Assembly: GCA_965207225.1 (NCBI GenBank) | Contig: CBDBLV010000005.1 | Location: 128,001 to 192,000, forward strand | Direction of reading: 5' to 3' | Length of the DNA stretch: 64,000 nt | Origin: Dehalococcoidia bacterium | Lineage (GTDB): Bacteria > Chloroflexota > Dehalococcoidia > Plut-88900 | In this document: positions 1 through 64,000 of the stretch, piece after piece | Position numbering within the stretch: position 1 is the stretch's first letter | Layout of the letters: every line of letters starts with the position of its first letter | Made by a program: the position numbers and the translations under genes | Notes under the pieces: model-generated | What the model was told of the DNA's origin: nothing | Database searches by the model: none | Seen by the model: the letters and a program-made list of their open reading frames with translations, nothing else

Positions 1-305
1 AGGATGGTCATGACGGTCTCTAGGGCGGATACGCCGGTGGTGGGGTGCTTGCCGACGGGTATGCCGCGTCCGTTGTCGGAGCTGGTGACGGTGCCGTCCT
101 TGTGGATGGTGACGACGACCTGGTCGCAGTATCCGGCCATGGCCTCGTCGACGGAGTTATCGACGATTTCGTAGATGAGGTGATGGAGGCCGCGCTGGTC
201 GGTGCTGCCGATGTACATGCCGGGCCGTCGGCGGACGGCCTCGAGGCCTTCGAGGACCTGGATATCGGCGGCGGTGTAGCGCTCTGTCTCTTGCTTTAAC
301 GCCAT
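1..305 (-). CDS. gyrB: DNA gyrase subunit B, N-terminal part (runs off window)
   Basis: Minus-strand translation from ATG at 305 gives [58 protein letters not shown], the GyrB/ParE signature. Not in the supplied ORF track. Confidence 0.9.
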
Positions 306-584
306 GAGTTCAACCTGTTGGGGTCTCGGGCTAGACAGGGGACCCAGGAGTGTATAGCGGCCCGTGGGCGGTCGAGGGAAGGGCCCTGGGGCCGGGGCGG
401 AGGACACGAATGAATTTAATGATGATTACAAAACCTCGACCAAAAACATTGTATCACAAACGGCGGTTATTTTGTAGCCAGGGGGTGTGCGTACCACAAG
501 ATGTTGCGGAGCTTTGATTGAACATTGATTGAACTCGTGGCTGTTTTGATTGAATGACGCCTGGAGGGATTGCATGGGAGGGAA

Positions 585-745
585 ACACCACCCCAGATTC
601 CTCGCGGGGCATCGGAATGACAGTGTGAAGGGCATTGGTTGGTGGTTGCAGCCCCGCACGCCGGGGAGGGGACACCACCCCGTTCCGCTCTTGAGACCCT
701 TCGACTCCGCTCAGGGCGAGCGGAACCCCACCCATGGATTCCGGC
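585..745. repeat. Mosaic intergenic palindromic repeat cluster (REP/BIME-like)
   Basis: AGATTCCTCGCGGGGCATCGGAATGAC at 595-621 and CCCTTCGACTCCGCTCAGGGCGAGCGG near 697-723; both recur many times in the window. Confidence 0.8.
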
Positions 746-1444
746 TCGGGCGTGGGGTTGTTTGGTTGTGGGGTCTGGGTTTTCATGTTGTTCTGGCTGT
801 TGGGTTTTGGGTCGGCGATGGAAGGTCCGGGACTCTGGTGCAGGATGACTATGACACCTACGCCGACGCTGGCAGCATCGGCGGTGTCCTGCCGTATCCC
901 CACTCATGCCATTGGGGACTTGCCGGTGTCGAGGGCGTCCCTGGGTGGGGCATTCCGTCCTGCATCAGCGCTCGACCGCTGCGCAGGACAGCATTCGGCT
1001 CGAACCGTCATGGGCGGAACGGAATCCGCCGATAGTGACGGCAGTGGAGCCGCGTAGGGGCTCTAGGGCCCTAATCCCGGAAGCGCCGGGCCGTAGAATT
1101 TCGCCGACGAGTCAATGCCAGCGACATAGGCGTCCCAATACAGGGAGCACCGATTCGGCAGAGGCCCCTGGAAAGGGGTGTACCGCGTAGAGCAGATGGA
1201 CCTTCCATCGCCTGGGATCAGGGAAGGGGCACGGGACCCGTGGTGAGGGGGTGACGCTCTTGGCTTGGGCCTCGGGCCTGCGCGAGAGCCTTTGGGGTGG
1301 GCTGGGGCGTTGAGTCCCCCGACCCCCGACTGCTCGGGGGCAGGCTTTCTCGGGGGCGGTGCCTTGGGTCGGGTCTCGGGGGCTTCCCCGGGTTTTTGGT
1401 TCCTCCTTTGATGATGTGAGTTAGTGTTCGATCGGACGGAGGAT

Positions 1445-1473
1445 ATGATAGTACGGTCGGACAGGTGTGTCAA
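1445..1473 (-). promoter_or_regulatory. Sigma70-type promoter
   Basis: Minus strand reads TTGACA-17 nt-TATCAT. Confidence 0.6.
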
Positions 1474-1559
1474 GAGCAAATGTGCGGCTTTGGGGGGGAA
1501 TATCTGAACTGTGATTCGTGGGATTGATGGATTGGTCTGATTTGTTGGGGGGAGGGATG

Positions 1560-1990
1560 CAAGTCTTGGCGTGGTTGGCGGGCGGGGTACCCACGAGGGG
1601 CACCCCTACAGGGGAGGGAGAGAAGAACAGAGGCCGACGTGGGTATGTCGCACCCACGTCGGCCTCTGGTTTGGTACTGGGGGAGGAGGAGGGAATCCCA
1701 CCCCAGATTCCTCGCGGGGCATCGGAATGACAGTTGCCTTTAGTTCGGTACTGGGTCGGTACTGGGGAGGAGGATGGTAGGGTTTTGGGGACATGCAAGT
1801 CTTAGCGTGGGTGGGGGGCAGGGCACCCACAAGGGGCACCCCGCCCCATTCCGCTCTTGAGACTCCCTCGAGGGACTCGGGACAGGCTCTTCGACTCCGC
1901 TCAGGGCGAGCGGAACCCCACACCGGGGATGGATTCCTCCGACCCCCGACTGCTCGAGGGCATGCTTTTATCGAGGGGCAGGCTTTAGTC
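1560..1990. repeat. Mosaic intergenic repeat cluster
   Basis: Contains GGGCACCCACAAGGGGCACCCC REP-like units, an AGAGGC...GCCTCT hairpin (1629-1667), an AGATTCCTCGCGGGGC unit (1705-1731) and a block near 1845-1915 almost identical to ~40764-40833. Confidence 0.8.
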
Positions 1991-2018
1991 GGGAATGAGG
2001 GGTTGAGGGTCGGCTTGG

Positions 2019-2047
2019 TTGACAGTGCAGGGGGGTGGAATTACCAT
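2019..2047 (+). promoter_or_regulatory. Sigma70 promoter of tRNA cluster
   Basis: TTGACA (2019-2024)-17 nt-TACCAT (2042-2047), about 40 nt upstream of the first tRNA. Confidence 0.75.
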
Positions 2048-2085
2048 TTGGGTTCGCCAAGGGTGAGCCTTTGGCGCTCGGGGCG

Positions 2086-2162
2086 GGGCGGTTAGCTCAG
2101 TTGGTGAGAGCGCCTGCTTCACACGCAGGAGGTCGCTGGTTCGAGTCCAGCATCGCCCACCA
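2086..2162 (+). tRNA. tRNA-Val(CAC)
   Basis: Cloverleaf with anticodon arm CCTGC-TTCACAC-GCAGG, GGTTCGAGTCC T-arm and encoded CCA. Confidence 0.96.
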
Positions 2163-2200
2163 TGAGAGCGGGAGGAGCCGGGCCCCGGGTGGGTGCATAG

Positions 2201-2287
2201 GCCGAAGTGGCGGAACGGCAGACGCGCTGCGTTCAGGGCGCAGTGTCCCTTGAGGACGTGTGGGTTCAAATCCCACCTTCGGCACCA
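2201..2287 (+). tRNA. tRNA-Leu(CAG)
   Basis: Anticodon arm CTGCG-TTCAGGG-CGCAG, long variable arm, GGTTCAAATCC, CCA end. Confidence 0.96.
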
Positions 2288-2327
2288 ATACTTGAGATTA
2301 CGGCTATAATCTGTTCCTGGCGATGAA

Positions 2328-2404
2328 GCGCTTGTAGCTCAGATGGATAGAGCGCGGCCCTGCGGAGGCCGAGGTCGTGGGTTCGAGCCCCGCCAAGCGC
2401 GCCA
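2328..2404 (+). tRNA. tRNA-Arg(GCG)
   Basis: Acceptor stem GCGCTTG/CAAGCGC, anticodon arm CGGCC-CTGCGGA-GGCCG, CCA end. Confidence 0.93.
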
Positions 2405-4081
2405 GACTTTTCTAATTCTCGGGAGTGGGGCGGTTAGCTCAGTTGGTGAGAGCGCTTGCCTTACAAGCAAGAGGTCACTGGTTCGAGTCCAGTACCGCCC
2501 ACCAGCGACTCCCATACTGCGAACTCCCCTGCCCAGGGCGACCTCCGCCAGGTCTGCCCCGCCTATGGGAGAGTCCTCCGGGGTAGGGATTGAGTAGTGG
2601 ATCGTCGCCCTGCCGGGCCTGACCTCGATCTCGTTGACGAAGGACCGGATGAAGGCCCGCGACTCGGTAATCTCGCTCTCCCTTAGGAACCTGCTCATGT
2701 CCAGGGCGAAGGCCGCTATGGTTTCCACCTTGTCCAGGGTCACCCTGCGCTTCGACAGCATGGCCCTGGCATCCTCGGCGGCGGCCTCCAGCTTCTCCTT
2801 GCGCTCCCGGTGCTCCTTGATGCGGTCCGTGGCGTCGGACATCTCGATCTCGGTGGTCTCGATGACCTGCCAGATGCGCCCCAGCCGCCGCTTCACCTCC
2901 TCCAGCTCCTCCTCGATGACCTTCAGCCGCTGGCGCTGCTCCCTGGCCACCCCGTCCATCTCCTCGTCCACGATCTTGACCAGTTCGGTGATGTTGGACT
3001 CGGTGAGGATGTTGTCCCGGATGTTTTCAACTATCAGGCCCTCGAACCGCTTGGCGTTGAGCCTGGGGGTGGTGCAGGTCCCGCTGCCCTTCTTGAGCAG
3101 GGAGTGGCAGACGTAGTAGGTGTACTTGCCGCCCTTGGCCTCGGCGGCGGTGAGGGCCTTCCTGCACCTCTGGCACTTGACCAGCCCGCTGAGCAGGTAG
3201 GGGCTGGAGGCCCGGCGGGGGTGGACGGCCTTGGGCGCTCGTGAGCGCAGCAGCCGTCTCACCTGGCGGTACTTGCTCTTGGAGATCAGGGCGGGGAACG
3301 CCTTCTCCACCCGCACCGGCTCCGCGCCGTCCCTGGCCTTGGTTCCCCACACCAGAACCCCCGTATAGGCTTCGTTGGTGAGCATGGTGTGGACGGCGCT
3401 CTTGAGCCACTGCTTGCCCCTGGGAGAGGGAACGCCCTCGGCGTTGAGGGTCTTGGTGATGTCCAGGGAGCTATGGCCCTTCAGCGCCATGTCGAAGACG
3501 CGCTTGACCACGGCGTCGGCGGGCGGGTCGGGCTCCAGCTTGGGGCGCTTCTTGGCCCCGTCCTGGACGTAGACCTTGCGGTAGCCGTAGGGGGCGAAGG
3601 TGGCGACCCAGAAGCCTCTCGACGCCGCCTCCCGCATTCCACGGGAGACCTCCTCTGCAAGATTGGCGCTGTAGAACTCGTCCACCGACTCGATGATGGC
3701 CTCCATGAGCTTGCCGGTGGGGGAGTCGTCGGCGTGCTCGGTGATGGAGGTGACGCGGATGCCCCTGCGTCTGAGCATGGACTTGAAGGCGACGGCGTGC
3801 TCCCGCTTGCGGGTGAATCTCGAGAATTTCCAGACCAAGATTTCCTGGAACGGGGCCTCGGGCTTGCCCGCCTCGTCCAGCATCTTCTGGAACTGGGGAC
3901 GGTCGGCGATGCGGCCACTCTCGGCTTCGTCCACGTACTCCCTTGCCACGACGTAGCCGTTCTTCTGGGCGTAGTCCCTGAGCGCCCGCATCTGGGCGGC
4001 CACGGACAGGTCCACGTCCTGGCGGTCGCTGGAGACCCTGGCGTAGAGGGCGACGGGTATCAACTCGGTTCGTTCACTCAT
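2339..4081 (-). CDS. Large serine recombinase (integrase of element A)
   Basis: YARVSS catalytic motif, SRFTR, recombinase domain, LLSGLVKCxxC..YYVC zinc ribbon, coiled coil, RBS AAGGAG before ATG 4081. The C-terminus reads antisense through tRNA-Val and tRNA-Arg. Confidence 0.95.
   Translation of the reverse strand: MSERTELIPVALYARVSSDRQDVDLSVAAQMRALRDYAQKNGYVVAREYVDEAESGRIADRPQFQKMLDEAGKPEAPFQEILVWKFSRFTRKREHAVAFKSMLRRRGIRVTSITEHADDSPTGKLMEAIIESVDEFYSANLAEEVSRGMREAASRGFWVATFAPYGYRKVYVQDGAKKRPKLEPDPPADAVVKRVFDMALKGHSSLDITKTLNAEGVPSPRGKQWLKSAVHTMLTNEAYTGVLVWGTKARDGAEPVRVEKAFPALISKSKYRQVRRLLRSRAPKAVHPRRASSPYLLSGLVKCQRCRKALTAAEAKGGKYTYYVCHSLLKKGSGTCTTPRLNAKRFEGLIVENIRDNILTESNITELVKIVDEEMDGVAREQRQRLKVIEEELEEVKRRLGRIWQVIETTEIEMSDATDRIKEHRERKEKLEAAAEDARAMLSKRRVTLDKVETIAAFALDMSRFLRESEITESRAFIRSFVNEIEVRPGRATIHYSIPTPEDSPIGGADLAEVALGRGVRSMGVAGGRYWTRTSDLLLVRQALSPTELTAPLPRIRKVWRAWRGSNPRPRPPQGRALSI
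2428..2504 (+). tRNA. tRNA-Val(TAC), integration target
   Basis: Anticodon arm CTTGC-CTTACAA-GCAAG and CCA end; its 3' end GCCCACCA is the att core. Confidence 0.96.
2497..2525. other. att junction 1 (tRNA half plus element A attP arm)
   Basis: Core GCCCACCAG 2497-2505; arm CCATACTGCGAACT (2512-2525) is the inverted repeat of AGTTCGCAGTACGG (17295-17308), 13/14 match. Confidence 0.9.
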
Positions 4082-4136
4082 TGGTTTCTCCTTGCTATCG
4101 ATCATACTATTCGGCGTCTCGAAGAGCAGAGGCTCC

Positions 4137-5231
4137 TCACCCCGCTGGACTGGCCCCCCAGCACTCCGTCAGGCCCTGTTCGGCGTCGATGGACGGCACC
4201 CCGGCGACCGGCTCCGCACTCACCAACGCCACGCCCGTATCGTGGAAGTCGAGCCCGGTTGGGGCCTGCGGCTTCTGTCCGGTCCGGACGTACTCAACCA
4301 CGGCCTCGACGCCAAGGGATGCCATGCGAACCGGATACTGCATCGCGGTGGCTCCGAGCTCACCGCTGGCGACCCTGCGCACGCCGGAACAGGCTCCGTC
4401 GATGGTGACGATCAGCACCTCGCGCTCCAGCCCCATGGAACGGAGCGCCGTGTATGCTCCCGCCGCCGCGGGTTCATTGATGGCGTACACCAGTCGGATC
4501 GACGGGTCCATGCGCATCAGGCGCTCCATCGCGCTGCGCCCGCCAGCTTCCGAGCCCATGGTCAATGCGCTGCCGGCGATGCGCGGGTCATCCTCGTCGT
4601 ACTTTCTTCCCGGGTCCTTGATATCGATGCCGAAGCCATGGAGGAAGCCCTGGTTGCGCATCACATCAACGGTGACCGGCATCTCGTAGCCGTCCAGCGT
4701 CACGATCCGCGTCCGGGCTGCCAGCGGCCCCAGCCTTTGCCGCGCCCAGAGGCCGATCAGTTCACCGGCCCGGAAGTTGTCGGTGGCGAAGGTTGCGTCA
4801 ACCGTGTCCGGCGGATCGAAGGGCGTGTCGAGGGCGATCACCAGCAGGCCCTCTGCACGCGCTTGCGCGACCGCCGGCTCTAGAGCCAGCGGGTCCGACG
4901 GGGTGATGAGGATGCCCTTCGCCCCCGCCGCGACCAGTTCTTCGATGGCCGCTATCTGCGCCTGTGCATCCCCGTCGTAGGCGCCGCTGTACGTGCGCAG
5001 CTCTACGTCAAGCTCCTCGGCGCGCTGAAGCGCCGCCTCGGCCATGGTGACGAAGAAGGGGTTGCCTTCGGTCTTGGTAATCAGTCCCACGAGCACAGGC
5101 TCGGACTCGTTGGAGCCGGATTCCTGGGCGCAACCGGCAAGAATCACGACGGCGAGGCAGAACAACACGGCGACGAGGGACGGCACCCTGGTGTACAGGG
5201 CCACTGGAGTGCAGCCATTCGTCTGACTCAT
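4137..5231 (-). CDS. Sugar ABC transporter substrate-binding lipoprotein (RbsB/FrcB-like), orphan
   Basis: Lipobox ILAGC; GLITKTEGNPFF, VIALDTP, ATDNFRAG, YAINEP and TIDG periplasmic-binding-protein motifs; no adjacent permease or ATPase. Confidence 0.88.
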   Translation of the reverse strand: MSQTNGCTPVALYTRVPSLVAVLFCLAVVILAGCAQESGSNESEPVLVGLITKTEGNPFFVTMAEAALQRAEELDVELRTYSGAYDGDAQAQIAAIEELVAAGAKGILITPSDPLALEPAVAQARAEGLLVIALDTPFDPPDTVDATFATDNFRAGELIGLWARQRLGPLAARTRIVTLDGYEMPVTVDVMRNQGFLHGFGIDIKDPGRKYDEDDPRIAGSALTMGSEAGGRSAMERLMRMDPSIRLVYAINEPAAAGAYTALRSMGLEREVLIVTIDGACSGVRRVASGELGATAMQYPVRMASLGVEAVVEYVRTGQKPQAPTGLDFHDTGVALVSAEPVAGVPSIDAEQGLTECWGASPAG

Positions 5232-5233
5232 CT

Positions 5234-5449
5234 TTATCCTTCCCTGTCCTGTCTCGTTTGGCGTGAACGCCGTCGCTGCATCCGCTCCGTGATGCGCCAC
5301 TCCCGTTCCTCCATGTAGAGGCGGATGGCCTCCCGGAGAACCTCGCTCACGGTGCGCTGTTCATCCGTCGCCACGTCCCGAAGCACCTGCGCCGTCTCGG
5401 GCGGCAGGGAGAAGGTGATGGTGTCGGTGTTCCTGGGTTTGACGGGCAT
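5234..5449 (-). CDS. CopG/ribbon-helix-helix DNA-binding protein
   Basis: TITFSLPPE..LRDVA..EQRTVSEVLREAIRLY RHH pattern. Confidence 0.8.
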   Translation of the reverse strand: MPVKPRNTDTITFSLPPETAQVLRDVATDEQRTVSEVLREAIRLYMEEREWRITERMQRRRSRQTRQDREG

Positions 5450-5663
5450 GGCTCTCTTCTTGATATGGCACTGCGTCTTACTCTCTATCATCTCGCAACC
5501 GCACTCCTTTCGTCAAGGGAGAAGTGGCGGGAATCGGTCCGGGCTACACCGCAGCGAGCAATCCGGCGGGGCCGGTTGAGGCGGTCGATACCCTTTCTGA
5601 AGCCTCCGGGAGCGCCTTCGGAGGCCGGTTTTGATGTCGTGGGGGTGTACAGGGATTTGCGTC

Positions 5664-6232
5664 AGTTGCAGAAATGCAAGTCGGGGGCACTTCCAAGCTG
5701 AAATCGAGCGAAAGGGAGGGGTGGTTGGCAAGTGAGCAAGCAATGTTTGGTCGGGGCGTGTTCCACGGATTCCGGCGGAGTTGCAGAAATGCAAGTCAGC
5801 AAGACAGCCACATGGGAGCCACGTCGCAGCAAGCGATGCCGATGCCCTCTGGGACTGCGACAATGTGATTGGTGACCGGTCACCCCGTCCAGAACATCGA
5901 AAAGGACGAGCATGAGGTTGTCGGCGATCCCGCCGGTTCTGCAACGAATTGTACTTTCGGGAGCTGTTGGAGGCTGACACGGTAAGTAGTGGGAATGGCC
6001 TTTTGTCCCCTATAGGAAGTCCTGGGAACGGCTCGGTGGGACAAGTCGCAGCATGTTGCGCAGTCTTCGGCGTCCGTGTGTGGGACGCAGTGGCCGGGCG
6101 GCTGTAGGCAGGAATCGTAGCTGAGGGATGACGGTGACGGGGGGTGTGATGCAGCGGGGAAGACGGCCTGACCGGTCGGTTCTGCAACGGATTGTACTTC
6201 TGAGGGCGGTAGCGGAGATGCGCGACCGGTCA
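5664..6232. repeat. Iteron-like repeat region (candidate origin)
   Basis: 19-bp exact direct repeat (5664-5682, 5779-5797), 23-bp direct repeat (5934-5956, 6177-6199) and TGACCGGTCA palindromes. Confidence 0.6.
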
Positions 6233-6302
6233 CGTGGGCAAGTTGTCCCAGCAAGGCTGCTGGGACAGCCCCTATTGGAAGGGTTCGGAACGGAAAAGGC
6301 GG

Positions 6303-8348
6303 TCATTGCGCAGGCTGATACGTCAGGGCCAGGGGCCTTCTGTGGAGGGAATACGGCGGGGGCAGTATCCATGCATCGCCCAGGACGCCATGCTCGGCAA
6401 GGTCCACAGTGTTCGATGTGACGATGGGCGCGTCGTCCTCTGTGTCGGCGATGTCGAGGAAGGCGGTCTCGCTGTCGGGGGACTCGAAGACGAAGAGCAC
6501 GTGGGGCAGGTGTCCCTCGTGATCCCGCTTTGCCCAGCCGCTCCGGAAGTAGCGCCGGTAGGACCTCAGGCGTTTGGGGATGCGTTTCGGCGTGGTGGCC
6601 CTCCGCTCGAACTCCAGCAGGTAGGGACGCCAATCGCCCTTGTACTCCAGGGTGAAGGAGGCGTCGGAGTGGATGGCGTAGGTGGTCTGGTCGTGGCGGT
6701 ATCCGATGCTGGAGCGGTGGGTGGGAAGCAGGTCGAACAGGTCGTGGTCCGGGGAGTTGGCGACCTCGGCGGAGAGGGCTGAAGCGAAGCCGACGACGCC
6801 GGCGTGGTGGCGCAGCTGGGCGGCCAGGGCGCGCAGGGCTGTCCCGACGTAGACGGAGGGCTTCCTGAGGGTGAGTTCTGGGCTCCAGCGGTCGAGGGTG
6901 AGGCCGACGGCGGCCCGGTCCCGTCGGGCCAGGTGTGTCAGCCCCTCGTCGGTGAGAACGAGCAGGGAGCCGTCCTCCCGCACGAGGCCGTGGTCACGGA
7001 GGGCGCGGAGCACCTGGTTGACCCGGCGCAGGGTGACGCCGCCCATGAGTCCCGCAAGCTGCTCACGGGTGCACAGGGGCCATGCCGACAGCAGGTCCAG
7101 GGCGTCCTTCCCGGCGCGGGTGAGTTGCGCCGAGAGAGATGACGTGAGTTGCTCGCCAGGCTCCGGCATGACGGCCTTCACACGGGAGGAGTAGAGGTCT
7201 TCGAGATCGGGCCTCGGGTTGTCGCGGAAGGACGAATGGGACGAGTCCAGCAGCCGATCCATCCACGCCAGGATGCTTCTCAGGGACGCGCCGGGGTCGA
7301 TAGGCACGGGCGGGTCATTGTCCCGTCCGTCTCCGCACTGTTGCCAGACGGTGCCGGTGTGGGCAAGGGCCAGAAGCTCCCCCTCCGTCGCTGCGAAGGT
7401 CCTGCGGTGCTCCGACGGGTCTCCCAGTGAGCGTATCGCCCTGCGGGTGGCCTGGTCGGCATGGGTCAGGACCAGGGTGACGAAGGGCCTCTGACGACTG
7501 GGGAGGCGCTCCATGCTCCTCAGGCGGTAGCGGAGTTTGGAGGTGGGCAGGGTCTGACCCTGGCGGATGATGCCGATGGAGCGGCCACCTGATAGCGTCA
7601 CCAGCATGTCGTAGGGGCCGCTGCGGTAGTGGTCTACCCGCACGAGCTTCTCATGCTGATCTGCGTCGGCGATCATGGCGGCGACGCGGTAAAGGACGGC
7701 CACGGCGTCCATGCGCTCGGCCAGCAGCCGGAACCACTGCTTGGACACCGGGTACTCGCTGAGGAAGTGATCCGTGCCGTGCTCGATCCGCCCTCCGGTG
7801 AGGATCCCCTGCTTCGTGGGGAAGTAGCGGCGCTGCGGGCGGGAGCCGAGAACGCTCAGGTGGTGCGGGACGGAACCCACCAGGCCCCGCTTGGCGAGGT
7901 TGCTCAGCCGGTCACGCAACGTGGAGGCGGGAACGCGCCCGAAGCGGGCCAACTCGTCCACGGTGGCCAGTGGCGCTGCGCACAGCAGCCGGAGGGCGTC
8001 CTCCAGGGCCTCGGACAGAGGACGCGTGCGCCGCTCGGCGACCGGACCGCCGTCGTCCTTCAGCCGCCTGGCCTGCGCCTGGAGTATCAGCCGCTCTTCG
8101 GCGTCCTCCAACGCCTCTGCGCTCTTGCCCACGCGCTCCAGCACCGCCCGGGGTATGGCCCGTCCCGTGTGGCCCCGGTCGAGGAAGCGCCACAGGGTGT
8201 GACGGGACACGCCGAGGGTCTCGGCCGCCTTGGGCCTGCCATGCAGCACGGCGTAGGTGCGCACGTAGTCCCGGACCGCCTCGTCGAGGTCCGCTCCGGC
8301 CTGCGCCGCGCCGTTCGATGCTTGTGTTCGTGTATCTGTGGCTACCAA
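6303..8348 (-). CDS. Replication-relaxation (Replic_Relax-like) protein with N-terminal HTH and duplicated wHTH-nuclease modules
   Basis: C-terminal HSDASF..YLLEFERRAT..KRLRSYRRY..HVLFV matches the Replic_Relax PD-(D/E)xK pattern; two wHTH segments; paralog of 25732-27429. Confidence 0.65.
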   Translation of the reverse strand: MVATDTRTQASNGAAQAGADLDEAVRDYVRTYAVLHGRPKAAETLGVSRHTLWRFLDRGHTGRAIPRAVLERVGKSAEALEDAEERLILQAQARRLKDDGGPVAERRTRPLSEALEDALRLLCAAPLATVDELARFGRVPASTLRDRLSNLAKRGLVGSVPHHLSVLGSRPQRRYFPTKQGILTGGRIEHGTDHFLSEYPVSKQWFRLLAERMDAVAVLYRVAAMIADADQHEKLVRVDHYRSGPYDMLVTLSGGRSIGIIRQGQTLPTSKLRYRLRSMERLPSRQRPFVTLVLTHADQATRRAIRSLGDPSEHRRTFAATEGELLALAHTGTVWQQCGDGRDNDPPVPIDPGASLRSILAWMDRLLDSSHSSFRDNPRPDLEDLYSSRVKAVMPEPGEQLTSSLSAQLTRAGKDALDLLSAWPLCTREQLAGLMGGVTLRRVNQVLRALRDHGLVREDGSLLVLTDEGLTHLARRDRAAVGLTLDRWSPELTLRKPSVYVGTALRALAAQLRHHAGVVGFASALSAEVANSPDHDLFDLLPTHRSSIGYRHDQTTYAIHSDASFTLEYKGDWRPYLLEFERRATTPKRIPKRLRSYRRYFRSGWAKRDHEGHLPHVLFVFESPDSETAFLDIADTEDDAPIVTSNTVDLAEHGVLGDAWILPPPYSLHRRPLALTYQPAQ

Positions 8349-8533
8349 TCCGACGCCTCAACTTCCTCATGTCCCAACATCCCATCTTGAACGGGAAACT
8401 GCTCGCATGTAATGCCTTGCAAGCCGTTGTTATGGAGCGGGATTTGTGGTAGCGGTGGGGCCGTGATCACGATGCCCTGAGCCGCCGCCAGGGTGACGCG
8501 GCATTGAGGATGCGGGGCTTGCTTGATGGCGGT

Positions 8534-8773
8534 TCATCCGCGGGACCCCTTCTCTGACGGCGGCTTCGTGGACGTCGACGCTGCCTTGGGTATCTCACCC
8601 CGCAGATGGGCGCGGACGATCATCCGGGCCAGGATGCGCAGCCCGCGCTGGAGCTGAGCTCGCTGCTCGGCGGTGTAGGGCTTCATCGGCCTGTCGATGG
8701 AGGGATCGGGAGCGTCTCCTCCGCTCCTCTTCCTTTGCCCGTTCCTTGTATCTTCCCTATTGCTGTCTCTCAT
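8534..8773 (-). CDS. Small 'GLRILAR' protein (element backbone)
   Basis: Clear homolog of 32470-32694 (MRDS...Y[T/S].E.R..L..GLRILAR); shared upstream DNA GACTGTGACCCATGAGAGACAGCA. Confidence 0.65.
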   Translation of the reverse strand: MRDSNREDTRNGQRKRSGGDAPDPSIDRPMKPYTAEQRAQLQRGLRILARMIVRAHLRGEIPKAASTSTKPPSEKGSRG

Positions 8774-9102
8774 GGGTCACAGTCGCAGCGGCGGTTCGTC
8801 GGGCCGCTGGCCTCTCGTCTACAGGTGTCCTGGGTGGCCGCCGGGCACAGACGGACCGGCTGGCGGGCTACCGCCCGGTCTTTACGTCAGTGTGGGCGAC
8901 CGGAATGGCGAGCGTTATCCCCTGGAAGGGACTACATCGGTGTAGTCCCCTGGAAGCCATTACGCCGATGTAGCCAGTGCTGGTGAGCCGCAATGAGCCT
9001 CGGGCTGAGGCTGGGGAGGCCGCGGCGTCACTGGGGTTGTCGCTCTCCCTGTCGAACTCAGCGCCAAGATGTTCACCTCCTGCGGTTTGCGTCGCCCTTG
9101 CC

Positions 9103-9432
9103 AGAGAGTGTGAACGACCGGGACGCCGAAGAAGACCTCACGCATGGTGGCGCCACGGAGGGTCTCCAATCGGGGAGCCGTTTCTTGCAGTGTTGGGGTG
9201 TACAGGAAATGGAGTTTGGTGACGAAGTGGTCGAAGTCGTGATGTCGTAGCTGAATCAGGGGTAAATCGGCCCCTATGGGCTGTAACCGGCAAGCAATCT
9301 GTTGAAAGGCCCCAGTTCGGTCTCCGATGACAAAGGAGGGCTTGAGGCGGGGGTGTCTACACCGGAGAAAATCGACGGTCCGATGACAAAAGCTGCCCAA
9401 AAATGAGCTTGAGGCGGGGGTGCATTACGCTG
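9103..9432 (-). other. Conserved non-coding backbone module, copy 1
   Basis: Colinear inverted homolog of ~31720-32050. Confidence 0.75.
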
Positions 9433-10370
9433 GGATGGACGCCGGACGGGACCGGGTGCGGTTCCCGGCGGGATGAGCCGCCCAGGCGGCTGGAGCTTCG
9501 ATGTCAGCGCCAACTCGTTTACCTCCCTGCGATTTGCCGCGAACCGTTGGATCGCAGCGCCTGCAAGAGAGTGTGAACAATGGACATGCGATTCGGAACC
9601 TCCCACGGGCAGGTGCGGAAATGCACCTGTCCGTATGCAGGTGCGAACATGCACCGCCTCCCGAGGGCTTGCGAAGCCTAGGACACCTCCCGCCGCAGGA
9701 AGGGCGAATGGACATGCGGGTCAGGATGCGCAGCGTCTCTCGCCGCTTTACGGTGTGCGCCGCCGTCGATCCATTCGAGGACGTGGCGACCCTCTTTGAT
9801 GGCTTCCTTCTATCGGCCCCTCTCATCCCGCTCCTCCGTGTCGGTCTCCGGCGGGATTGCAGACTGGCCTCGCCGCCGCTGACACCGGACTTCCGGCGTG
9901 CTTTAAGCCAGTCTGCGGGCCTGAAAGAGCGAGCGGTATCACTCGGAGGGGAGTACATCGGTGTAACGGGCGGCAGCCCGCTGATGCGTCAGCGCATGAG
10001 CGTGAGATTGGCAGAGGTGATGTCAGGGGGCAGTACAGGGAAACGAACCCGTGTACATGTTGTACATCTGGGCGGTTTTCAAAGCTGACGCGGAGCGAAT
10101 CCAACAGGTTAAGGACGACAGCGGCGAACACTTTTTGTCAGGGGCCGGTTGCGACGGGGTGGTTCATGCACCCTAGCTGAAGCTGTACATGTTGTACACA
10201 GGGAAGGTAGGGACGCCGGTACATCAGCGGTACATCTTGGGCCAAGAGGTGAGACAGACGATGGATGAGAGGCCCTATCGTCGAAGATGGAGGCGATGCC
10301 GGAGCATTGAAGCCATTTCTGTGTATGTCATATAATGCCGATAGTGCAACTCTCTTGAAGGGGGAACATC

Positions 10371-10673
10371 ATGGAAGTCAAGAAGAAGAGGCTCACGCTG
10401 GACTTGGAGGCAACGTTCCAGCGCAGACTGAAGGTGGTTGCCGCCCTGAAGGGAGTGACCATGCGCCAGTACTGCTTTACCGCTATAGACAGGGAACTGG
10501 CGCAGGACGAGGCGCTGGGCATCGCCGGTCCTGTGTCCGGTTGGTCTGACGCCGAGCGGTTCGAGGAACTCCAGAAGAAGTACTTCGGGGACAGGGTGCT
10601 CCCCGGCAACGGAGCCGACTTCATTCGGGAAGCGCGGGAGGCCAGGGATGCCCGGATGGAGGGACTAGGGTGA
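10371..10673 (+). CDS. Antitoxin (RHH-like) of PIN TA pair 1
   Basis: KRLTLDL...RRLKVVAALKGVTMRQY RHH pattern; overlaps the downstream PIN gene by 4 nt. Confidence 0.75.
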   Translation: MEVKKKRLTLDLEATFQRRLKVVAALKGVTMRQYCFTAIDRELAQDEALGIAGPVSGWSDAERFEELQKKYFGDRVLPGNGADFIREAREARDARMEGLG

Positions 10674-11113
10674 GCACATTCGTGGTCGTGGACGCCAGCC
10701 TTGCCTTCAAGTGGCTGGTACGAGAAGAGCACACCGACAAGGCTCTGGCGATGCTTCGGGCCTGGCAACACGAGGAGATTAGACCGGCCGCTCCCCACCT
10801 GCTGCCCTTCGAGGTGGCGAACGCCCTTCACAAGCGGGTGAACCGGGGCGAGTTGAGCGTCGAGGGGGCGGTTGACCTAATCGGAAACCTGCTCACCTCC
10901 CAGGTCGAGTTGCATCAGCCGTGGAATCTCCACGGAAGGGCGTTGGAGATGGCAAGCAGATATGGTCAGGCCGCCGCCTACGACGCTCACTACCTGGCGC
11001 TCGCGGAGAGTCTTGGCTGCGACTTGTGGACCGCCGACGAGAGGTTCCGTCAATCCGTCGAGGACGCCGACGGGCGCGTACATTGGATTGGAGAGTTCGT
11101 TGTCCCAGAGTAG
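10670..11113 (+). CDS. vapC: VapC/PIN-domain toxin
   Basis: VVDASLAFKW, EVANAL, YDAHYLALA and WTAD PIN motifs. Confidence 0.9.
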   Translation: MSTFVVVDASLAFKWLVREEHTDKALAMLRAWQHEEIRPAAPHLLPFEVANALHKRVNRGELSVEGAVDLIGNLLTSQVELHQPWNLHGRALEMASRYGQAAAYDAHYLALAESLGCDLWTADERFRQSVEDADGRVHWIGEFVVPE

Positions 11114-11167
11114 CCGAATGGGAGTTGCCGTCCTTCTGCCTAGTCCTTCGGTAGGGCGCAGACACAA

Positions 11168-12484
11168 ATGAGATTCGTCGACCTATTTGCGGGTCTTGGA
11201 GGATTCCGTATCGCGCTTGAGCGACTCGGACATGAGTGCGTCTTTGCCTCTGAGATAGACAGTCAGCTTCAGGAGGTATACAACCGCAACTTCTCCGTAG
11301 GCCCTGCCATCCAAGGAGACATTCGACGCTTCAAGAGCCATGTGCCAACTCATGACATCCTGTGCGCCGGGTTTCCTTGTCAACCGTTTTCCAAATCAGG
11401 TACTCAAGCCGGACTGAAGGACAAGACTTCTGGGACGCTATTCCATGAGATTCTAGAGATACTCCGAACCCAGAACCCTACGTATGTGATCCTAGAGAAT
11501 GTTGGTAATTTTGAGCGCCATGACGACGGGCGAACATGGCGCATTGTCAAGACCAGCTTGGAGGGTCTTGGCTATGAGGTCAGGGGAACAGAGCACATGG
11601 CCAGTGGGGGTCAAGGACTACTTTCCCCACACCATCTTGGCTTTCCTCATCACCGAGAGCGCTTCTTTGCAGTCGCCTCCCTTGAGGGCCTTCCAAAGGA
11701 GGTCTTCCCTCCAAGAAACCGAGATGCGCTGACCTCAATATCCGATATCGTTCAACATAGAGACGAGATGTCCGAGTCCGAATATAACGAAACACTGATC
11801 GCAGACCAGCACCGCCGCTGCATAGATCACTGGAACACCTTCCTTGATGCATTATCAGAAGAGAAGGTTGACATGCCCTCGTTTCCTATATGGGGAGACG
11901 AGGTTGATGCGGTCTATCCCTATGAGGAGACTACACCCTGGGCTCAACTGAATGGGAAGGCTTCAGCTAGGAAAGCCTTCAATACTCTGCCGAGCTACGC
12001 ACGGAGAGAGGTCACAGCGTTTCCAGATTGGAAAGTGCGGTTCATCAGGTCAAACCGTGATTGGTTCTCATTGATTCGCGATGACCTTTCGCAAGAGTGG
12101 CTCAATAGCCTTCGCGAGTTCCCTCCGTCTCTGCGAAAGCTCGAGTGGAACTGCCAAGGTGAAGACAGGGACCTCTGGCAGCACATCTTGCAGTTCAGGC
12201 CCTCCGGGCTACGTGTCAAGAGGTACGAAAACAGCCCGTCGCTAGTCGCCATGACAAGCACACAGATTCCCATCCTCGGCCCTGAGCGACGACACTTATC
12301 CAGAGTTGAGGGGCTCAGGCTACAGGGCTTTCAGGACGATTTCTGTGTTCCGGAGTCTAGGACGGAGATATTCAAGGCACTTGGGAACGCGGTGCACGTG
12401 GATGTTGTATACGAGATTGCCAAGAGACTCCTGCGCGTCGGAGAGGACAGCGTGCGAGGTGCTGTAGCTGTAGGTGCGATCTAG
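11168..12484 (+). CDS. dcm: DNA (cytosine-5)-methyltransferase
   Basis: DLFAGLGG (motif I), GFPCQPFS (IV), ENV (VI), RER (VIII), RLQGF and GNAV (IX/X). Confidence 0.95.
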   Translation: MRFVDLFAGLGGFRIALERLGHECVFASEIDSQLQEVYNRNFSVGPAIQGDIRRFKSHVPTHDILCAGFPCQPFSKSGTQAGLKDKTSGTLFHEILEILRTQNPTYVILENVGNFERHDDGRTWRIVKTSLEGLGYEVRGTEHMASGGQGLLSPHHLGFPHHRERFFAVASLEGLPKEVFPPRNRDALTSISDIVQHRDEMSESEYNETLIADQHRRCIDHWNTFLDALSEEKVDMPSFPIWGDEVDAVYPYEETTPWAQLNGKASARKAFNTLPSYARREVTAFPDWKVRFIRSNRDWFSLIRDDLSQEWLNSLREFPPSLRKLEWNCQGEDRDLWQHILQFRPSGLRVKRYENSPSLVAMTSTQIPILGPERRHLSRVEGLRLQGFQDDFCVPESRTEIFKALGNAVHVDVVYEIAKRLLRVGEDSVRGAVAVGAI

Positions 12485-12497
12485 AGGAGGTCGGATA

Positions 12498-14066
12498 GTG
12501 GCTTCTGAGAGTCAGATAACGATAGATATTCGGCCAGCTGTTAGTGTCTACGCGACCTACAGGCGACTGAGCTACAAGCCGTGGTACGCCATCGCTGAGT
12601 TTGTAGACAACTCCACTCAGAGCTACTACGACCATAGAGCCGAACTGATTGGGACATACAAACTCGATGGAGGCCCCGGCAACTTGCGTGTCGAGGTGGC
12701 CTATGACAGCGAGAGAAACGCGCTCACCATCGTGGACAATGCGCATGGCATGGAGATGGAGGAACTCACCAGAGCTGTTGTACTTGACAGACCACCTCCA
12801 GACCCTACAGGGCGCTGTGAGTACGGAATGGGTCTAAAGACGGCGGCCTGCTGGTTCGGTACGACGTGGACGATCCGGACTACCAAACTTGGCTCCGAAA
12901 ACGAGTACACGGCTCGTGTACATGTACCGGAGCTTGTAGACAGTAATCTGGAGAGTATTGCAGTCGAGGTGGGTGCCGCCAAGCCTAACGCTCACTACAC
13001 GTCTATCACGATAGAGGGACTCTATAAGCCAATTCGGGGAAGAACGCAGGGCCGCGTGAAAGACCAGCTTGGCAGCATGTACCGAGAGGACCTCCGTTCG
13101 GGAGAGATCGAGATCCTGTGGAATGGCGAGCCCATCTCATACGATGAGCCTAGTTTCCTTGACGAGGACTTGGGCAACGGCGTCAACAACGTGTGGAGGA
13201 AGAACTTCACCATCAATGTGCCGTGGGACTCTGAAGGGAGTACACTCTACGCCACAGGGTGGGTCGGAGTGAGGACGCCGGGGAGCCAGCGAGATGCCGG
13301 GTTTGCCCTACTCAGGCGTGGTCGGGTCATCGTGGGCGGGCCGGGAGAAGGCTACAAACCGGCCGCGATATTCGGCCAAGGCAATACATTTCGCTCTCAG
13401 CGCCTCGTTGGTGAGATCACGATGGATGCTTGGCCAGTCACCCAAGCCAAGGACGCCTTTGACTGGTCCGGCGGCTTAGAGGATGACTTCATTGAGCAGC
13501 TAAAGCGGGTATGCCAAGACTACATGGACAAGGCTGAGGGCTATAGAGAGCGGGGCAAGCCTATCACGCAACCCGTCATGGAGGTCATATCCGAGCCGCT
13601 CAGAAGGGTCTTCTCTGACCAGAGGTTCGGCTACACTGTGCATGAAGAGATCAGGCTGCCTGACCCACCAAAGACCGAGGAGGCGGATCGGACCGACACC
13701 GATATGATACGGGCTGCTAGCAGCGGTCCCGTATCATATCGCCTTGAGGTCGGGGCAGAGGTCTGGCTCTTTAGACTCCACTGGCAAGACCAACTCAGTG
13801 ACGCCCATTGGATGCAGGTGAGTGTTCCCCGCGAGAACGAGATAGACGTCTTTCTCAACACTGCCCATCCCTTTCTCGCACCCTATCTAGACAACAGAGA
13901 TTCTCTTGCCTTACTTCAGAAGTTCGTGTTATCCCTGGCGCTGGCCGAGCGGATGGCCCTTCAAATCTCTTCTAATGGCCTCGTGAGTCCGAGTGACTTC
14001 CGCATGTATATGAACAAGGTGCTGAGGCGGGCTGGAGAGATCGAGGTCGAGTATGGTCGAGTCTAG
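12498..14066 (+). CDS. MORC-like GHKL ATPase (HATPase_c_3)
   Basis: AEFVDNS, DNAHGM and YGMGLKTA GHKL motifs; GTG start after GAGGAGG. Confidence 0.88.
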   Translation: MASESQITIDIRPAVSVYATYRRLSYKPWYAIAEFVDNSTQSYYDHRAELIGTYKLDGGPGNLRVEVAYDSERNALTIVDNAHGMEMEELTRAVVLDRPPPDPTGRCEYGMGLKTAACWFGTTWTIRTTKLGSENEYTARVHVPELVDSNLESIAVEVGAAKPNAHYTSITIEGLYKPIRGRTQGRVKDQLGSMYREDLRSGEIEILWNGEPISYDEPSFLDEDLGNGVNNVWRKNFTINVPWDSEGSTLYATGWVGVRTPGSQRDAGFALLRRGRVIVGGPGEGYKPAAIFGQGNTFRSQRLVGEITMDAWPVTQAKDAFDWSGGLEDDFIEQLKRVCQDYMDKAEGYRERGKPITQPVMEVISEPLRRVFSDQRFGYTVHEEIRLPDPPKTEEADRTDTDMIRAASSGPVSYRLEVGAEVWLFRLHWQDQLSDAHWMQVSVPRENEIDVFLNTAHPFLAPYLDNRDSLALLQKFVLSLALAERMALQISSNGLVSPSDFRMYMNKVLRRAGEIEVEYGRV

Positions 14067-16203
14067 TCAGCCTTTCGGTATTGATCCTCTGTCGTCTGCG
14101 TTGGAATTGTGGGGGCCGTCCATCGATGGTGAGGAGATACGACGCCTCAGGAGCCGATACCAAGAGCGTGTGAGTGACGATGAGTGGGATGACATTGTAC
14201 AGACAGCCGCGTCGATTCTGGGGCGATGTCCGATTCCAACCGATAACGACCGGAGAGTCACTGGACTTGCCCTCGGCAAGGTCCAGAGCGGTAAGACCCT
14301 CTCCTACACTTCGCTTATCGCCCTAGGCATAGACAATGGCTACAGAGTGACAGTGGTGCTAGCCGGCACGAAGAACCCGCTGCTGGAGCAGAACTTCACA
14401 CGGCTGTACAACGACCTGGAAGTTAACCGACCGAACCTAACCCCATTCAGGAATCCAGTTCCTCAAGATGCTGAGGTCATTAGAAGCGTGCTCCACAGCG
14501 GTGGTCATGCCCTAATTGTAGTGCTGAAGAACCGCAAGCGGCTCGAAGACGCCCGGCGTGTCCTGGCTACCCCAGAAGTCAGAGGTTTTCCAACACTCGT
14601 CATTGATGACGAAGGAGACGAAGCATCCCTCAACACCCAGTTCCGCCGCGGGAGACGGTCTGCGATTTATGAAAGCATCCTTCGGCTAAGGCATGCGCTC
14701 CGAGTCCATGCCTATGTGGCATACACCGCAACTCCCCAGGCGAACCTTCTCATATCGGGAATTGATGGTCTATCGCCTGACTTCGGCGTCCTAGTCGAGC
14801 CGGGACAGGGATACTGTGGCGGGGCGACCTTCTTCGGCTCAGATCGCGATCGATATGTGAGAGCCGTGCCTTTGGCGGAGTCCGAGGAGGAACGGGTCTG
14901 GGGAATACCAAGTGGCCTTAGGGAGGCCATCGCAACCTTCCTTGTCGGGGGTGCTATCCGACACTTGCGCCAGTCCAATGCATGGCACTCGATGCTTATC
15001 CACAACAGCAACCTCCGTGCCGACCATGAGAGACTTCAGATAGCAATCCGAAATCTGGTTGAGCTTTGGCGCGAAAGCCTTGGCCTGCTGGATGATGATC
15101 CTGCCACGCATGAGTTGATGGCACTAATGCGGGCGGCCTACGATGACTTGTGCTCCACAGTGCATCATCCCCCAACTTGGGAAGAGGTCCGTCAGCAATT
15201 GCGTGATGAGATCTGGCTCGTCGAGGTGTGGATGGTCAACAGCTTGCCGTTAGGCCGAGACCCAATCGGGACACCGTTCAGGCTAAAGAACAATATCCTC
15301 GTCGGTGGCAACATGCTTGGACGAGGAGTAACAATCGAGGGTCTGGCGGTGACCTACATAACTCGCCGTGCAAGGAACGAGACGAACGCCGACACCATGG
15401 AGCAGCGTGCGCGGTGGTTTGGTTACAAGAGAGACTATCTTGATGTATGCCGTATATTCGTAACGGCGCAGCTTCGAGACGACTACACCGAGCTCCTGAG
15501 ACATGAGGACGACTTTTGGGAAGCTCTCCGCCGTAACCAACGACAGCGATTGTCTATCCGTGAGTGGCCTCGTATGCTTTCGCTGGATATGAACATGGGT
15601 CTCAAGCCGACCAGATCGAACGTAGCGAGCTATCGTCGGTTCAGAAGCGGCGGCTGGGATATACAGAACCGCCCAGTAGAAGATCAGACAGTTGCCGAGC
15701 GTAACCTTCGGAGTGTTAGGGCGTTCTTTGCCCAGCGCGAGGGGGCTACCGTCAAGCGGTTTGGAAACGTTGAGCACCTTGTCGTCAATGACTGTCCGAC
15801 TGAGGAGGCCATATCACAACTGCTAGCCAACATCGAAGCAGACGGGACCGACTGGGACTCATCCTATACGAGTGAGTACTTGGCACGCCTGCTTCTAGCT
15901 GGGGTGCTTCCTTCTCTCGACGTTGTGTTCATGTCGAGCGGTCAGACCCGAATTCGGACAAAGCGACAGGGGAGAATCAATCCCATGCAGGGTCGTACGC
16001 CAGGTCGGGACCCATCTGATCCAGCCTACTACCCAGGGGACGAGAATATTCACGAGGGGCGGGTACAACTTCAGACACACATGATTAGAGTTCTTGGGGA
16101 TGGATCAGATCACCCCGTCGAGACCACCGCTCTAGCCCTCTTTGTACTGAGTGACGATCCGCATTTTGACCTCCGATATGTTGTCCGGGATGACGGTCCA
16201 TGA
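14053..16203 (+). CDS. Z1-domain protein (SF2 helicase-like N-terminus plus Z1)
   Basis: GKVQSGKT, IDDEGD, YTATPQAN, HSMLIH, GGNMLGRGVTIEGL and DTMEQRARWFGY motifs. Confidence 0.9.
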   Translation: MVESSQPFGIDPLSSALELWGPSIDGEEIRRLRSRYQERVSDDEWDDIVQTAASILGRCPIPTDNDRRVTGLALGKVQSGKTLSYTSLIALGIDNGYRVTVVLAGTKNPLLEQNFTRLYNDLEVNRPNLTPFRNPVPQDAEVIRSVLHSGGHALIVVLKNRKRLEDARRVLATPEVRGFPTLVIDDEGDEASLNTQFRRGRRSAIYESILRLRHALRVHAYVAYTATPQANLLISGIDGLSPDFGVLVEPGQGYCGGATFFGSDRDRYVRAVPLAESEEERVWGIPSGLREAIATFLVGGAIRHLRQSNAWHSMLIHNSNLRADHERLQIAIRNLVELWRESLGLLDDDPATHELMALMRAAYDDLCSTVHHPPTWEEVRQQLRDEIWLVEVWMVNSLPLGRDPIGTPFRLKNNILVGGNMLGRGVTIEGLAVTYITRRARNETNADTMEQRARWFGYKRDYLDVCRIFVTAQLRDDYTELLRHEDDFWEALRRNQRQRLSIREWPRMLSLDMNMGLKPTRSNVASYRRFRSGGWDIQNRPVEDQTVAERNLRSVRAFFAQREGATVKRFGNVEHLVVNDCPTEEAISQLLANIEADGTDWDSSYTSEYLARLLLAGVLPSLDVVFMSSGQTRIRTKRQGRINPMQGRTPGRDPSDPAYYPGDENIHEGRVQLQTHMIRVLGDGSDHPVETTALALFVLSDDPHFDLRYVVRDDGP

Positions 16204-17195
16204 GCCTCACCGCGCTTTTTTCGGAGTTGAAGGACAGGCCGTCCGGCCATGCCTTTACTGTAGCTACAGTACCAGGACATCAGGATGCCCTCCTTGGGGT
16301 CGATACATCGGGGCACCCAGTTCTCTTTATGTCGGCTGAATCAGGTGATGTCGAGCCTCCGCTACGCACAGACAAAGTCTCGCTTCATATTGGGCAAAGC
16401 TACAGCTTGGCGGGTATTGATGACTCCCGCAGCATTGAGTTGCTGCACGCTCTGCGCTGTGAGACTTCTGCGGCGCCAGATGTGGAGACCTTTCTACTAC
16501 TTGCAGAAGCCTTCCTAACGCGCCAGGAGGCTGGCGGGTCGCCCCGACAGTCTTTGACGTCGTTCTTTCGATCTATTGTCCGACTATTCGCAGTTACGCC
16601 AGCCAAAGACCTCCAGGCAGAGCGACGCGGCCTGTGGGGTGAGTTATTCATGATGAGCCATGTGCGAGGATTTCTGTTCTGGGCACCCTTCTGGCATAGC
16701 GAAGTCACGCGACGCTTCGACTTTTCTTGCGGGCGCAATCGCGTCGAAGTGAAGGTCACGACACGACCAGAGCGCACGCATCATTTCTCCCATAGGCAGA
16801 TATATGCCACCGAAGGCGAAGAGATCGTTGTCGCATCCATACTCGCGACTGAGGACGACTCTGGCCTTAGCTTGAGGCAACTCATTGAAGCATGTAGGAG
16901 TGCTCTACTCGGAACGCCGAATTATCTGAAGCTGGAGAAAGCAGTACGTCGGGCCGGCATGGAGTCCGCAACAGAACTCGGTCCGGTAATGGCCGCCGCT
17001 GAAGCGGGGGGAAGTCTTGCGTGGTTCCGTTCGTGGGCCGTCCCCCATTTTCTGGTGCCGGAGCCCCCAGGCGTCACGGAGACCCGCTATAGGGTGAACC
17101 TATCTACAGCGCCACGGATTACGACGGTGGAGCTTGATGAGTGGCTGTGTCTGTGGTCGCCAGAGCTATTGCCCATGGCAGTGAGCAATTCATAG
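16200..17195 (+). CDS. PD-(D/E)XK motif protein (DUF4420-like)
   Basis: RGLWGEL..W..FDF..VEVKVT..H.FS..Q; typical position after a Z1 gene. Confidence 0.85.
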   Translation: MSLTALFSELKDRPSGHAFTVATVPGHQDALLGVDTSGHPVLFMSAESGDVEPPLRTDKVSLHIGQSYSLAGIDDSRSIELLHALRCETSAAPDVETFLLLAEAFLTRQEAGGSPRQSLTSFFRSIVRLFAVTPAKDLQAERRGLWGELFMMSHVRGFLFWAPFWHSEVTRRFDFSCGRNRVEVKVTTRPERTHHFSHRQIYATEGEEIVVASILATEDDSGLSLRQLIEACRSALLGTPNYLKLEKAVRRAGMESATELGPVMAAAEAGGSLAWFRSWAVPHFLVPEPPGVTETRYRVNLSTAPRITTVELDEWLCLWSPELLPMAVSNS

Positions 17196-17270
17196 TCCCA
17201 TCTACAACTCAAAGATAGTTCTGCCTATCGTCAACTGAGGCCGGGCAAAATGAGTGTCTAGACACACTCG

Positions 17271-17376
17271 TCACAGCCTGACCTCCCATCGGAAAGTTCG
17301 CAGTACGGTATGCCCCGGCCCACCAGACTTGATAAAATCAAGAACCTTTAGCTTGAGGCTCAGGTTGGCACTATAG
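17271..17376. other. att junction 2 (A/B boundary) carrying both excised-state integrase tails
   Basis: Core GCCCACCAG 17318-17326; A arm 17295-17308; B arm GACTTGATAAAATCAAGAACC 17326-17346 is the inverted repeat of 37891-37911 (19/21). Confidence 0.9.
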
Positions 17377-17481
17377 CGTGCCCTAAGTGGCAAGTCTGCT
17401 GACCTGTACCCAATTGTAGTGCGAACGAGTTCCAATGAAATGACTCGGCAATCCAAAGGGTAGGCTAAGAGGCACTAGGCC

Positions 17482-18207
17482 ATGTCACTGAGAGTGCTCA
17501 CATGGAACGTCGAGTGGGCCACACCCAGCTCACGACGAACTCCGGAAATCTTGAGGCGTATTAGCCGACGTGGCCCGGAAGTCATCTGTCTCACTGAGAC
17601 GCATGTCCGGCTGCTGCCTCAAGATGGGCACACCATCTGCTCTCAGCCAGACTACGGATACACGATCAAGGAGGACCGCCGAAAGGTTATACTCTGGTCG
17701 AGGGAGCCTTGGGATCGGGTTGATTACGTAGGAATCAATTCAATGCCTCCCGGACGCTTCGTGTCCGGCGTCACGAAGACATCTCTGGGTCCGGTCACAG
17801 TCATTGGAATCTGTATCCCATGGTTCGGGTCGCGGACGGAGGCCAGACGGAAGTTGGAACGGAAGATGCGATGGGAAGACCATGAGCAGTTTCTGGTTGA
17901 CCTGACCAAGGTTCTCGCATGTGGTCCTGCGAATCGGCTGATAGTGATCGGGGACTTTAATCAGATTGTCGGGCCTGGCAGCCGCGCACGCCCTGAACTT
18001 CAATTGGAACTTCAGAGGGCCTTCCCATCAAACATGACAATCGTTACCTCGGCACTTGCCCTCAATGGACGCAAGAGCATAGACCACATCGCTCTGAGTG
18101 AGGACTTGGCAGTTGAATCGCTGGACGTAATCAGCAACCTCCACGACGGGCGGGAACTTTCAGACCACTTCGGAGTCATTGCCGACCTGTCTCTCAGAGC
18201 CAGTTGA
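17482..18207 (+). CDS. Endonuclease/exonuclease/phosphatase (EEP) family protein
   Basis: LTWNVE, ICLTET, IGDFN, IDHI and SDHFGV motifs. Confidence 0.9.
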   Translation: MSLRVLTWNVEWATPSSRRTPEILRRISRRGPEVICLTETHVRLLPQDGHTICSQPDYGYTIKEDRRKVILWSREPWDRVDYVGINSMPPGRFVSGVTKTSLGPVTVIGICIPWFGSRTEARRKLERKMRWEDHEQFLVDLTKVLACGPANRLIVIGDFNQIVGPGSRARPELQLELQRAFPSNMTIVTSALALNGRKSIDHIALSEDLAVESLDVISNLHDGRELSDHFGVIADLSLRAS

Positions 18208-18228
18208 AAAATCTAGTAGCTTAGTTTC

Positions 18229-19836
18229 ATGGAACAAGTGCTCATCGACAGCATCGAATCATACGAGCGAACTCAGCGCGGGCTTAGTCACCTTCTGAGC
18301 AAGAGGGGCTCTGAGAGAACGGCAGTAGCTCTTGCCGAAGCTCTGGTACCGGGTCAAGGTCAAGAGCCAAATGTCAGACACTTGCGCGCATGCGTTTACA
18401 CTGACGCGGGCATTACGCTCAAGGACCCTGCTTTAGTGCAAGAAGGAGTCCGAATATGGGGTGAAATGGAACCTCATAGCTCAGTGACGATCTCATATAA
18501 CCTAGCCAGCGCTCATCTGCATCTCTGGCAACTTGCTGTCGAGCAATCAGGTCTGGGTGATGCTTGGCTAGACAAGCGCAGCCACCTCCGCAAGGCTCGC
18601 AGATTATTCAGTCTAGTGGCGCAATGCAAAGATGCGGACACCGAGTTGCGCCTTAAGGCCCTTACTGATTGCGGCAACTCCTTTGATAACATTGGACGGT
18701 ATCTCGACGCTCTCGACTGCTACGACCAGGCGCTCAATCTGGATTCATCGTTTGGGATGGCATCGGGCAACCGGGGAATTACACTTCTCAATGTCGCACC
18801 ACTCATGGGAGGCCATGAATCCCACGTGCTGCTACAAGCTGCCTCTGACCTGGATGTCGCCATCAGCGATCAAGATCGAGTATTGCGCTGCGGTGGGCAA
18901 TCAGCGCTCGAGACTTTCAAGCGACGACGTGCTGGATTATCAGTCCAGGAGGACTTACATCACAACTCCACTGATGCTTCCCCTCAGCTTGGAGACTCGC
19001 ATCTCGACTGGTGCCTACGCAATCAACTCTTCCTACACATTTCGCCGGATTGCATCAGGGCCGAGACTGAAACCCTCGATACCCTCACCTTCGGAAACTT
19101 CAGCTTGAGTCTTGCTGAAGATTCGGTGCTGAACCGCGCGAATGAAATCGTTGATGGCTTCAATGCCATAAAACAAGACTATGTCGCCGCTCGGTATCTT
19201 GTTTGGCTCGCCACAGCTGAGGACAGTTCGATTCGGGGACAAGCCGAACCGATCACGAGACGGACGTCGTTCTGGGATACATCTAGCTACGCTGACTGGG
19301 GCGTGAAACCAGGTATTGGCGTGCAAGCACTTAAGGTTGCCATCGACACTTTAGATACGGTTGCAGCGTTCGTACACCTCTACTTTCGTACTGGACGCAA
19401 GGCCCGCAATGTTGATTTTCGCACCCTTCCTTATACCAATAGATCGAAGAAGGAGCTCGCGGCATCACTCTCGGAGGCACTGAAGCAAACGGAGCACAAC
19501 AGAGGATTGGCGTCACTGTTTGACATTAGCGATGAGGTGGAAGAAAACTCGCTCTTGGGATTACTCTTCGAGCATCGCCATGCTGCCACGCATCGCTTTT
19601 TCTCTGTTCATAACGAGAAGGCCCCTGAGTCGTCCGATTGGATCGAACGACTTAGTTGGCATGAACTAACCAAAGAGTCGCTTGACTCGCTCCGAATCGT
19701 ACGAGGCGCGATCATGTATCTGGCCCAGATGATCCACATTCATGAGAAGACGACAGAAATGCGGGATTCACCGGGCTCAATGATCATGCCATTGCCTTTC
19801 GAGCGAACCGATGCTGACCTCATGGAGCCCGGGTAG
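18229..19836 (+). CDS. TPR plus HEPN protein (LA2681-like)
   Basis: TPR segment GNSFDNIGRYLDALDCYDQAL..GNRG; WCLRNQLFL; FNAIKQDYVAARYL; C-terminal RHAATH (RxxxxH). Confidence 0.75.
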   Translation: MEQVLIDSIESYERTQRGLSHLLSKRGSERTAVALAEALVPGQGQEPNVRHLRACVYTDAGITLKDPALVQEGVRIWGEMEPHSSVTISYNLASAHLHLWQLAVEQSGLGDAWLDKRSHLRKARRLFSLVAQCKDADTELRLKALTDCGNSFDNIGRYLDALDCYDQALNLDSSFGMASGNRGITLLNVAPLMGGHESHVLLQAASDLDVAISDQDRVLRCGGQSALETFKRRRAGLSVQEDLHHNSTDASPQLGDSHLDWCLRNQLFLHISPDCIRAETETLDTLTFGNFSLSLAEDSVLNRANEIVDGFNAIKQDYVAARYLVWLATAEDSSIRGQAEPITRRTSFWDTSSYADWGVKPGIGVQALKVAIDTLDTVAAFVHLYFRTGRKARNVDFRTLPYTNRSKKELAASLSEALKQTEHNRGLASLFDISDEVEENSLLGLLFEHRHAATHRFFSVHNEKAPESSDWIERLSWHELTKESLDSLRIVRGAIMYLAQMIHIHEKTTEMRDSPGSMIMPLPFERTDADLMEPG

Positions 19837-19952
19837 CCGCTAGCTGCTGACACTTGCTCACGTAAACGGGACAAGAGCCCGCCGTGATTGACTTCAGCCC
19901 CGGTGTGACGGATAATGTCTTCCGTACGCATAACACCGCACAGAGGGTCAGT

Positions 19953-20204
19953 ATGACGAATCGTTTGGACGTCCGGCTGGACGTTGAACATCGACGGCGG
20001 CTTGAGGAGTTGGCCGAAGAGAAGGGAGCGGCCATCTCCGACGTTGTGCGAAGTCTCATTGACGGGGCCTACGAAGATATTATGCGCATGCGCCGCAAGG
20101 GGGCCATTGAACGGCTGATTGCATTGAATGTAGAAGTCCCGCCGGACCCGGCAACTCTCTCACGCGAGTTGGAGGTCGCCCATGAGCCCGGCGGTCTTCC
20201 TTGA
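19953..20204 (+). CDS. RHH antitoxin of PIN TA pair 2
   Basis: RLDVRLD..RRLEELAEEKGAAISDVVRSLI; overlaps the PIN gene. Confidence 0.8.
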   Translation: MTNRLDVRLDVEHRRRLEELAEEKGAAISDVVRSLIDGAYEDIMRMRRKGAIERLIALNVEVPPDPATLSRELEVAHEPGGLP

Positions 20205-20637
20205 CGCTAACGTCCCCATCTACGCAGCTGGCGGGGACCATCCCCTCAAGGAGCCATGCGCCCAGATTCTCCGCACGGTGGCCGAGGACCCGAGGCCCTT
20301 CGTAACCGACTCTGAGGTCCTCCAGGAACTGCTGCACCGCTACTTGGCCTTAAGTCGCTGGGAGTTGGGCCGGGAGGTTCTTAGGGCCTTCGCCGAGGCC
20401 ATGCAGGGCCGGATCGAACCTGTCCATTCGGAAGACATACTTGATGCATCTAAGCTAGCGGATCGTCATCCTACTGTCAGTGCCCGCGACCTGGTGCACG
20501 CCGCGGTGATGCAACGGGTGGGAGCCGACCGCATCATTTCGGCTGACACCGACTTTGACCAATTGGAGGGTATTGACAGACTTGACCCTACAAGTGTTAG
20601 TCAAATGGAGACACCAAGTAAGGAGAAACAGCAATGA
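20182..20637 (+). CDS. vapC: VapC/PIN-domain toxin
   Basis: FLDANVPIY, EVLQELL, RDLVHAA and SADTDFD motifs. Confidence 0.9.
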   Translation: MSPAVFLDANVPIYAAGGDHPLKEPCAQILRTVAEDPRPFVTDSEVLQELLHRYLALSRWELGREVLRAFAEAMQGRIEPVHSEDILDASKLADRHPTVSARDLVHAAVMQRVGADRIISADTDFDQLEGIDRLDPTSVSQMETPSKEKQQ

Positions 20638-20828
20638 CGGCCGAAGACAGAATGGCGCGGCTTGAAGGGATAGTCAACGAGTTGCAGAATCGAGTCACTG
20701 AGCTAGAGGAGCTTCTTGGGGTTGGTCCCTCAGGCTTCAACCCGAATCTCGATGAAATAGTCTACGAGGCGCTTCTACTCGGTAATAGACGTGGCATGGA
20801 ACTCCCTCCGCATGAGCACAGACGGTAG
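20634..20828 (+). CDS. Small coiled-coil hypothetical protein
   Basis: RBS AAGGAG, ATGA overlap with vapC, heptad pattern. Confidence 0.55.
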   Translation: MTAEDRMARLEGIVNELQNRVTELEELLGVGPSGFNPNLDEIVYEALLLGNRRGMELPPHEHRR

Positions 20829-21608
20829 GAAGAGGCTTTACGTCTTGTTCATCACTGTACGGAGAGGATGAGTCCGATAGAGCCGATGAGTGCACGAGGT
20901 TGTGTAGGGTGAGCCATGCCCAACAGCTCCCAACTGTTTGCTTCATCCGCTCTGCACATTCGTGATCGACGGTTCTCTAGCCAGCTCCCGGCGAACGGCG
21001 GCAACCCATTCCCGGTCAACACTCAGAGCCTCTCCTACCGCATTATCGATTCGTTGACGCACCGGGTCCTCGTGCACATGCGGGAATGGCAGAAGCACTT
21101 TCTCGCTCTCCTCGTCGAATCGGCTGTTTAGCAACTCTGCCTCAGCCTTCCCCAGGTCGGAGAAGTCAGGCACGGGCAAAGACCGCAAGGTGTCCAGGGA
21201 GAAGGACGGATACGACGGCACGCGATTGTCGCGTTCTCCGAGCAAGGCCAGGATGCCAAGCGTGGAGTTGAGCCACATGCACAGTGCCTTGGCGATGTCA
21301 GGATCTTTGGGTCTGCATGGCGTCCAGATAGACCCCACCGCCCGTTCCGGGAGCATCACCGCGGCCACCCGCGCGAGGTTCAGCCTAAGCCTATGTGCGA
21401 GCAGCAGGTCGCTCCGCTGTTCCCAGTAGCTATCGGCTAGATGGCGGCGTGGAGCTTTCGGCTCAATGTACACGTCGGTTTCTGTGCGCATGGACTGCGT
21501 TACGCCCGTCTTGTGATGCCAGAGCGCACGACGGCCTTGGGCAGTTGGCATGGACTGATAAGTGTAAGCGTCACGTATTCGTTGTCCGGCAGGGCCTACC
21601 TCCGCTAG

Positions 21609-22832
21609 CAGGGCAATCGCATCTTATTGAGCAAGGACCTTGAGTAGGTAGTCATTGTCCCAGGCGGCGTCTTTTCGCTTACCTGCGAGGCTGCGCTTTG
21701 TGGACTTTTCGGCCTTGAGCAGATTCAGAGCCATGCGGCGCAGCACGGAGAAGTTCTCGGCCCCGTTCCCGCTACGCACCCGGCTCCCGTCCTCATTGAA
21801 CGTCACGTCCAGCGACCAGTGCAACTGGTTTTCTATACTCCAGTGACTGCGCACCGCGCTGAGTAAGGCACTCGCATCGTTGGGCAGGCTCGATATGTAG
21901 TAGCGCGACTCCATCGTCGTCTTGTCTCCTATGCGTCGCTCACCTTCCACCATCGCCAGCGTAGTCAGCCCCGGCCATCGCCTGTACTCATCGACGTATC
22001 TGACGTTGCCGAGGTCAGACACCGTCCAGCAGCGGCGCGTCTCGACTCGTCCATGACCAGCATCCACCGTCTCGTGGTAGTCGTGGTCTATGTCGTCGAA
22101 GCAGGAGTTGCGGATGAGGTCGAAGACATCGACCACTCCCTCGTGCAGGAGTACCTGGTTTCTCTTGACCGCCAGCACGTAGTCGGCTTCCTCCTCCAGT
22201 ATCTTCGATGCAATCTCCCTCTGGCAGCCCATGGCATCTATCGTCACGATGCATCCCTCGACCGCGAGCATCTCAAGCAACCGGGGTATCGCCGTGATCT
22301 CGTTGGAGCGTCGGTCCACACTGGTCTGCCCGAGCGTCACGCCGCTCGCACAGGCCCAAGCACTGACCATGTGGATAGCGCCCTTCCCTACGTATCGATC
22401 GTGCGAGCGTCGCACCGCCTTGCCGTCTATGGCCACCACATCACCTTGCAGAACCTCACTGACTGCCAGCACCCACTCGGTGAAACAGCGCTCGAACTGC
22501 TCAGCGTCCAGCTTGGCGAACACCCTGCCGAAGGTGTCGTGCGAGGGAATGCCGTTGGGCAGTTCCAGCATACTGCGCAACCATCCTTCCTTGCGCCTGC
22601 CGAACGCTTCCACGTCTACCCAACTGTCCGCTCCCGCTATGGCGCCGCAGAGCGCAATAGTAAGAATGTCGATCAACTCGTGGCGTTTGGTTCGGTCTAT
22701 ACGCGGGTCATCGAGGCTGCTAAAATGCTCCGTAAGCGAAGCAGGGCTACTATTGTCCATCGGCCAATCTCCTCACTGAGACTGACCCCAATTTTATACT
22801 CTGCCTAAACTAATTTAGATGCAATTGCCCTG
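21609..22832 (-). mobile_element. ISAs1-family insertion sequence
   Basis: Terminal IRs CAGGGCAATCGCATC / GATGCAATTGCCCTG; 10-bp TSD CCTCCGCTAG at 21599-21608 and 22833-22842. Confidence 0.95.
21624..22760 (-). CDS. ISAs1 DDE transposase
   Basis: DPR, GIPSHDTF, AIDGK, SNEITAIP, TIDAMGCQ, HGRVETR and HWSIENQLHWSLDV motifs. Confidence 0.96.
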   Translation of the reverse strand: MDNSSPASLTEHFSSLDDPRIDRTKRHELIDILTIALCGAIAGADSWVDVEAFGRRKEGWLRSMLELPNGIPSHDTFGRVFAKLDAEQFERCFTEWVLAVSEVLQGDVVAIDGKAVRRSHDRYVGKGAIHMVSAWACASGVTLGQTSVDRRSNEITAIPRLLEMLAVEGCIVTIDAMGCQREIASKILEEEADYVLAVKRNQVLLHEGVVDVFDLIRNSCFDDIDHDYHETVDAGHGRVETRRCWTVSDLGNVRYVDEYRRWPGLTTLAMVEGERRIGDKTTMESRYYISSLPNDASALLSAVRSHWSIENQLHWSLDVTFNEDGSRVRSGNGAENFSVLRRMALNLLKAEKSTKRSLAGKRKDAAWDNDYLLKVLAQ

Positions 22833-24913
22833 CCTCCGCTAGTTTGCTCAGTGGCACGATGGGGACCCCGCCGATGGACTCCCCTTCGCTGAGCGTTCGG
22901 TAGCCTTCCACCAAGAACGGCGAGAGGAAGTTGACAGCGAACCAGTCGCCTCGGCCGATGCGTTCGGAATCGACCCGCTGGACGGTGAAGTCGTAGGAGT
23001 CTTGGCTGCCAGCATCGTCTGTGCGTTCAATCCTCGCGGCGGTGTCTAGGGCCGCCAAGGGAGTCGCCGGATTCCGGGCCAGATTGACCACCCGCGTCCG
23101 TGGCTTAGGCGCGTCCTGCTTCCACCGGCGGCAGACCAGGAGAATCTCCCCGATGCTGGTGTTCTCGGAGAAGAAGATGCGGCTCGGGTCATGGGAGGAG
23201 ACGATGGTGTCAATGTGGAAGCGCCGGGCGAGGTACTGGCGTGTCTGCCGCGCCGCCGGATTTGTTGCCATGACTGTGGGCAGAATAGTGGCAAACGTCG
23301 TCGCTTCTGAATCGCTGCGCAGCAGCTTGTCTCCTAGAACCATAAACGCATTAGCAGAACCTGAGAGACGGGCAGCTTCCCTGTAGGGTTGGCCTTCCAT
23401 GATTTCCTTCTCCCGCCGTTTGATGGTCTGTTCGTCCTTACGGGTGAATTGGTCATGGCGCAGGCTGTCGCGGGTGAAGGGCGGGTTCATGATCACCAGG
23501 TCCATGGGCGGCGGAGGTTCCACCATGCCCACTTCACTCTCCACCTGCTGTGTGACGGACGGCCAGGCGGCGAGACGAGCCTGACTGTGAAGGAAATCCA
23601 GCGAGCCCAGATAGGGCTGACCGTCAAACACGCCCAACAGCGCCCGGTGGATGTTCATGCGGCTGAACTGGGTAGTGGGAGAAAGCATCCCAAGCGTGCT
23701 GGCGGCCATGTGGGTAGCCGTCAGGTTGACGTCGTAGCCCCAAAGGACATCTTCGACCAATAGCAGACCAAGAGCTTCCTCATCCTCAGCGTCGCCACGC
23801 CCTGAGGCAATTCGCAGGTCTCGAATCCGTTCTGAGACCGCCATGAGCAGGGTTCCGGTGCCGCAGGCGGGATCACAGATGCGCAGGGAAGCAACGTAGT
23901 TTGGGTCCGACCAGTCCCCGTCCGTGTCCCGTAGGGCAAGTGAGGAAAGGAGTGCTGCTGCTGCGGTGGATGTGTAGAAGGAGCCGTCGTACCGGGCGGT
24001 GTCCAGCACCCGGTGGAAGATGCGGCCCAGCAAGTCATGGCGCAGACCGGCGACCTGTTCAGAGATTCTCGCGACCGTCCTCGCCAGACCGCTTACCGCC
24101 TGGCCCATGTCAGGGTCCGACGATAGTGCCGAAAGTGCTGTCCTGCCCGTCTCGAACACGGGGCGGTAGTCCACGGCCAGGATGCCGCGCCAAGCTTCAT
24201 GAAAAGCGCTCAGGGGCGATTCCTGGTCCGCGCAAGCCGCCGCGCTGTCCGGCGGCCATGCCCCATCGAAGCCCTCCGGTGGTTTGGCAGGAAGATGGTT
24301 CTGGACCCGGTGGTGAAACAGCATGGCAGTTGCGACAACGAGCATGCCGCGCTTTGCAGCTACGAAATAGCTCTCACCGTCGCCGCGACCCTGTGCCTTG
24401 GTGGGAGGAAGGTCAAGTGCATAGGCCAATGCCCGGCGCACAGGAGATCTCATCCTCTGGACGACCGAGTCCAGGCCCTCGGAGAGCAGTTGCGCAGCAG
24501 CGTCCGCTCCACTGAGGGACCGTGGAGCCTGCCGGACCGCCTGCGCAAGCTGCGTTACATCGCCGGTAGCCCACTCACCCGGAGGTGCGCCCGGCGTCAG
24601 CCGGAGAGTCCAGGTGAGCGTTGCACTCGGCAGGTTCGCCTCGGTCACATCGTCGGGATAACAGACGGCAAACACCACCGTCGTCAGCTTCTGACGCAGA
24701 CGGGCATCGGCGTCCTTGATGGCCTGTGCTTTGCGGTGAAATCCGGTCTCCGCTTCGAGCACGACCCTTAGCCCATCCACATTCGCCACCACATCGATTC
24801 GCCTGCGCCCGGCGCGACGCTCGAAGTCCGACGGAACCCCCAAGCCGGTGAGGAGGTGGGCTAAGGCTCTGTTCTGGAAGTCCTCCTGCTTCTGCATAGC
24901 ACTCAACTCTGAG

Positions 24914-25324
24914 TTACCTATCCACTTCGAAGGGGTTGAGCAAGCCCACACCGAACTCCGCGAAATCACTGACGTTGCGGGTGACCACCACGAGCCTGTG
25001 GACCGTTGCCGTTGCCGCAATCATGGCGTCCTCGCTCAAGGTTTCCGACCTGTGGTGCATGAGCCGCGCCCATTCACGAAAGGCGGCTGCGTCCATCGGC
25101 AATACGCCGTAGGAGCCCAGGACCTTGTCCAGCCACGCTTCCAACTCCACGGCCTTTGCGTCATCCTGTTCACGGGTGATTTCGATGCCTACCTGAATCT
25201 CTCCAATCGTGACGGCGGACAAGAAGAGATTCTCCGCCGGCACGTCTGCGAGCCAGTCCAAGACGCCGCCGTGTGGACGGGGACGGCGCAACTCGGAGAC
25301 CACGTTGGTGTCGAGAAGGTACAT
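24914..25324 (-). CDS. vapC: VapC/PIN-domain toxin (TA pair 3)
   Basis: YLLDTNVVSEL, DAMIAATA and VTRNVSDF motifs. Confidence 0.92.
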   Translation of the reverse strand: MYLLDTNVVSELRRPRPHGGVLDWLADVPAENLFLSAVTIGEIQVGIEITREQDDAKAVELEAWLDKVLGSYGVLPMDAAAFREWARLMHHRSETLSEDAMIAATATVHRLVVVTRNVSDFAEFGVGLLNPFEVDR

Positions 25325-25329
25325 GGCAC

Positions 25330-25590
25330 TCACTCCATCGCCAAGGGTGCGCGGCGTCGGCGATGCTGACGAGGTGGAGTGAGGCTGTCGGTGCGTGCTT
25401 CGGATGCGAGAAGGAGTTCCTTCAGATCGGGCTTGCTCATGCGCTCCATCCTGCGCCACTGCGCGATGGGGAGGAGCACGGCTGTCTCGACACCACGTTT
25501 GGTGACGATCTGTGGCCCCTCGGCAAGGGCAGTATCCAGGAGTTCGCTGAACCGCATCTTGGCGTCATGGACAGGCCATTTCTTGCTCAT
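25330..25590 (-). CDS. Phd/YefM-family antitoxin
   Basis: WPVHDAKMRFSELLD..GPQIVTKRG. Confidence 0.9.
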   Translation of the reverse strand: MSKKWPVHDAKMRFSELLDTALAEGPQIVTKRGVETAVLLPIAQWRRMERMSKPDLKELLLASEARTDSLTPPRQHRRRRAPLAME

Positions 25591-25731
25591 GTCCGACCTC
25601 CTCCGTTATGCTAATGACTAGCTATAAGTCTAGGTATAGTGACTGGGAACGTCAACCCGTCCTCGGTGGTGATCATCTGTACTGCCATGTGCCGGTTACC
25701 CACCAGGGTGCTGAATCGTTACGCTCGTACT

Positions 25732-27429
25732 ATGGCCCTTACCGACCAACAGCTACTCGAAGCCCTCAGCCGGATGCCCTTCGTCGACTCGACGGAGCTG
25801 GCGCTCATCCTGGGCGAGCCGCACGCGACCGTCCACCGCCGGCTATCCGAGTTGCTGGATGACGGCATCGTGGGGAGAGTCACCCACGGCACCGTGCACC
25901 TGCCGTCGAGCGGGAGACACTGCCTGACGGCCAGTGGCATCAGAGAGGCCGCCGACTTCCTGGACTTCGACACGCCCTCGGACTTCGTGCGGGCCTACCC
26001 CATGTCCAGGGAGTGGCTTGCGCTGCTCATTCGCCGGATGGACGCGGTGGCCACCGTCTACCGCCTGGCCGCCACCATGTCCCCCGGCATCGGCGGGCAA
26101 CGCTCCCGCGTGGAGTTTCACCGCAGGGGGCGCTTCGACGCCACCATCACCCTTCACGACGGCCGAGACTTCGGCATCGTGCGCCAGGGTCTTGCGCTAC
26201 GGCGCCGTTCTCTCTACGACCGGCTGAGGGCCATAGCGCAGTACGACTACGAGCGACGCCCCGGAACCGTCCTGATCCTAGTGCCCAGCGCATGGGAGCT
26301 GCGGAGGACGGGGAGGTTCTGCATCGTCAACGGTCTGCATGACTGCTACGTCGCCGTGGAGTCCCGGGACACGCTGGAGAGCCGTGACCTGCGCCTCTGG
26401 TGCGAACTATCGGGGCTGACCGGACTCACCTATCACACGCTGGAGGGCACCATCGCTCAGGCCAGCCCCGGCGGAGGGGCTGCCGCCCAGTCGCCGGACC
26501 GCAAACGGGCGTCCATACCCAACCCCGAGCGGATGGCGCAGGATGCCCCGGCCTTCGGCCTCAGCCCTGCCGAGAAGCGGACGCTGGACCTCGTCACCGA
26601 CCACCCGATGATCCCCCGCGAGCACCTTGCCGTCTGGCTCAGCGTCTCCGAGGGAAGACTCAGCCAGATGATGCGCAGCCTGGTGAAGACCTGGGGCCTC
26701 GTGGAACAGCAAGGAAAGCGTAGCGACAGGCGTTACACCCTGTCCGCCGAGGGCATTCGCTACGTCACGCACAGGGACCGCGCCGAGCTTCCCACCACGC
26801 GAGGCATCTGGAGCACGGAGTTGACGACGGACAAAGAGGGACGCACCCGTCACGTGGGACACCGCATCGAGACGTGGGCGAGGCAGACGAGGCACGCCGA
26901 CGGCATCACCTGGTTCCTCTCGAAGCTGGCAGCGGAGGCCCGCACCGACCCCGACAGCAAGCTTCTGTGGTCCGTACCTACGGCCCGTTCCGACCGCACC
27001 TACAACTGGGGGGCTTCGGCCATCGCCCCCGACGCAATCGGGCGGATGACCACAGACGGCATTCGGATACCCTTCTACTTCGAGTACGAGTTGCGCGCCC
27101 GCCACCCCAGGGGAGTCCGTGCCCGCCTGAGACCCTACACGATGTACTACCACTCTCAGGAGCCTGGTGACGACCTGCCGCCGTTCCCCTTCACGCTGTT
27201 CGTCGTTGACACCGAGGAGGTCGAGACAACCTACGCCCGCACCGCCGCCGGCATGACCCTGATGACCGTGCCGGTCCTGGTGTCCTGCATGTCCGTCCTG
27301 TCAACCAACGGAATACTCGGCCCGTCATGGCGTCCGTTGTGGGAGCCTGAGTCTCCCCGACTGCCTCTGTCAGCCCTGCGCAACTACCAGTGGGATTCCC
27401 TGCACCACACGATGCGCCCTGTCCGATAG
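25732..27429 (+). CDS. Replication-relaxation (Replic_Relax-like) protein, duplicated wHTH-nuclease architecture
   Basis: APDAIG..FYFEYELRA..RLRPY..Y..LFVV; paralog of 6303-8348 (YP[V/M]S..W..LL..RMDAVA..YR). Confidence 0.65.
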   Translation: MALTDQQLLEALSRMPFVDSTELALILGEPHATVHRRLSELLDDGIVGRVTHGTVHLPSSGRHCLTASGIREAADFLDFDTPSDFVRAYPMSREWLALLIRRMDAVATVYRLAATMSPGIGGQRSRVEFHRRGRFDATITLHDGRDFGIVRQGLALRRRSLYDRLRAIAQYDYERRPGTVLILVPSAWELRRTGRFCIVNGLHDCYVAVESRDTLESRDLRLWCELSGLTGLTYHTLEGTIAQASPGGGAAAQSPDRKRASIPNPERMAQDAPAFGLSPAEKRTLDLVTDHPMIPREHLAVWLSVSEGRLSQMMRSLVKTWGLVEQQGKRSDRRYTLSAEGIRYVTHRDRAELPTTRGIWSTELTTDKEGRTRHVGHRIETWARQTRHADGITWFLSKLAAEARTDPDSKLLWSVPTARSDRTYNWGASAIAPDAIGRMTTDGIRIPFYFEYELRARHPRGVRARLRPYTMYYHSQEPGDDLPPFPFTLFVVDTEEVETTYARTAAGMTLMTVPVLVSCMSVLSTNGILGPSWRPLWEPESPRLPLSALRNYQWDSLHHTMRPVR

Positions 27430-27713
27430 GGGGACTATCCTGTAGGGGAATAGATTAGCGACGATACGTCGCTATCTGCCCTCCGTGCGGTCTGGGGGTA
27501 CAAAACTGGCATATCCGGCCTGATTTCGAGGGGATTCGGGGGGATTTCAGGGGCCGACTCACCTCTGATTCAGCTACAAAATGGGGTTTGACGTGTCGCC
27601 TGACCGGTCAGGGACACAAATGAGACTATGCGCTAAAATAACGGGCAGCGGAATTGCACTCTTATCACCCCTTGTCCAGGGGTGACGTATCAGCCGATTA
27701 GAGGTGAAAACCG

Positions 27714-28178
27714 ATGGACGAACCCGTTAGGTGGGTGACGAAGGCGGAGGCCGCGGAGGAACTGGAGATATCCCTCTCTACCCTTGACCGGATGATCCGG
27801 CGAGGAGAGGTCGAGGTTCGCAGGGAGGGTCGTCGGGTCTACGTGCGGATGCACGGTCCGGAGTACCTGAGCGACGAGGAGCTGCTGCATCGGTCCATCG
27901 CCAGGGAGAGAGAGCTTGAGCGGACCGTGCGGGAGTTGGATCAGAGCGTGTCGGAGTGGAAGCTCAGAGCCTCCGAGCTGGAGCGTGAGCGGGACGAGGC
28001 CAGGGAGTCGGCGGCCACCGCCAGAGGGCCGTACGTGAAGCTTCAAATAGAGCACCGGAAAGAGGTCTCCGCCCACAGGACGACGAAATGGATGCTCAAC
28101 GTCTTCAGTTTGGTCGCCTTCGTGCTGCTGGCGCTGCTGATCGGCAGCAACCTCCTGTGGTGGTTCGTGCTGAGGTAG
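27714..28178 (+). CDS. Excisionase-type HTH + coiled coil + C-terminal transmembrane helix
   Basis: WVTKAEAAEELEISLSTLDRMIRRG (HTH_17/MerR-like), hydrophobic C-terminus, RBS GAGGTG. Confidence 0.75.
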   Translation: MDEPVRWVTKAEAAEELEISLSTLDRMIRRGEVEVRREGRRVYVRMHGPEYLSDEELLHRSIARERELERTVRELDQSVSEWKLRASELERERDEARESAATARGPYVKLQIEHRKEVSAHRTTKWMLNVFSLVAFVLLALLIGSNLLWWFVLR

Positions 28179-28371
28179 GGTCAGAGGCGCTCCCCGCAGT
28201 GTGGCCCAGTTTTGCATCTAGGGCCTGTTTCTCGCCGGAACACGGCCTTTCATCGAAGTGTTCACTGGAGTTGCCCGGCACGCCCCGAAATCGGCCACTT
28301 TGCATAGCTGAAGTGGCGTAGGATGTCCGCTTCTCCCCCAGGTCCCGTTTTCGCGTACTCCCCCGCCACTT

Positions 28372-28720
28372 CGGTCGGCGCCAAATGAATGGGCCAACCT
28401 GGGCCATCGTCCCCGGCGGTCAGGAGGCCACGGGAGACAGGCTTCAAGACCCCGAGCCACCGCCAGCGTACCCCGCCGCGCGGTTGACTTGTCACCGTAC
28501 AGAGGTCCCGGCCAGCACCGCGTCAGCACCCCTTCCGAGGGACAGAGAGCGCCGTTCGCGCCGCGTCCTGCACCCCCCGTCCATCGCCTTATGCGCCCCG
28601 TCTTCCGTCGCTACCACCGATTTCCCGTCCTATCGTGCCCCCCACCGTTGAGCGGATTTTGAGCCGGATGACCTGAACGCACTCTTTCAACGAAGTGTTC
28701 ACCGGTTACGTCCTATAGAG
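28372..28720 (+). repeat. ~350-bp non-coding block duplicated within element B
   Basis: Homologous to 32732-32808 plus 35059-35330 (second copy split by IS21). Confidence 0.75.
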
Positions 28721-28853
28721 GGTCTTTTGCGCCTATTTCAGCTTTGCCGCGACCGGCTTGTCGTTACCCAAGATCTTTGAGCCAGGTTACCCACGAACAT
28801 TGAGCCACCCTGAACGCCGATGATACGGATTATGACAGGATGCTATCGGCGGT

Positions 28854-29648
28854 TCAATCACCTCCCTTCTTGCCGAGGATTTTGGCCACTTTGCCCAGTA
28901 GGGCGCGGTGAGGAGAGAGCCTCTCCCGGTAGCTGGTGCCCTCGATGACGATCTGGTAGCTGGTGTTGGCCAGACGGTCCAGGGCGCTGTTGCCCAGGAT
29001 GGGATCGTTGAAGAGGCCGAGCCACTCCTCGATGGCGCGGTTGGAGGTGATGACGAAGCTGGAGGCCCGATGCTTGCCGACGATGAGCTGGTAGAGGTCC
29101 GATGACTGTTGTGCGTTGAGACGGTGCAGGCCCAGGTCGTCGAGGATGAGCAGGTCGGGGGAGAGGAAGGAGCGGAAGGCTTTGTCCACCGAGTTGTCCA
29201 CCCTGGCTTGGGACATGGCTTTGAAGAAGTCGTATGCGTGGATGAAGCGGACGGAGTATCCGGCTCTGACGGCGGCGTAGCCGAGGGCCTGGGCCAGGAA
29301 GCTCTTGCCGACGCCCGCCGGTCCCATGAGCAGGACGTGCTCGTGCCTGGGGATGAAGTCCAGGGAGAAGGCGGCGTCAAGGAGGCGGCGGTCCAGGGTG
29401 ATTTCGGACGTCCAGTCGAAGTCCTCCAGGCGGCAGGTCTCCTCGAAGCCGGCCCGGTTCAGGCGGGTCTCGATGCGCCGGTTCTCCCTGCGGCTGACCT
29501 CGTCGGCTAGGATGATCTCCAGGAAGGCGGCATAGTCCAACTGGTCCCTTCGGGCCAGGGCGATGCGCTCGGGCAGGGTGTCCAGCATGCCGCTGAGCTT
29601 GAGGGTCTTGAGCAGCGGGGCCAGATCGACGTTGCGGTTGCGGGTCAT
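28854..29648 (-). CDS. istB: IS21 helper ATPase
   Basis: GPAGVGKS Walker A, LILDDLG, ITSN, ALDRL and GTSYR. Confidence 0.95.
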   Translation of the reverse strand: MTRNRNVDLAPLLKTLKLSGMLDTLPERIALARRDQLDYAAFLEIILADEVSRRENRRIETRLNRAGFEETCRLEDFDWTSEITLDRRLLDAAFSLDFIPRHEHVLLMGPAGVGKSFLAQALGYAAVRAGYSVRFIHAYDFFKAMSQARVDNSVDKAFRSFLSPDLLILDDLGLHRLNAQQSSDLYQLIVGKHRASSFVITSNRAIEEWLGLFNDPILGNSALDRLANTSYQIVIEGTSYRERLSPHRALLGKVAKILGKKGGD

Positions 29649-31225
29649 AGCGTAACTCCTTCGGTTGGGTGATGGCCGTTGACCAGGGCGAAGACGGAGC
29701 CGGGCCTGGCGAAGCGCCCCGGCGGTATGAGGTCGGCAAGGGGCGGCGCATCCTGCTGCTCCAGGGCTTCAACCAGGATGCGCTCGACGCGGTGCACGTC
29801 GATGAGGTCCACGTCCAAGGCCTTGCGGCAGGCGTCGTTCAGCCGGTCGGGGGTGTAGCGCTGGGCGAGGCGGAGCAGCTTGTGTCCCTGCCGCACCTTG
29901 GCCCAAGGCGTGGGGCCTTCGAAGAGCCGGTCGGCGAAGGCGGCCACCGCCTCTCCCAGCTCCGCCGCGCTCTGCTTGATCTTGTCGGGCCCTCGCAGGG
30001 TGTAGGCGATGAACTCCTTTGGGTAGTCGTCGGTGTCGGTGGAGCGTTTGCCCCTGGGCTGACGGGGATGGACCTTGATCAGCTTGCCCCGGTGGTAGAT
30101 GCGCACCAGCTTGCTGTCCAGCGCGATCTCCACCTGCTGCCCCGGAGGGCACAGGGCCGACGGCACCGAGTAGAGGGCGTGCTGGCAGGTCACGTGGTGG
30201 TCGCGCTGCACCTTGGCGTTGCGCCAGCGGGTAACCTCGTAGGGATCGCCGTCCCAGGGCAGCAACGTCTGGCGCTCCTCTGTGTCGAAGACCTCCACGG
30301 GCTTGCGCCTGGTGGTGCCGTGCACCCGCTGTCCGGCCACCTCACGGCACCAGTGGAGCGCTTCCTTCCGCATGTGAGGCAGGTCCCTGAAGGAGGCTCC
30401 CTTGAAGAAGCGCTCTCTCACGTACTGGACTCCCCGCTCCACCTTGGGCTTATCCCTGGGGTGGCGCACCCGGGCCGGGTCGGTGATGAAGCCCCGGCGC
30501 TGCGAGTACTCCAGGAAGCCCCTGGTCAGCCTGGGGTGCAGGGCGTCGGCCCCGGCCACCGCCGCCGGGAAGTTGTCGATGACCAGGTACTTGGGTATGC
30601 CGTCGAAGAAAGCCCAGGCCGCCTCCAGTCCGGCGACCACGTCCTCCAGCTTCTGCCCGTGGGTGGGCCAGACGAAGCTGTGCCGCGAGTAGGCCAGCAC
30701 CACGATCAGCGCCCACACCGTCCGGCGGCGTCCCGTCTCCGGGTCCTCCAGCGGCCCCAGCCGACCGAAGTCCAGCTCCGCCACCTCGCCCGGAGGACTC
30801 TCCTCCATCCGCACCGTCCGAAGACTGCGGCCTCGCCAGTTGCGGCGGGCCACGAAGCGCTGTAACGACGAATAGGGCACATCGCAGCCCCGCTCCAAGA
30901 GCAACTCCCGGATGCGGGTCAGTTGCAGCCGGTCCCCGATGAGCCACTGCTGAATCTGGTCGGCCCAGGGGGACAGCCTCTCCTCTATGGGCATCTTGGT
31001 CTGCCGCGGTCCCGCACGGCCGATGGCCGCCAGCTTGCTCAGCTGCTCCTCGCTGGGACCCGGTCCGTCCCGGGACAGCCCCAACCTCTCCGCCGAGGAG
31101 ATGTATTTGACCACCGTGTTCCGGGACAGGCCCGTCCCAGTCGCTATGTGGCGCTGGCTCTCTCCAGCCTGCCAGCGCCGGATGACTTCTTCTATCTCCA
31201 CTCTGAGTACCTCCTTGTAGGCCAT
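29645..31225 (-). CDS. istA: IS21 transposase
   Basis: N-terminal HTH, ELDFG, IDN, KPKVERGV and RVHGTT. Confidence 0.95.
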   Translation of the reverse strand: MAYKEVLRVEIEEVIRRWQAGESQRHIATGTGLSRNTVVKYISSAERLGLSRDGPGPSEEQLSKLAAIGRAGPRQTKMPIEERLSPWADQIQQWLIGDRLQLTRIRELLLERGCDVPYSSLQRFVARRNWRGRSLRTVRMEESPPGEVAELDFGRLGPLEDPETGRRRTVWALIVVLAYSRHSFVWPTHGQKLEDVVAGLEAAWAFFDGIPKYLVIDNFPAAVAGADALHPRLTRGFLEYSQRRGFITDPARVRHPRDKPKVERGVQYVRERFFKGASFRDLPHMRKEALHWCREVAGQRVHGTTRRKPVEVFDTEERQTLLPWDGDPYEVTRWRNAKVQRDHHVTCQHALYSVPSALCPPGQQVEIALDSKLVRIYHRGKLIKVHPRQPRGKRSTDTDDYPKEFIAYTLRGPDKIKQSAAELGEAVAAFADRLFEGPTPWAKVRQGHKLLRLAQRYTPDRLNDACRKALDVDLIDVHRVERILVEALEQQDAPPLADLIPPGRFARPGSVFALVNGHHPTEGVTL

Positions 31226-31719
31226 CGCGGCACCTCCTTATCAAGTGCTGCAATGGTCTAAGCTGGGGCGCTCAGGGTGGCTCAAAGACCCTGGTTATCT
31301 GGCTCAATGTTAGTGGGTATTGTGGCTCAATGTTCCTGGGTATTGACACGGCTGACACGCCACCCACGAAACTCAATCTCCTGTACAGCCCCATTACTTC
31401 CAAAGGCAGTCCGTTTTCAGACGACCTCGGAGGGTGCATCACGAGCGATGCACGCTATGGATAGTATCCAGCCATTTTTCGCTTGTTCACACTCCCCTGC
31501 GTGCACTGCTGTCCGGTGAACCGTGCTCCAGCGCTTATCTTTGCCCGGCTTCCACACCAGCTCTTTCCGGCGGGCCATGAGTCTCATGAGGTACATAATC
31601 CCCACGTCCCAGCTGTCCTCGATGCCGTGTTCGGTCGTCTTGATTGCCCTCGGTTCCTCACCGGAAACTCGTTCCAGACCCTGAGCCCGTCAAGTCCGTG
31701 TTTGTCGTGACCTCTCGCC

Positions 31720-32050
31720 CGGCGTAACGCACCCCCACCTCAAGCGCGCTCTTTGGCCGCCTATGTCATCGGACCGTCGATTTTCGCCCGTGCACACACC
31801 CCCACCTCAAGCCTCTTTCTGCCATTGCCGACCGAACTCCGCCCTTTCAACAAATTGGTCACCGTTCACCTCCTGTAGAGGGGGATTTACCCCTGTTTCA
31901 GCTACGAAACCCCGACTCAGACCGCTTCGTAACCAGACTCCATTTCCTGTACACCCCCAATACTGCACGAAACGGGCCTCCGATAAGTGGGTATGGAAGG
32001 CGCCACCATGCGTGGGGTCTTTTTCGGCGTCTGATTTGTTCACACTCTCT
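31720..32050 (+). other. Conserved non-coding backbone module, copy 2
   Basis: Homolog of 9103-9432; internal CCCCCACCTCAAG direct repeat. Confidence 0.75.
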
Positions 32051-32091
32051 TCCAACTCTATTGAAGCGCTGAACCGAGAGGGGCCGGAACG

Positions 32092-32358
32092 ATGAACCCA
32101 CGGAAGGCCAACGAGCGTAGGGATCACCGAAAGCGCCCGGTGCGGGCGGTCGTCCGGCTCGACGCGGCGGCCCTCTGGAAGCGTTTGGCCCTGCTGAACC
32201 GCTCCCAGTCCTGGCTTGCCCGGGAGGTCGGGATAAGCCCTGGCTATCTCTCCATGCTGATCAACGCGGGGAGAGCCCCATCAGGTCGCATCCGGGAGCA
32301 GATGCAGAAGGCTCTCGGAGCGGACGACTTCAACGACCTTTTCGGAGTGGAGGAATAG
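32092..32358 (+). CDS. XRE-family HTH regulator
   Basis: SQSWLAREVGISPGYLSMLINAGRAPS. Confidence 0.85.
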   Translation: MNPRKANERRDHRKRPVRAVVRLDAAALWKRLALLNRSQSWLAREVGISPGYLSMLINAGRAPSGRIREQMQKALGADDFNDLFGVEE

Positions 32359-32469
32359 CGATGACGCAACCTGACGTTACGTCCGCCCTCACCGAGTCGG
32401 CGGCCCCACTCCCACACTTGTAAACAAGAGGCCAGCGGCCCGATAGAGAAGCCGCTGTGACTGTGACCC

Positions 32470-32694
32470 ATGAGAGACAGCAGCGAGAAAAGAACACGGA
32501 AGAGACCCGCAGGCCGGGAGCTTGAACGCGCCCTTGCCCACTCCATGCCGTCCTATTCTCCGGAGCACCGCAGGGCGATCCTCAAGGGGCTGCGCATCCT
32601 GGCCCGTGTCGCCATCCGCTCATACATGGAAGAGAAGGCGGAAGCATCATCCCGGTCCGAAGCTGTAGGAGGCGGCAGCGAGGAGGAGATCTGA
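32470..32694 (+). CDS. Small 'GLRILAR' protein (element backbone)
   Basis: Homolog of 8534-8773. Confidence 0.65.
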   Translation: MRDSSEKRTRKRPAGRELERALAHSMPSYSPEHRRAILKGLRILARVAIRSYMEEKAEASSRSEAVGGGSEEEI

Positions 32695-32910
32695 TGGGAT
32701 GCGAGGGGAAGCGGCAGACGCCTCTGCCATGTCGGTCGGCGCCAAATGGATGAGCCAACCTGTGCCGCCGTCCCCAGCGGTCGGGAGGCCACGGGAGACC
32801 GGCATCGATGTCAATGCTAAGTTAGATTTGACCCTTTTCCGCTAAGTTAGAACTGACCCACCTTGTCGTTAAGTCGCCTCCTTTCTGGCAAGCAAGAGTG
32901 CCTCTGGGAT

Positions 32911-33714
32911 TTAGACGTCGCCGGAGCTAGCGGCTTCAGGCGATGTCGATAGCAGTTGATGGGAGGCGAAGAGTCCGGCCTGCCTCTTGCCTTTAAGCCG
33001 GTAGCTCTCGCCTCGGATGTTGAGGACGTGGCTGTGGTGCAGCAGCCGGTCCAGGATGGCCGAGGCGATGACGGTATCGCCCAGAAGCTCACCCCACTCG
33101 GCGAAGCCCTTGTTGGAGGTGAGGATGATGCTGCCCCGCTCATAGCGAGCCGACACCAGGGTGAAGAAGGCGGTGGAGGCGTCCCGGTCGTAAGGCCAGA
33201 TGCCGAACTCGTCCACGATGAGTAGCTTGGGCGACAGGTAGACCCGCATGCGCCGTTGGAGGTTGTTCTCCACCCTGGCCTTCCTCAGGTCCTCCATCAG
33301 GTCGTAGGCTCGGACGAAGTAGGCCCCCTGGCTCTTCTCGATGGCCTTGAGCGCTAGGGCCACCGCCAGATGGGTCTTGCCCACACCTGGCGGTCCCAGG
33401 AGCAGCAGGTTGGTGGCTTCGGCGACGAAGGACAGGCCGGCCAGTTCCCGCACCTGTCGCTCGTCGATGGAGGGCTGAAACGAGAAGTCGAACTGCTCCA
33501 AGGTCCGGTGGAAGGGGAGGTGAGCCAGCTTCGTCCTGGTGGACATGTACCGCTCCTTCCGGGCGGCCACTTCCACGCCGAGTAGCTCTGCCAGCATCTC
33601 GGGGTAGGTCAGTTTCTTGGTGGCCGCAGCGTCCAGGGAGTTGTCCAGGGCTTCGACGGCCTGCTTGAGGCCCAGCGTCTCCAGGTGCTGGCGAGCCTGT
33701 TCCAGCGCGATCAT
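32911..33714 (-). CDS. istB: IS21 helper ATPase
   Basis: GPPGVGKTHLA, IVDEFG, LTSN, ILDRLLHH and GESYR. Confidence 0.95.
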   Translation of the reverse strand: MIALEQARQHLETLGLKQAVEALDNSLDAAATKKLTYPEMLAELLGVEVAARKERYMSTRTKLAHLPFHRTLEQFDFSFQPSIDERQVRELAGLSFVAEATNLLLLGPPGVGKTHLAVALALKAIEKSQGAYFVRAYDLMEDLRKARVENNLQRRMRVYLSPKLLIVDEFGIWPYDRDASTAFFTLVSARYERGSIILTSNKGFAEWGELLGDTVIASAILDRLLHHSHVLNIRGESYRLKGKRQAGLFASHQLLSTSPEAASSGDV

Positions 33715-34946
33715 CGCCCACCTCCCACCGCTGCCAACTCGTACACCTCCAGGGAGCGGCGCTCCACCTGGCCCACAGGGATCTGCACCGCCACGGCTTC
33801 CTTACGAGGACGATCATCGCCGCCGGGCAGTCCGTCCCACTGGCCCGGCAGTGTGAGGCGCTGACCGGTCCGCTGGGCTTGGGGATGCACCGCCAGCCGC
33901 ACGTCGCCCGACCAGACCTCCACCGTACCGGCCCGCACACCCACCTGGACCGTCGAACCCGCCCAGCTCCAGGGCACGCCGTAGCGAGACCTCTCCCAGT
34001 GGACGTAGCCGTCCCTGGCCACCTTCCGCTCCTCCCGCATGTAGGGCGCAAGGCCCGAACGCGGCGGCAGGCTGCCCAGGTGGGCGAGCTCCTCAGCCAG
34101 CATCTCTCGGGGGACCCGGTGCGTCGTCCCATGGACTCGCCGATTGGCCACCGCATCGCACCACTCCAGGGCCTGGCGGTTCATGTCTGCGTCGTCGGTG
34201 AAGCGGACACCGGGCCACAGGTTGCCCCGGACGTACTTCACGCCGCTCTCCACCTTGCCCTTCGTCTGCGCTCGGTAGGGTCGGCACAGACGGAGGTCGA
34301 AGCCCATTCGCAGTGAGAAGTCCAGCATCCGGCTGTTCCACTCCGGCCTGCCCTCCCTGTCACGCCCCAGGACCACCACCTTGGCGTTGTCGTACAGGCA
34401 GCGGCGGGGAACACCACCGAAGTACTCGAAGGCGTTCACGTGGCACCTGATGAAGGTCGCCACGTCGGCGCGCCGGACGAACTCCACGTAGATGGTCCGA
34501 GACCAGCTCAGCACCATCACGAAGGCCCAGACCCGGTGCTTGCGCCCGTCCTCTCCGACATAGGCGAAGCTGCCCCAGTCCACCTGTGCCTGCTCGCCTG
34601 GCGCCGTCTCGAACCGCACCGTCGCACGGGGCTGACGCGGCCGACGCCGAGGCCGCACGTAGTTGGTCAGCGTCGGATAGCTGCCGTCGTAGCCCAACTC
34701 CCGGATCTCCCGCAGCAGCACCACGCAGTTGTCCACTCCCGCCGACAGCCGACCATCTATGTGACCCTTGTATGGGTCCAGCTTCGACCCCTGCTTCTCT
34801 CGCCGCTTGGCCTTGGGCACCTCGTCGGAGCGCACGTACTTGCGCACGGTGTTCCGGGAAATCCCCAACTCCCTCGATATCCCTCGGATCGAGCTTCCAT
34901 CGCCCTTCAACTCGTATAACTCTCTCACTAACCCACCTCCTATCAT
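33711..34946 (-). CDS. istA: IS21 transposase
   Basis: RFETAPGEQAQVDWG, YDN, KGKVESGV and RVHGTT. Confidence 0.95.
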   Translation of the reverse strand: MIGGGLVRELYELKGDGSSIRGISRELGISRNTVRKYVRSDEVPKAKRREKQGSKLDPYKGHIDGRLSAGVDNCVVLLREIRELGYDGSYPTLTNYVRPRRRPRQPRATVRFETAPGEQAQVDWGSFAYVGEDGRKHRVWAFVMVLSWSRTIYVEFVRRADVATFIRCHVNAFEYFGGVPRRCLYDNAKVVVLGRDREGRPEWNSRMLDFSLRMGFDLRLCRPYRAQTKGKVESGVKYVRGNLWPGVRFTDDADMNRQALEWCDAVANRRVHGTTHRVPREMLAEELAHLGSLPPRSGLAPYMREERKVARDGYVHWERSRYGVPWSWAGSTVQVGVRAGTVEVWSGDVRLAVHPQAQRTGQRLTLPGQWDGLPGGDDRPRKEAVAVQIPVGQVERRSLEVYELAAVGGGR

Positions 34947-35603
34947 TTGACTTGCTGCACCTCCTAATCGGTTTCCCGACGAAGATGCGTCCGCTATCGG
35001 GGTGGGTCAATTCCAAATTAGCGCTACTGGGTCAGTTTAGAGTTAGCACTAACATCGAGACCCCGGAGCGCCGCCGGCAGACCCCGCCGGACGGTTGACA
35101 TGTCACGGTGCCGCAGCCCCCTGCCAGCCCTGCGCCAGCACCCCTTCCGAGGGATTTAGAGTGCCGTTTCCGCCCCGTCCCGCACCCCCACCTCCATCGC
35201 CTTATGCGCCCCGTTTTCCCACCGAGCAGCCGATTTAGCACGGCGTCGTGCCCTCCGACATCCAACGAAATTCGCTGGATTCGACCGGAACCCGCCCTTT
35301 CAAGAAAGTGTTCACTCTTTCCGTCCGATAGAGGGACGATGTGGCACTGTGCCAGCTACGGAATCGCCTATTCCGCCGCTTCCCCGACAAACTCAAACTC
35401 GTGTACAGGCCCCCCACTTGGCGGGAGACCCCCGATCCGGCAGTCGGCTGGAAGGGATACCCTTGCAGGGGATGTTCCTCACCTCGCCGGGCGACTGGGG
35501 AGCAGGGACCGCCGGGGGGCTTGGACGAGCCCTGCTTGTTTCCGCCGCCAAAAACGACCCTTTCAGGTGGCGGCTGTTCACGTGAGAATTTGACCGACGA
35601 GTC

Positions 35604-35632
35604 TTGACTCGTTCATGTGTGAAGGATAGAAT
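35604..35632 (+). promoter_or_regulatory. Sigma70 promoter of the antitoxin-vapC-integrase unit
   Basis: TTGACT-17 nt-TAGAAT, overlapped by repeated TGACTC/GAGTC motifs. Confidence 0.6.
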
Positions 35633-35674
35633 GACTCGTAGAGCCTCTATTTGTGACTCATCAGGGAGTGTGAC

Positions 35675-35938
35675 ATGAACCAATTGACGGTAAGAGGATT
35701 CGACGACGAACTGAGCGCGGCTATGCACGGCCTCGCCAGGCGGGAGGGAATCTCCCTGAACCAAGCTGCGCTGAGGCTTCTGAGGAGGGGAGCGGGGATA
35801 ACGGATAGCAAGAGAAACCCCAACGCCATAGGGTCTGCATTGGACGACCTGTTCGGTGTGTGGAGTCAGGATGAGGCGGACAGCTTCAACCGCGCTATTG
35901 AGGTCTTCGGGACGGTGGACGAGGCAGCGTGGGCATGA
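35675..35938 (+). CDS. RHH antitoxin (FitA/VapB-like), TA pair 4
   Basis: QLTVRGFDDEL...AR.EGISLNQAAL.LL; ATGA overlap with vapC. Confidence 0.85.
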   Translation: MNQLTVRGFDDELSAAMHGLARREGISLNQAALRLLRRGAGITDSKRNPNAIGSALDDLFGVWSQDEADSFNRAIEVFGTVDEAAWA

Positions 35939-36333
35939 GGATTCTGCTGGACTCGAACGCCTACTCCGCGTTCATGCGGGGCAACGAGGAAGTGAGAGCC
36001 CTCATACAGGACGCTGAGGAAGTGCTGTTCTCCGCTATTGTTGTAGGCGAGCAGCTTTTCGGATTCCGGCAAGGGGCGTACTACGAGCGGAACCTTGCGC
36101 AGCTTCGATCCTTCCTCGAACGTCCTTACGTGTCCTTCGTTCCCGTGGGTCCGGTGACCGCCGACCGTTACTCACGTGTGATGACCGCATTGAAGGCTAA
36201 GGGGCGGCCCATTCCCACAAACGACGTCTGGATTGCGGCCCACGCGATGGAAACGGGCGCCGACCTGGTATCGGCGGATCGCCACTTCGAGCACGTTGAC
36301 GGGATAGTGTGGACACCGATAACAACCAACTGA
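35935..36333 (+). CDS. vapC: VapC/PIN-domain toxin
   Basis: LLDSNAYS, GRPIPTNDVWIAA and SADRHF motifs. Confidence 0.92.
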   Translation: MRILLDSNAYSAFMRGNEEVRALIQDAEEVLFSAIVVGEQLFGFRQGAYYERNLAQLRSFLERPYVSFVPVGPVTADRYSRVMTALKAKGRPIPTNDVWIAAHAMETGADLVSADRHFEHVDGIVWTPITTN

Positions 36334-36349
36334 AACCAAGGAGGACGAC

Positions 36350-37930
36350 ATGAAGAAGAAGCACCTACAGCCGCTAACGCCGGCGGCTTTATATGCCAGG
36401 GTGTCCAGCGACCGCCAGGACGTGGACCTGTCCGTGGCAGCCCAGCTCAGGGCGCTCAAGGAGTACGCAGAGGCCAACGGCTACTCCGTGGCCCGCGAGT
36501 ACATCGACGAGGCGGAGAGCGGCCGCATCGCAGACCGCCCCCAGTTCAAGATGATGATCGAGGAGGGCAGCAAGCCCAAGGCCCCCTTCCAGGTCATTCT
36601 CGTATGGAAGTTTTCGAGGTTCACAAGGAAGCGGGAGCACGCCGTCGTCTTCAAGTCCCAGCTGCGGCGCAAGGGCATCCGCGTGGTGTCCATCACCGAG
36701 CAGGCCGAGGACAACGCCACCGGCAGGCTGCTTGAGGGCATCATCGAGACCGTGGATGAATTTTACAGCGAGAATCTGGCGACGGAAGTTGTCCGGGGCA
36801 TGCGGGAGGCCGCGTCACGGGGCTTCTTCCTGGGTTCGAAGGCCCCCTTCGGCTACCGGAAGATCAAGGTGCAGGACGGGGTGAAGGAGCGCCCCTCGCT
36901 GGAGGTGGACCCGGCCACCGCTCCTGTAGTGAAGGAGATATTCGAGAAGTCCCTGGGCGGCCACGGCCTCAAGGAGCTGTGCAAGGAGCTGAACGAGCGG
37001 GGCGTCACCAACCGGGGCAAGCGCTGGTACAAGGGCGGACTCCACTACGTGCTGAGGAACGAGGTGTACACCGGCACGGCAGTGTGGGGACTCAAGGGCA
37101 AGAACGAGAAGTCCCAGGACCCTGTGCGGGTGGAGGGAGCGTGGCCCGCGCTGGTGTCGCGGGAGTTGTTCGACGAGGTGCAGCAGGCGATGAGCGAGCG
37201 TGCTCCGAAGGTGCAGAGGCCCGCGAGAGTGGGAAGCCAGTATCTGCTGAGCGGGCTGCTCAAGTGCGGGGTGTGCGGCAGGCCCTACTCGGCCCAGGGA
37301 GCCAAGAGCGGCCAGTTCGCCTACTACATCTGCGGCACCCTGTTCAGGGAGGGCGCGGGGACGTGCAGCGCCGGTTATCTGAACGCCCAGAAGCTGGAGA
37401 CCTTCGTGGTTGAGAAGATACGGGAGCGTATCCTCAACGAGGAGACCATCGTGGCGCTGGTGCAGCTGGTGGCGGAGGAGATCGACGCCATGGCCGGAGA
37501 GCTTGCCGATAGGCTGGATGTCGTCGAGGCGGAGCTAGAGGACGTGAGGAAGCGCCTTGGGAAGCTCTACGAGGCCATCGAGACCAGTGAGTTGACCCTT
37601 GAGGTCCTGTCGCCCCGCATCATGTCCCTGAGGCACCGCGAGGAGCAGCTGGAGGCTGCGCGGGAGGACGCCGAGACCCGGCTGGAGCAGCGCAGGGTTG
37701 CCCTTCCCGACACCGAGGAGATCGTGGAGTACGTGGCGGACTTCCGAGACTTCCTGAAGGACGGGACGATACCGGAGAAGAAGGCGCTCATCCGCAACTT
37801 TGTGGAGGGCATCGAGGTGGTGGGAGACGAGGCGACGCTGACGTACACGGTCCCCATGCCGAGCGACGGCGTGACCAGCGAATCGGCCTCGGTTCTTGAT
37901 TTCGTCAAGTCCAGCCCACCAGGGGGATAG
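36350..37930 (+). CDS. Large serine recombinase (integrase of element B)
   Basis: YARVSSDRQDVDLS (close paralog of 2339-4081), zinc ribbon, coiled coil; ends two codons past the att core. Confidence 0.95.
   Translation: MKKKHLQPLTPAALYARVSSDRQDVDLSVAAQLRALKEYAEANGYSVAREYIDEAESGRIADRPQFKMMIEEGSKPKAPFQVILVWKFSRFTRKREHAVVFKSQLRRKGIRVVSITEQAEDNATGRLLEGIIETVDEFYSENLATEVVRGMREAASRGFFLGSKAPFGYRKIKVQDGVKERPSLEVDPATAPVVKEIFEKSLGGHGLKELCKELNERGVTNRGKRWYKGGLHYVLRNEVYTGTAVWGLKGKNEKSQDPVRVEGAWPALVSRELFDEVQQAMSERAPKVQRPARVGSQYLLSGLLKCGVCGRPYSAQGAKSGQFAYYICGTLFREGAGTCSAGYLNAQKLETFVVEKIRERILNEETIVALVQLVAEEIDAMAGELADRLDVVEAELEDVRKRLGKLYEAIETSELTLEVLSPRIMSLRHREEQLEAAREDAETRLEQRRVALPDTEEIVEYVADFRDFLKDGTIPEKKALIRNFVEGIEVVGDEATLTYTVPMPSDGVTSESASVLDFVKSSPPGG
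37891..37922. other. att junction 3 (element B attP arm plus core)
   Basis: GGTTCTTGATTTCGTCAAGTC-CA-GCCCACCAG. Confidence 0.9.
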
Positions 37931-38030
37931 GAGATGGATTGATGACCCCTCCCCATAATCCCATAAGTTCCTCTATTCTTAGGGTTAGATTAACTCCAAG
38001 GTCGAACAGCCTTGATCAAGGAAACAGACA

Positions 38031-38588
38031 ATGCCTGAAACAGACAATCATGGCTTAATCGTTTCTCTAATTGATTCCTTGGCATGGCCCGCTGTTGCCT
38101 TTATTGCCCTGTTGGTATTGCGGCCCTATGTAAAACACTTGGCATCTCTTCTAGAAAAAGTCAAATATAAGGACCTTGAGTTGACATTTAGAAGATCCGT
38201 ACAGGACACAGCTGACAAGGTGGCGTCATTACCCGTCGCTGATGAACGCCAAGATGTGGAACCAATGCAAGTTTCCCATGATACTGATCCAAGGATTACT
38301 ATTCTAAAATCATGGGCCGCGGTCGAGAGTGCAATTGAAAGCCTAGCCCTTGCGCATAGTAGCGAAATAGGAAAAGTTCACCGTGTGCTGACGCATAGAC
38401 GTGTAGAGGCACTGCGCCGGGCAAATGTGATTGATGACACGTTGGCAGCTGTTCTTCAAGATATGAGAGGGGTGCGCAACCTAATTGCACATGGTAGGGA
38501 CTTTCCCCTTGATAAGGAAACCGTTGATGTATTCTCCACGGCTGCCGCACGACTTGAATCCGTTGTAGAACGGCAACTTCGCGACTGA
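38031..38588 (+). CDS. TM-anchored HEPN-like protein
   Basis: N-terminal LAWP..hydrophobic helix; RNLIAH (RxxxxH); AT-richer than the core genome. Confidence 0.65.
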   Translation: MPETDNHGLIVSLIDSLAWPAVAFIALLVLRPYVKHLASLLEKVKYKDLELTFRRSVQDTADKVASLPVADERQDVEPMQVSHDTDPRITILKSWAAVESAIESLALAHSSEIGKVHRVLTHRRVEALRRANVIDDTLAAVLQDMRGVRNLIAHGRDFPLDKETVDVFSTAAARLESVVERQLRD

Positions 38589-38735
38589 CAGCCAATACAT
38601 TGCTAAGTGAGCCAGAGAGGGAAGTCTTATCTGGATTTCCCCTTGTCTGGAGAGCCTCTGTCTGGCAACCAACAACGCAATCAAGGTTCGGGCTTACAGC
38701 ACGAGTATTTGTGTAATGGCCCATTCAGGTGAGGA

Positions 38736-40157
38736 GTGCGAGCTTTTCTGTTTGGTGTGAACGGGCATAGCGAATCGTTTGAACGACAGGGTCTAAATTT
38801 GTACAAACATGCTGTAGAGGTCCTTCGCAAGACGATTCTGCCCTACGTGTTCGGTGTGCAGGGGTTGGATATTCCTTATCCCGCCATACTGATCTCAAAA
38901 GATGAATTCGGTTCAGAATCGGGCTCGGTCATTTTTCGGTTGGATGAACGAGGTCTGTTGATCGCGGAATACTTTTCGTATGACGGGCAAGTCAGAGACA
39001 TCTGGGCTGTGCCAGAGAGCCAAAGTGACGTAAGTAGATTCATTCGTCTTGTTGATACGGGCGTGGAGATTCCCATACGGTCCGTGAGGTCAAGTACGAA
39101 GACTAGTACGATTTACACCCAAGCTAAAATGCCGCTGATTAGGGCATTTGAATGTGGCATCTCAGGCTGGATCGGTGACTCGTCTGCGGAGATGAAATCG
39201 GCGATTGCGACGTTGGATGGATGTGCCATTCTGCCTTTACTGCGGAGCGGAGAAAAGACTGTACGAGGCATCGGCGAGGGAGAGAACAGGTTCCCGTCTA
39301 CGGCCTATTACGATAGTCGCATTACCGAGGTTATAGAGTTAGTTGCAGGTGGATGGAAGGCCTCACTCTTGTCAATGGGGGAAGATGAGCGGGAAAACCT
39401 AGGAGATGAACCTCCGTATTTACTCTCGGCCGAACTATGCGGGGGGTCTACTTTTCAGCTGCCTGCACAATCAGAAGTCCTGCGTTTGGTAGCCTTGCTG
39501 CTCTCATTTTCCTCGGAACGGTGGGTTCAGTATTCAACAATATATGGGCAAATGCCTAAGGCCCGTCCTCATGTAGCGAGACAGGCATTCATTGGGAGGT
39601 TTGCCTCTCGTGGGTGGAGCGAGAAGCGCGATGTTCGTATAGAAGAATTGCAAGAATGGCCGGTATTGTTCCAAGGATTGTGGGACTCTAGGGATTCACC
39701 GCAGATGCTTTCTGCTTTGACGCATCTTATCTCGTGCGGAGACCGCTCCAAGGACGGCATCTTCAGTTATCAAGATCTGGTTGAGGCTGGAGGGGCATTG
39801 GAGGCCGCTGTTCGGCTGTGGAATGGACTTGATCCAAACCACTTTTTTCGAACAAAGGGGTCATCTTCACTCAGGTCACAATTGCGACAAGTTGTCTCGG
39901 AGTTCAGGATGGATGATCGTACTTTAAGCAGTCCTGAAGTCCTCAAGATAGTAAGGCGAGCTTATGAGTATAGAAACACACTTGCCCACGGTAGTGGGGG
40001 ACAATTCCACCGTTCCGACAACGATGAAGCAAAGAAAGTTTTTGCCTATCAACAATACCTGTATTACCTGGCACGCCTTTTGGTTCTAGTAAAGCTTGGG
40101 GGAAGCTCAGGGCACCCTGGACTTCGGTATTATGCTCCAAAATTGGTGCCAGCGTGA
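38736..40157 (+). CDS. ApeA-like HEPN-domain protein
   Basis: LLLSF..W motif, ALE, and C-terminal YRNTLAHG; start codon uncertain. Confidence 0.6.
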   Translation: MRAFLFGVNGHSESFERQGLNLYKHAVEVLRKTILPYVFGVQGLDIPYPAILISKDEFGSESGSVIFRLDERGLLIAEYFSYDGQVRDIWAVPESQSDVSRFIRLVDTGVEIPIRSVRSSTKTSTIYTQAKMPLIRAFECGISGWIGDSSAEMKSAIATLDGCAILPLLRSGEKTVRGIGEGENRFPSTAYYDSRITEVIELVAGGWKASLLSMGEDERENLGDEPPYLLSAELCGGSTFQLPAQSEVLRLVALLLSFSSERWVQYSTIYGQMPKARPHVARQAFIGRFASRGWSEKRDVRIEELQEWPVLFQGLWDSRDSPQMLSALTHLISCGDRSKDGIFSYQDLVEAGGALEAAVRLWNGLDPNHFFRTKGSSSLRSQLRQVVSEFRMDDRTLSSPEVLKIVRRAYEYRNTLAHGSGGQFHRSDNDEAKKVFAYQQYLYYLARLLVLVKLGGSSGHPGLRYYAPKLVPA

Positions 40158-40236
40158 AAATGCTGAAGGTTGGTTGGTGAAAGGGCGCTTGAGATTCCTC
40201 GCGGGGCCTCGGAATGACGGGTAGGGGGAGTAGGGT

Positions 40237-40617
40237 TTGTTGATTGTGTGGGTTGGGGTGGGGGGTGTGGTGGGGGCGGTTGCGCGGTACCTGGTGGTGA
40301 TGGGGGTGAATGGGGTGGCCGGGGGGTCGGGGTTTCCGTATGGGACCCTGGCCGTGAACGCGGTCGGGTGTTTTCTTATCGGGTTGGTCGTGGGATACGC
40401 GGAGGCGCACAGGCCGCTGAGCGACGAGGTGCAGGCATTCCTGTTAATAGGGGTTCTCGGGGGGTTCACGACGTTCTCGGCGTTCGGGATGGATACTATC
40501 AGGCTGTTGAGGGACGGGGCGTACGTTGCGGGGTCGGCGAATGTGTTGGCGCAGGTGGGGGTGGGGCTGGGGGCGGCGGTGGTCGGGCTTCGGGTGGGGG
40601 GGTTGTTAGTGAGGTGA
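40237..40617 (+). CDS. crcB: Fluoride channel Fluc/CrcB
   Basis: GG..GAVARY, PYGTLAVN and GVLGGFTTFSAF. Confidence 0.93.
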   Translation: MLIVWVGVGGVVGAVARYLVVMGVNGVAGGSGFPYGTLAVNAVGCFLIGLVVGYAEAHRPLSDEVQAFLLIGVLGGFTTFSAFGMDTIRLLRDGAYVAGSANVLAQVGVGLGAAVVGLRVGGLLVR

Positions 40618-40639
40618 ATAGAGGTGACGGTTAGGCTAA

Positions 40640-40835
40640 GGAGGGCCCCTCCCCCGCTCGATCCTTCGAGTGCCTCAGGATGAGCGGCCCCGCGCCGGGG
40701 AGGGCTACCAGCCGGTCGCCCCTACGGGGATCCGGCACAACCCCTTAGGAGGGGAACACCCCACCCATTCCGTTCTAGAGACTCCCTCGAGGGACTCGGG
40801 ACAGGCTCTTCGACTCCGCTCAGGGCGAACGGAAT
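40640..40835. repeat. Mosaic intergenic repeat cluster
   Basis: CTTCGA..CTCAGG..GAGCGG, CCAGCCGGTCGCCCCTAC and a copy of the ~1845-1915 block. Confidence 0.8.
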
Positions 40836-40897
40836 ACCCTACCCCAAAGGACGAGTGAGATAATGGTAGATAGCATGGCTGCAGAAGGAGAACTCCA

Positions 40898-41290
40898 ATG
40901 GGCCAGGGGAAGATTTTCGACTGGGATGGGGTGGAACGGCTGCCTCCCGACGGTCGGTATCCGGGGATAAAGGCAAAGGTGGTGGATGGGAAGAATATGC
41001 AGCTGATCTGGGCGGAGTTCCAGCCGGGCAGCGTCTATCCCCTCCATTCCCACGAGCGGGAGCAGTTCAGCTTCATGCTGAGCGGCCGGATGCGGTTGAC
41101 GGTCGGGGATGAGGTGTCGGAGGTCGGGGCTGGGGACATGTGGCATGCGCCGAGCAACGTGGAGCACGGGGGCGAGATCCTGGGTGACGAGCCAGTGGTG
41201 TTTGTGGATGCGTACTCGCCGCCTCGCCCGAAGGCTCAAAGGGGGTGGGAAGCAGATGTCGGGGCTGGTGGACGTGGTGGCCCGGGGTAG
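40898..41290 (+). CDS. Cupin-domain protein, copy 1
   Basis: PLHSHEREQ..SG.M.L..G..GD....P.NVEHG cupin motif. Confidence 0.88.
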   Translation: MGQGKIFDWDGVERLPPDGRYPGIKAKVVDGKNMQLIWAEFQPGSVYPLHSHEREQFSFMLSGRMRLTVGDEVSEVGAGDMWHAPSNVEHGGEILGDEPVVFVDAYSPPRPKAQRGWEADVGAGGRGGPG

Positions 41291-41494
41291 CTCCGCCCTC
41301 CGCTCATATTTCGACTATGCTCGGTGTGAGCGGGCCTGCACCGCGGGAGGGTATCACCCTCACCCTAGCCCTCTCCCCTCAAGGGAGAGGGAACAGGACC
41401 CCGCCCCGCATCCCGGGATGGATTCCCGATCGGGGTCGGGAATGAGGGAAGGTGAGATAATGTTGGGGAGCGCGGTTCGACAAGGAGAGTTTCC

Positions 41495-41845
41495 ATGAGC
41501 AAGAAGAGAATTTTCAACTGGGATGATGTGACGGCCCTGCCTCCCAACGACCAGTATCCGGGGATAAGGGCGAAGATTGTGGACGGCAAGAACATGCAGC
41601 TGGTGTGGGCGGAGTTTCAGCCCGGCAGCGTCTACCCCCTCCACACCCATGAGCGGGAGCAGTTCAGCTTCATGTTGAGCGGCCGGATGAGGCTGACTGT
41701 CGGGGATGAGGTGTCGGAGATCGGGGTGGGGGATATGTGGTACGCCCCGGGGAACGTGGTCCACGGGGGCGAGATCCTGGGAGACGAGCCGGTGGTCTTC
41801 GTGGACGTGTACTCGCCGCCTGCGGAGGAGTTCAAGGAGGCGTAG
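41495..41845 (+). CDS. Cupin-domain protein, copy 2
   Basis: Near-identical paralog of 40898-41290, ending YSPPAEEF. Confidence 0.9.
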   Translation: MSKKRIFNWDDVTALPPNDQYPGIRAKIVDGKNMQLVWAEFQPGSVYPLHTHEREQFSFMLSGRMRLTVGDEVSEIGVGDMWYAPGNVVHGGEILGDEPVVFVDVYSPPAEEFKEA

Positions 41846-41849
41846 GGGA

Positions 41850-41990
41850 ACCCTCACCCCCTTTGTCCCCCTCTCCCCCGTATCGGGGTACGGGGCAGGC
41901 TCTTAGGGCCAATAAGGGAGAGGGAGAGATAAGAATAGAGGCATACGCATGAGCTTCGCCCATGCGTATGCCTCTAGTTCAATATTGGGG
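41850..41990. repeat. CCCTCACCCC/GGGAGAGGG repeat plus AGAGGC hairpin (possible minus-strand terminator)
   Basis: Homologous to 46844-46962. Confidence 0.75.
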
Positions 41991-42005
41991 GAGGAGGTGG
42001 GGGTG

Positions 42006-43151
42006 TCAGTAGACGCCGGGTAGGATGCGGTATTTGACCCGGGACTTGTACTCGGCCCACTTCTCGGGGCCGTATTTTTCGGCGCAATGCCTGTCGTCGT
42101 CACGCTGACGGAATGTAAACAGGGTGACGATGAAGGCCATGTATATCCAGGACCACGCAACGCCGAAGTGGCCGAAGGACAGGGCGATGGACAGGGAAAG
42201 AAAGCCCTCGCCGAGGTAGTTGAAGTGCCGGGCGACGCCCCAGAAGCCACTGTGAAGGATCTTGCGGTCGCCTGCCTGGATGTATTTCGGCTCGATGAGG
42301 CCCAGGAACTTGCGGTCGGGCCAACGTTTGAAGGTGTATTTCTGCATATTGGCGCCGCGTGAGATGGTCCAGCCAAGGAGGAAGAGGGCGGCGGTCCCGA
42401 TGAGCCAGACATAGGTCCATGTCGTGGAGAAACCGGGGTCGGGATAGGCGGCCATGCCCCAGAGCGGGAGGATGAAAAGCCATCCGTAGACGATCAGGCC
42501 GCCCCAGAAGAGCATGAAGCCGAGCCTTTCGTGGATAAGGTCGTAGGTGTAGAGCTGGACGCGCTCGAAGATGAAGTAGTCCAGGATGTAGAAGGTGAAG
42601 AAAGCGGCGTAGAGGTAGACGCCGGGATTGGTGTCGTCGCCGAAGCGCTCGTGGTGGTAGGCGGCGCCGGAGAGGGCGTTGAGCGCGAGCATAGTCCCGC
42701 CAACGACATAGAAGTACATCTTGACGTCGAGGCGGTTGTTGAAGAAGGAGAGCTCCCGGGCGCGGCCGGTCCAAAGGGCGGCGATGGGGTTCCTGTTCTT
42801 GCCCTGGGGCTGACTGAATACGGCGATGATGGCGAAAATGGTGGTGAAGACGGTGCCACCGGCCACGGCGTAGATGGATGAACGGTAGAACCAGTCCCGG
42901 GATATCCCGATGGGCTCGAAGGCGAAGGCCCACACGAGGATGGCGATGATGAATACGAGGAGGCCGTTGAGGCGGTACTGTCGGGGCTGACCGGTGTCGG
43001 GGTTGATGACGTAGCCCGGGACCCGTCTTGCGGGCAGGATGATCTGGGCGAGGAAAAAGGCGGCGAAGACGGCCAGCGGTGTGAAGAAGCCGGCGATGGC
43101 CTCCGTGCGGGAAAGCTCTACAAGGTGCTCAATACCGAGCCATTCGATCAA
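42006..43151 (-). CDS. ERG4/ERG24-family sterol reductase
   Basis: YRLNGL, YDLIHERLGFMLFWG, RGANMQK, SGFWGVARHFNYLGE, RDDDRHCAEKYG..W.EY..RV.YRILPGVY; multi-TM. Confidence 0.9.
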   Translation of the reverse strand: MIEWLGIEHLVELSRTEAIAGFFTPLAVFAAFFLAQIILPARRVPGYVINPDTGQPRQYRLNGLLVFIIAILVWAFAFEPIGISRDWFYRSSIYAVAGGTVFTTIFAIIAVFSQPQGKNRNPIAALWTGRARELSFFNNRLDVKMYFYVVGGTMLALNALSGAAYHHERFGDDTNPGVYLYAAFFTFYILDYFIFERVQLYTYDLIHERLGFMLFWGGLIVYGWLFILPLWGMAAYPDPGFSTTWTYVWLIGTAALFLLGWTISRGANMQKYTFKRWPDRKFLGLIEPKYIQAGDRKILHSGFWGVARHFNYLGEGFLSLSIALSFGHFGVAWSWIYMAFIVTLFTFRQRDDDRHCAEKYGPEKWAEYKSRVKYRILPGVY

Positions 43152-43256
43152 GGGGTGACCTCCGTGCCTCGGGTGTGGGGAAGATTATGGGGGTGGGGAG
43201 GGGGGAGGTCAACGATTGGATAGGCGGTAGTCTATGGGCGATACTGTGGGAAAGGA

Positions 43257-44243
43257 ATGAGAAAGAAAATTGACATGGGAAACCTAGAATTGTTCATAAA
43301 TGGAACCGATATCTCGCAATATTTGGATGCTTGGTTTCAATCTGAAGAAACAGGGTCGGAATGGACGGTACATGTTGGTTTGACTCACAACAGCTATACA
43401 TCGGGGCTGTTGGGTCCATTGAATGGCCGGAAAGTCTGCGCCTGTTATCGGTTGAATACTGGCGAAGTTAGTGGGCCTTGGTCTTCAGGGAAGGCAGAAC
43501 TTAACTGGCGCCATACGAGAATTGGTACAGAAGAGGTCATATTGCATGGCGTGGGACGATTGAAGAAAGACAAAGACGGATCCAAGATTCCTAATACACC
43601 TGTCACTGCGAGAGTCAGTAAATTGATGTTCTCGGAAGGTAAGGTAATCGAAAGAGAGGAAGAGGAAGGAACAATCACTGTTGTTGAAGAAAACCCACAG
43701 GAGAAGGCCAAGAGAAAGGCAGAAATAGAGGCTGCTCAAGAGGCTCAAATTCAAGCAATAACTAGTCCGGAATTTATTTTATTTCTAGCAAAAAGCGCGC
43801 AAATCTCCTATCAATTGCTCTACGACACAGGAAAATTGGATCATTACAGAGAACTTTCCTATTCCTCCTTTATTTTTCTTCCCCTCTCGATCGAATATTT
43901 CTTGAAGTATTTGATACGTAGGAGCAGTGGCTCGCTTAGGAGAGAGCACAAAATTCATAAACTACTTGCACTATTCGACTACCTTTCGTTCGATTTACAA
44001 GACTCCATAGACGAGGAATTCAAGAAGGAACTGAGGAAAATAGGAAGGGACAGAACATTTCAAGACCTTCGGGTTTTTCTGATGAAAACACAGGATAGCT
44101 TTACAGCAATCCGATATTTGTTCGAACTTCACAATGCAACGGAATCGAGGCATCTACTTAGGCCCGAAAACATTGCGGTTTTGACCTGCGTGCTCAATGC
44201 CGTTGAGAGCGTAAGTAGGACAATAGGAGCCGTCGACTCCTAG
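43257..44243 (+). CDS. Hypothetical protein with C-terminal HEPN-like domain
   Basis: SIEYFLK..HKLLALF..FTAIRY pattern; markedly AT-rich. Confidence 0.6.
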   Translation: MRKKIDMGNLELFINGTDISQYLDAWFQSEETGSEWTVHVGLTHNSYTSGLLGPLNGRKVCACYRLNTGEVSGPWSSGKAELNWRHTRIGTEEVILHGVGRLKKDKDGSKIPNTPVTARVSKLMFSEGKVIEREEEEGTITVVEENPQEKAKRKAEIEAAQEAQIQAITSPEFILFLAKSAQISYQLLYDTGKLDHYRELSYSSFIFLPLSIEYFLKYLIRRSSGSLRREHKIHKLLALFDYLSFDLQDSIDEEFKKELRKIGRDRTFQDLRVFLMKTQDSFTAIRYLFELHNATESRHLLRPENIAVLTCVLNAVESVSRTIGAVDS

Positions 44244-44404
44244 GAACCCTTCCGTGGTTGTCAGTTTCACACCTAGCCTATTTATCCAGCCTGAGCCGAA
44301 CAACGGTTGAACCCACGAAGATTGAGAGAGTGATGGACACATAACTTGTCATGCCTCCTTAACAACACTCAATTCGAGGAGACTTTGTGAATCGGGGCGC
44401 AATG

Positions 44405-44434
44405 TTGACATAAGCTTTTTGGGGGGTTTATGCT
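44405..44434 (+). promoter_or_regulatory. Sigma70 promoter
   Basis: TTGACA-18 nt-TATGCT. Confidence 0.65.
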
Positions 44435-44440
44435 GGCTTC

Positions 44441-44743
44441 ACCCTAGGGACTACGGGTAAAGGGACCCGAGAAAGGAGAGGCGAATGAAACGGTTACATC
44501 TGCTGATTGTTCGTCTCGAAATCGACTGTAACGGCCCCGCCGGAGACCCGGGGATGGGCGGCAGTGATATGGGAGAGTCTCCGGCGGGGAGTCGGAAGGC
44601 TGTCTCCCAGCCCTAAGGCAACAGCTCCCTCAGTGTGAAAGCTCATCCGGTTTCGAGCACCGGGGTAACAAGGCCAGGGACAGCCAGCAGTATTTTTGTC
44701 TCACAGAAAGGCCCGGGGAATGGCACCCGGGCCTTTCGCTTTT
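44441..44743 (+). ncRNA. Candidate structured RNA or sORF transcript (family unassigned)
   Basis: Lies between a promoter and a terminator; 13-bp perfect stem CCCCGCCGGAGAC/GTCTCCGGCGGGG plus further hairpins; 43-codon ORF 44485-44616 behind AAAGGAG. Confidence 0.5.
44706..44743 (+). terminator. Rho-independent terminator
   Basis: GAAAGGCCCGGG/CCCGGGCCTTTC 12-bp stem followed by GCTTTT. Confidence 0.75.
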
Positions 44744-44754
44744 GTGCGTGGGAG

Positions 44755-45370
44755 GGGGAGAGAAGAACAGAGGCAGACGCCCTGTGCTCCAGCACAGGGC
44801 GTCTGCCTCTAGTTCGGTACTGGGGAAGGGAACCCCGCCACCCCAGGGTTAAGTGGAGTCCCGCCCACCCGCCCTGGTTTATTGAATTATCAGAAATGCT
44901 GCCAAGCAGCATTTCTGATAATTCGTTGCCAAGGGGGAAGGGGGATCACCCTCACCCCAGCCCTCTCCCGTCGAGGGAGAGGGGGTTAGGACACCCCGCC
45001 CTAGATTCCTCGCGGGGCCTCGGGATGGGGGGATGGTCGATGGGGAGGGCGTACGAGACGGATTGGCAAGGCGAGGGCCTCCGGGTGAGCGGCCCCGCAA
45101 CCCGGGGAGGGCGACCAGCCGGTCGCCCCTACGGGGAACGAGGACGATCCCCATCCCCAAGGGATGGATTCCCGATCGGGGGCGGGAATGACGGGGAGGG
45201 GTGGGGGTAGGTATGGAGGGGGCTGGCGACTAGGAGAATGTGGGCCGCCCCCCGCTCGACCCTTCGAGTGGGGGGCGGCCCCGCAACCCGGGGGGCGACC
45301 AGCCGGTCGCCCCTACGGAAAGCCGGTACGGGCACCCCCGGAATCTTAGCGGGGAATCGAGATGACGGGA
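44755..45370. repeat. Large mosaic intergenic repeat cluster
   Basis: AGAGGC hairpin, CCCTCACCCCAGCCCTCTCCC, AGATTCCTCGCGGGGC, two GGGCGACCAGCCGGTCGCCCCTAC and GGATTCCCGATCGGGGGCGGGAATGAC units. Confidence 0.85.
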
Positions 45371-45381
45371 GAGGGAGGGGG

Positions 45382-45648
45382 TTAGAGGTTTGAGAGGAGG
45401 GTGAAGATTGTGGGGGCGGTGTGTTGGGCCTGAGCTTTGAGTTCCTTGAGGTCTTCGAATGAGGCCATCATGAGGCCCCGGCCGAAGCGGGGCCCGTGGT
45501 AGTAGCAGAAGCGGAGGGACTCCTCGCCGTCTTCGTAGCGGAGGAGCTGGATGGTGGGCTCCCAGTGGGGTCGAAGGACGCTGACTTCCTCGACGACCTG
45601 GCCCTTGCCCCAGGGGAATTCGAAGGGTCTGGGTAGTTTGCGATCCAT
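45382..45648 (-). CDS. Hypothetical protein downstream of ruvA
   Basis: 88-aa ORF MDRKLPRPFEFPWGKG...; RBS-like GAGG; 14 nt after the ruvA stop. Confidence 0.7.
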   Translation of the reverse strand: MDRKLPRPFEFPWGKGQVVEEVSVLRPHWEPTIQLLRYEDGEESLRFCYYHGPRFGRGLMMASFEDLKELKAQAQHTAPTIFTLLSNL

Positions 45649-45662
45649 GGTGCGGGCCTCGC

Positions 45663-46244
45663 TCAGGTTGCGCCCATGCGCTGGAGCACGGCCATGACTT
45701 TTTCTTCGAGGGGAGCGGCGGGGTCGATGTTCACGCCTGCCAGGGCGGTGCGGGCCTCGGAAGGCTGGTAGCCAAGCGCCGAGAGGGCGGCGACGACTTC
45801 GTCGAGGTCGGGGCTTGGGGATACGGCGATCTCTCCCCACTCCCGCTCCATCTTGCCCTTGAGCTCCAGGACCAGTCGGCCGGCGGTCTTATTGCCCAGG
45901 CCATTGACCCGGGTGAGGGCGGGAATGTCGTCGGAGCTGATGGCGCGGGCGAGGTCACGGGGGGACATTGCGGATAGGACGGCGAGGGCGAGTCTCGGGC
46001 CGACCCCAGAGACGCCGATGAGCATGATAAAGAGTTCCCGCTCCTCCAGGGTTGCGAAGCCGTAGAGGGACAGCACCTCTTCCCTTATGTACAGGTAAGT
46101 GTGGAGGCGGACGGGTTGTCCGGTCGGGCCGAGGGCGCCGATGGTGGAGGTCGGGGCGAAGACCTCGAGGCTGAGGGGGCCGATGTCTATGGTGAGGGCG
46201 TCGTCGGAGACGGCTTCGAGTGTGCCCCTGAGTCCGGTAATCAT
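45663..46244 (-). CDS. ruvA: Holliday junction branch migration protein RuvA
   Basis: MITGLRG, LYGF, VSGVGPRLA, GLGNKTA..ELKGK and ALSALGY. Confidence 0.95.
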   Translation of the reverse strand: MITGLRGTLEAVSDDALTIDIGPLSLEVFAPTSTIGALGPTGQPVRLHTYLYIREEVLSLYGFATLEERELFIMLIGVSGVGPRLALAVLSAMSPRDLARAISSDDIPALTRVNGLGNKTAGRLVLELKGKMEREWGEIAVSPSPDLDEVVAALSALGYQPSEARTALAGVNIDPAAPLEEKVMAVLQRMGAT

Positions 46245-46248
46245 GGCG

Positions 46249-46752
46249 TTATCCCTGGGCGCTCTCGGCGATGAGTCGGGCCTGGGCGCTTTCCTGGATG
46301 TGGCAGAGGGCGACGGCCACGGCATCGGAAGCGTCAAGGGAGTCCGGGAAGGAGTCGAGGTCGAGCTGGAGCCGGACCATCTCCCGGACCTGCTCCTTGT
46401 CGCTGCCCCCGTGACCCGTGACGGCGAGTTTCACCTGCCGGGGGCTGTAGTGGAAGACCCGGGCGCCGGCGCCCGAGGCGGCGAGGAGGGCCACGGCGTT
46501 GGCCTGCCCTACGAGGATGGCGGAGCGGACGCTCTTGTGGACGAAGGGCTCTTCGACGGCGACTTCGTCGGGGGAGTGAAGGGCTATAAGTTCGTTGAGG
46601 CCTTCAAAGAGGATGTGGAGGCGTTGGTCGACGGGTCGGGAGGAGGGGGCCTTGAGGACGCCGCATGAGAGGAGGGTCGGGCCCTGGGGGTGGTCTTCGA
46701 GGAGGGCGAAGCCCATGTTGAGGGTGCCGGGGTCTACGCCTAGGCATTTCAT
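46249..46752 (-). CDS. ruvC: Holliday junction resolvase RuvC
   Basis: LGVDPG, AVEE, VTGHG..DK.QV and DASDAVAVALCH. Confidence 0.95.
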   Translation of the reverse strand: MKCLGVDPGTLNMGFALLEDHPQGPTLLSCGVLKAPSSRPVDQRLHILFEGLNELIALHSPDEVAVEEPFVHKSVRSAILVGQANAVALLAASGAGARVFHYSPRQVKLAVTGHGGSDKEQVREMVRLQLDLDSFPDSLDASDAVAVALCHIQESAQARLIAESAQG

Positions 46753-46843
46753 GGACTTGCCTCTGGCGCTCGGCGAGCGGTGACCTGTGAGGTTGGTGCC
46801 CTGTGAGTCAAGATGTTCACATTTTAGCATTGTGGGAGGGGGA

Positions 46844-47011
46844 ACCCTCACCCCCTTGGTCCCTCTCTCCCTTAGGGCCTGTAAGGGAGAGGGGGAGATA
46901 AGAACAGAGGCAGACCCGCTGTGCTTTGGCACAGCGGGTCTGCCTCTAGTTCAGTACTGAGGGGAGGGGGAATGTCCCAACCCCAGATTCCTCGCAGAGC
47001 CTCGGAATGAC
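46844..47011. repeat. Mosaic intergenic repeat cluster
   Basis: CCCTCACCCC unit, AGAGGC hairpin near 46906-46948 and AGATTCCTCGC unit 46985-47011. Confidence 0.8.
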
Positions 47012-47025
47012 AGGGAAAGCAGGGG

Positions 47026-47784
47026 TTAGTTTTCTTCGCCGTAGCTTTGGAGGGCCTCGGGGGGGAAGTCTGCGTTGGAAAAGATGCGCTGGATATCGTC
47101 CAGGGCCTCCAGCTTGTCCATGAGGCGGAGGGTCTGGAGGGCGCCCTTTTCGTCTAGCTCGATCATGGACTTAGGAATCATGGAGAGCTCTGCGGAGTCG
47201 ATGGCGATTTCCTGACCTTCAAGCTCTTTACGCACGGACTCCAGGGTGTCAGGTCGGGTGTGGACTTCGAGGGTTGAGTCCTCGATCTTGACGTCCTCGG
47301 CGCCGGCGTCGATGGCGACGAGGGCGAGCTCCTCGGGGTCTTCGGAGGCGGGGGTGATCATGATTACGCCCTTGGAGTCGAAATTCCAGGCGACGGAGCC
47401 GGTCTCGCCGAGGTTGCCGCCGTTGCGGGTGAGGGTGCTGCGTACCTCGGCGACGGTGCGGTTCTTGTTGTCGGTGAGGGCCTGAACCATAAGGGCTGCG
47501 CCACCCGGGCCGTAGCCTTCGTAGGTGACCTCGAAAAGGTCGTCGGCGTTGGCGCCGTCGCCCGCGGCGCGCTTGATGGCCCGCTCGATGTTGTCCATGG
47601 GCATGTTGTTGTCGCGTGCCCTCTGGACGGCGAGGCGAAGGTTGAAGTTGGCGTCGGGGTCGGGGCCTCCGCGCTGGACGGCTACGGAGATCTCGCGGCC
47701 AAGCTTGGTGAAGAGCTGGCCTCGGCGGGCGTCGTTAGCCCCCTTCTGTCTCTTGATGGTGGACCATTTGGAGTGTCCCGACAT
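47026..47784 (-). CDS. yebC: YebC/PmpR family protein
   Basis: MSGHSKWSTIKRQK, YEGYGPGG and TDNKNRT. Confidence 0.96.
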   Translation of the reverse strand: MSGHSKWSTIKRQKGANDARRGQLFTKLGREISVAVQRGGPDPDANFNLRLAVQRARDNNMPMDNIERAIKRAAGDGANADDLFEVTYEGYGPGGAALMVQALTDNKNRTVAEVRSTLTRNGGNLGETGSVAWNFDSKGVIMITPASEDPEELALVAIDAGAEDVKIEDSTLEVHTRPDTLESVRKELEGQEIAIDSAELSMIPKSMIELDEKGALQTLRLMDKLEALDDIQRIFSNADFPPEALQSYGEEN

Positions 47785-47902
47785 GGGCATACCTCCTTCA
47801 ACACTCCAGCAGGGAGTAGGGCTTATGGAGATTATTATAGCGGATGAGGGGTCGTGGGCGACTTAGACGGATGACCAGTGTCAAAATGACTGTAGACCGA
47901 CG

Positions 47903-48322
47903 ATGGAGAAACGAGAAATTACTGATTACCTCGCTGGGGGTGCCCCAGCGACCGAGGTGGATTTGATTGATAGAAGACTGCTAATTGGGGGGAGCGCAAT
48001 GGCCCTGATTCTCACCACGGCCCTAGCCGGCCTTTTTCTCTTCATCCCCCTAATCAGCCCGGAGACTAGCGCCACCTGGGCCGAGTCGGGAACACTTTGC
48101 GGTATGGCATTGGTGGGAGTCGCCTCAGCGGGGGTCACCCTTCAGTCCGCCCGGCATGGTGGGAGGTGGGGATGGGTGGGCCTAGCCCTAGGACTGTTTT
48201 ATCTGGTTGTGCCGTGGACAATCCCCTACTTCGTAGGAGTGGTCCATCTGACCGTTTTACCAGCCGGGTTCACCACTGCGATCGCCGTGGCGAACACGTT
48301 CTCTCGAAGACTGCGGGAATGA
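47903..48322 (+). CDS. Hypothetical membrane protein
   Basis: About four hydrophobic segments; no recognised motif. Confidence 0.55.
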   Translation: MEKREITDYLAGGAPATEVDLIDRRLLIGGSAMALILTTALAGLFLFIPLISPETSATWAESGTLCGMALVGVASAGVTLQSARHGGRWGWVGLALGLFYLVVPWTIPYFVGVVHLTVLPAGFTTAIAVANTFSRRLRE

Positions 48323-48356
48323 TAATCACCAGACGCCTTTTGAAAGCCCAGAATAG

Positions 48357-48848
48357 TCAAATGACTTCCGTGTCTTCGACGACCATCCGGCCGGCCTGCA
48401 GGTCTATCTCTACTACGAAGTCGGGGAGGACGGGAACGAGTAGCTCGCCGTTGGGGGTCTGGATCAGGTAGACATCGTTGGCCGGGGTTTCGAGAACGTC
48501 CTTGACGGGACCCAGCTCCCGGCCATCCCTGGTGACCGCGAGGAGGCCGATGATCTGGAAGCGGTAGAACTGGCCCTCGGGGAGGGGGTGAAGCTGGGAC
48601 TCAGGGACCTGGAGGAGGGCACCGCGGAGGGTCTCGGCGTCCTCAGGGGTGTCGACGCCCTTGAACTTCAGGACCCAACGGTGCTTCTGGGGTCGGCTGG
48701 CGGTTATTTCGAAGGGCTGGTCATCGAGGAGGAGGGTGCTGCCGGGAGCGAAGCGGTCTGGGAAGTCGGTGAGGGATTCGACGACAACGCGGCCCCGGAG
48801 GCCGAAGGGTTTGATTATCCGGGCGACGGTTATGGGGGAGTCGGGCAT
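48357..48848 (-). CDS. rimM: Ribosome maturation factor RimM
   Basis: I.KPFGLRG, TDFPDRF, LPEGQFY..IIGL and TPANDVY. Confidence 0.93.
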   Translation of the reverse strand: MPDSPITVARIIKPFGLRGRVVVESLTDFPDRFAPGSTLLLDDQPFEITASRPQKHRWVLKFKGVDTPEDAETLRGALLQVPESQLHPLPEGQFYRFQIIGLLAVTRDGRELGPVKDVLETPANDVYLIQTPNGELLVPVLPDFVVEIDLQAGRMVVEDTEVI

Positions 48849-49024
48849 GGTGGGGGGATTTTACATGAATGGGGAAGATCGCCCTCACCCCAGCCCTCTC
48901 CCGTCAAGGGAGAGGGGGCCGGAGGCCTCTCTTCGCCACCCCAGATTCCTCGCGGGGCATCGGGATGGTGTGGAAACAGGCGCGGGCTGATGCGGGAGGG
49001 GCAAGGAAAGAGTAGGGGAGGGGG

Positions 49025-49252
49025 CTATACGATTTCGAGGACGGCGCGGACGCCACGCTTGGCGGCGCCGACTCGGAGGAGGGTCCTCATGGCCTGGGCG
49101 ACGCGGCCCTCGCGGCCGATAACCTTGCCCTTGTCGTCTGCGGCGACTTCAAGGCGGATGACGATCCTGTCTTCCTCTTCTTCCTCAGTCACGACAACGG
49201 AGTCGGGATCGTCGGCTATGAATCTGGCAAGGTACTCGATAAGCTCTTTCAC
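49025..49252 (-). CDS. khpA: KH-domain RNA-binding protein (KhpA/YlqC)
   Basis: [16 protein letters not shown]; located between rpsP and rimM. Confidence 0.92.
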
Positions 49253-49506
49253 CCGCCCTTAACCTTTTGCAAGGCGCCCGTCCTGTTCAAGAGCTTGGCG
49301 ACGCTATCGGTGGGCTGGGCGCCCTTTCTGAGCCAATCTATCGCCTTTTCTTCGTCGATTGTAAGGGCGGGAGGATCGGGGATGGGGTCATAGTGGCCGA
49401 TATTGTCTACGAAACGGCCGTCCCTTGGGGAGCGGGAGTCGGCGACGACGACCCGGTACTTGGGGTTCTGCTTGGACCCGACTCTTCTGAGTCTTATCTT
49501 GAGCAT
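49249..49506 (-). CDS. rpsP: 30S ribosomal protein S16
   Basis: [34 protein letters not shown]. Confidence 0.97.
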
Positions 49507-49691
49507 TTGTAAGTTGTCCGATCGAATAGAGGAAAGCCGTGATGGAGGAGTCGGATAATTGCGGCCTTTCCCGGACAGCACCGTCTCGCTGACGGCCCTG
49601 ACCCTCAGTTTGATAGAATTGACGAATTCTAGCCTTGAGAGGGCGTGATTGTCAAACTTGACGCCTGTCTGAATAGGCTGAGGAGCTGCGG

Positions 49692-50030
49692 ATGCTTGAA
49701 TACAAAGGTTATTTGGGAGAAGTCGTATTCGATGACGAGGCGGGGGTCCTGCACGCCAGGGTAATCAACAGCGGCTCTTATCCGATTGCCAATGCCGAGG
49801 CAACCGACGCGGAAGGGATCAGGAGGGAGTTTCGAATCTCGATTGACGAGTATCTGGCTTCCTGCAATGAGCTGGGTATTGAGCCGGTCAGGCCATTTTC
49901 AGGTGATCTTCGTCTCCGACTAGGGTCCGAGCTCCACAGGAGGGCTACGGTGGCAGCTATGGACGCCGGTGTGAGCCTTAACGCCTGGATAAAGCAGGCC
50001 GTGGAGACTGCCAGCAAGGGAGTGAGGTAG
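49692..50030 (+). CDS. hicB: HicB-family antitoxin (solo)
   Basis: MLEYKGY.G.V.FD..F..SIDEYL..P..PFSG...LRL...LH...A...G.SLN.WI. Confidence 0.88.
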
Positions 50031-50174
50031 TACACGGGATAGGAAGTGAGGGCTGGAAGGCGAGGTGGGATTTTTATTGTCGGCCTTGTAAAAACCCATG
50101 TGGTTGGGTAGAGTAGCCGCGTTTAACGAAAAATCGGATAGAGGCTCCGGGTCGGGGCCCGGGAGGATATTCAG

Positions 50175-50570
50175 TTGTCTATAACACTGTCAGAAGCCGA
50201 GACCGTGCTGGCTGCAGCAAAGGCGGAGGCCCGCAGGATGGGCGTAGGCATAAGCGCGACGGTGGTCGATGCCAGGGGTGATTTCGTGGCGGCATTCCGT
50301 ATGGACGGCGTGGGCTGGTTCACGGCGGACGTGTGCCGGGGGAAGGCGTTTGCCTCGGCGAACTTCGGGGTGCCAACGACGGACTTGATGGAGCTGGCGG
50401 GCAACCCCGTGTTCCAGAGCCTGGTGCAGATGCAAGGGGGCCGGATGGTGCTGGGCAAGGGAGCGGTGCCCATCAAGAAGGGGGACCAGGTGATCGGGGC
50501 GATTGGGGTGAGCGGGGCGACGGCGCAGGAGGACGAGGACATAGCGATGGTCGGGGCGCGGGCGATCTAG
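50175..50570 (+). CDS. GlcG/HbpS family heme-binding protein
   Basis: VVD..G...RMDG...KA..SA and GAIGVSG...ED. Confidence 0.88.
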   Translation: MSITLSEAETVLAAAKAEARRMGVGISATVVDARGDFVAAFRMDGVGWFTADVCRGKAFASANFGVPTTDLMELAGNPVFQSLVQMQGGRMVLGKGAVPIKKGDQVIGAIGVSGATAQEDEDIAMVGARAI

Positions 50571-50622
50571 CAGCTGGCCCCAGACCTGGTAACACCGACT
50601 GAGAAACGGGGGACATAGGCCA

Positions 50623-51777
50623 ATGGACTACGGCAAGATGGCTGTCGAGATGCACCGGAAGGCTCGCGGCAAGATAAGCATGAACTCCAAGGTGCCGCTG
50701 GAGTCGGTGCTGGACATGTCCCTCGCGTACACGCCGGGTGTAGCGCAAGTCAGCCTTGATGTGGCCGCGGACAAACGGGAGGCCTACGAGCTGACCAACA
50801 AGGGGAACATGGTTGCCGTCGTGAGCGATGGGTCGGCGGTGCTGGGGCTGGGGAACATCGGGGCGGAGGGGGCGATGCCGGTGATGGAGGGGAAGGCGGT
50901 GCTGTTCAGGGAGCTGGCGGGGGTGGATGCGTGGCCGATATGCGTCGCGACCCAGGACCCGGACGAGATAATCATGATCGTGCGGAACCTGGCCCCGACC
51001 TTCGGGGGGATCAACCTGGAGGACATTTCGGCGCCCAGGTGCTTCTATATCGAGGAGAACCTGATGGACATCGGGATTCCGGTGTTCCACGATGACCAGC
51101 ACGGTACGGCGGTGGTAACGCTGGCGGCGGCGATCAACGCGCTGAAGGTTGTGGGCAAGGGCTTCGATGAGGTGAAGGTGGTGTTCAGCGGGGCGGGGGC
51201 CAGCGGGATAGCCTGTGCGCAGATCCTGCAGGAGATGGGGACGACGGACATAGTGCTGGTCGATTCCCGGGGGGCGATATACAAGGGTCGGGACAACCTG
51301 AACTCGATGAAGGAGAGGATCGCGGAGACCACGAACCACAGGATGGAGAGCGGGTCGGTCCACGACGTCATCAAGGGAGCGGATATGTTCATCGGGCTGT
51401 CGACGAAGGACCTGCTGGACGCCGACGACATCCGGAACATGAACAAGGACGCCATAGTTCTGGCGATGGCCAACCCGGACCCGGAGATCCTGCCCGACGA
51501 GGCGTTCAAGGGCGGGGCTAAGGTAGTGGGTACGGGACGCAGCGACATGCTGAACCAGGTGAACAACGTTCTCGGGTTCCCGGGTATCTTCCGTGGGGCG
51601 CTCGATGCCCGGGCGGAGCGGGTGACGATGGGTATGAAGATTGCTGCGGGCCACGCGATAGCAGGTGTCATAGAGGAGCCGACGCCGGAGGAGATTATCC
51701 CGTACGCTTTGAATACGGCGGTGGTTCCGGCGGTGGCGGAGGCTGTTGAGCAGGCGTGGAGGGTGGAGTCGAGGTAG
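50623..51777 (+). CDS. NAD(P)-dependent malic enzyme
   Basis: LAYTPGVA, GLGNIG, PVMEGK, INLEDI, FHDDQHGT and NQVNN. Confidence 0.95.
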   Translation: MDYGKMAVEMHRKARGKISMNSKVPLESVLDMSLAYTPGVAQVSLDVAADKREAYELTNKGNMVAVVSDGSAVLGLGNIGAEGAMPVMEGKAVLFRELAGVDAWPICVATQDPDEIIMIVRNLAPTFGGINLEDISAPRCFYIEENLMDIGIPVFHDDQHGTAVVTLAAAINALKVVGKGFDEVKVVFSGAGASGIACAQILQEMGTTDIVLVDSRGAIYKGRDNLNSMKERIAETTNHRMESGSVHDVIKGADMFIGLSTKDLLDADDIRNMNKDAIVLAMANPDPEILPDEAFKGGAKVVGTGRSDMLNQVNNVLGFPGIFRGALDARAERVTMGMKIAAGHAIAGVIEEPTPEEIIPYALNTAVVPAVAEAVEQAWRVESR

Positions 51778-52107
51778 CTGTTAAGCACATCTGAAGTGAG
51801 GTACGGACCCTTCTGCGGAAGCAGAGGGGTCTTTGCTTTTGTGGGGGAGGGCGACCCGTCGGTCGCCCCTATGGAGGATAGGCCCCCGCGGGATGGATTC
51901 CGGCTCTGGGCTGGGGTGACGGGGAAGTGGAAGGGCTGGAAATCCCGTGAAAATCCGTGGGGGGAACCTCTTGACGGGGCTTGTGAAAGTTATTACAGTA
52001 TCATAAGTACGTATTAGCGATACATAAATATATAGTTATATACATACTACAATATGCCGGTCGTATTGCCGACGTACAACGGTCAGGTAAGTGGGGAGGT
52101 TTACGGC

Positions 52108-52833
52108 ATGAGCCTGAGAACGTCTAACGGGGTGCAGGACCTGGAGCGAGACTCGCTTACCGGTCTGTATACGCGAGCCTCCGCGAACAGGATTGTGAAG
52201 ATCGGGATCGAGGAGGCGCTGGGGGACGGCGGGATGATATCAGTGGCCCTGCTGGACGTGGACAGGTTCGAGCTGTTTGACGAAGAGCACGGACTTTCGG
52301 CAGGGGACGCACTGCTTAAGGCGGTATCGGAAATCCTGCGGAACGCGGAGACCGGGGCCGAAGCCATATCCCGCTATAGCAGGGACACGTTTCTGCTGAT
52401 ATTCCCGGGCCGGGGGCCCGAGGACGCCCTGCTGGCCGCGGAAAAGGTACGCTCCTTCTTTGATACCAACCCCCTGAGCCTCGGCCACCAGGACGAGCCG
52501 TTGGAGGTGAAGGTGTCGCTGAGCAGCGGAGTCGCATCCTACCCCAACCAGGCCCATGACGACCGGGACCTGCTGCGGAAGGCGCAGGGGGCACTGATCC
52601 GGGCGAAGGAGACGGGTCGGGGGCGGACGAACCTGTGGCAGCGGTCCAAGGAGACCCGGATGGCCCTGAAGACGAGCTACTACGCCCAGACGCAGCTGGA
52701 CCAGCTATCGGAGCTGGCGGACGAGCTGTCCAGGAGTGAGGCATCGCTGCTGCGGGAGGCGATGGATGACCTGCTGTGGAAGTTCTACAGCCTGCGGGTC
52801 CGTCCCCCCGAGGAGCCCCGGGGCAAGAAGTAG
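52108..52833 (+). CDS. Degenerate GGDEF domain fused to C-terminal ribbon-helix-helix
   Basis: DSLTGL, LDVDRF, GDALL, active site RYSRDTF, SSGVA; C-terminal TSYY...QL..L.ELA....RSEASLLREAMDDLL. Confidence 0.8.
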   Translation: MSLRTSNGVQDLERDSLTGLYTRASANRIVKIGIEEALGDGGMISVALLDVDRFELFDEEHGLSAGDALLKAVSEILRNAETGAEAISRYSRDTFLLIFPGRGPEDALLAAEKVRSFFDTNPLSLGHQDEPLEVKVSLSSGVASYPNQAHDDRDLLRKAQGALIRAKETGRGRTNLWQRSKETRMALKTSYYAQTQLDQLSELADELSRSEASLLREAMDDLLWKFYSLRVRPPEEPRGKK

Positions 52834-52876
52834 CCGAATCCCAGTTTGAGCACCAGTAGTTTCAGGAGGTCCAGAA

Positions 52877-53875
52877 TTGAGAACCATCAGGAAGATAGTG
52901 CCCTGGCAGCGCATGGGAGTTGCGCTGCTTGTGGGCATGTTAGCCGTCGGGGTTGCAGTGGCTTGCGGAGGCGGCACTTCGACTGAGGGGGGCGGATCCT
53001 CGGCAACTACGGGCAGTGCGGGGGAACAGCTGAGCGGCGACATTGAGATCGACGGCTCCAGCACGGTGTTTCCCGTGACTGCCGCCGTAGCGGAAGAGTT
53101 CCGCAAGGAACACGGAGACGTACAGATCAACGTCGGGTTTTCGGGCACGGGCGGTGGATTCAAGCGTTTCGCTGCCGGCGAGACGGTTATAAGCGACGCC
53201 TCCCGTCCGATCCTGGAGGAGGAGGCGGAAGCTGCGGAAGCCAACGGAATTGAGTACATAGAGCTCAGGGTCGGGACAGATGGACTCTCCGTGATGGTGA
53301 GTCCGAAGAACGACTTCGTGGACTGCCTGAGCGTCGACCAGCTGCACGAAATCTGGAAGCCGGAGAGCACGGTCAACAACTGGAACCAGATCAACCCGGA
53401 CTGGCCCGACAACAAGATCAATCTGTACGGCCCGGGCACCGACTCCGGAACCTTCGATTACTTCACCGAAGAGGTTAACGGAGAGGCCAAGGTCAGCAGG
53501 GCGGACTACACCGCCAGCGAGGACGACAACGTGCTGGTCCGGGGCATCGCGGGCGACCGGAACGCTCTCGGTTACTTCGGGTATGCATACTACGCAGAGA
53601 ATGCGGACAAACTGAAGGTCATCGGTGTGGACCACGGAGAAGGCTGCGTGCTCCCGTCACCGGAGACTATCGAGGACGGCAGCTACGGCAAGCTGTCCCG
53701 GCCGCTGTTCATCTACGTGGACGTGGATGCCCTGAAGAACAGGCCGGAGGTAGCTGCATTCGTAGACTTCTTCCTGGACAACGTCCCGGAGCTAGTCAGG
53801 GAAGTTGGATACATTGCGGAGCCGCCCGCGGTGTACGACGAGGGTCGGGCGAAGGTGGCGGCGGCAAAGGAATAA
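52877..53875 (+). CDS. pstS: Phosphate ABC transporter substrate-binding lipoprotein
   Basis: Lipobox VAC, DGSSTV, SGTGGG, ASR, DSGT and RPLFIY. Confidence 0.95.
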   Translation: MRTIRKIVPWQRMGVALLVGMLAVGVAVACGGGTSTEGGGSSATTGSAGEQLSGDIEIDGSSTVFPVTAAVAEEFRKEHGDVQINVGFSGTGGGFKRFAAGETVISDASRPILEEEAEAAEANGIEYIELRVGTDGLSVMVSPKNDFVDCLSVDQLHEIWKPESTVNNWNQINPDWPDNKINLYGPGTDSGTFDYFTEEVNGEAKVSRADYTASEDDNVLVRGIAGDRNALGYFGYAYYAENADKLKVIGVDHGEGCVLPSPETIEDGSYGKLSRPLFIYVDVDALKNRPEVAAFVDFFLDNVPELVREVGYIAEPPAVYDEGRAKVAAAKE

Positions 53876-54162
53876 TGAGTAAGAGATTTGCGAGTTGCTT
53901 TAGGTTGACTCCGAAACCCGCCCCGCCCATTCCGCTCTTGAGACCCTTCGACTCTGCTCAGGGCGAGCGTAATGCCCCACCCCAGTCAGGGCATCTGTAA
54001 TCGCCTCGGGGGCCGGAATGACGAGAACAAACAAGACAACTACTTGATTCCCCCCATCTGTGAGGGCGGCGGCGCTCAATGCGCCGGGGTGGGACCGCCG
54101 CTCCCATCATGCCCTTTAAAGAATTGGGAAAGGGGCATAAAGCTTTTATAATGAAGCAATCC

Positions 54163-55119
54163 ATGGCGGAGACCAGGGAGCCCACGATCCCTTCAAAGGC
54201 CGAGACCCGGGCCCCAACACGGGTAAAGGATGCACGACGCCGGCGGCGAGACCTCGAAGGCAACGCCGTCCGGTATCTTTTCTTCCTCTGCGCCCTCGTA
54301 TCCATTGTCACGACGGTGGGCATAGTAGTCAGCCTGTTGAGCCAGGCCGTGGGATTCTTCCAGGAAGTCCCGTTCTGGGAATTCTTCTTCGGCACCCGCT
54401 GGACGCCTATCCTGAAGCCGAACTCCTACGGTGTTCTGCCGCTGGTCGGGGGCACGCTGCTGGTGGCAGGGCTGGCCCTGGCGGTGGCCATACCGGTCGG
54501 GCTTGCGATAGCGATCTTCCTGGCGGAGTACGCCCCCGACAAGATGAGACGGGTAATCAAGCCCGCCCTGGAGGTGCTGGCGGGGATCCCGACGGTGGTG
54601 TACGGCTACTTTGCCCTGACCTGGGTGTCACCGCAACTGCAGAACATATTCCCCAACATGCTCATCTTCAACGCCCTGAGCGCGGGCGTGGTGATGGGGA
54701 TAATGGTCATCCCTATGGTCTCGTCGCTGAGCGAGGACGCCATGCTGGCCGTGCCGCGGTCACTGAGGGAAGGGGCCTATGCGCTGGGTGCGACCAAGCT
54801 GGAGGTGTCGCTGAAGGTGGTGGTGCCGGCGGCGTTGTCGGGGATCGTGGCTGCGTTCATCCTGGCGCTGTCCCGGGCCATCGGGGAGACGATGCTGGTG
54901 ACCATCGCCGCGGGCGCTACGCCCAACCTGACCTGGAACCCGACCGAGAGCATCCAGGCGATGACCGCTTACATAGTCCAGCTGGCCCTAGGGGAAGCTC
55001 CGCACGGGTCGATTGAATACCAGACGATCTTCGCTGTAGCGATACTGCTGTTTGCCCTGACGCTGACGGCGAACATGGTGGGCCACTGGTTCGTGCGCAG
55101 GTGGCAAGAGAAGTACTGA
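54163..55119 (+). CDS. pstC: Phosphate ABC transporter permease
   Basis: [10 protein letters not shown] and SRAIGETM. Confidence 0.95.
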
Positions 55120-56003
55120 TGCAGCGGATTACCGGCGGTTCATTCGATCCACGGCTGGCGTTTCGCAAGAGCGTGGGGACGGGGTTTGTCGGGCTCTTCC
55201 TGCTGGCCCTGTGCATAGGCCTGGCCGGGCTGATCATCCTGATCATCCAAGTGCTGATCGAAGGGGTGCCGTGGCTTAGCTGGACACTGCTGTCCAGCTA
55301 CCAGTCCCGTTTCCCGGAACAGGCGGGCCTACTGGCGCCGGTAATCGGGAGCCTGTGGCTGATGGCGCTGACGGCGGCATTTACGGTGCCCGTGGGTGTC
55401 GGGGCGGCGGTGTATCTCGAAGAATACGCGCCGAAGAACCGGTTGACGCAGATTATCGAAATAAATATCTCCAACCTGGCGGGGGTGCCGTCCATCGTAT
55501 ACGGCCTTCTTGGGTTGGCGGTGTTCGTACAGTGGATGGCGATGGGCAGGTCGCTGCTGGCGGGGGGGCTCACGCTGTCTTTGCTGGTGCTGCCGATAGT
55601 TATTCTGACGTCACGGGAGGCGATTCGGGCAGTTCCGCAGAGCTACCGGCAGGGGGCCTACGCCCTGGGCTCGACGCAGTGGGAAGTTACGAAGAAGATA
55701 GTGCTCCCGGCCGCGTTCCCCGGAATCCTGACGGGGGTTATACTGGCGATGTCCAGGGCGGTCGGGGAGGCGGCGCCGATACTGGCGATCACGGCCCTGG
55801 TGTACGTGACCTTCGTACCCAGCAATCCCCTGGACAGGTTCACCATCCTGCCGTTACAGATCTTCGACTGGGTCGGGAGGCCGCAGGAGGACTTCCAGGC
55901 ACTGGCGGCTGCGGGCATCATCATCCTGCTGGGGCTGCTCCTATCGATGAACGCATTAGCCATTTTCTTACGCAACAAGTATCAGAAGAGGTCGGAGGAA
56001 TAG
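55119..56003 (+). CDS. pstA: Phosphate ABC transporter permease
   Basis: [14 protein letters not shown] and RAVGEAAP. Confidence 0.95.
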
Positions 56004-56004
56004 A

Positions 56005-56778
56005 ATGGGGGAGTCGGACGTAATCCTCGAGGCCCGGGACCTGTACAGCTGGTATGGGTCGTTCTGCGCTGTCAGGGACGTGAGCATGGGCATCGAGCAG
56101 AACAAGGTGACTGCGCTCATCGGGCCGTCGGGGTGCGGGAAGAGCACACTGCTGCGGTGCTTCAACCGGATGAACGAACTGGTGCCCGGGGCACATATCG
56201 ACGGCGAGGTGCTCTACCACGACGAGGATATATACGGCGAAGAGATGGACGCCACCGAAATCCGGTCGAAGATAGGGATGGTGTTCCAGAAGCCGAACCC
56301 GTTTCCCAAGTCGATCTACCAGAACGTGGCTTTTGGCTTGCGGATTAACGGGTACAAGGGAGACGAAGGGGAGGCGGTGGAGCAGGCCCTCCGGAGGGCG
56401 GCGCTCTGGAACGAGGTGGAGGACCGGCTGAACGAGGGGGCGCTTACGCTGTCGGGGGGTCAGCAGCAGCGGCTGTGCATAGCCCGGGCGCTGGCGGTGG
56501 AGCCGGAGGTGCTGCTGATGGACGAGCCGTGCTCGGCACTGGACCCGATAGCGACGCTGGCCATAGAGGACTTGATCCGGGACCTGGTGTCGGATATCAC
56601 GATTGTCATAGTGACACACAACATGCAGCAGGCGGCGCGAGTGTCGGACCATACGGCGTTCCTGATGATGGGAGACAACCGGGCGGGCTACCTAGTCGAG
56701 CACGGGCCCACGAACGATATCTTCACCAACCCGAAGGAAGAAAGCACTGAAGCCTACATCACGGGCCGGTTCAGCTAG
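56005..56778 (+). CDS. pstB: Phosphate ABC transporter ATPase
   Basis: [30 protein letters not shown] and YITGRF. Confidence 0.96.
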
Positions 56779-56795
56779 AGTCAGGCGGTAATCCC

Positions 56796-58139
56796 ATGCC
56801 TAGAGCCGATTTCGACAACGATCTGAAGCTGCTGGAGGAAGACCTTCTCCGGATGGGCGACATGGTCGAGGAAGCGATAGACCGGGCCCTCGATGCCCTA
56901 TCCAAGCGCGATCTTGATGCATCCGCGCAGGTGGTTCGGGACGACGACAATCTGGACCGCTTGCAGATCGAGATTGAAGAGAAGTGCATCGAGCTCATCG
57001 CCACCCAGCAGCCGATGGCAGGCGACCTCAGGGCCCTGGTAACGGTATTGAGCGTCGTAAGCGACCTGGAACGGATGGGGGACTATGCGGAAGGGATCGG
57101 GAAGATCAGCCTACTAATGGGCGATGAGCCTCCGATAAAACCTTTGATCGACATTCCGCTTATGGCCGAAAAGGCCAAGAAAATGCTGGAAGGCAGCCTC
57201 GAGTCCCTGGTGAACCGGGACGTGGAGTTGGCGGCCCAGGTCAGCGTCGATGACGACGAAGTCGACTCCCTGTACGACCAGGTATACCGGGAGCTTCTCA
57301 CTTACATGATCCAGGACCCGAAGAACGTGCAGCGGGCCACCTACCTGCTATGGGTAGCCCACGACCTTGAAAGGCTTGCGGACAGGGCGACGAACATCGC
57401 TGAGAGGGTGATATACCTGGTGACGGGTCGGCAGATCACGGTCGAAGTTTCACCATCGACGGTCAGGGTCAGGGAGCAGCAAGGAAAAATCAGGAGGCAG
57501 GTCATGGCCAGATCGCCGTCGATTCCCGGAGCCCACGAAAAGTTCTACGAGCTGCTGCAGAGCGAGGCGTCTAACCTGAAGATCACCGCCCAGGCCCTTG
57601 CGGAGATGATGGACGACTTCGGGTCGGTGGAAACGAGCGCCCAGAGGATTCGGGACCTGGAGCACACCGGCGACGAGATCATTCACAGCATAATGCGTCT
57701 GCTGCACGGCACGTTTGTGACTCCGCTGGACAGGCAGGACATCCAGAACCTGGCGGAGCGGCTGGACGACGTCGTGGACCACATTGAGGAGGCGGCGCGG
57801 GATATCCAGGAGTTCAACATCGAAGCGCCAACGCCCCAGGCGGCTGAGGTAGCCCACGTCCTTCAGCAAGCGGGGGTGGAGTTGGAGAAGGCGGTCGGGT
57901 GGCTTCCGACCATGCGTACAAAGAAGGACGACATCCTGGAGCTGTGCCGAAGCATCAGCACGCTGGAGGAGGAGGCGGACAGGGTCGGGAGGCAGGCGCT
58001 GATCGAGCTGTTCAACGACGGCCGGTCCTTCAATGAGGTGATGAAGTGGCGGGAGGTGTACCAGCACCTGGAGGAAGCGGCCGACAGCTGCCAAGGCGCA
58101 GCCATTGTGCTGGAAGGCATCGTCCTGGAATATGCCTAG
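56796..58139 (+). CDS. phoU: PhoU fused in frame to a DUF47 (PhoU-like) domain
   Basis: PhoU motifs QP.A.DLR, DLERMGDY and LERLADRATNIAE, followed by DUF47 motifs LEH.GD, FVTPLDRQDI and LEEAAD. Confidence 0.88.
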   Translation: MPRADFDNDLKLLEEDLLRMGDMVEEAIDRALDALSKRDLDASAQVVRDDDNLDRLQIEIEEKCIELIATQQPMAGDLRALVTVLSVVSDLERMGDYAEGIGKISLLMGDEPPIKPLIDIPLMAEKAKKMLEGSLESLVNRDVELAAQVSVDDDEVDSLYDQVYRELLTYMIQDPKNVQRATYLLWVAHDLERLADRATNIAERVIYLVTGRQITVEVSPSTVRVREQQGKIRRQVMARSPSIPGAHEKFYELLQSEASNLKITAQALAEMMDDFGSVETSAQRIRDLEHTGDEIIHSIMRLLHGTFVTPLDRQDIQNLAERLDDVVDHIEEAARDIQEFNIEAPTPQAAEVAHVLQQAGVELEKAVGWLPTMRTKKDDILELCRSISTLEEEADRVGRQALIELFNDGRSFNEVMKWREVYQHLEEAADSCQGAAIVLEGIVLEYA

Positions 58140-58165
58140 CCGGTCCCGGGTCACAGGCTGACTTC

Positions 58166-58843
58166 TTGGAGAAATCTCTTCCCAAACGAGCACTCGCCGA
58201 GGGCATCGGCACATTTGGCCTGGTGTTCGCTACGGCGGGCGCGAATGTAGTCAACGAACTGTCCGACGGCCGGATTACCCACCTGGGGGTGGGCATAGTC
58301 TCGGGGCTGATCATCACGGCGATGATCTATGCCGTGGGGCACATCTCGGGGGCGCACTTCAACCCTGCGGTGACCGTGGGTTTTGCGGTGGGCCGGCACT
58401 TCCCCATGAAAGAGATTCCCGTCTACTGGGCTGCGCAACTGCTCGGGGGCAGTGTTGGGGCGTTAAGCCTGCTCGGCCTGTTCGGGAAGGTGGGGATCAT
58501 GGGGGGGACGGTGCCAAGGGGCTCGACGCTAGAGTCGTTCGGCTTCGAGATACCGCTGACCTTCATCCTGATGTTCGTCATCATGGCCGTGGCGACAGAT
58601 TCCCGGGCGCAGGGGGGACAGGCGGCGCTGGCGGTCGGAGTCACAGTGGGGCTGAACTCGATATTCGGGGGGCCGATATCGGGGGCGTCGATGAACCCGG
58701 CGAGGTCATTCGGGCCTGCGCTGGCGGCGTGGAATTGGGGAGACCACTGGATCTACTGGACGGCGCCGTTTGTCGGGGCGGGGTTGGGGGCGGTGGCTTA
58801 TAATCTTCTCCGTTCCTCCAGAGAAGACACGCCCACCCCGTAG
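58166..58843 (+). CDS. MIP-family channel (aquaporin/aquaglyceroporin)
   Basis: SGAHFNPAVT and SMNPARS; start assumed at TTG 58166. Confidence 0.92.
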   Translation: MEKSLPKRALAEGIGTFGLVFATAGANVVNELSDGRITHLGVGIVSGLIITAMIYAVGHISGAHFNPAVTVGFAVGRHFPMKEIPVYWAAQLLGGSVGALSLLGLFGKVGIMGGTVPRGSTLESFGFEIPLTFILMFVIMAVATDSRAQGGQAALAVGVTVGLNSIFGGPISGASMNPARSFGPALAAWNWGDHWIYWTAPFVGAGLGAVAYNLLRSSREDTPTP

Positions 58844-58874
58844 CTGCTCAGGCGGCTAGAACAAGGAGACACCG

Positions 58875-59318
58875 ATGTCCGACGTCAAACCCATCCCTGA
58901 CGGCTATTCCATCATCACCCCCTACCTTATCGTCAATGATGCTGCCGGGTTCCTGGACTTTCTCTCCAATGCGTTTGGAGCGGTGGAGAGGCTGCGCATA
59001 CCAATGCCCGGAGGAACCATCGGACATTCCGAGGTGGAGATAAACGGTGCGGTGCTGATGGTGAGCGACGTGGAGGGGACGGACTTCCAGACGACAAGGT
59101 CGCTGATACATCATTTTGTCGAGGACGTTGACTCTGCCTACAAGCGGGCCATCGACGCCGGGGCGACGCCTATCGCCGAGCCGGAAACCCAGTTCTATGG
59201 AGACCGCATGGGCCACGTGCTCGATCCGTCCGGCAACCGGTGGGTACTGTCTACCCATGTGGAGGACGTGGACATGGACGAGGTGATGAAGGCTATCGAG
59301 GGGATGGGGGAGGGGTAG
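58875..59318 (+). CDS. VOC/glyoxalase (PhnB-like) protein
   Basis: ITPYL, AFGA, FYGDR and DPSGNRW. Confidence 0.88.
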   Translation: MSDVKPIPDGYSIITPYLIVNDAAGFLDFLSNAFGAVERLRIPMPGGTIGHSEVEINGAVLMVSDVEGTDFQTTRSLIHHFVEDVDSAYKRAIDAGATPIAEPETQFYGDRMGHVLDPSGNRWVLSTHVEDVDMDEVMKAIEGMGEG

Positions 59319-59506
59319 GGCACCTTGACGCCCGGGCTGGCATGGTACCCTCCCCACTCGACCCTTCGATGGAGCTCAGGGTGAGCGGCCCAGCCCCGGG
59401 GATGGATTCCCGATCGGGGTCGGGAATGACGTGATGGGGGGTTGGACACCGACTCCCGTGAAATCTAGAATAAGCAACAATTCAACAGGGCAGGGAGGGC
59501 GAGAAC

Positions 59507-59950
59507 ATGGCTAGCGGGCCGCAGGTACATGCAATCAGTGTTTCGAAGAGCCACTTCGGGGATATGGAGTCTCAGGCGAGCGCGCACGTAATCGAGGACC
59601 TGGGCATCGAGGGGGACAGGTACGCGGTGAAGCGGGGGATGAACCGGGCCAAGCGACAGGTGCTCCTGATGGACAAGGAGACGATCGACCTGCTGGGTCT
59701 GAACCCCGGGACGGTGCGGGAGAATATCACGACCGAGGGTTTCGATATCTATTCGCTGGAGCCGGGGCAGAAGGTGCGCATCGGCTCCCAGGTGGAATTG
59801 GAGATCACGGAGCTGTGCAACCCGTGCGAGCGGATGGATGCGGTGAGGCCGGGCCTGAGGGCGGAGCTGGAGGGGCGTCGGGGGATGCTGACCCGGGTGG
59901 CGAAGGGTGGGGATATTGTCATCGGGGATGGGATCTCGGTGGTGGGGTGA
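59507..59950 (+). CDS. MOSC-domain protein
   Basis: GIEGD, RQVLL, ENITTEG and C.PC.RM. Confidence 0.88.
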   Translation: MASGPQVHAISVSKSHFGDMESQASAHVIEDLGIEGDRYAVKRGMNRAKRQVLLMDKETIDLLGLNPGTVRENITTEGFDIYSLEPGQKVRIGSQVELEITELCNPCERMDAVRPGLRAELEGRRGMLTRVAKGGDIVIGDGISVVG

Positions 59951-60109
59951 TGCCCCACACACCGCGGGATTCATCGGAGTCCCGCCCACCCGCCCTGTTT
60001 TATTGACCTATCAAAAATGCGACGCATTTTTGATAGGTCTTTTCCAAGGGGGAATAAGAAGTAGGGACGTTAAGGGTGGGGATAGGTTGGATTTAGGGAA
60101 TGGCGCTTG

Positions 60110-60320
60110 AGATTCCTCGCGGGGCCTCGGAATGACATGTAAGGGCGTGGGTTTGCGGAAGGCAGGCGTGATGGGTTGGAGGGGTGTGGGCCACCCCTCG
60201 CTCGACCCTTCGACGCTGCTGAGGGCGAACAGAATGGCCAACCCCTCGGGATGGATTCCCGATCGGGGTCGGGAATGACGGGAAAGAGGGGATGGATTCC
60301 GGCTCGGGGGCCGGAATGAC
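60110..60320. repeat. Mosaic intergenic repeat cluster
   Basis: AGATTCCTCGCGGGGCCTCGGAATGAC, CCCTTCGAC..GAGGGCGAAC and two GGATTCC(N)GGAATGAC units. Confidence 0.8.
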
Positions 60321-60352
60321 GAAATGAAGAGGACGCACAAGGGAGGGGACGG

Positions 60353-62554
60353 TTAGGTGAGCTTTTCCAGGGGGGCGTAGCTGAGGAGGAGTTTCTTGAT
60401 GCCGTGGGAGCCCTTGAAGGCCACGGTGACGAGATGGTCGTCGTTGGATTCGGTGCAGGAGACGACTATGCCCTCGCCGAAGGCGTTGTGCTGGACGCGG
60501 TCGCCGGCGGAGAAGAGAGCTTCCTGCTTTGCCTTCGGTTTGGGCGGTGACCACCAGAGGTCATCGGCGCGGGCCTGATAGCCCTTGGGGTTCTGGGAGA
60601 AGTTGGCGGTTAGTCCCTGGGGAATGGCCTCCAGGAAGCGGGAGGGCGGGTTGACGTTGCTGGAGCCCATCATGTTGCGGCGGAAGGCCCGCACCAGGTA
60701 GAGGCGCTCCTTGGCCCGAGTCATCCCCACGTAGCAGAGGCGACGCTCCTCTTCCATCTGGTCGGGATCGTCGATGGAGCGTCTATGGGGCAGCAGGCCC
60801 TCCTCCATGCCCACGAGGAATACGGCCGGGTACTCGAGGCCCTTGGCCTGGTGGAGGGTGATGAGGGTGACGGCGTTGGCCCGGGCGTCGATATCATCGG
60901 TGTCGGAGACGAGGGCGACGCCGTCGAGGAGGGCGGTGAGGGCTTCGTCGGGTTCCATGCCGAGGTACTCGGATGCGACGGAGCGGAGTTCCATGACGTT
61001 GTCCCAGCGGTCTTCGCCGCGGTCCTCGGACTCCAGGAGGGCCTCCCGGTACCCCGAGCGCTCGGCGACCATGCTTATGAGCTGGGTGACCTCCACGCCT
61101 TTGCCGTCCTCGATCAGGCCGTTGAGCATGTGGAGGAAGGCGGTCAGGGTGCGTCGCGGCCCCGGGCCGAAGGGGGGCTCGGGGCCCGAGATTCCTTCCT
61201 CGGGGGGATTGGCGAGGAGCTGGAGGGCGGTGTAGGGGGGCATGCCAAGCTGCGTGGCCCACATGAACAGGCCGTCGACTGTCTTCTGCCCTATGCCCCG
61301 CTTGGGGACGTTGATGATGCGTCGGAGGCTGACGGTGTCGTAGGGGTTGTGGACGAGTCGGAGGTAGGCGACGACGTCCTTGACCTCACGTCGCTCGTAG
61401 AAGCGGGTGCCCCCGACCAGCCTGTATGGGATGCCGTAGCGCATGAAAGACTCTTCCAGGACCCGAGACTGGGCGTTGGTGCGGTACATGACCGCGATGT
61501 CGCCGGGGGCGTAGTTGTCGTCGCGCTGGAGGCGTTCGACTTCGCGGGCGACGGTCTGGGCCTCGTCCTGTTCGTTATAAGCCTCGGACATGGTGATAGG
61601 GACACCGAGGCCGTTGTCGGTCCAGAGGCTCTTATCCTTGCGCTGTCGGTTGCCGGCGATGACGTAGTGGGCGGAGTCGAGGATGGTCTGGGTGGAGCGG
61701 TAGTTCTGCTCCAGGAAGATTGTCCTGGCCCTGGGGAAGTCCTTTTCGAAGCTGAGGATGTTCCGGATATCGGCATGGCGCCAGGAGTAGATGGACTGGT
61801 CGGGGTCGCCGACGACGCAGATGTTGCCGTGGGCACTGGCCAGCTGCCGGGCGAGGCGGTACTGGACGACGTTGGTGTCCTGGAACTCGTCGATGAGGAG
61901 GTAGCGGTAGCGGTTGGCGTACTTTTCGAGGGTGTCGGGTGAGCGGTCAAAGAGCTGGACGGCCTTGAGGAGGAGGTCGTCGAAGTCGACGCCGTTGTTG
62001 CCCTCAAGGATGGCCTGGTAGCGCTGGAAGACCCGACCCACGACTTCGTCGAAGTAGCTGTGGACGTGCAGTCGGTGGGACTCGGCGTCGATCATCTGGC
62101 TCTTGTTGGCGGAGATGGCGGAGGAGATGGAGCGTGGAGGGAAGTTGCGGGTGTCGACGTTGATGTCCTGCATGGCCTCCTTGATGATGGAGTTCTTGTC
62201 GTCTTCGTCGTAGATGACGAGGTTGCGGTCGAGGCCGATGGGTTCGCCGTCCATGCGGAGGATACGGACGCAGATGGCGTGGAAGGTGCCCATGGTGAGC
62301 CGCTCCGTCTCCTGGCCGACGAGGTCGAATACCCGCTCACGCATCTCCCTGGAAGCCTTGTTGGTGAAGGTGACGGCCATGATGCGGCTCGGGTATACGC
62401 CAACGACCTGCATGAGGTAGGCGATGCGGTGAGTGATGACACGGGTCTTGCCGCTGCCGGGCCCGGCGAGGATGAGAAGGGGGCCGTCCACAGTCTCGAC
62501 GGCTTCGCGCTGGGGCGGGTTGAGGCCTTCGAGGAGGTTTTGCGCGGTGGTCAT
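60353..62554 (-). CDS. pcrA: ATP-dependent DNA helicase PcrA/UvrD
   Basis: AGPGSGKT, DEFQDTN, GDPDQSIY, NYRST, HQAKGLE and EERRLCYVGMTRA. Confidence 0.96.
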   Translation of the reverse strand: MTTAQNLLEGLNPPQREAVETVDGPLLILAGPGSGKTRVITHRIAYLMQVVGVYPSRIMAVTFTNKASREMRERVFDLVGQETERLTMGTFHAICVRILRMDGEPIGLDRNLVIYDEDDKNSIIKEAMQDINVDTRNFPPRSISSAISANKSQMIDAESHRLHVHSYFDEVVGRVFQRYQAILEGNNGVDFDDLLLKAVQLFDRSPDTLEKYANRYRYLLIDEFQDTNVVQYRLARQLASAHGNICVVGDPDQSIYSWRHADIRNILSFEKDFPRARTIFLEQNYRSTQTILDSAHYVIAGNRQRKDKSLWTDNGLGVPITMSEAYNEQDEAQTVAREVERLQRDDNYAPGDIAVMYRTNAQSRVLEESFMRYGIPYRLVGGTRFYERREVKDVVAYLRLVHNPYDTVSLRRIINVPKRGIGQKTVDGLFMWATQLGMPPYTALQLLANPPEEGISGPEPPFGPGPRRTLTAFLHMLNGLIEDGKGVEVTQLISMVAERSGYREALLESEDRGEDRWDNVMELRSVASEYLGMEPDEALTALLDGVALVSDTDDIDARANAVTLITLHQAKGLEYPAVFLVGMEEGLLPHRRSIDDPDQMEEERRLCYVGMTRAKERLYLVRAFRRNMMGSSNVNPPSRFLEAIPQGLTANFSQNPKGYQARADDLWWSPPKPKAKQEALFSAGDRVQHNAFGEGIVVSCTESNDDHLVTVAFKGSHGIKKLLLSYAPLEKLT

Positions 62555-62608
62555 GGCAAGTTGATTATAGCAATGGGGGTGGGGGGGGGTGTGTGGTAGG
62601 GTGGGAGG

Positions 62609-63814
62609 ATGAGAAGGTCATTCCTCTTTGCCCTAGCAGTCGTTTTGATGAGCTTGGTTGGCTGCGACACCCCGCCGCCAACCCCTCTCCCCACATCAAC
62701 TTCTGCTCCCACCCCCACTCCACCCCCGACCATCACCGTAGTCCCGACGATTGTGCCAACCCAAACCCCTGAATCGTTACTACCTTCTGCACCTCAAATC
62801 CTGGATTCGGCTGTTGAGAATTTGCGGAGGCAGGCTTCTTTTCACGTTTCGGCGGTGATTGAGACGAGCACGGTTACTACGACTATCGAGGCGGATGTCG
62901 TGCCTCCAAACATGGGGTACGTTAGGGAACAGTGGACTTCGGGGCTGGCGAAGAACGTAGACGAGTTTCTGTTTATAGATGACTCTCGCTATTCTCGGCC
63001 GCCGGGCTTCCAGGTATGGTTCGACTACAGCGGAACGACCTGGTCCCGCAGGACTGTCGGGGACTTTCCTTACGACTTGGCCTTTCTTGCTGAAGAAGTG
63101 GGAGAGTTGGCATTGCGGGGGTCGGAGGAGGTGGAGGGAGCGCTGGCATATCGGATCATAGGCGTTGTGTCGAGGCGTCTGGAAGTTGCCCTGGGGTTTG
63201 ATGTCGGGGCCCGTTTGGTGAATGACGCCTCGGTGGTTGAGATCTGGGTCAGCAGGGAAGACCTGTTGCCGCTGCGTATCGAGGCCCGGTTCGACGGAGC
63301 CGGAGAGTCGTTCAGCGCGGTTTATTCGGACTTCGGGTCGGGGATAGACGTTTCTGCGCCCGAGGAGGTATTGCACCTGGACTACCTGCAGGGATTGCTG
63401 GATGGGACGCTTGATGCCGAGGAGAAGGGCCTGATGGTGAGCGTGTTTCCGCCGGAAGGGCAGGTGTGCGTGGAGGAAGAGATAGGGGTCGGGCCTTACC
63501 GGGAACTGGTGTCGGGGGCGAGTGATCTCGATGATGTTCTCTTGTGGGTCCTGGACCACTGCGAGTGGGAGGTCTTCTCGTTCTCCGACAACTTTGCCAG
63601 GAGCGGCCTTGCCGAAGTCCTGTACAGCCTGGACCTGACTGTTCTCACTATCCCGCGCGGGGATATGGTCGGGGAGTTGGCAGAGTGTGTGAGAGGGGTG
63701 GTGGGGCTTGAGGCGCTGTTCGAGGTGGGGTGGGGGGAGCGGCCCCCGACGCCTGAAGAAGTGGAGGCTGCGGAGATGTGTGTTGTTGCGGCTGTGGAGG
63801 AAGAAATCTACTAG
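62609..63814 (+). CDS. Lipoprotein with Pro/Thr linker (LppX/LolA-like fold suspected)
   Basis: Lipobox LVGC, PT-rich linker, WV...L..R....YSDFG...V.AP. Confidence 0.7.
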   Translation: MRRSFLFALAVVLMSLVGCDTPPPTPLPTSTSAPTPTPPPTITVVPTIVPTQTPESLLPSAPQILDSAVENLRRQASFHVSAVIETSTVTTTIEADVVPPNMGYVREQWTSGLAKNVDEFLFIDDSRYSRPPGFQVWFDYSGTTWSRRTVGDFPYDLAFLAEEVGELALRGSEEVEGALAYRIIGVVSRRLEVALGFDVGARLVNDASVVEIWVSREDLLPLRIEARFDGAGESFSAVYSDFGSGIDVSAPEEVLHLDYLQGLLDGTLDAEEKGLMVSVFPPEGQVCVEEEIGVGPYRELVSGASDLDDVLLWVLDHCEWEVFSFSDNFARSGLAEVLYSLDLTVLTIPRGDMVGELAECVRGVVGLEALFEVGWGERPPTPEEVEAAEMCVVAAVEEEIY

Positions 63815-63847
63815 CGGGCGGGGCTGCGCGGTGTTACTGTGCCTCGG

Positions 63848-64000
63848 ATGAGACGAGCATTGATATTGATCGCCTGTGTCCTGGTGGCGGGTGGGGTGGG
63901 GTGTGAGGGCCTGCTCCCGACAGCTACCGCCCGTTCTCAGAACAACTGGATTCCCGCGTCGGAAGCTGAGGCGGGTGATGCGCACTGGATAGTCCGCTCT
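63848..64000 (+). CDS. Probable lipoprotein, N-terminus only
   Basis: MRRALILIACVLVAGGVGC signal peptide; runs off the window. Confidence 0.5.
   Translation, partial: MRRALILIACVLVAGGVGCEGLLPTATARSQNNWIPASEAEAGDAHWIVRS

Follow-up and report, generated by a model that had tools for sequence, protein, structure and literature searches.

Two tandem tRNA-associated islands with integrase genes split by their own attachment sites and a displaced C-terminal tail that appears constrained as protein

Two tandem mobile islands, herein referred to as island A (2500-17320, 14.8 kb) and island B (17321-37916, 20.6 kb), adjoin the 3' end of a tRNA-Val(tac) gene in a 64,000-bp stretch of a Dehalococcoidia genome (the window). 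In both islands, an attP of about 52 bp is located inside the last ~35 codons of the integrase gene. The observations taken together are, in our judgment, probably best explained by islands inserted by their own serine integrases, an attP that splits the integrase gene, and a displaced tail that is constrained as protein.

Islands and integrases at tRNA-Val(tac)

The gene for tRNA-Val(tac) (2428-2504, plus strand; predicted by ARAGORN) is found next to that for tRNA-Arg(gcg) (2328-2404), and its 3' end serves as the left attachment half-site. The islands are delimited by three copies of the 9-bp direct repeat GCCCACCAG, located at the junctions between the tRNA and island A (2497-2505), between islands A and B (17318-17326), and between island B and the right flank (37914-37922). 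The crossover is best placed between positions 71 and 72 of tRNA-Val (GCC/CACCA), with the 7-9 bp of identity between attP and the tRNA leaving the exact cut unreadable.

In addition to the integrase gene intA, island A contains genes for a Replic_Relax-like protein (6303-8348, minus strand) and a PIN protein (10670-11113), as well as a C5-methylase/HATPase_c_3/Z1/DUF4420 cargo (11168-17195); GC content falls to 0.53-0.57 within 11-17 kb. Island B contains intB together with Exo_endo_phos and HEPN_LA2681/TPR genes (17482-19836), a DDE transposase (21624-22760), an N6_Mtase-like gene (22810-25020), a Replic_Relax-like gene (25639-27429), two rve/Mu-transposase-C genes (29645-31225 and 33711-34946), and a FitA-like/PIN pair (35675-36333). 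The islands are non-phage elements, and no match to them was found in IMG/VR. No recombination directionality factor was identified in the analysis of the islands.

In their integrated forms, IntA (2339-4105, minus strand) and IntB (36350-37930, plus strand) have 588 and 526 aa, respectively, and are 55% identical. The Resolvase, Recombinase, and Zn_ribbon_recom domains (Pfam: PF00239, PF07508, and PF13408) were matched in both proteins with E-values from 1e-12 to 1e-32, and the N-terminal motif ..YARVSSDRQ.. was read in both translations. By this domain order of resolvase, recombinase, and zinc ribbon, both proteins are assigned to the large serine integrases. The final 52 residues of integrated IntA are read antisense across the whole tRNA-Val(tac) gene, with the stop lying within tRNA-Arg(gcg), and integrated IntB terminates in SSPP-GG.

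An AlphaFold2 model was made on a 93% identical homolog with 104 diverse sequences and had a mean pLDDT of 85.4. The zinc ribbon of this model contains a coiled-coil insert, with helices 364-412 and 417-448 located between its strands (block pLDDT ~80-94). The recognised domains finish near residue 500, and the last 35 residues (506-540) have pLDDT below 50 and are unplaced in the monomer, where the tail makes no contact with the rest of the protein. Such low values fit a flexible terminal motif.

Rebuilt attachment sites and the integrase family

The first-pass annotation had proposed that joining the ends of each island rebuilds a 52-bp attP with inverted arms within the integrase ORF, and this was found for both islands, with all of its coordinates holding. 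The island A arms occupy 2500-2525 (integrase side, plus strand) and 17295-17320 (far arm), and 17295-17308 agrees with the reverse complement of 2512-2525 at 13 of 14 positions (binomial chance 1.6e-7). For island B, with arms at 37891-37916 (integrase side) and 17321-17346 (far arm), the agreement between 37891-37911 and the reverse complement of 17326-17346 is 19 of 21 (4.4e-10). When positions of the window were joined at random 200,000 times, the top outer-21 match was 16. Large serine integrases use an attP of about 50 bp whose imperfect inverted arms flank a central dinucleotide, with crossover at a 2-bp overlap; the inverted arms of both joined ends are centred on CC. For a third class of arms, herein referred to as A', a match of 16 of 17 was read by eye. 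A relic of an A' far arm and tail (17190-17242, minus strand), reading ..LTIGRTIFEL up to a premature stop, sits 78 bp inward of the right end of island A.

Past each join, the integrase frame stays open until it reaches a stop, at 17271-17273 for A (minus strand) and at 17374-17376 for B, and the tails quoted in the annotation were recovered in frame. In the displaced 3' end of intA (17271-17320, minus strand), 2 nt precede 8 codons of the arm, 7 codons of the tail (FRWEVRL), and TGA; in that of intB (17321-17376, plus strand), 2 nt and 8 codons of the arm are followed by the 9 codons of the tail (FSLRLRLAL) and TAG. The full-length reconstructed integrases have 551 aa (IntA) and 540 aa (IntB), and island insertion separates from them the stop and the final 16 codons, of which 8 belong to the far attP arm and 7-9 lie beyond it. 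Thus, an exchange at the CC in the middle of the core cuts the integrase gene, leaving its body at one island end and its last codons at the other. As read from these junctions, a complete integrase ORF would be confined to DNA with an intact attP-type junction, that is, a circle or a same-orientation neighbour supplying the far arm. A-type and B-type integrases share a common frame relative to the attP centre, with the central ~10 bp flipped; therefore, A-type integrases adjoin the tRNA and B-type integrases are located at the far island end.

The motif RTFx[W/L]xxRL, previously suggested to be shared by the two tails, was retained only in part. Its R-T residues are present, their codons being supplied by GAAC in the attP arm, in agreement with the accompanying caveat that these codons are constrained by the arm. 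The F is found in the tails of both A and B, is off by one residue in A', and the xxRL part varies within families.

In serine integrases, the zinc-ribbon motif is located nearer to the centre on attB than on attP, by 5 bp (Rutherford 2013). In the analyzed sites, all attP-type arms have GTTC at -25..-22, and six tRNA half-sites have it within the T-loop, at -19..-16; the right flanks of B-type elements from other genomes have GAAC at +16..+19 (as read in L061, one of 17 picked loci). The resulting shift is 6 bp versus the published 5, a value that hinges on the crossover placement within the 7-9 bp of identity. This offset would fit the rule. In tRNA genes, the family appears to recognise the acceptor end and the universal T-loop.

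In total, 41 matches to IntB were found by tblastn in the 4.03-Mb genome, including 13 B-type copies at 84-100% identity, 15 copies at 55-57%, and 5 at 46-52%; Resolvase-domain matches across the genome number 38. The genome has 33 full or near-full copies, all free of internal stops and arranged in tandem arrays with shared junctions; by a rough sum, the array spans total ~570 kb of this one 4-Mb sponge-symbiont genome. Seven of the 20 non-B copies are located 51-66 bp from a tRNA 3' end and read antisense into the tRNA (Ile, Ala, Lys, Val-tac, Gln, Val-gac, and Met). Most junctions in this genome are formed by two convergent integrase genes (7) or by a tRNA end (7), and no tail is read at them. 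Since the ORFs of the 33 copies are intact despite many differing C-terminal endings, the integrase body may function without the tail. Additionally, 80 related loci were found in about 50 MAGs of Dehalococcoidia, SAR202, and Chloroflexi.

Several patterns suggest that island A moves independently of island B. In a same-genus genome (L092), the tRNA-Val(tac) end is joined straight to a B far arm and island A is absent. In a sequencing run from a different study (X1), the left end of island B was found at 99% identity or higher, with the island A cargo (10.2-17.2 kb) at zero depth. In two further runs (X4 and X6), the depth of the A cargo was about one third of that of the B left end, and unitigs start exactly at 17320/17321. 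These three runs were examined as Logan contigs, which are unsuited to showing rare forms, and neither a circle junction nor an empty site was seen in such contigs.

Conservation and possible roles of the displaced tail

The B-type far ends comprise 25 distinct sequences, 12 from this genome and 13 from four related genomes. A stop at codon 10 was found in all 12 ends of this genome, every one of them distinct in sequence, and in 22 of the 25 over the five genomes, without such a peak in the other two frames. In these 22 sequences, T occupies position 2 of codons 1, 3, 5, 7, and 9 in 22, 22, 22, 21, and 21 cases, respectively; the odd codons encode hydrophobic residues and the even ones are variable. 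Mean pairwise identity falls from 0.61 within the tail to 0.27 across the 30 nt past the stop, the level of unrelated DNA. The A tails (5 distinct) read FRWE[VI]x[LI], with the stop present in 4 of 5, and the A' tails read [IV]FE[LM][WR][LM]G..L before the stop. Each of the three classes has alternating hydrophobic residues and a terminal L, V, or I. Coding conservation past the att arm, which had been put forward as a point to be checked, is well above what the arm DNA demands, and the tail looks to be under protein-level constraint.

The annotation had also held that the tail exists only in the excised state. This is the case for islands A and B, but a far end resembling a tail is read in situ from an adjacent element by 39 of the 120 closest homologs and, within this genome, by 3-4 of the 33 copies. 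The 39 in-place tails include 12 of A' type with the stop kept, 21 of A' type running past the usual stop, and 6 of B type. In 33 of the 39 the tail is of a differing arm class, and the integrase's own class is matched in only 6; thus, the tail is not strictly circle- or cognate-specific. The 21 tails that run on have arms that lack the GAAC motif, and they lack the stop as well, a loss that looks like decay.

According to the explanation preferred here, each island was inserted by its own large serine integrase, and excision would re-attach the last 16 codons and the stop, restoring the full-length gene. The integrated gene, stripped of its own stop, would read into an antisense tRNA or a convergent integrase gene, and this probably lowers integrase output in this state. 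We tentatively suggest that the tail could be a short motif ending the protein after a flexible linker and altering the stability or partner binding of the circle-made integrase, whose C-terminus would in that case signal whether the element is free or integrated, although any given form of this proposal may well be wrong. More speculative, and rather doubtful, is a terminal docking or degradation signal attached only by the free element, through which DNA topology would set enzyme stability or host-factor coupling; such a tail would partly stand in for a directionality factor. In one version, it would be a weak clamp-binding-like motif tying reintegration to replicating DNA. Clamp-binding motifs at transposase C-termini have the consensus Q-L-x-L-F and are often located in unstructured ends (PMC4549789).

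The overlap could instead be a neutral by-product of an attP located at the 3' edge of the integrase gene, with a dispensable tail and with circular and integrated enzymes alike. The unplaced residues 506-540 beyond domains that finish near residue 500, the intact ORFs of integrated copies with very different endings, and the published observation that the part of dsiB upstream of the repeat is already of the expected length (McMurdie 2011, PMC3146451) would all suit this explanation. We regard it as unlikely, since a by-product would neither keep codon 10 as the stop in 22 of 25 diverged ends nor retain the T at position 2 of odd codons beside unalignable flanking DNA, and the hydrophobic alternation with terminal L, V, or I recurs in all three tail classes. 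Even less probable is that the 27-30 conserved nucleotides past the arm are non-coding and act as a signal at the DNA or RNA level, for instance as a terminator or as an extension of the site bound by the integrase; we give this very little credence. The segment directly adjoins the attP arm, and the R-T codons are demonstrably constrained by that arm, but nucleotide identity is just 0.61, with a 6-nt periodicity at codon position 2, the Leu codons are synonymous (CTG/TTG/TTA/CTT), and TAG and TAA alternate at the fixed stop. Periodicity, synonymous Leu codons, and the fixed stop are a protein signature rather than that of a DNA site.

Between these two in probability, and somewhat less plausible than the neutral by-product, is a tail that matters mainly in the chromosome, where an array neighbour supplies the 3' fragment and selection comes from array junctions; this is the second alternative of McMurdie 2011 (PMC3146451). 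The in-place tails in 39 of 120 close homologs and the shared-junction arrays with 3-4 in-place ORFs in this genome speak for it. Against it, the arm class rarely matches that of the integrase itself (6 of 39), the 21 in-place tails lacking GAAC and stop are decay-like, and the junctions in this genome are mostly of the convergent and tRNA-end types (7 each), with no tail read.

Comparison with known systems

The idea of a split integrase as a switch is not new, and essentially the same proposal was published for DsiB (2011) and Goe14 (2021); since 2011, the split-gene idea has stood in the literature with no demonstration that the lost piece matters. The evidence for an integrase gene split by its own attP is unusually clean at islands A and B, and the fixed stop and hydrophobic alternation over 25 diverged ends render the idea directly testable. 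If the tail alters integrase behaviour, the switch would be encoded by DNA connectivity and not by a regulator, and the enzyme would differ with its gene context, whether circle, array, or alone in the chromosome. This would bear on serine-integrase directionality, so far explained only via separate directionality factors. The family would also be a large group of tRNA-targeting serine integrases acting through the universal T-loop; as stated in the Islander paper (2014), serine recombinases were not known to target tRNA genes. Its practical interest lies in the apparent recognition of the T-loop and acceptor end and in its multiplication to 33 copies in one genome.

Location of attP inside int is described for IntP/IntX of the myxophage Mx8, where the new 3' end alters integrase properties without inactivation (PMC6070905), and SSV-type integrases are named as another such case (PMC4383910). 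Both are tyrosine recombinases, with fold and chemistry unrelated to those of IntA and IntB. The C-terminal segment swapped in Mx8 is reportedly much longer than 16 residues. In mycobacteriophage BPs, attP is located inside an ORF whose C-termini differ between circle and prophage, and the circle form bears a degradation tag (PMC3694055). The split gene of BPs encodes the repressor, and its integrase is a tyrosine enzyme, whereas here the integrase itself is split; that the tails of A and B act in degradation would be an analogy with BPs only.

The large serine integrase of Goe14, an SPbeta-like Bacillus phage, has attP in its C-terminal coding region and is truncated by integration; in the speculation of its authors, integration falls to the long form and excision to the short one (10.1101/2021.11.22.469490). 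Integration costs the Goe14 enzyme 131 aa, found again as a 97-aa ORF, whereas 16 residues are moved here, and Goe14 is a phage that targets the protein gene spoVK, in contrast to the non-phage islands at tRNA genes.

DsiB of Dehalococcoides, a large serine recombinase of ~540 aa, is encoded at the edge of ssrA-specific islands; the 3' end of dsiB always overlaps attL, with the stop found only outside the island, and the gene was proposed to be complete maybe only on the circle or beside an island supplying the 3' fragment (McMurdie 2011, PMC3146451). Like islands A and B, the DsiB islands are arrayed in tandem where an RNA gene ends (3') and occur in the same bacterial class, and intA and intB are likewise located at the island edge, with 3' ends overlapping the att site and integrated stops outside the island. 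Pointers to kinship between DsiB and IntB are limited to equal length (540 aa) and the shared class. The target of DsiB is ssrA, whereas at least seven different tRNA 3' ends are targeted here; no tmRNA was listed in this assembly by ARAGORN with the tmRNA option. The DsiB module also includes a small serine recombinase, DsiA, whereas no DsiA-like gene was found in the window, where the only two Resolvase matches are IntA and IntB. Beyond the account of McMurdie 2011 summarised above, the displaced fragment is identified here together with the evidence for its constraint.

Two islands at tRNA-Val(tac) and their cargo

The gene for tRNA-Val(tac), with its 3' terminus at window position 2504 (ARAGORN), is followed by two tandem mobile islands, and its terminal bases, GCCCACCAG, are found again at 17318-17326 and 37914-37922. 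Island A (2500-17320) carries the gene for its large serine integrase, IntA, at the left edge on the minus strand, and island B (17321-37916) carries the gene for IntB at the right edge on the plus strand. IntA and IntB alike contain the Resolvase, Recombinase, and Zn_ribbon_recom domains (Pfam) and share 55% identity over 500 residues. Neither integrase ORF has a stop codon inside its island. As integrated, the IntA ORF (588 aa) gains 52 extra residues, running antisense across tRNA-Val(tac) into tRNA-Arg(gcg), and the IntB ORF (526 aa) reaches a stop codon two codons beyond the core, the 9-bp repeat.

According to the first-pass annotation, joining the ends of each island rebuilds an attP inside the integrase gene, and the present analysis agrees. 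The joined ends have attP-like arm symmetry of 13/14 for A and 19/21 for B, the best outer-21 value in 200,000 random joins being 16, and the crossover position was placed from this symmetry. The integrase frame stays open over the joined ends for 16 codons and then stops, giving proteins of 551 aa (IntA) and 540 aa (IntB). A composite element made of both islands was rejected, as the arms pair within each island, not between islands; thus, there are two elements rather than one. An assembly artefact was also rejected because the same architecture recurs at 80 loci. These loci belong to about 50 MAGs assigned to Dehalococcoidia, SAR202, or Chloroflexi, and many of the MAGs are complete chromosomes.

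In a genome of the same genus (locus L092), an identical tRNA-Val(tac) end is fused straight to a B-type far arm, that is, to an attP half-arm at the edge opposite the integrase. In sequencing run X1, from another study, the left end of B (17320-19485) is present at no less than 99% identity, and the A cargo (10.2-17.2 kb) has zero depth. Depths of the A cargo vs. the B left end are 11-13 vs. 30-37 in run X4 and 35-50 vs. 100-150 in run X6, and unitigs start exactly at 17320/17321. Thus, A is polymorphic relative to B, either by late insertion or by excision. The circle joint 17320>2500 is absent from the 15 joints listed, out of 81, for window 2000-19500 in contigs, which cannot show rare forms and therefore do not speak against circles. 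None of the 11 other family genomes contains the right flank, 37923-38700 (778 bp). These genomes therefore provide no unoccupied tRNA-Val/flank comparator, and a further island of the array may follow B. Low-GC stretches (0.47-0.51) lie immediately right of island B, in window 38000-45000.

Between intA and the remainder of island A lies a gene for a periplasmic-binding protein (Peripla_BP_4; 4137-5300, minus strand). Contigs of three runs jump from about 4093 to 5260, with 9-24 other letters instead, and therefore represent related copies without this insert. The plus-strand cargo of island A (11168-17195; GC 0.53-0.57) encodes a C5 cytosine methylase and HATPase_c_3, Z1-domain, and DUF4420 (PD-(D/E)XK-like) proteins, and looks like a methylation-linked defence cassette. 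At 17190-17242 (minus strand), 78 bp inside the right end of the island, lie the remains of an A'-class far arm and its tail, which stops prematurely. The cargo of island B includes genes for an Exo_endo_phos nuclease and a TPR + HEPN_LA2681 protein (17482-19836, plus strand) and for a 736-aa N6_Mtase-like protein (22810-25020, minus strand). Three transposase genes (21624-22760, 29645-31225, and 33711-34946) indicate that island B was itself invaded by insertion sequences.

Integrase arrays and layout of the att sites

A tblastn search with IntB returned 41 matches in the 4.03-Mb assembly: 13 B-type (84-100% identity), 15 of the A class and a related class, termed A' (55-57%), 5 at 46-52%, 4 fragments, and 4 distant matches (26-28%). 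One serine-integrase family accounts for 33 copies that are full or nearly so, and the Resolvase domain has 38 matches genome-wide. Seven of the 20 non-B copies lie close to tRNA genes (51-66 bp from the 3' end), which their ORFs enter in antisense; the occupied tRNAs are Ile, Ala-tgc, Lys-ctt, Val-tac, Gln-ttg, Val-gac, and Met. Seven further non-B copies are convergent with a B-type integrase at a spacing of 33-66 bp.

Mapping of all integrase ends and far ends revealed tandem arrays of the pattern tRNA / A-type / B-type / A'-type / B-type etc., as in contig C5 at 1.912-2.043 Mb (1,912,002-2,043,313), outside the window. The array spans sum to roughly 570 kb. A-type and B-type elements alternate for the most part. 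At every junction, the left half comes from a tRNA end, the far arm of an A element, or the integrase-side arm of a B element, and the right half from the integrase-side arm of an A element, the far arm of a B element, or the flank. This is the outcome expected if recombination is conservative and all elements use a single polar core.

Polarity in serine integrases is set by the central dinucleotide alone. Read in the integrase sense, the codon at the attP centre has the same phase in both families, with the centre falling after its first base, and both have GTTC at -25 to -22 and GAAC at +22 to +25. The families differ in the central ~10 bp, which is ..GCCCACCA.. (S-P-P) in B and the complement (G-G-P) in A and A'. 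Because the central core is flipped, A-type integrases lie next to the tRNA and B-type integrases at the far end.

Relative to the deduced crossover, the T-loop GTTC is at -19 to -16 in six occupied tRNAs, and GAAC is at +16 to +19 in the right flanks of B-type elements from other genomes (17 hand-picked loci). The motifs in these attB-type halves are thus 6 bp nearer the centre, a shift that would resemble the 5-bp shift of the zinc-ribbon motif described by Rutherford (2013), with a register that depends on the placement of the cut within 7-9 shared bases.

Right flanks of B-type elements elsewhere (e.g., L061, L051, L041, L074, and L038) contain, immediately past the IntB-type stop region, an inverted T-loop-like GA[CT]TCGAAC at about +12 to +19, resembling a tRNA 3' end on the opposite strand. 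In none of 80 related loci did ARAGORN place a tRNA at 150 bp or less from the integrase-side junction; hence, these flanks are not intact tRNA genes. In L074 and L038, the inverted motif is located 25-33 nt past the tail stop of another element. It could have served as a landing pad, or it could be a relic. The unoccupied tRNAs of this genome have no such motif downstream. tRNA-Val(cac) (2086-2162), 340 bp upstream, has the same ..GCCCACCA end, yet is unoccupied, as are several further tRNAs with a ..CCACCA end. Therefore, the core alone is not enough to define the target.

The displaced tail as coding sequence

The displaced 3' piece of each integrase gene, found at the far end, consists of the attP half-arm followed by the tail codons. 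In the 12 B-type far ends of this genome, the sequence after the arm is different in every one. Nevertheless, all 12 tails encode F-x-[LI]-x-[LFI]-x-L-[DEA]-[LV] with a stop at codon 10 (TAG in seven, TAA in five), and their mean pairwise identity is 0.61 vs. 0.27 in the following 30 nt. A further 13 far ends, taken from the genomes of four relatives, bring the set to 25 distinct sequences, which as relatives are not independent samples; these tails diverge far more among themselves than the integrases do. The stop is at codon 10 in 22/25 and at codons 3, 9, and 11 in the remaining three, and no comparable peak was found in the other two frames. Among the 22, codons 1, 3, 5, 7, and 9 have T at position 2 in 22, 22, 22, 21, and 21 sequences, respectively, and the even codons are free to vary. 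Leucine is encoded by CTG, TTG, TTA, and CTT. The A-class tail (5 distinct of 6 copies) is FRWE[VI]x[LI] and is closed by a stop in 4/5, and the A'-class tail is [IV]FE[LM][WR][LM]G..L followed by a stop.

A DNA-level constraint does apply to part of the motif that the first-pass annotation had described as shared by both tails: R-T is encoded by the arm GAAC and is constrained as DNA. The following residues are free of that constraint, and the fixed stop, the T at position 2 of alternate codons, and the varied leucine codons are not what a DNA-level signal would give. Codon-level conservation extends past the arm, and the tail is probably a selected part of the protein.

The best 120 database matches have 84-94% identity; the single match with a source name is labelled Dehalococcoidia. 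The sequencing runs containing this stretch are sponge metagenomes, and a scan of IMG/VR with IntB found no relative. These 120 homologs share the ..VLDF[VI]x.. integrase-side arm and diverge past S-[SG]-P-P: 34 run antisense into a convergent integrase, 20 run into an attB-type half-site, 12 have an A'-type tail with the stop kept, 21 have an A'-type tail read beyond the usual stop, 6 have a B-type tail, 4 stop at the core, 20 have other endings, and 3 lack the motif. Given the in-place tails (12, 21, and 6), the earlier claim that the tail exists in the excised state only, true of islands A and B themselves, does not hold among these homologs; a tail is readable in place where a neighbour of the same orientation follows. 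Such an in-place tail is usually non-cognate and often decayed. Among 78 diverse full-length representatives (30-55% identity), many C-termini resemble translated antisense tRNA, e.g., ..WTRTNNPAINSRMLHH, so an integrase gene running into a tRNA is a trait of a wide family.

Possible roles of the tail and comparison with known systems

All readings here are based on sequence, assembled contigs, and predicted structure. Degradation tags and docking motifs usually consist of a short hydrophobic stretch, conserved and terminal, that is carried on a flexible linker. In the AlphaFold2 model of a 93%-identical homolog of IntB, built from an alignment of 104 diverse sequences (41 near-identical sequences gave a mean pLDDT of 40.2), the integrase body is well modelled (mean pLDDT 85.4), and pLDDT is below 50 for residues 506-540, the entire attP-encoded stretch and tail. 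The repressor of mycobacteriophage BPs is described as losing a C-terminal degradation tag on integration (PMC3694055), and a C-terminal clamp-binding motif is described in the unstructured ends of many transposases (PMC4549789). By precedent only, the tail might act in either way; any specific switch mechanism is rather doubtful. Complex prediction paired the DnaN of this genome (L116) with the C-terminal 44 residues of L094, a natural ORF made up of an integrase and a B tail; the score, 0.02, was obtained without controls and counts neither way on clamp binding.

In a blastp search for a directionality factor, the ORFs of islands A and B shared only the integrase, a Replic_Relax-like protein, and short small-ORF matches. 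The small ORFs common to both islands (8534-8773 and 9138-9293 within 8534-9293, and 31763-32095 and 32470-32694 within 31763-32694; 37-73% identity over 33-57 residues) belong to no Pfam family, HTH_3 being found in a neighbour only. As candidates, they could encode regulators or directionality factors.

Protein-level conservation of the displaced piece was not found in the literature searched, although Additional file 7 of McMurdie may already show reconstructed C-termini; nor was a core flip between sister families. According to the Islander paper (2014), no serine integrase was known to target tRNA genes, and a family that does so was not found in the literature searched, where later work and supplements may have changed that. 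The split gene and the circle-only idea are already in print. DsiB, an island integrase of Dehalococcoides, is described as a serine integrase whose gene is split by its own attP, the working enzyme being suggested to be encoded only by the circle (McMurdie 2011, PMC3146451). The same split and suggestion were reported for the serine integrase of the SPbeta-like Bacillus phage Goe14 (bioRxiv 10.1101/2021.11.22.469490), and for the tyrosine integrase of myxophage Mx8 an effect of the split is described as demonstrated (PMC6070905). A vcrA island is reported to have been observed as a circle (Molenda 2019, PMC6299113, as cited elsewhere). IntA and IntB are likened to DsiB by its published description.

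Follow-up and report, generated by a model that had tools for sequence, protein, structure and literature searches.

Two serine-integrase islands of opposite orientation stacked at a tRNA-Val gene of a Dehalococcoidia bacterium

Contents of the locus

The window, a stretch of 64,000 nucleotides from a Dehalococcoidia bacterium (GCA_965207225.1, CBDBLV010000005.1:128001-192000), contains a tRNA-Val(TAC) gene followed by two islands, named element A and element B (Table 1). The source genome, G000, is a 4.03-Mb symbiont genome assembled from a metagenome in five contigs. Each element carries one intact integrase gene whose frame crosses a short repeated core at the element end. IntA continues antisense through the tRNA gene and is 588 aa long in the integrated state and 551 aa in the predicted circular form; the corresponding values for IntB are 526 aa and 540 aa.

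Table 1. Features of the two stacked elements and their surroundings (window coordinates)
Feature	Position	Strand	Remarks
IntA, large serine recombinase	2339-4105	-	conserved part 2486-4105
tRNA-Val(TAC)	2428-2504	+	ARAGORN and sequence; left half of attachment site
Core copy 1, GCCCACCAG	2497-2505	+	junction tRNA/P'_A; inferred crossover C/C at 2499/2500
Element A	2500-17320		14.8-kb island; integrase at tRNA-proximal end; arm symmetry 20/30
Cargo block of A	11168-17195	+	NCBIfam, PADLOC, composition; GC 0.53-0.57
C5-cytosine methyltransferase (A cargo)	11168-12484	+	
Z1/helicase-like protein (A cargo)	14053-16203	+	
Junction P_A/core copy 2/P'_B	17291-17346	+	
Element B	17321-37916		20.6-kb island; integrase at tRNA-distal end; arm symmetry 20/30
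ISAs1-family transposase (B)	21624-22760	-	NCBIfam NF033564, E 7e-125
IS21-family transposase and IstB helper (B)	28854-31225	-	transposase 29645-31225, helper 28854-29648
Second IS21-family transposase and IstB helper (B)	32911-34946	-	transposase 33711-34946, helper 32911-33714
VapC-like PIN toxin gene and overlapping 87-aa ORF	35675-36333	+	toxin gene 35929-36333, ORF 35675-35938
IntB, large serine recombinase	36350-37930	+	
B right arm and core copy 3	37891-37922	+	right arm 37891-37916; junction P_B/flank
Right flank	37923-38800	+	non-homologous to empty-site flank of relatives

Both integrases matched resolvase-domain families and aligned to the NCBIfam CcrB model over about 450-480 residues (IntA residues 18-496, E 4e-40; IntB residues 13-463, E 3e-49), at 138 and 168 bits, respectively, where the curated cut-off for CcrA/B/C requires 900. 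With the subdomains taken together, they have the domain span of large serine recombinases (LSRs), and both contain near the N terminus the stretch YARVSSDRQ, the serine of which we take to be the catalytic one. IntB, the only one searched against solved structures, matched the serine-integrase catalytic domains 3guv and 3bvp, and its residues 26-437 aligned to the solved 500-aa integrase 9iu2. The two proteins are 55% identical over 500 aa. By a positional split, which is not a domain call, identity is 78% in the first ~160 residues, 67% in the N-terminal half and 44% in the C-terminal half; the sequence-only reading had overstated the matter in calling the N-terminal halves near-identical.

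Besides the genes listed in Table 1, the cargo of A includes ORFs of 530 and 331 aa, and the block resembles a cluster for restriction or defence. According to NCBIfam, there are three insertion sequences in B and none in A. The VapC-like gene of B matched VapC only in NCBIfam, each time below the curated threshold. No family was matched by the 87-aa ORF, which occupies the usual antitoxin position; the pair lies directly upstream of IntB. A prophage reading was rejected, as neither A nor B had PHROG matches to structural or replication genes.

Attachment sites and independence of the elements

By exact search, GCCCACCAG occurs three times in the whole window, at 2497, 17318 and 37914, always on the plus strand. 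The last five bases of the tRNA gene, CACCA, now come from element A. At the second copy the right arm of A (17295-17320) directly adjoins the left arm of B (17321-17346), and at the third the right arm of B encodes C-terminal residues of IntB. Identity alone permits a crossover anywhere inside the 9-bp repeat; the putative exact point is placed by the centre of symmetry, not by mapped breaks. Symmetry was scored by pairing the 30 bases on one side of the centre with the 30 bases on the other. Pairing the bases left of 17320 with those right of 2499 (attP_A), or those left of 37916 with those right of 17320 (attP_B), gave 20 of 30 symmetric positions in each case. Other pairings scored low (outer hybrid 9/30, A/B junction 11/30, tRNA with the flank from 37917 4/30), and 200,000 random pairings from the window had a mean of 7.8, a standard deviation of 2.5 and a maximum of 19. 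Both reconstructed attP sites are thus LSR-type imperfect palindromes centred on the same C/C, with a repeat of just 9 bp and an inferred crossover. The confinement of the 9-mer to the three sites and the symmetry of both attP sites confirm the common CC centre proposed from the sequence. The opposite readings of the core, as Gly-Gly by IntA on the minus strand and as Pro-Pro by IntB on the plus strand, were likewise recovered.

The state of the locus in related genomes fits this pairing of arms. In G008, the closest relative, tRNA-Val(TAC) is occupied by a B-type element and nothing else, and in G007 the site is empty. In G137 an A element whose integrase is 97% identical lies at tRNA-Ala beside a different right neighbour, an A'-like element. 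Of the states asked for at tRNA-Val(TAC), these genomes show the empty and the B-only one, the A element being at another tRNA. With A arms pairing with A arms and B arms with B arms, these occurrences uphold the earlier view that the stack at this tRNA consists of two distinct elements.

The same 35.4 kb could instead form a single composite whose two integrases face outward and whose attP is a hybrid of B arm, core and A arm, to be recombined by mixed IntA/IntB tetramers in the manner of CcrA/CcrB; the site at 17320 would then be internal. IntB and an A-type integrase converge on one core at seven loci of G000 and one of G008, exactly what a circularised composite would give, and the high identity of the first ~160 residues points the same way. 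The outer hybrid, however, scores far below the A-A and B-B pairings, B is found alone and A with another partner, and neighbouring integrases show no co-divergence (r = 0.10, n = 21; r = -0.19, n = 15). Moreover, among recent A' copies of 96-100% identity, the identity begins exactly at the core and not earlier. A single composite is very improbable, and arm symmetry, separate occurrence and lack of co-divergence led to its rejection. The two elements are integrative islands independent of each other, each moved by its own LSR and inserted at the same crossover point, within the final bases of the tRNA-Val(TAC) acceptor stem.

An artefact at the middle site, through a chance repeat or through the mis-joining, within a metagenome bin, of two elements that resemble each other, has in its favour that the five-contig assembly holds many near-identical repeats and that public contigs end at the core. 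Seven public runs contain the stretch as assembled contigs, which were compared over 1900-18400; they blend many related elements and break at 17320/17321, and among the joints listed (15 of 76) none connects 2500 to 17320. This counts neither for nor against excision, and no circle or excision product was seen in these contigs; as suggested earlier, B may be able to leave only after A or along with it. Against an artefact, one 946-base public contig matches 16399-17344 with zero mismatches, albeit with only 24 bases beyond 17320. Nine further A-type/B junctions occur in G000, a case with a truncated integrase included, more are present in complete chromosomes of other genomes, and the 9-mer is restricted in the window to the three junctions. 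We therefore regard an artefact as extremely improbable.

The right flank, which includes a 185-aa ORF (38031-38588, GC3 0.40), departs from expectation. The empty site of relatives had been predicted to read tRNA-CCA followed by the sequence from 37922 onward; instead, in the empty site of G007 and at the right junction of G008 tRNA-CCA leads into a HicB/HicA-like flank. Synteny with the window resumes only at 38800 (G007) and 40215 (G008), and G007 is the sole relative matching the flank after 37922, from 38800 onward. Judging from these alignments, about 880 bp of flank have probably been replaced in G000. The mismatch does not count against the junction, since the B arm ends exactly at 37916.

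Polarity and half-sites of the integrase family

The pattern of two stacked islands in opposite orientation recurs dozens of times in G000, which has 31 full-length integrase copies (19 A-type and 12 B-type). Six tRNAs are occupied (Ile-GAT, Ala-TGC, Lys-CTT, Val-TAC, Val-GAC and Met-CAT), a set that covers five of the six tRNAs ending in CCCACCA; no recognised arm follows the tmRNA gene (C1:198772-199125). Of 105 full-length A-type integrases across genomes, some of them sampled as neighbours of B, 60 abut a tRNA in antisense (17 tRNA species); for 26 the adjoining sequence is a B arm in reverse, and for 19 it is something else. None of the 91 B-type integrases abuts an antisense tRNA, and 85 of them have the canonical arm and core. 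The family to which IntA and IntB belong is widespread among Dehalococcoidia, with the 3' ends of tRNAs as its targets. The family attP is an imperfect palindrome of ~50 bp that the integrase gene itself spans; the inner core of this site repeats the end of the tRNA, and insertion therefore restores the tRNA.

In a tree rooted with four LSRs that are only 23-29% identical, B (40 sampled) was monophyletic with a support of 1.0 and sister to a clade of 25 sequences, A' (support 0.974). The other 82 A-type sequences, the IntA of the window among them, branch outside B and A'. The A' subclade and B have the integrase-proximal arm in common, and small genomes of the class Dehalococcoidia show the same tRNA-adjacent, reverse-strand architecture. 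The A-type arrangement, antisense into the tRNA, is ancestral. As B is nested in the A radiation and sister to the arm-sharing subclade, the inverted core is derived in B; being inverted relative to the integrase, this inner core makes B insert at the same site in the opposite orientation. The suggestion that one lineage flipped its core is therefore supported by a polarity that holds lineage-wide and by a single B clade inside the antisense-reading A radiation. The flip is not perfectly clean, since B-type polarity is also seen in one A'-clade integrase, a truncated one at C2:150903-152066 of G000.

The arms do not differ completely, as had been claimed: all P-type arms have CACCAG beside the centre and GAAC at +22..25. 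The latter position was found in 63 arms of three classes, versus +16..19 in six tRNA half-sites, and GAAC thus sits 6 bp further out in element arms than in the tRNA half-site. From this placement it would follow that the tRNA T-arm acts as the host-type half-site. The LI integrase has a 5-bp shift of the outer motif between attP and attB half-sites (PMC3783163, in the part available), and the displacement of GAAC is probably a shift of this kind, which phage serine integrases are known to show for their zinc-ribbon motif.

Several known systems resemble parts of this arrangement. The ssrA islands of Dehalococcoides encode DsiB, a serine recombinase of ~540 aa on the reverse strand beside attL, whose frame overlaps the 3' end of the tRNA-like gene, so that the stop codon varies with the integration state (McMurdie et al., 2011; PMC3146451, as far as the accessible portion goes). 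They occur in the same bacterial class. The layout of element A, with IntA on the minus strand overlapping tRNA-Val, agrees with that of DsiB, several islands can likewise stand in tandem behind the target, and their cargo also lacks transfer genes. The likeness is one of layout by description, not of sequence relatedness. The target there is the single-copy ssrA with a 20-bp direct repeat, in contrast to ordinary tRNAs and a 9-bp repeat here, and element B differs in that no B-type integrase has the antisense layout. The ssrA islands share a six-gene module (DsiB, DsiA, a RecF-like protein, ParB, Mom and a large protein). No small serine recombinase, ParB or Mom was matched among the ORFs of A and B in NCBIfam and PHROGs, searches that remote homologues may escape. 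The accessible portion of PMC3146451 describes no counterpart of the inverted-core B lineage or of a rule that neighbours differ in arm class.

Phage LSRs such as those of LI/A118, phiC31 and Bxb1 agree with A and B in domain span, in their imperfectly palindromic attP and in the non-palindromic central dinucleotide that sets the orientation (Rutherford et al., 2013; PMC3783163, in part). Differences are the outer motif shift (5 bp there, 6 bp here) and the nature of the elements, which are islands here. In addition, the attB of A and B is a tRNA end with an apparently unconstrained right half, the integrase gene itself covers attP, and no recombination directionality factor was recognised in A or B.

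SCC cassettes, too, accumulate as composites behind a single conserved gene, at its 3' end. Like the present islands, these staphylococcal cassettes with CcrAB or CcrC are LSR-borne and not phages, and Ccr proteins are the best NCBIfam matches of IntA and IntB. Their target is rlmH in place of a tRNA, and each carries a co-directional recombinase pair, unlike the one recombinase per element here. A comparison with Ccr is also made in the accessible portion of PMC3146451. Tycheposons, in the part of their description at hand (10.1101/2020.12.28.424599), likewise pile up beside tRNAs as islands; they differ in using tyrosine integrases, another recombinase family and chemistry, and duplicate tens of tRNA bases.

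Order of stacking and significance

Among 18 stacked junctions with two arms, which are not independent events, none joins arms of the same class (permutation P ~9e-5); elsewhere, B joined to B was found at 2 of 80 B loci. More probably than not, the tRNA half-site and core alone suffice for insertion, in which case the tRNA/P' junction of a resident would still look free to an integrase of another arm class. To its own class the left junction of the resident would be a locked attL; the autoinhibited attL/attR known from phage LSRs is offered, by analogy, as the reason why same-class stacking may be avoided. Newcomers would then insert beside the tRNA, and neighbours would always belong to different classes. 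In the tycheposon model, too, integration takes place at the tRNA-proximal end and older remnants lie further off (10.1101/2020.12.28.424599, in the part available). Overall, we consider it likely that A and B are independent islands, with an ancestral polarity in A and a derived core in B.

Both orders of insertion yield identical final junctions, and neither the near-identical A' copies nor the mutated right end of the array at C5:1990338 distinguished them. We lean slightly towards proximal insertion, with B first and A later. The three insertion sequences of B against none in A and the solitary B of G008 are weak pointers to B first, as is the lack of a consensus among right-hand flanks.

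A reverse order, with A first at the tRNA and B added at the junction of P_A and flank, would use the A arm as half-site, and arrays would lengthen away from the tRNA. In G000 every one of the six elements next to a tRNA is A-type, and an A-type right arm adjoins 10 of the 14 listed left junctions of B, and 10 of 26 in five other genomes. Copies of A' that are nearly identical follow two different B elements on the right-hand side. These arrangements, and the indifference of the final junctions to order, are what addition at the far end would also give. It requires, on the other hand, a P-type arm in a place where the family otherwise uses T-arm spacing, B lies directly on the tRNA in G008 and at 4 of the 26 B left junctions of the other genomes, and the insertion sequences are confined to B. 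Far-end addition is possible, yet we think it rather unlikely.

A stronger version of proximal insertion makes A and B a leap-frogging pair: directionality control would lock a resident attL to its own class and not to the other, which would allow unlimited alternating stacking. Since all tRNA-adjacent positions in G000 are A-type, such symmetric leap-frogging fits less well and addition of B at the far end equally well; we regard the pair as doubtful. If true, it would be through the innovation of an inverted core that B, a sister lineage, came to use the target alongside A, and two element-type arms would meet as a hybrid at each internal junction. Release of internal elements would then require tetramers of mixed A and B integrases, unless they left as composites, and the arrays would be a natural system in which orthogonal integrases cooperate.

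Most accounts of serine integrases give protein-coding genes or intergenic regions as their targets. The present family is a large natural radiation of them on tRNA 3' ends with the T-arm as putative host half-site. It provides a clean natural experiment, in which sister lineages have the same core and target, opposite orientation and diverged arms. A limited literature search turned up no account of sister serine integrases with opposite polarity at a single tRNA core, nor of arrays in which neighbours invariably belong to different classes. On the practical side, the family supplies natural integrases by the dozen, and their attP/attB pairs can be read from the sequence. The islands make up roughly 0.4-0.5 Mb of G000 and, as seen from the cargo of the A/B stack in the window, bring in insertion sequences and genes of restriction or defence type. 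Arrays of integrase genes that are 86-100% similar are prone to misassembly in metagenome-assembled genomes.

Two islands at one tRNA

Two large serine recombinase (LSR) islands, elements A and B, are inserted at one crossover at tRNA-Val(TAC), the final gene of a Val-Leu-Arg-Val tRNA cluster. The 9-mer GCCCACCAG occurs in three copies, all on the plus strand (starts 2497, 17318 and 37914), and nowhere else in the 64-kb window. Symmetry was scored as mirror matches between 30-base flanks, with the centre placed between the second and third C of the 9-mer. Both attP pairings surpass the maximum of 19 reached in 200,000 random pairings (7.8±2.5), and the three sites thus represent two separate imperfect palindromes with a common centre, as the sequence-only reading had proposed.

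Features of the tRNA-Val(TAC) locus and symmetry of the flank pairings
Feature	Position	Strand	Source or score
tRNA-Val(TAC)	2428-2504		ARAGORN
Element A	2500-17320		
IntA ORF	2339-4105	minus	
Element B	17321-37916		
IntB ORF	36350-37930	plus	
attP of A	left of 17320 + right of 2499		20/30 symmetric positions
attP of B	left of 37916 + right of 17320		20/30 symmetric positions
Outer hybrid pairing			9/30 symmetric positions
A/B junction pairing			11/30 symmetric positions
tRNA + right flank pairing			4/30 symmetric positions

A CcrB model could be aligned to nearly the full length of both integrases, IntA and IntB, with scores far under the CcrB cut-off, and IntB, the one searched in this way, matched solved serine integrases. 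The two proteins share 55% identity across 500 residues; in bins set by position, identity amounts to 78% over approximately 160 N-terminal residues and falls to 44-48% thereafter, which contradicts the claim that the N-terminal halves are near-identical. The core, a short repeat around the inferred crossover, lies inside both reading frames, where it encodes Gly-Gly (IntA) or Pro-Pro (IntB). Because the frames cross the core, integrated and predicted circular products differ (588 versus 551 aa for IntA, 526 versus 540 aa for IntB).

Within a lower-GC block, element A has genes for a C5-cytosine methyltransferase and a Z1/helicase-like protein. Element B encodes a methyltransferase-like protein and a VapC-like toxin, the gene for which scores under curated cut-offs and is preceded by a small ORF in antitoxin position; the element also contains one ISAs1 and two IS21 elements. 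No match to phage structural families was found in A and B, and both are read as cargo islands rather than prophages.

Polarity and phylogeny of the integrases

The opposite polarity of the two integrase lineages, A-type and B-type, is lineage-wide. All 80 B-type loci found in some 50 further MAGs of Dehalococcoidia, 78 of them with a recognisable arm (an attP half-site on the element), have an integrase that reads rightward through the core, and an antisense tRNA adjoins none of 91 B-type integrases. Among 105 full-length A-type integrases, some of them sampled through being B neighbours, 60 adjoin an antisense tRNA (17 species), 26 a B arm in reverse and 19 other sequence. In a tree rooted with four distant LSRs of the present genome (G000), in which B was sampled with 40 of 91 sequences, B is monophyletic (support 1.0) and sister to A', an A-type clade of 25 (support 0.974); the other 82 A-type sequences, IntA included, lie outside B and A'. 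Small complete genomes of the class contain homologues with 43-45% identity, which lie on the reverse strand directly behind tRNA-Ala or tRNA-Asn. Together with the rooted tree, this shows the antisense layout to be ancestral and B to be the flipped lineage, in agreement with the earlier proposal that one lineage flipped its core. A' and B have in common the integrase-proximal arm, which encodes the same C-terminal peptide, and differ solely in the inner core.

One exception, an N-terminally truncated A'-clade integrase (C2:150903-152110 of G000), combines an A'-type outer arm with a B-oriented inner core and adjoins a B left arm. It arose either through another flip or through recombination of an A' integrase gene with a B attP.

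The motif GAAC is located at +22..25 outward from the centre in all element arms (26 B, 28 A' and 9 A), and at +16..19, within the T-loop, in six occupied tRNA half-sites. The claim that the attP arms differ completely fails for this shared motif. Rutherford et al. (PMC3783163) report that, compared with attP, the zinc-ribbon motif of attB is shifted 5 bp towards the centre. Right-hand flanks at array ends of G000 yielded no consensus. An inverted T-arm-like motif (GGACTCGAAC) at host-type spacing is present in the right flank of 26 of the 80 B loci in other genomes, and no tRNA was predicted at these flanks. Such loci (among L040-L104; e.g. L080 and L081, around 4070) often have CACCT in front, not CACCA; two of them, both in one genome, agree over 19 bases before diverging.

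Arrays and neighbour classes

G000 contains 36 IntB matches; its copies include 19 full-length A-type and 12 full-length B-type integrases, two broken genes and two fragments. A search for cores flanked by recognisable arms produced 57 candidates, 47 of which were left after filtering. Six tRNAs are occupied (Ile-GAT, Ala-TGC, Lys-CTT, Val-TAC, Val-GAC and Met-CAT), each with an A-type element proximal to the tRNA, and five of the six tRNAs ending in CCCACCA are occupied. The longest arrays comprise five elements (C5:1911997-1990338), and the islands total roughly 0.4-0.5 Mb, summed over ten junction-to-junction spans, two with uncertain ends.

Stacked neighbours differ in arm class. Among 18 junctions of G000 at which both sides show a recognised arm, ten are A-type/B (including the one with the truncated integrase C2:150903), seven B/A-type, one A'/A and none same-class (permutation P about 9e-5, the events not being independent). 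In other genomes, B/B junctions were found at 2 of 80 B loci. Four A' copies of G000 (C1:177753, C4:735693, C4:892737 and C5:2032346) have integrase genes 98-100% identical, with element-wide identities of 100% and 96% where compared. The shared sequence begins precisely at the core regardless of what stands to the left (tRNA-Ile, non-tRNA sequence or a B arm), and neighbouring integrases show no correlation in their divergence (r=0.10, n=21 pair comparisons; r=-0.19, n=15), which indicates that elements insert singly and not as fixed composites. The four copies represent a burst of one A' subtype; since one pair is identical across 10.7 kb, as far as the end of a contig, part of it may be assembly collapse.

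The T-arm and core would suffice as target. The resident attL would be locked to its own class through coiled-coil autoinhibition, a model taken from PMC3783163, and open to another class, so that newcomers would insert next to the tRNA. At tRNA-Val(TAC), B probably preceded A, which fits the three insertion sequences in B and a B-only relative; the order may also have been the reverse, A before B.

The nearest described system is that of the Dehalococcoides ssrA islands with their serine integrase DsiB (PMC3146451), which share the layout of element A, including an integrase frame overlapping the target and tandem islands. Ordinary tRNA targets, an inverted lineage that is derived, neighbours that by rule belong to different classes and the extent of the expansion are new here compared with the ssrA islands, and none of them was described in the limited literature collection searched.

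The B-type integrase ending the five-element array (C5:1988772-1991990) has no CACCA after its arm and reads on in frame into a P-loop protein downstream, the fused open frame measuring 1072 aa. Another A-type integrase (C5:589542-591216, 64% identical to IntA) adjoins a tRNA-Gln(TTG) ending in GCAGCCA, which shows that members of the family can have a different core that fits the tRNA at which they sit; further cases in other genomes involve Ala, Arg, Glu and Leu tRNAs. tRNA-Ile(GAT) and tRNA-Ala(TGC) usually lie together in the rRNA spacer; in G000 they are 68 kb apart (C1:177682 and C1:245981), each followed by an A' element.

The locus in relatives

The left flank of the window is conserved within the genus. 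Relatives exist in empty, B-only and A-with-another-partner states. The closest (G008, 93%) has a B-type left arm directly after the tRNA, in a 25.9-kb element with a B-type integrase (79% identical) at its end, followed by the flank. In another (G007), this flank, encoding a HicB/HicA-like pair, directly follows the tRNA, which constitutes the empty site. A third genome (G137) carries, at tRNA-Ala(CGC), a 97% identical counterpart of IntA that also shares its arm; the other end of its element, 18.7 kb away, meets an A'-like arm instead of a B arm. The survey suggested by the sequence-only reading thus recovered the empty and B-only states at the tRNA, and A with a different partner at tRNA-Ala(CGC). 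The empty site had been expected to continue from the tRNA CCA into the sequence at 37922 onwards, and reads into the HicB/HicA-like flank instead. Window positions 37923-38800 match neither G007 nor G008, and the ancestral right half-site of G000 is therefore not recoverable; synteny resumes at 38800 (G007) and 40215 (G008).

The region 37923-40200 is a variable spot immediately past the attachment site, low in GC (0.48-0.51), with a 185-aa ORF lacking a family match and a 473-aa ORF that is absent from G008 and whose G007 homologue (61% aa identity) sits behind the HicB/HicA-like pair. Upstream of the tRNA cluster (1500-2000), two stretches about 100-120 bases long have many counterparts at 75-97% identity, both in G000 and in genomes related to it, and look like small dispersed repeats. 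Two copies of about 390 bases (40855-41246 and 41446-41840) match the same G007 and G008 stretches at 80-88% identity, and the pair is also present in both of these genomes.
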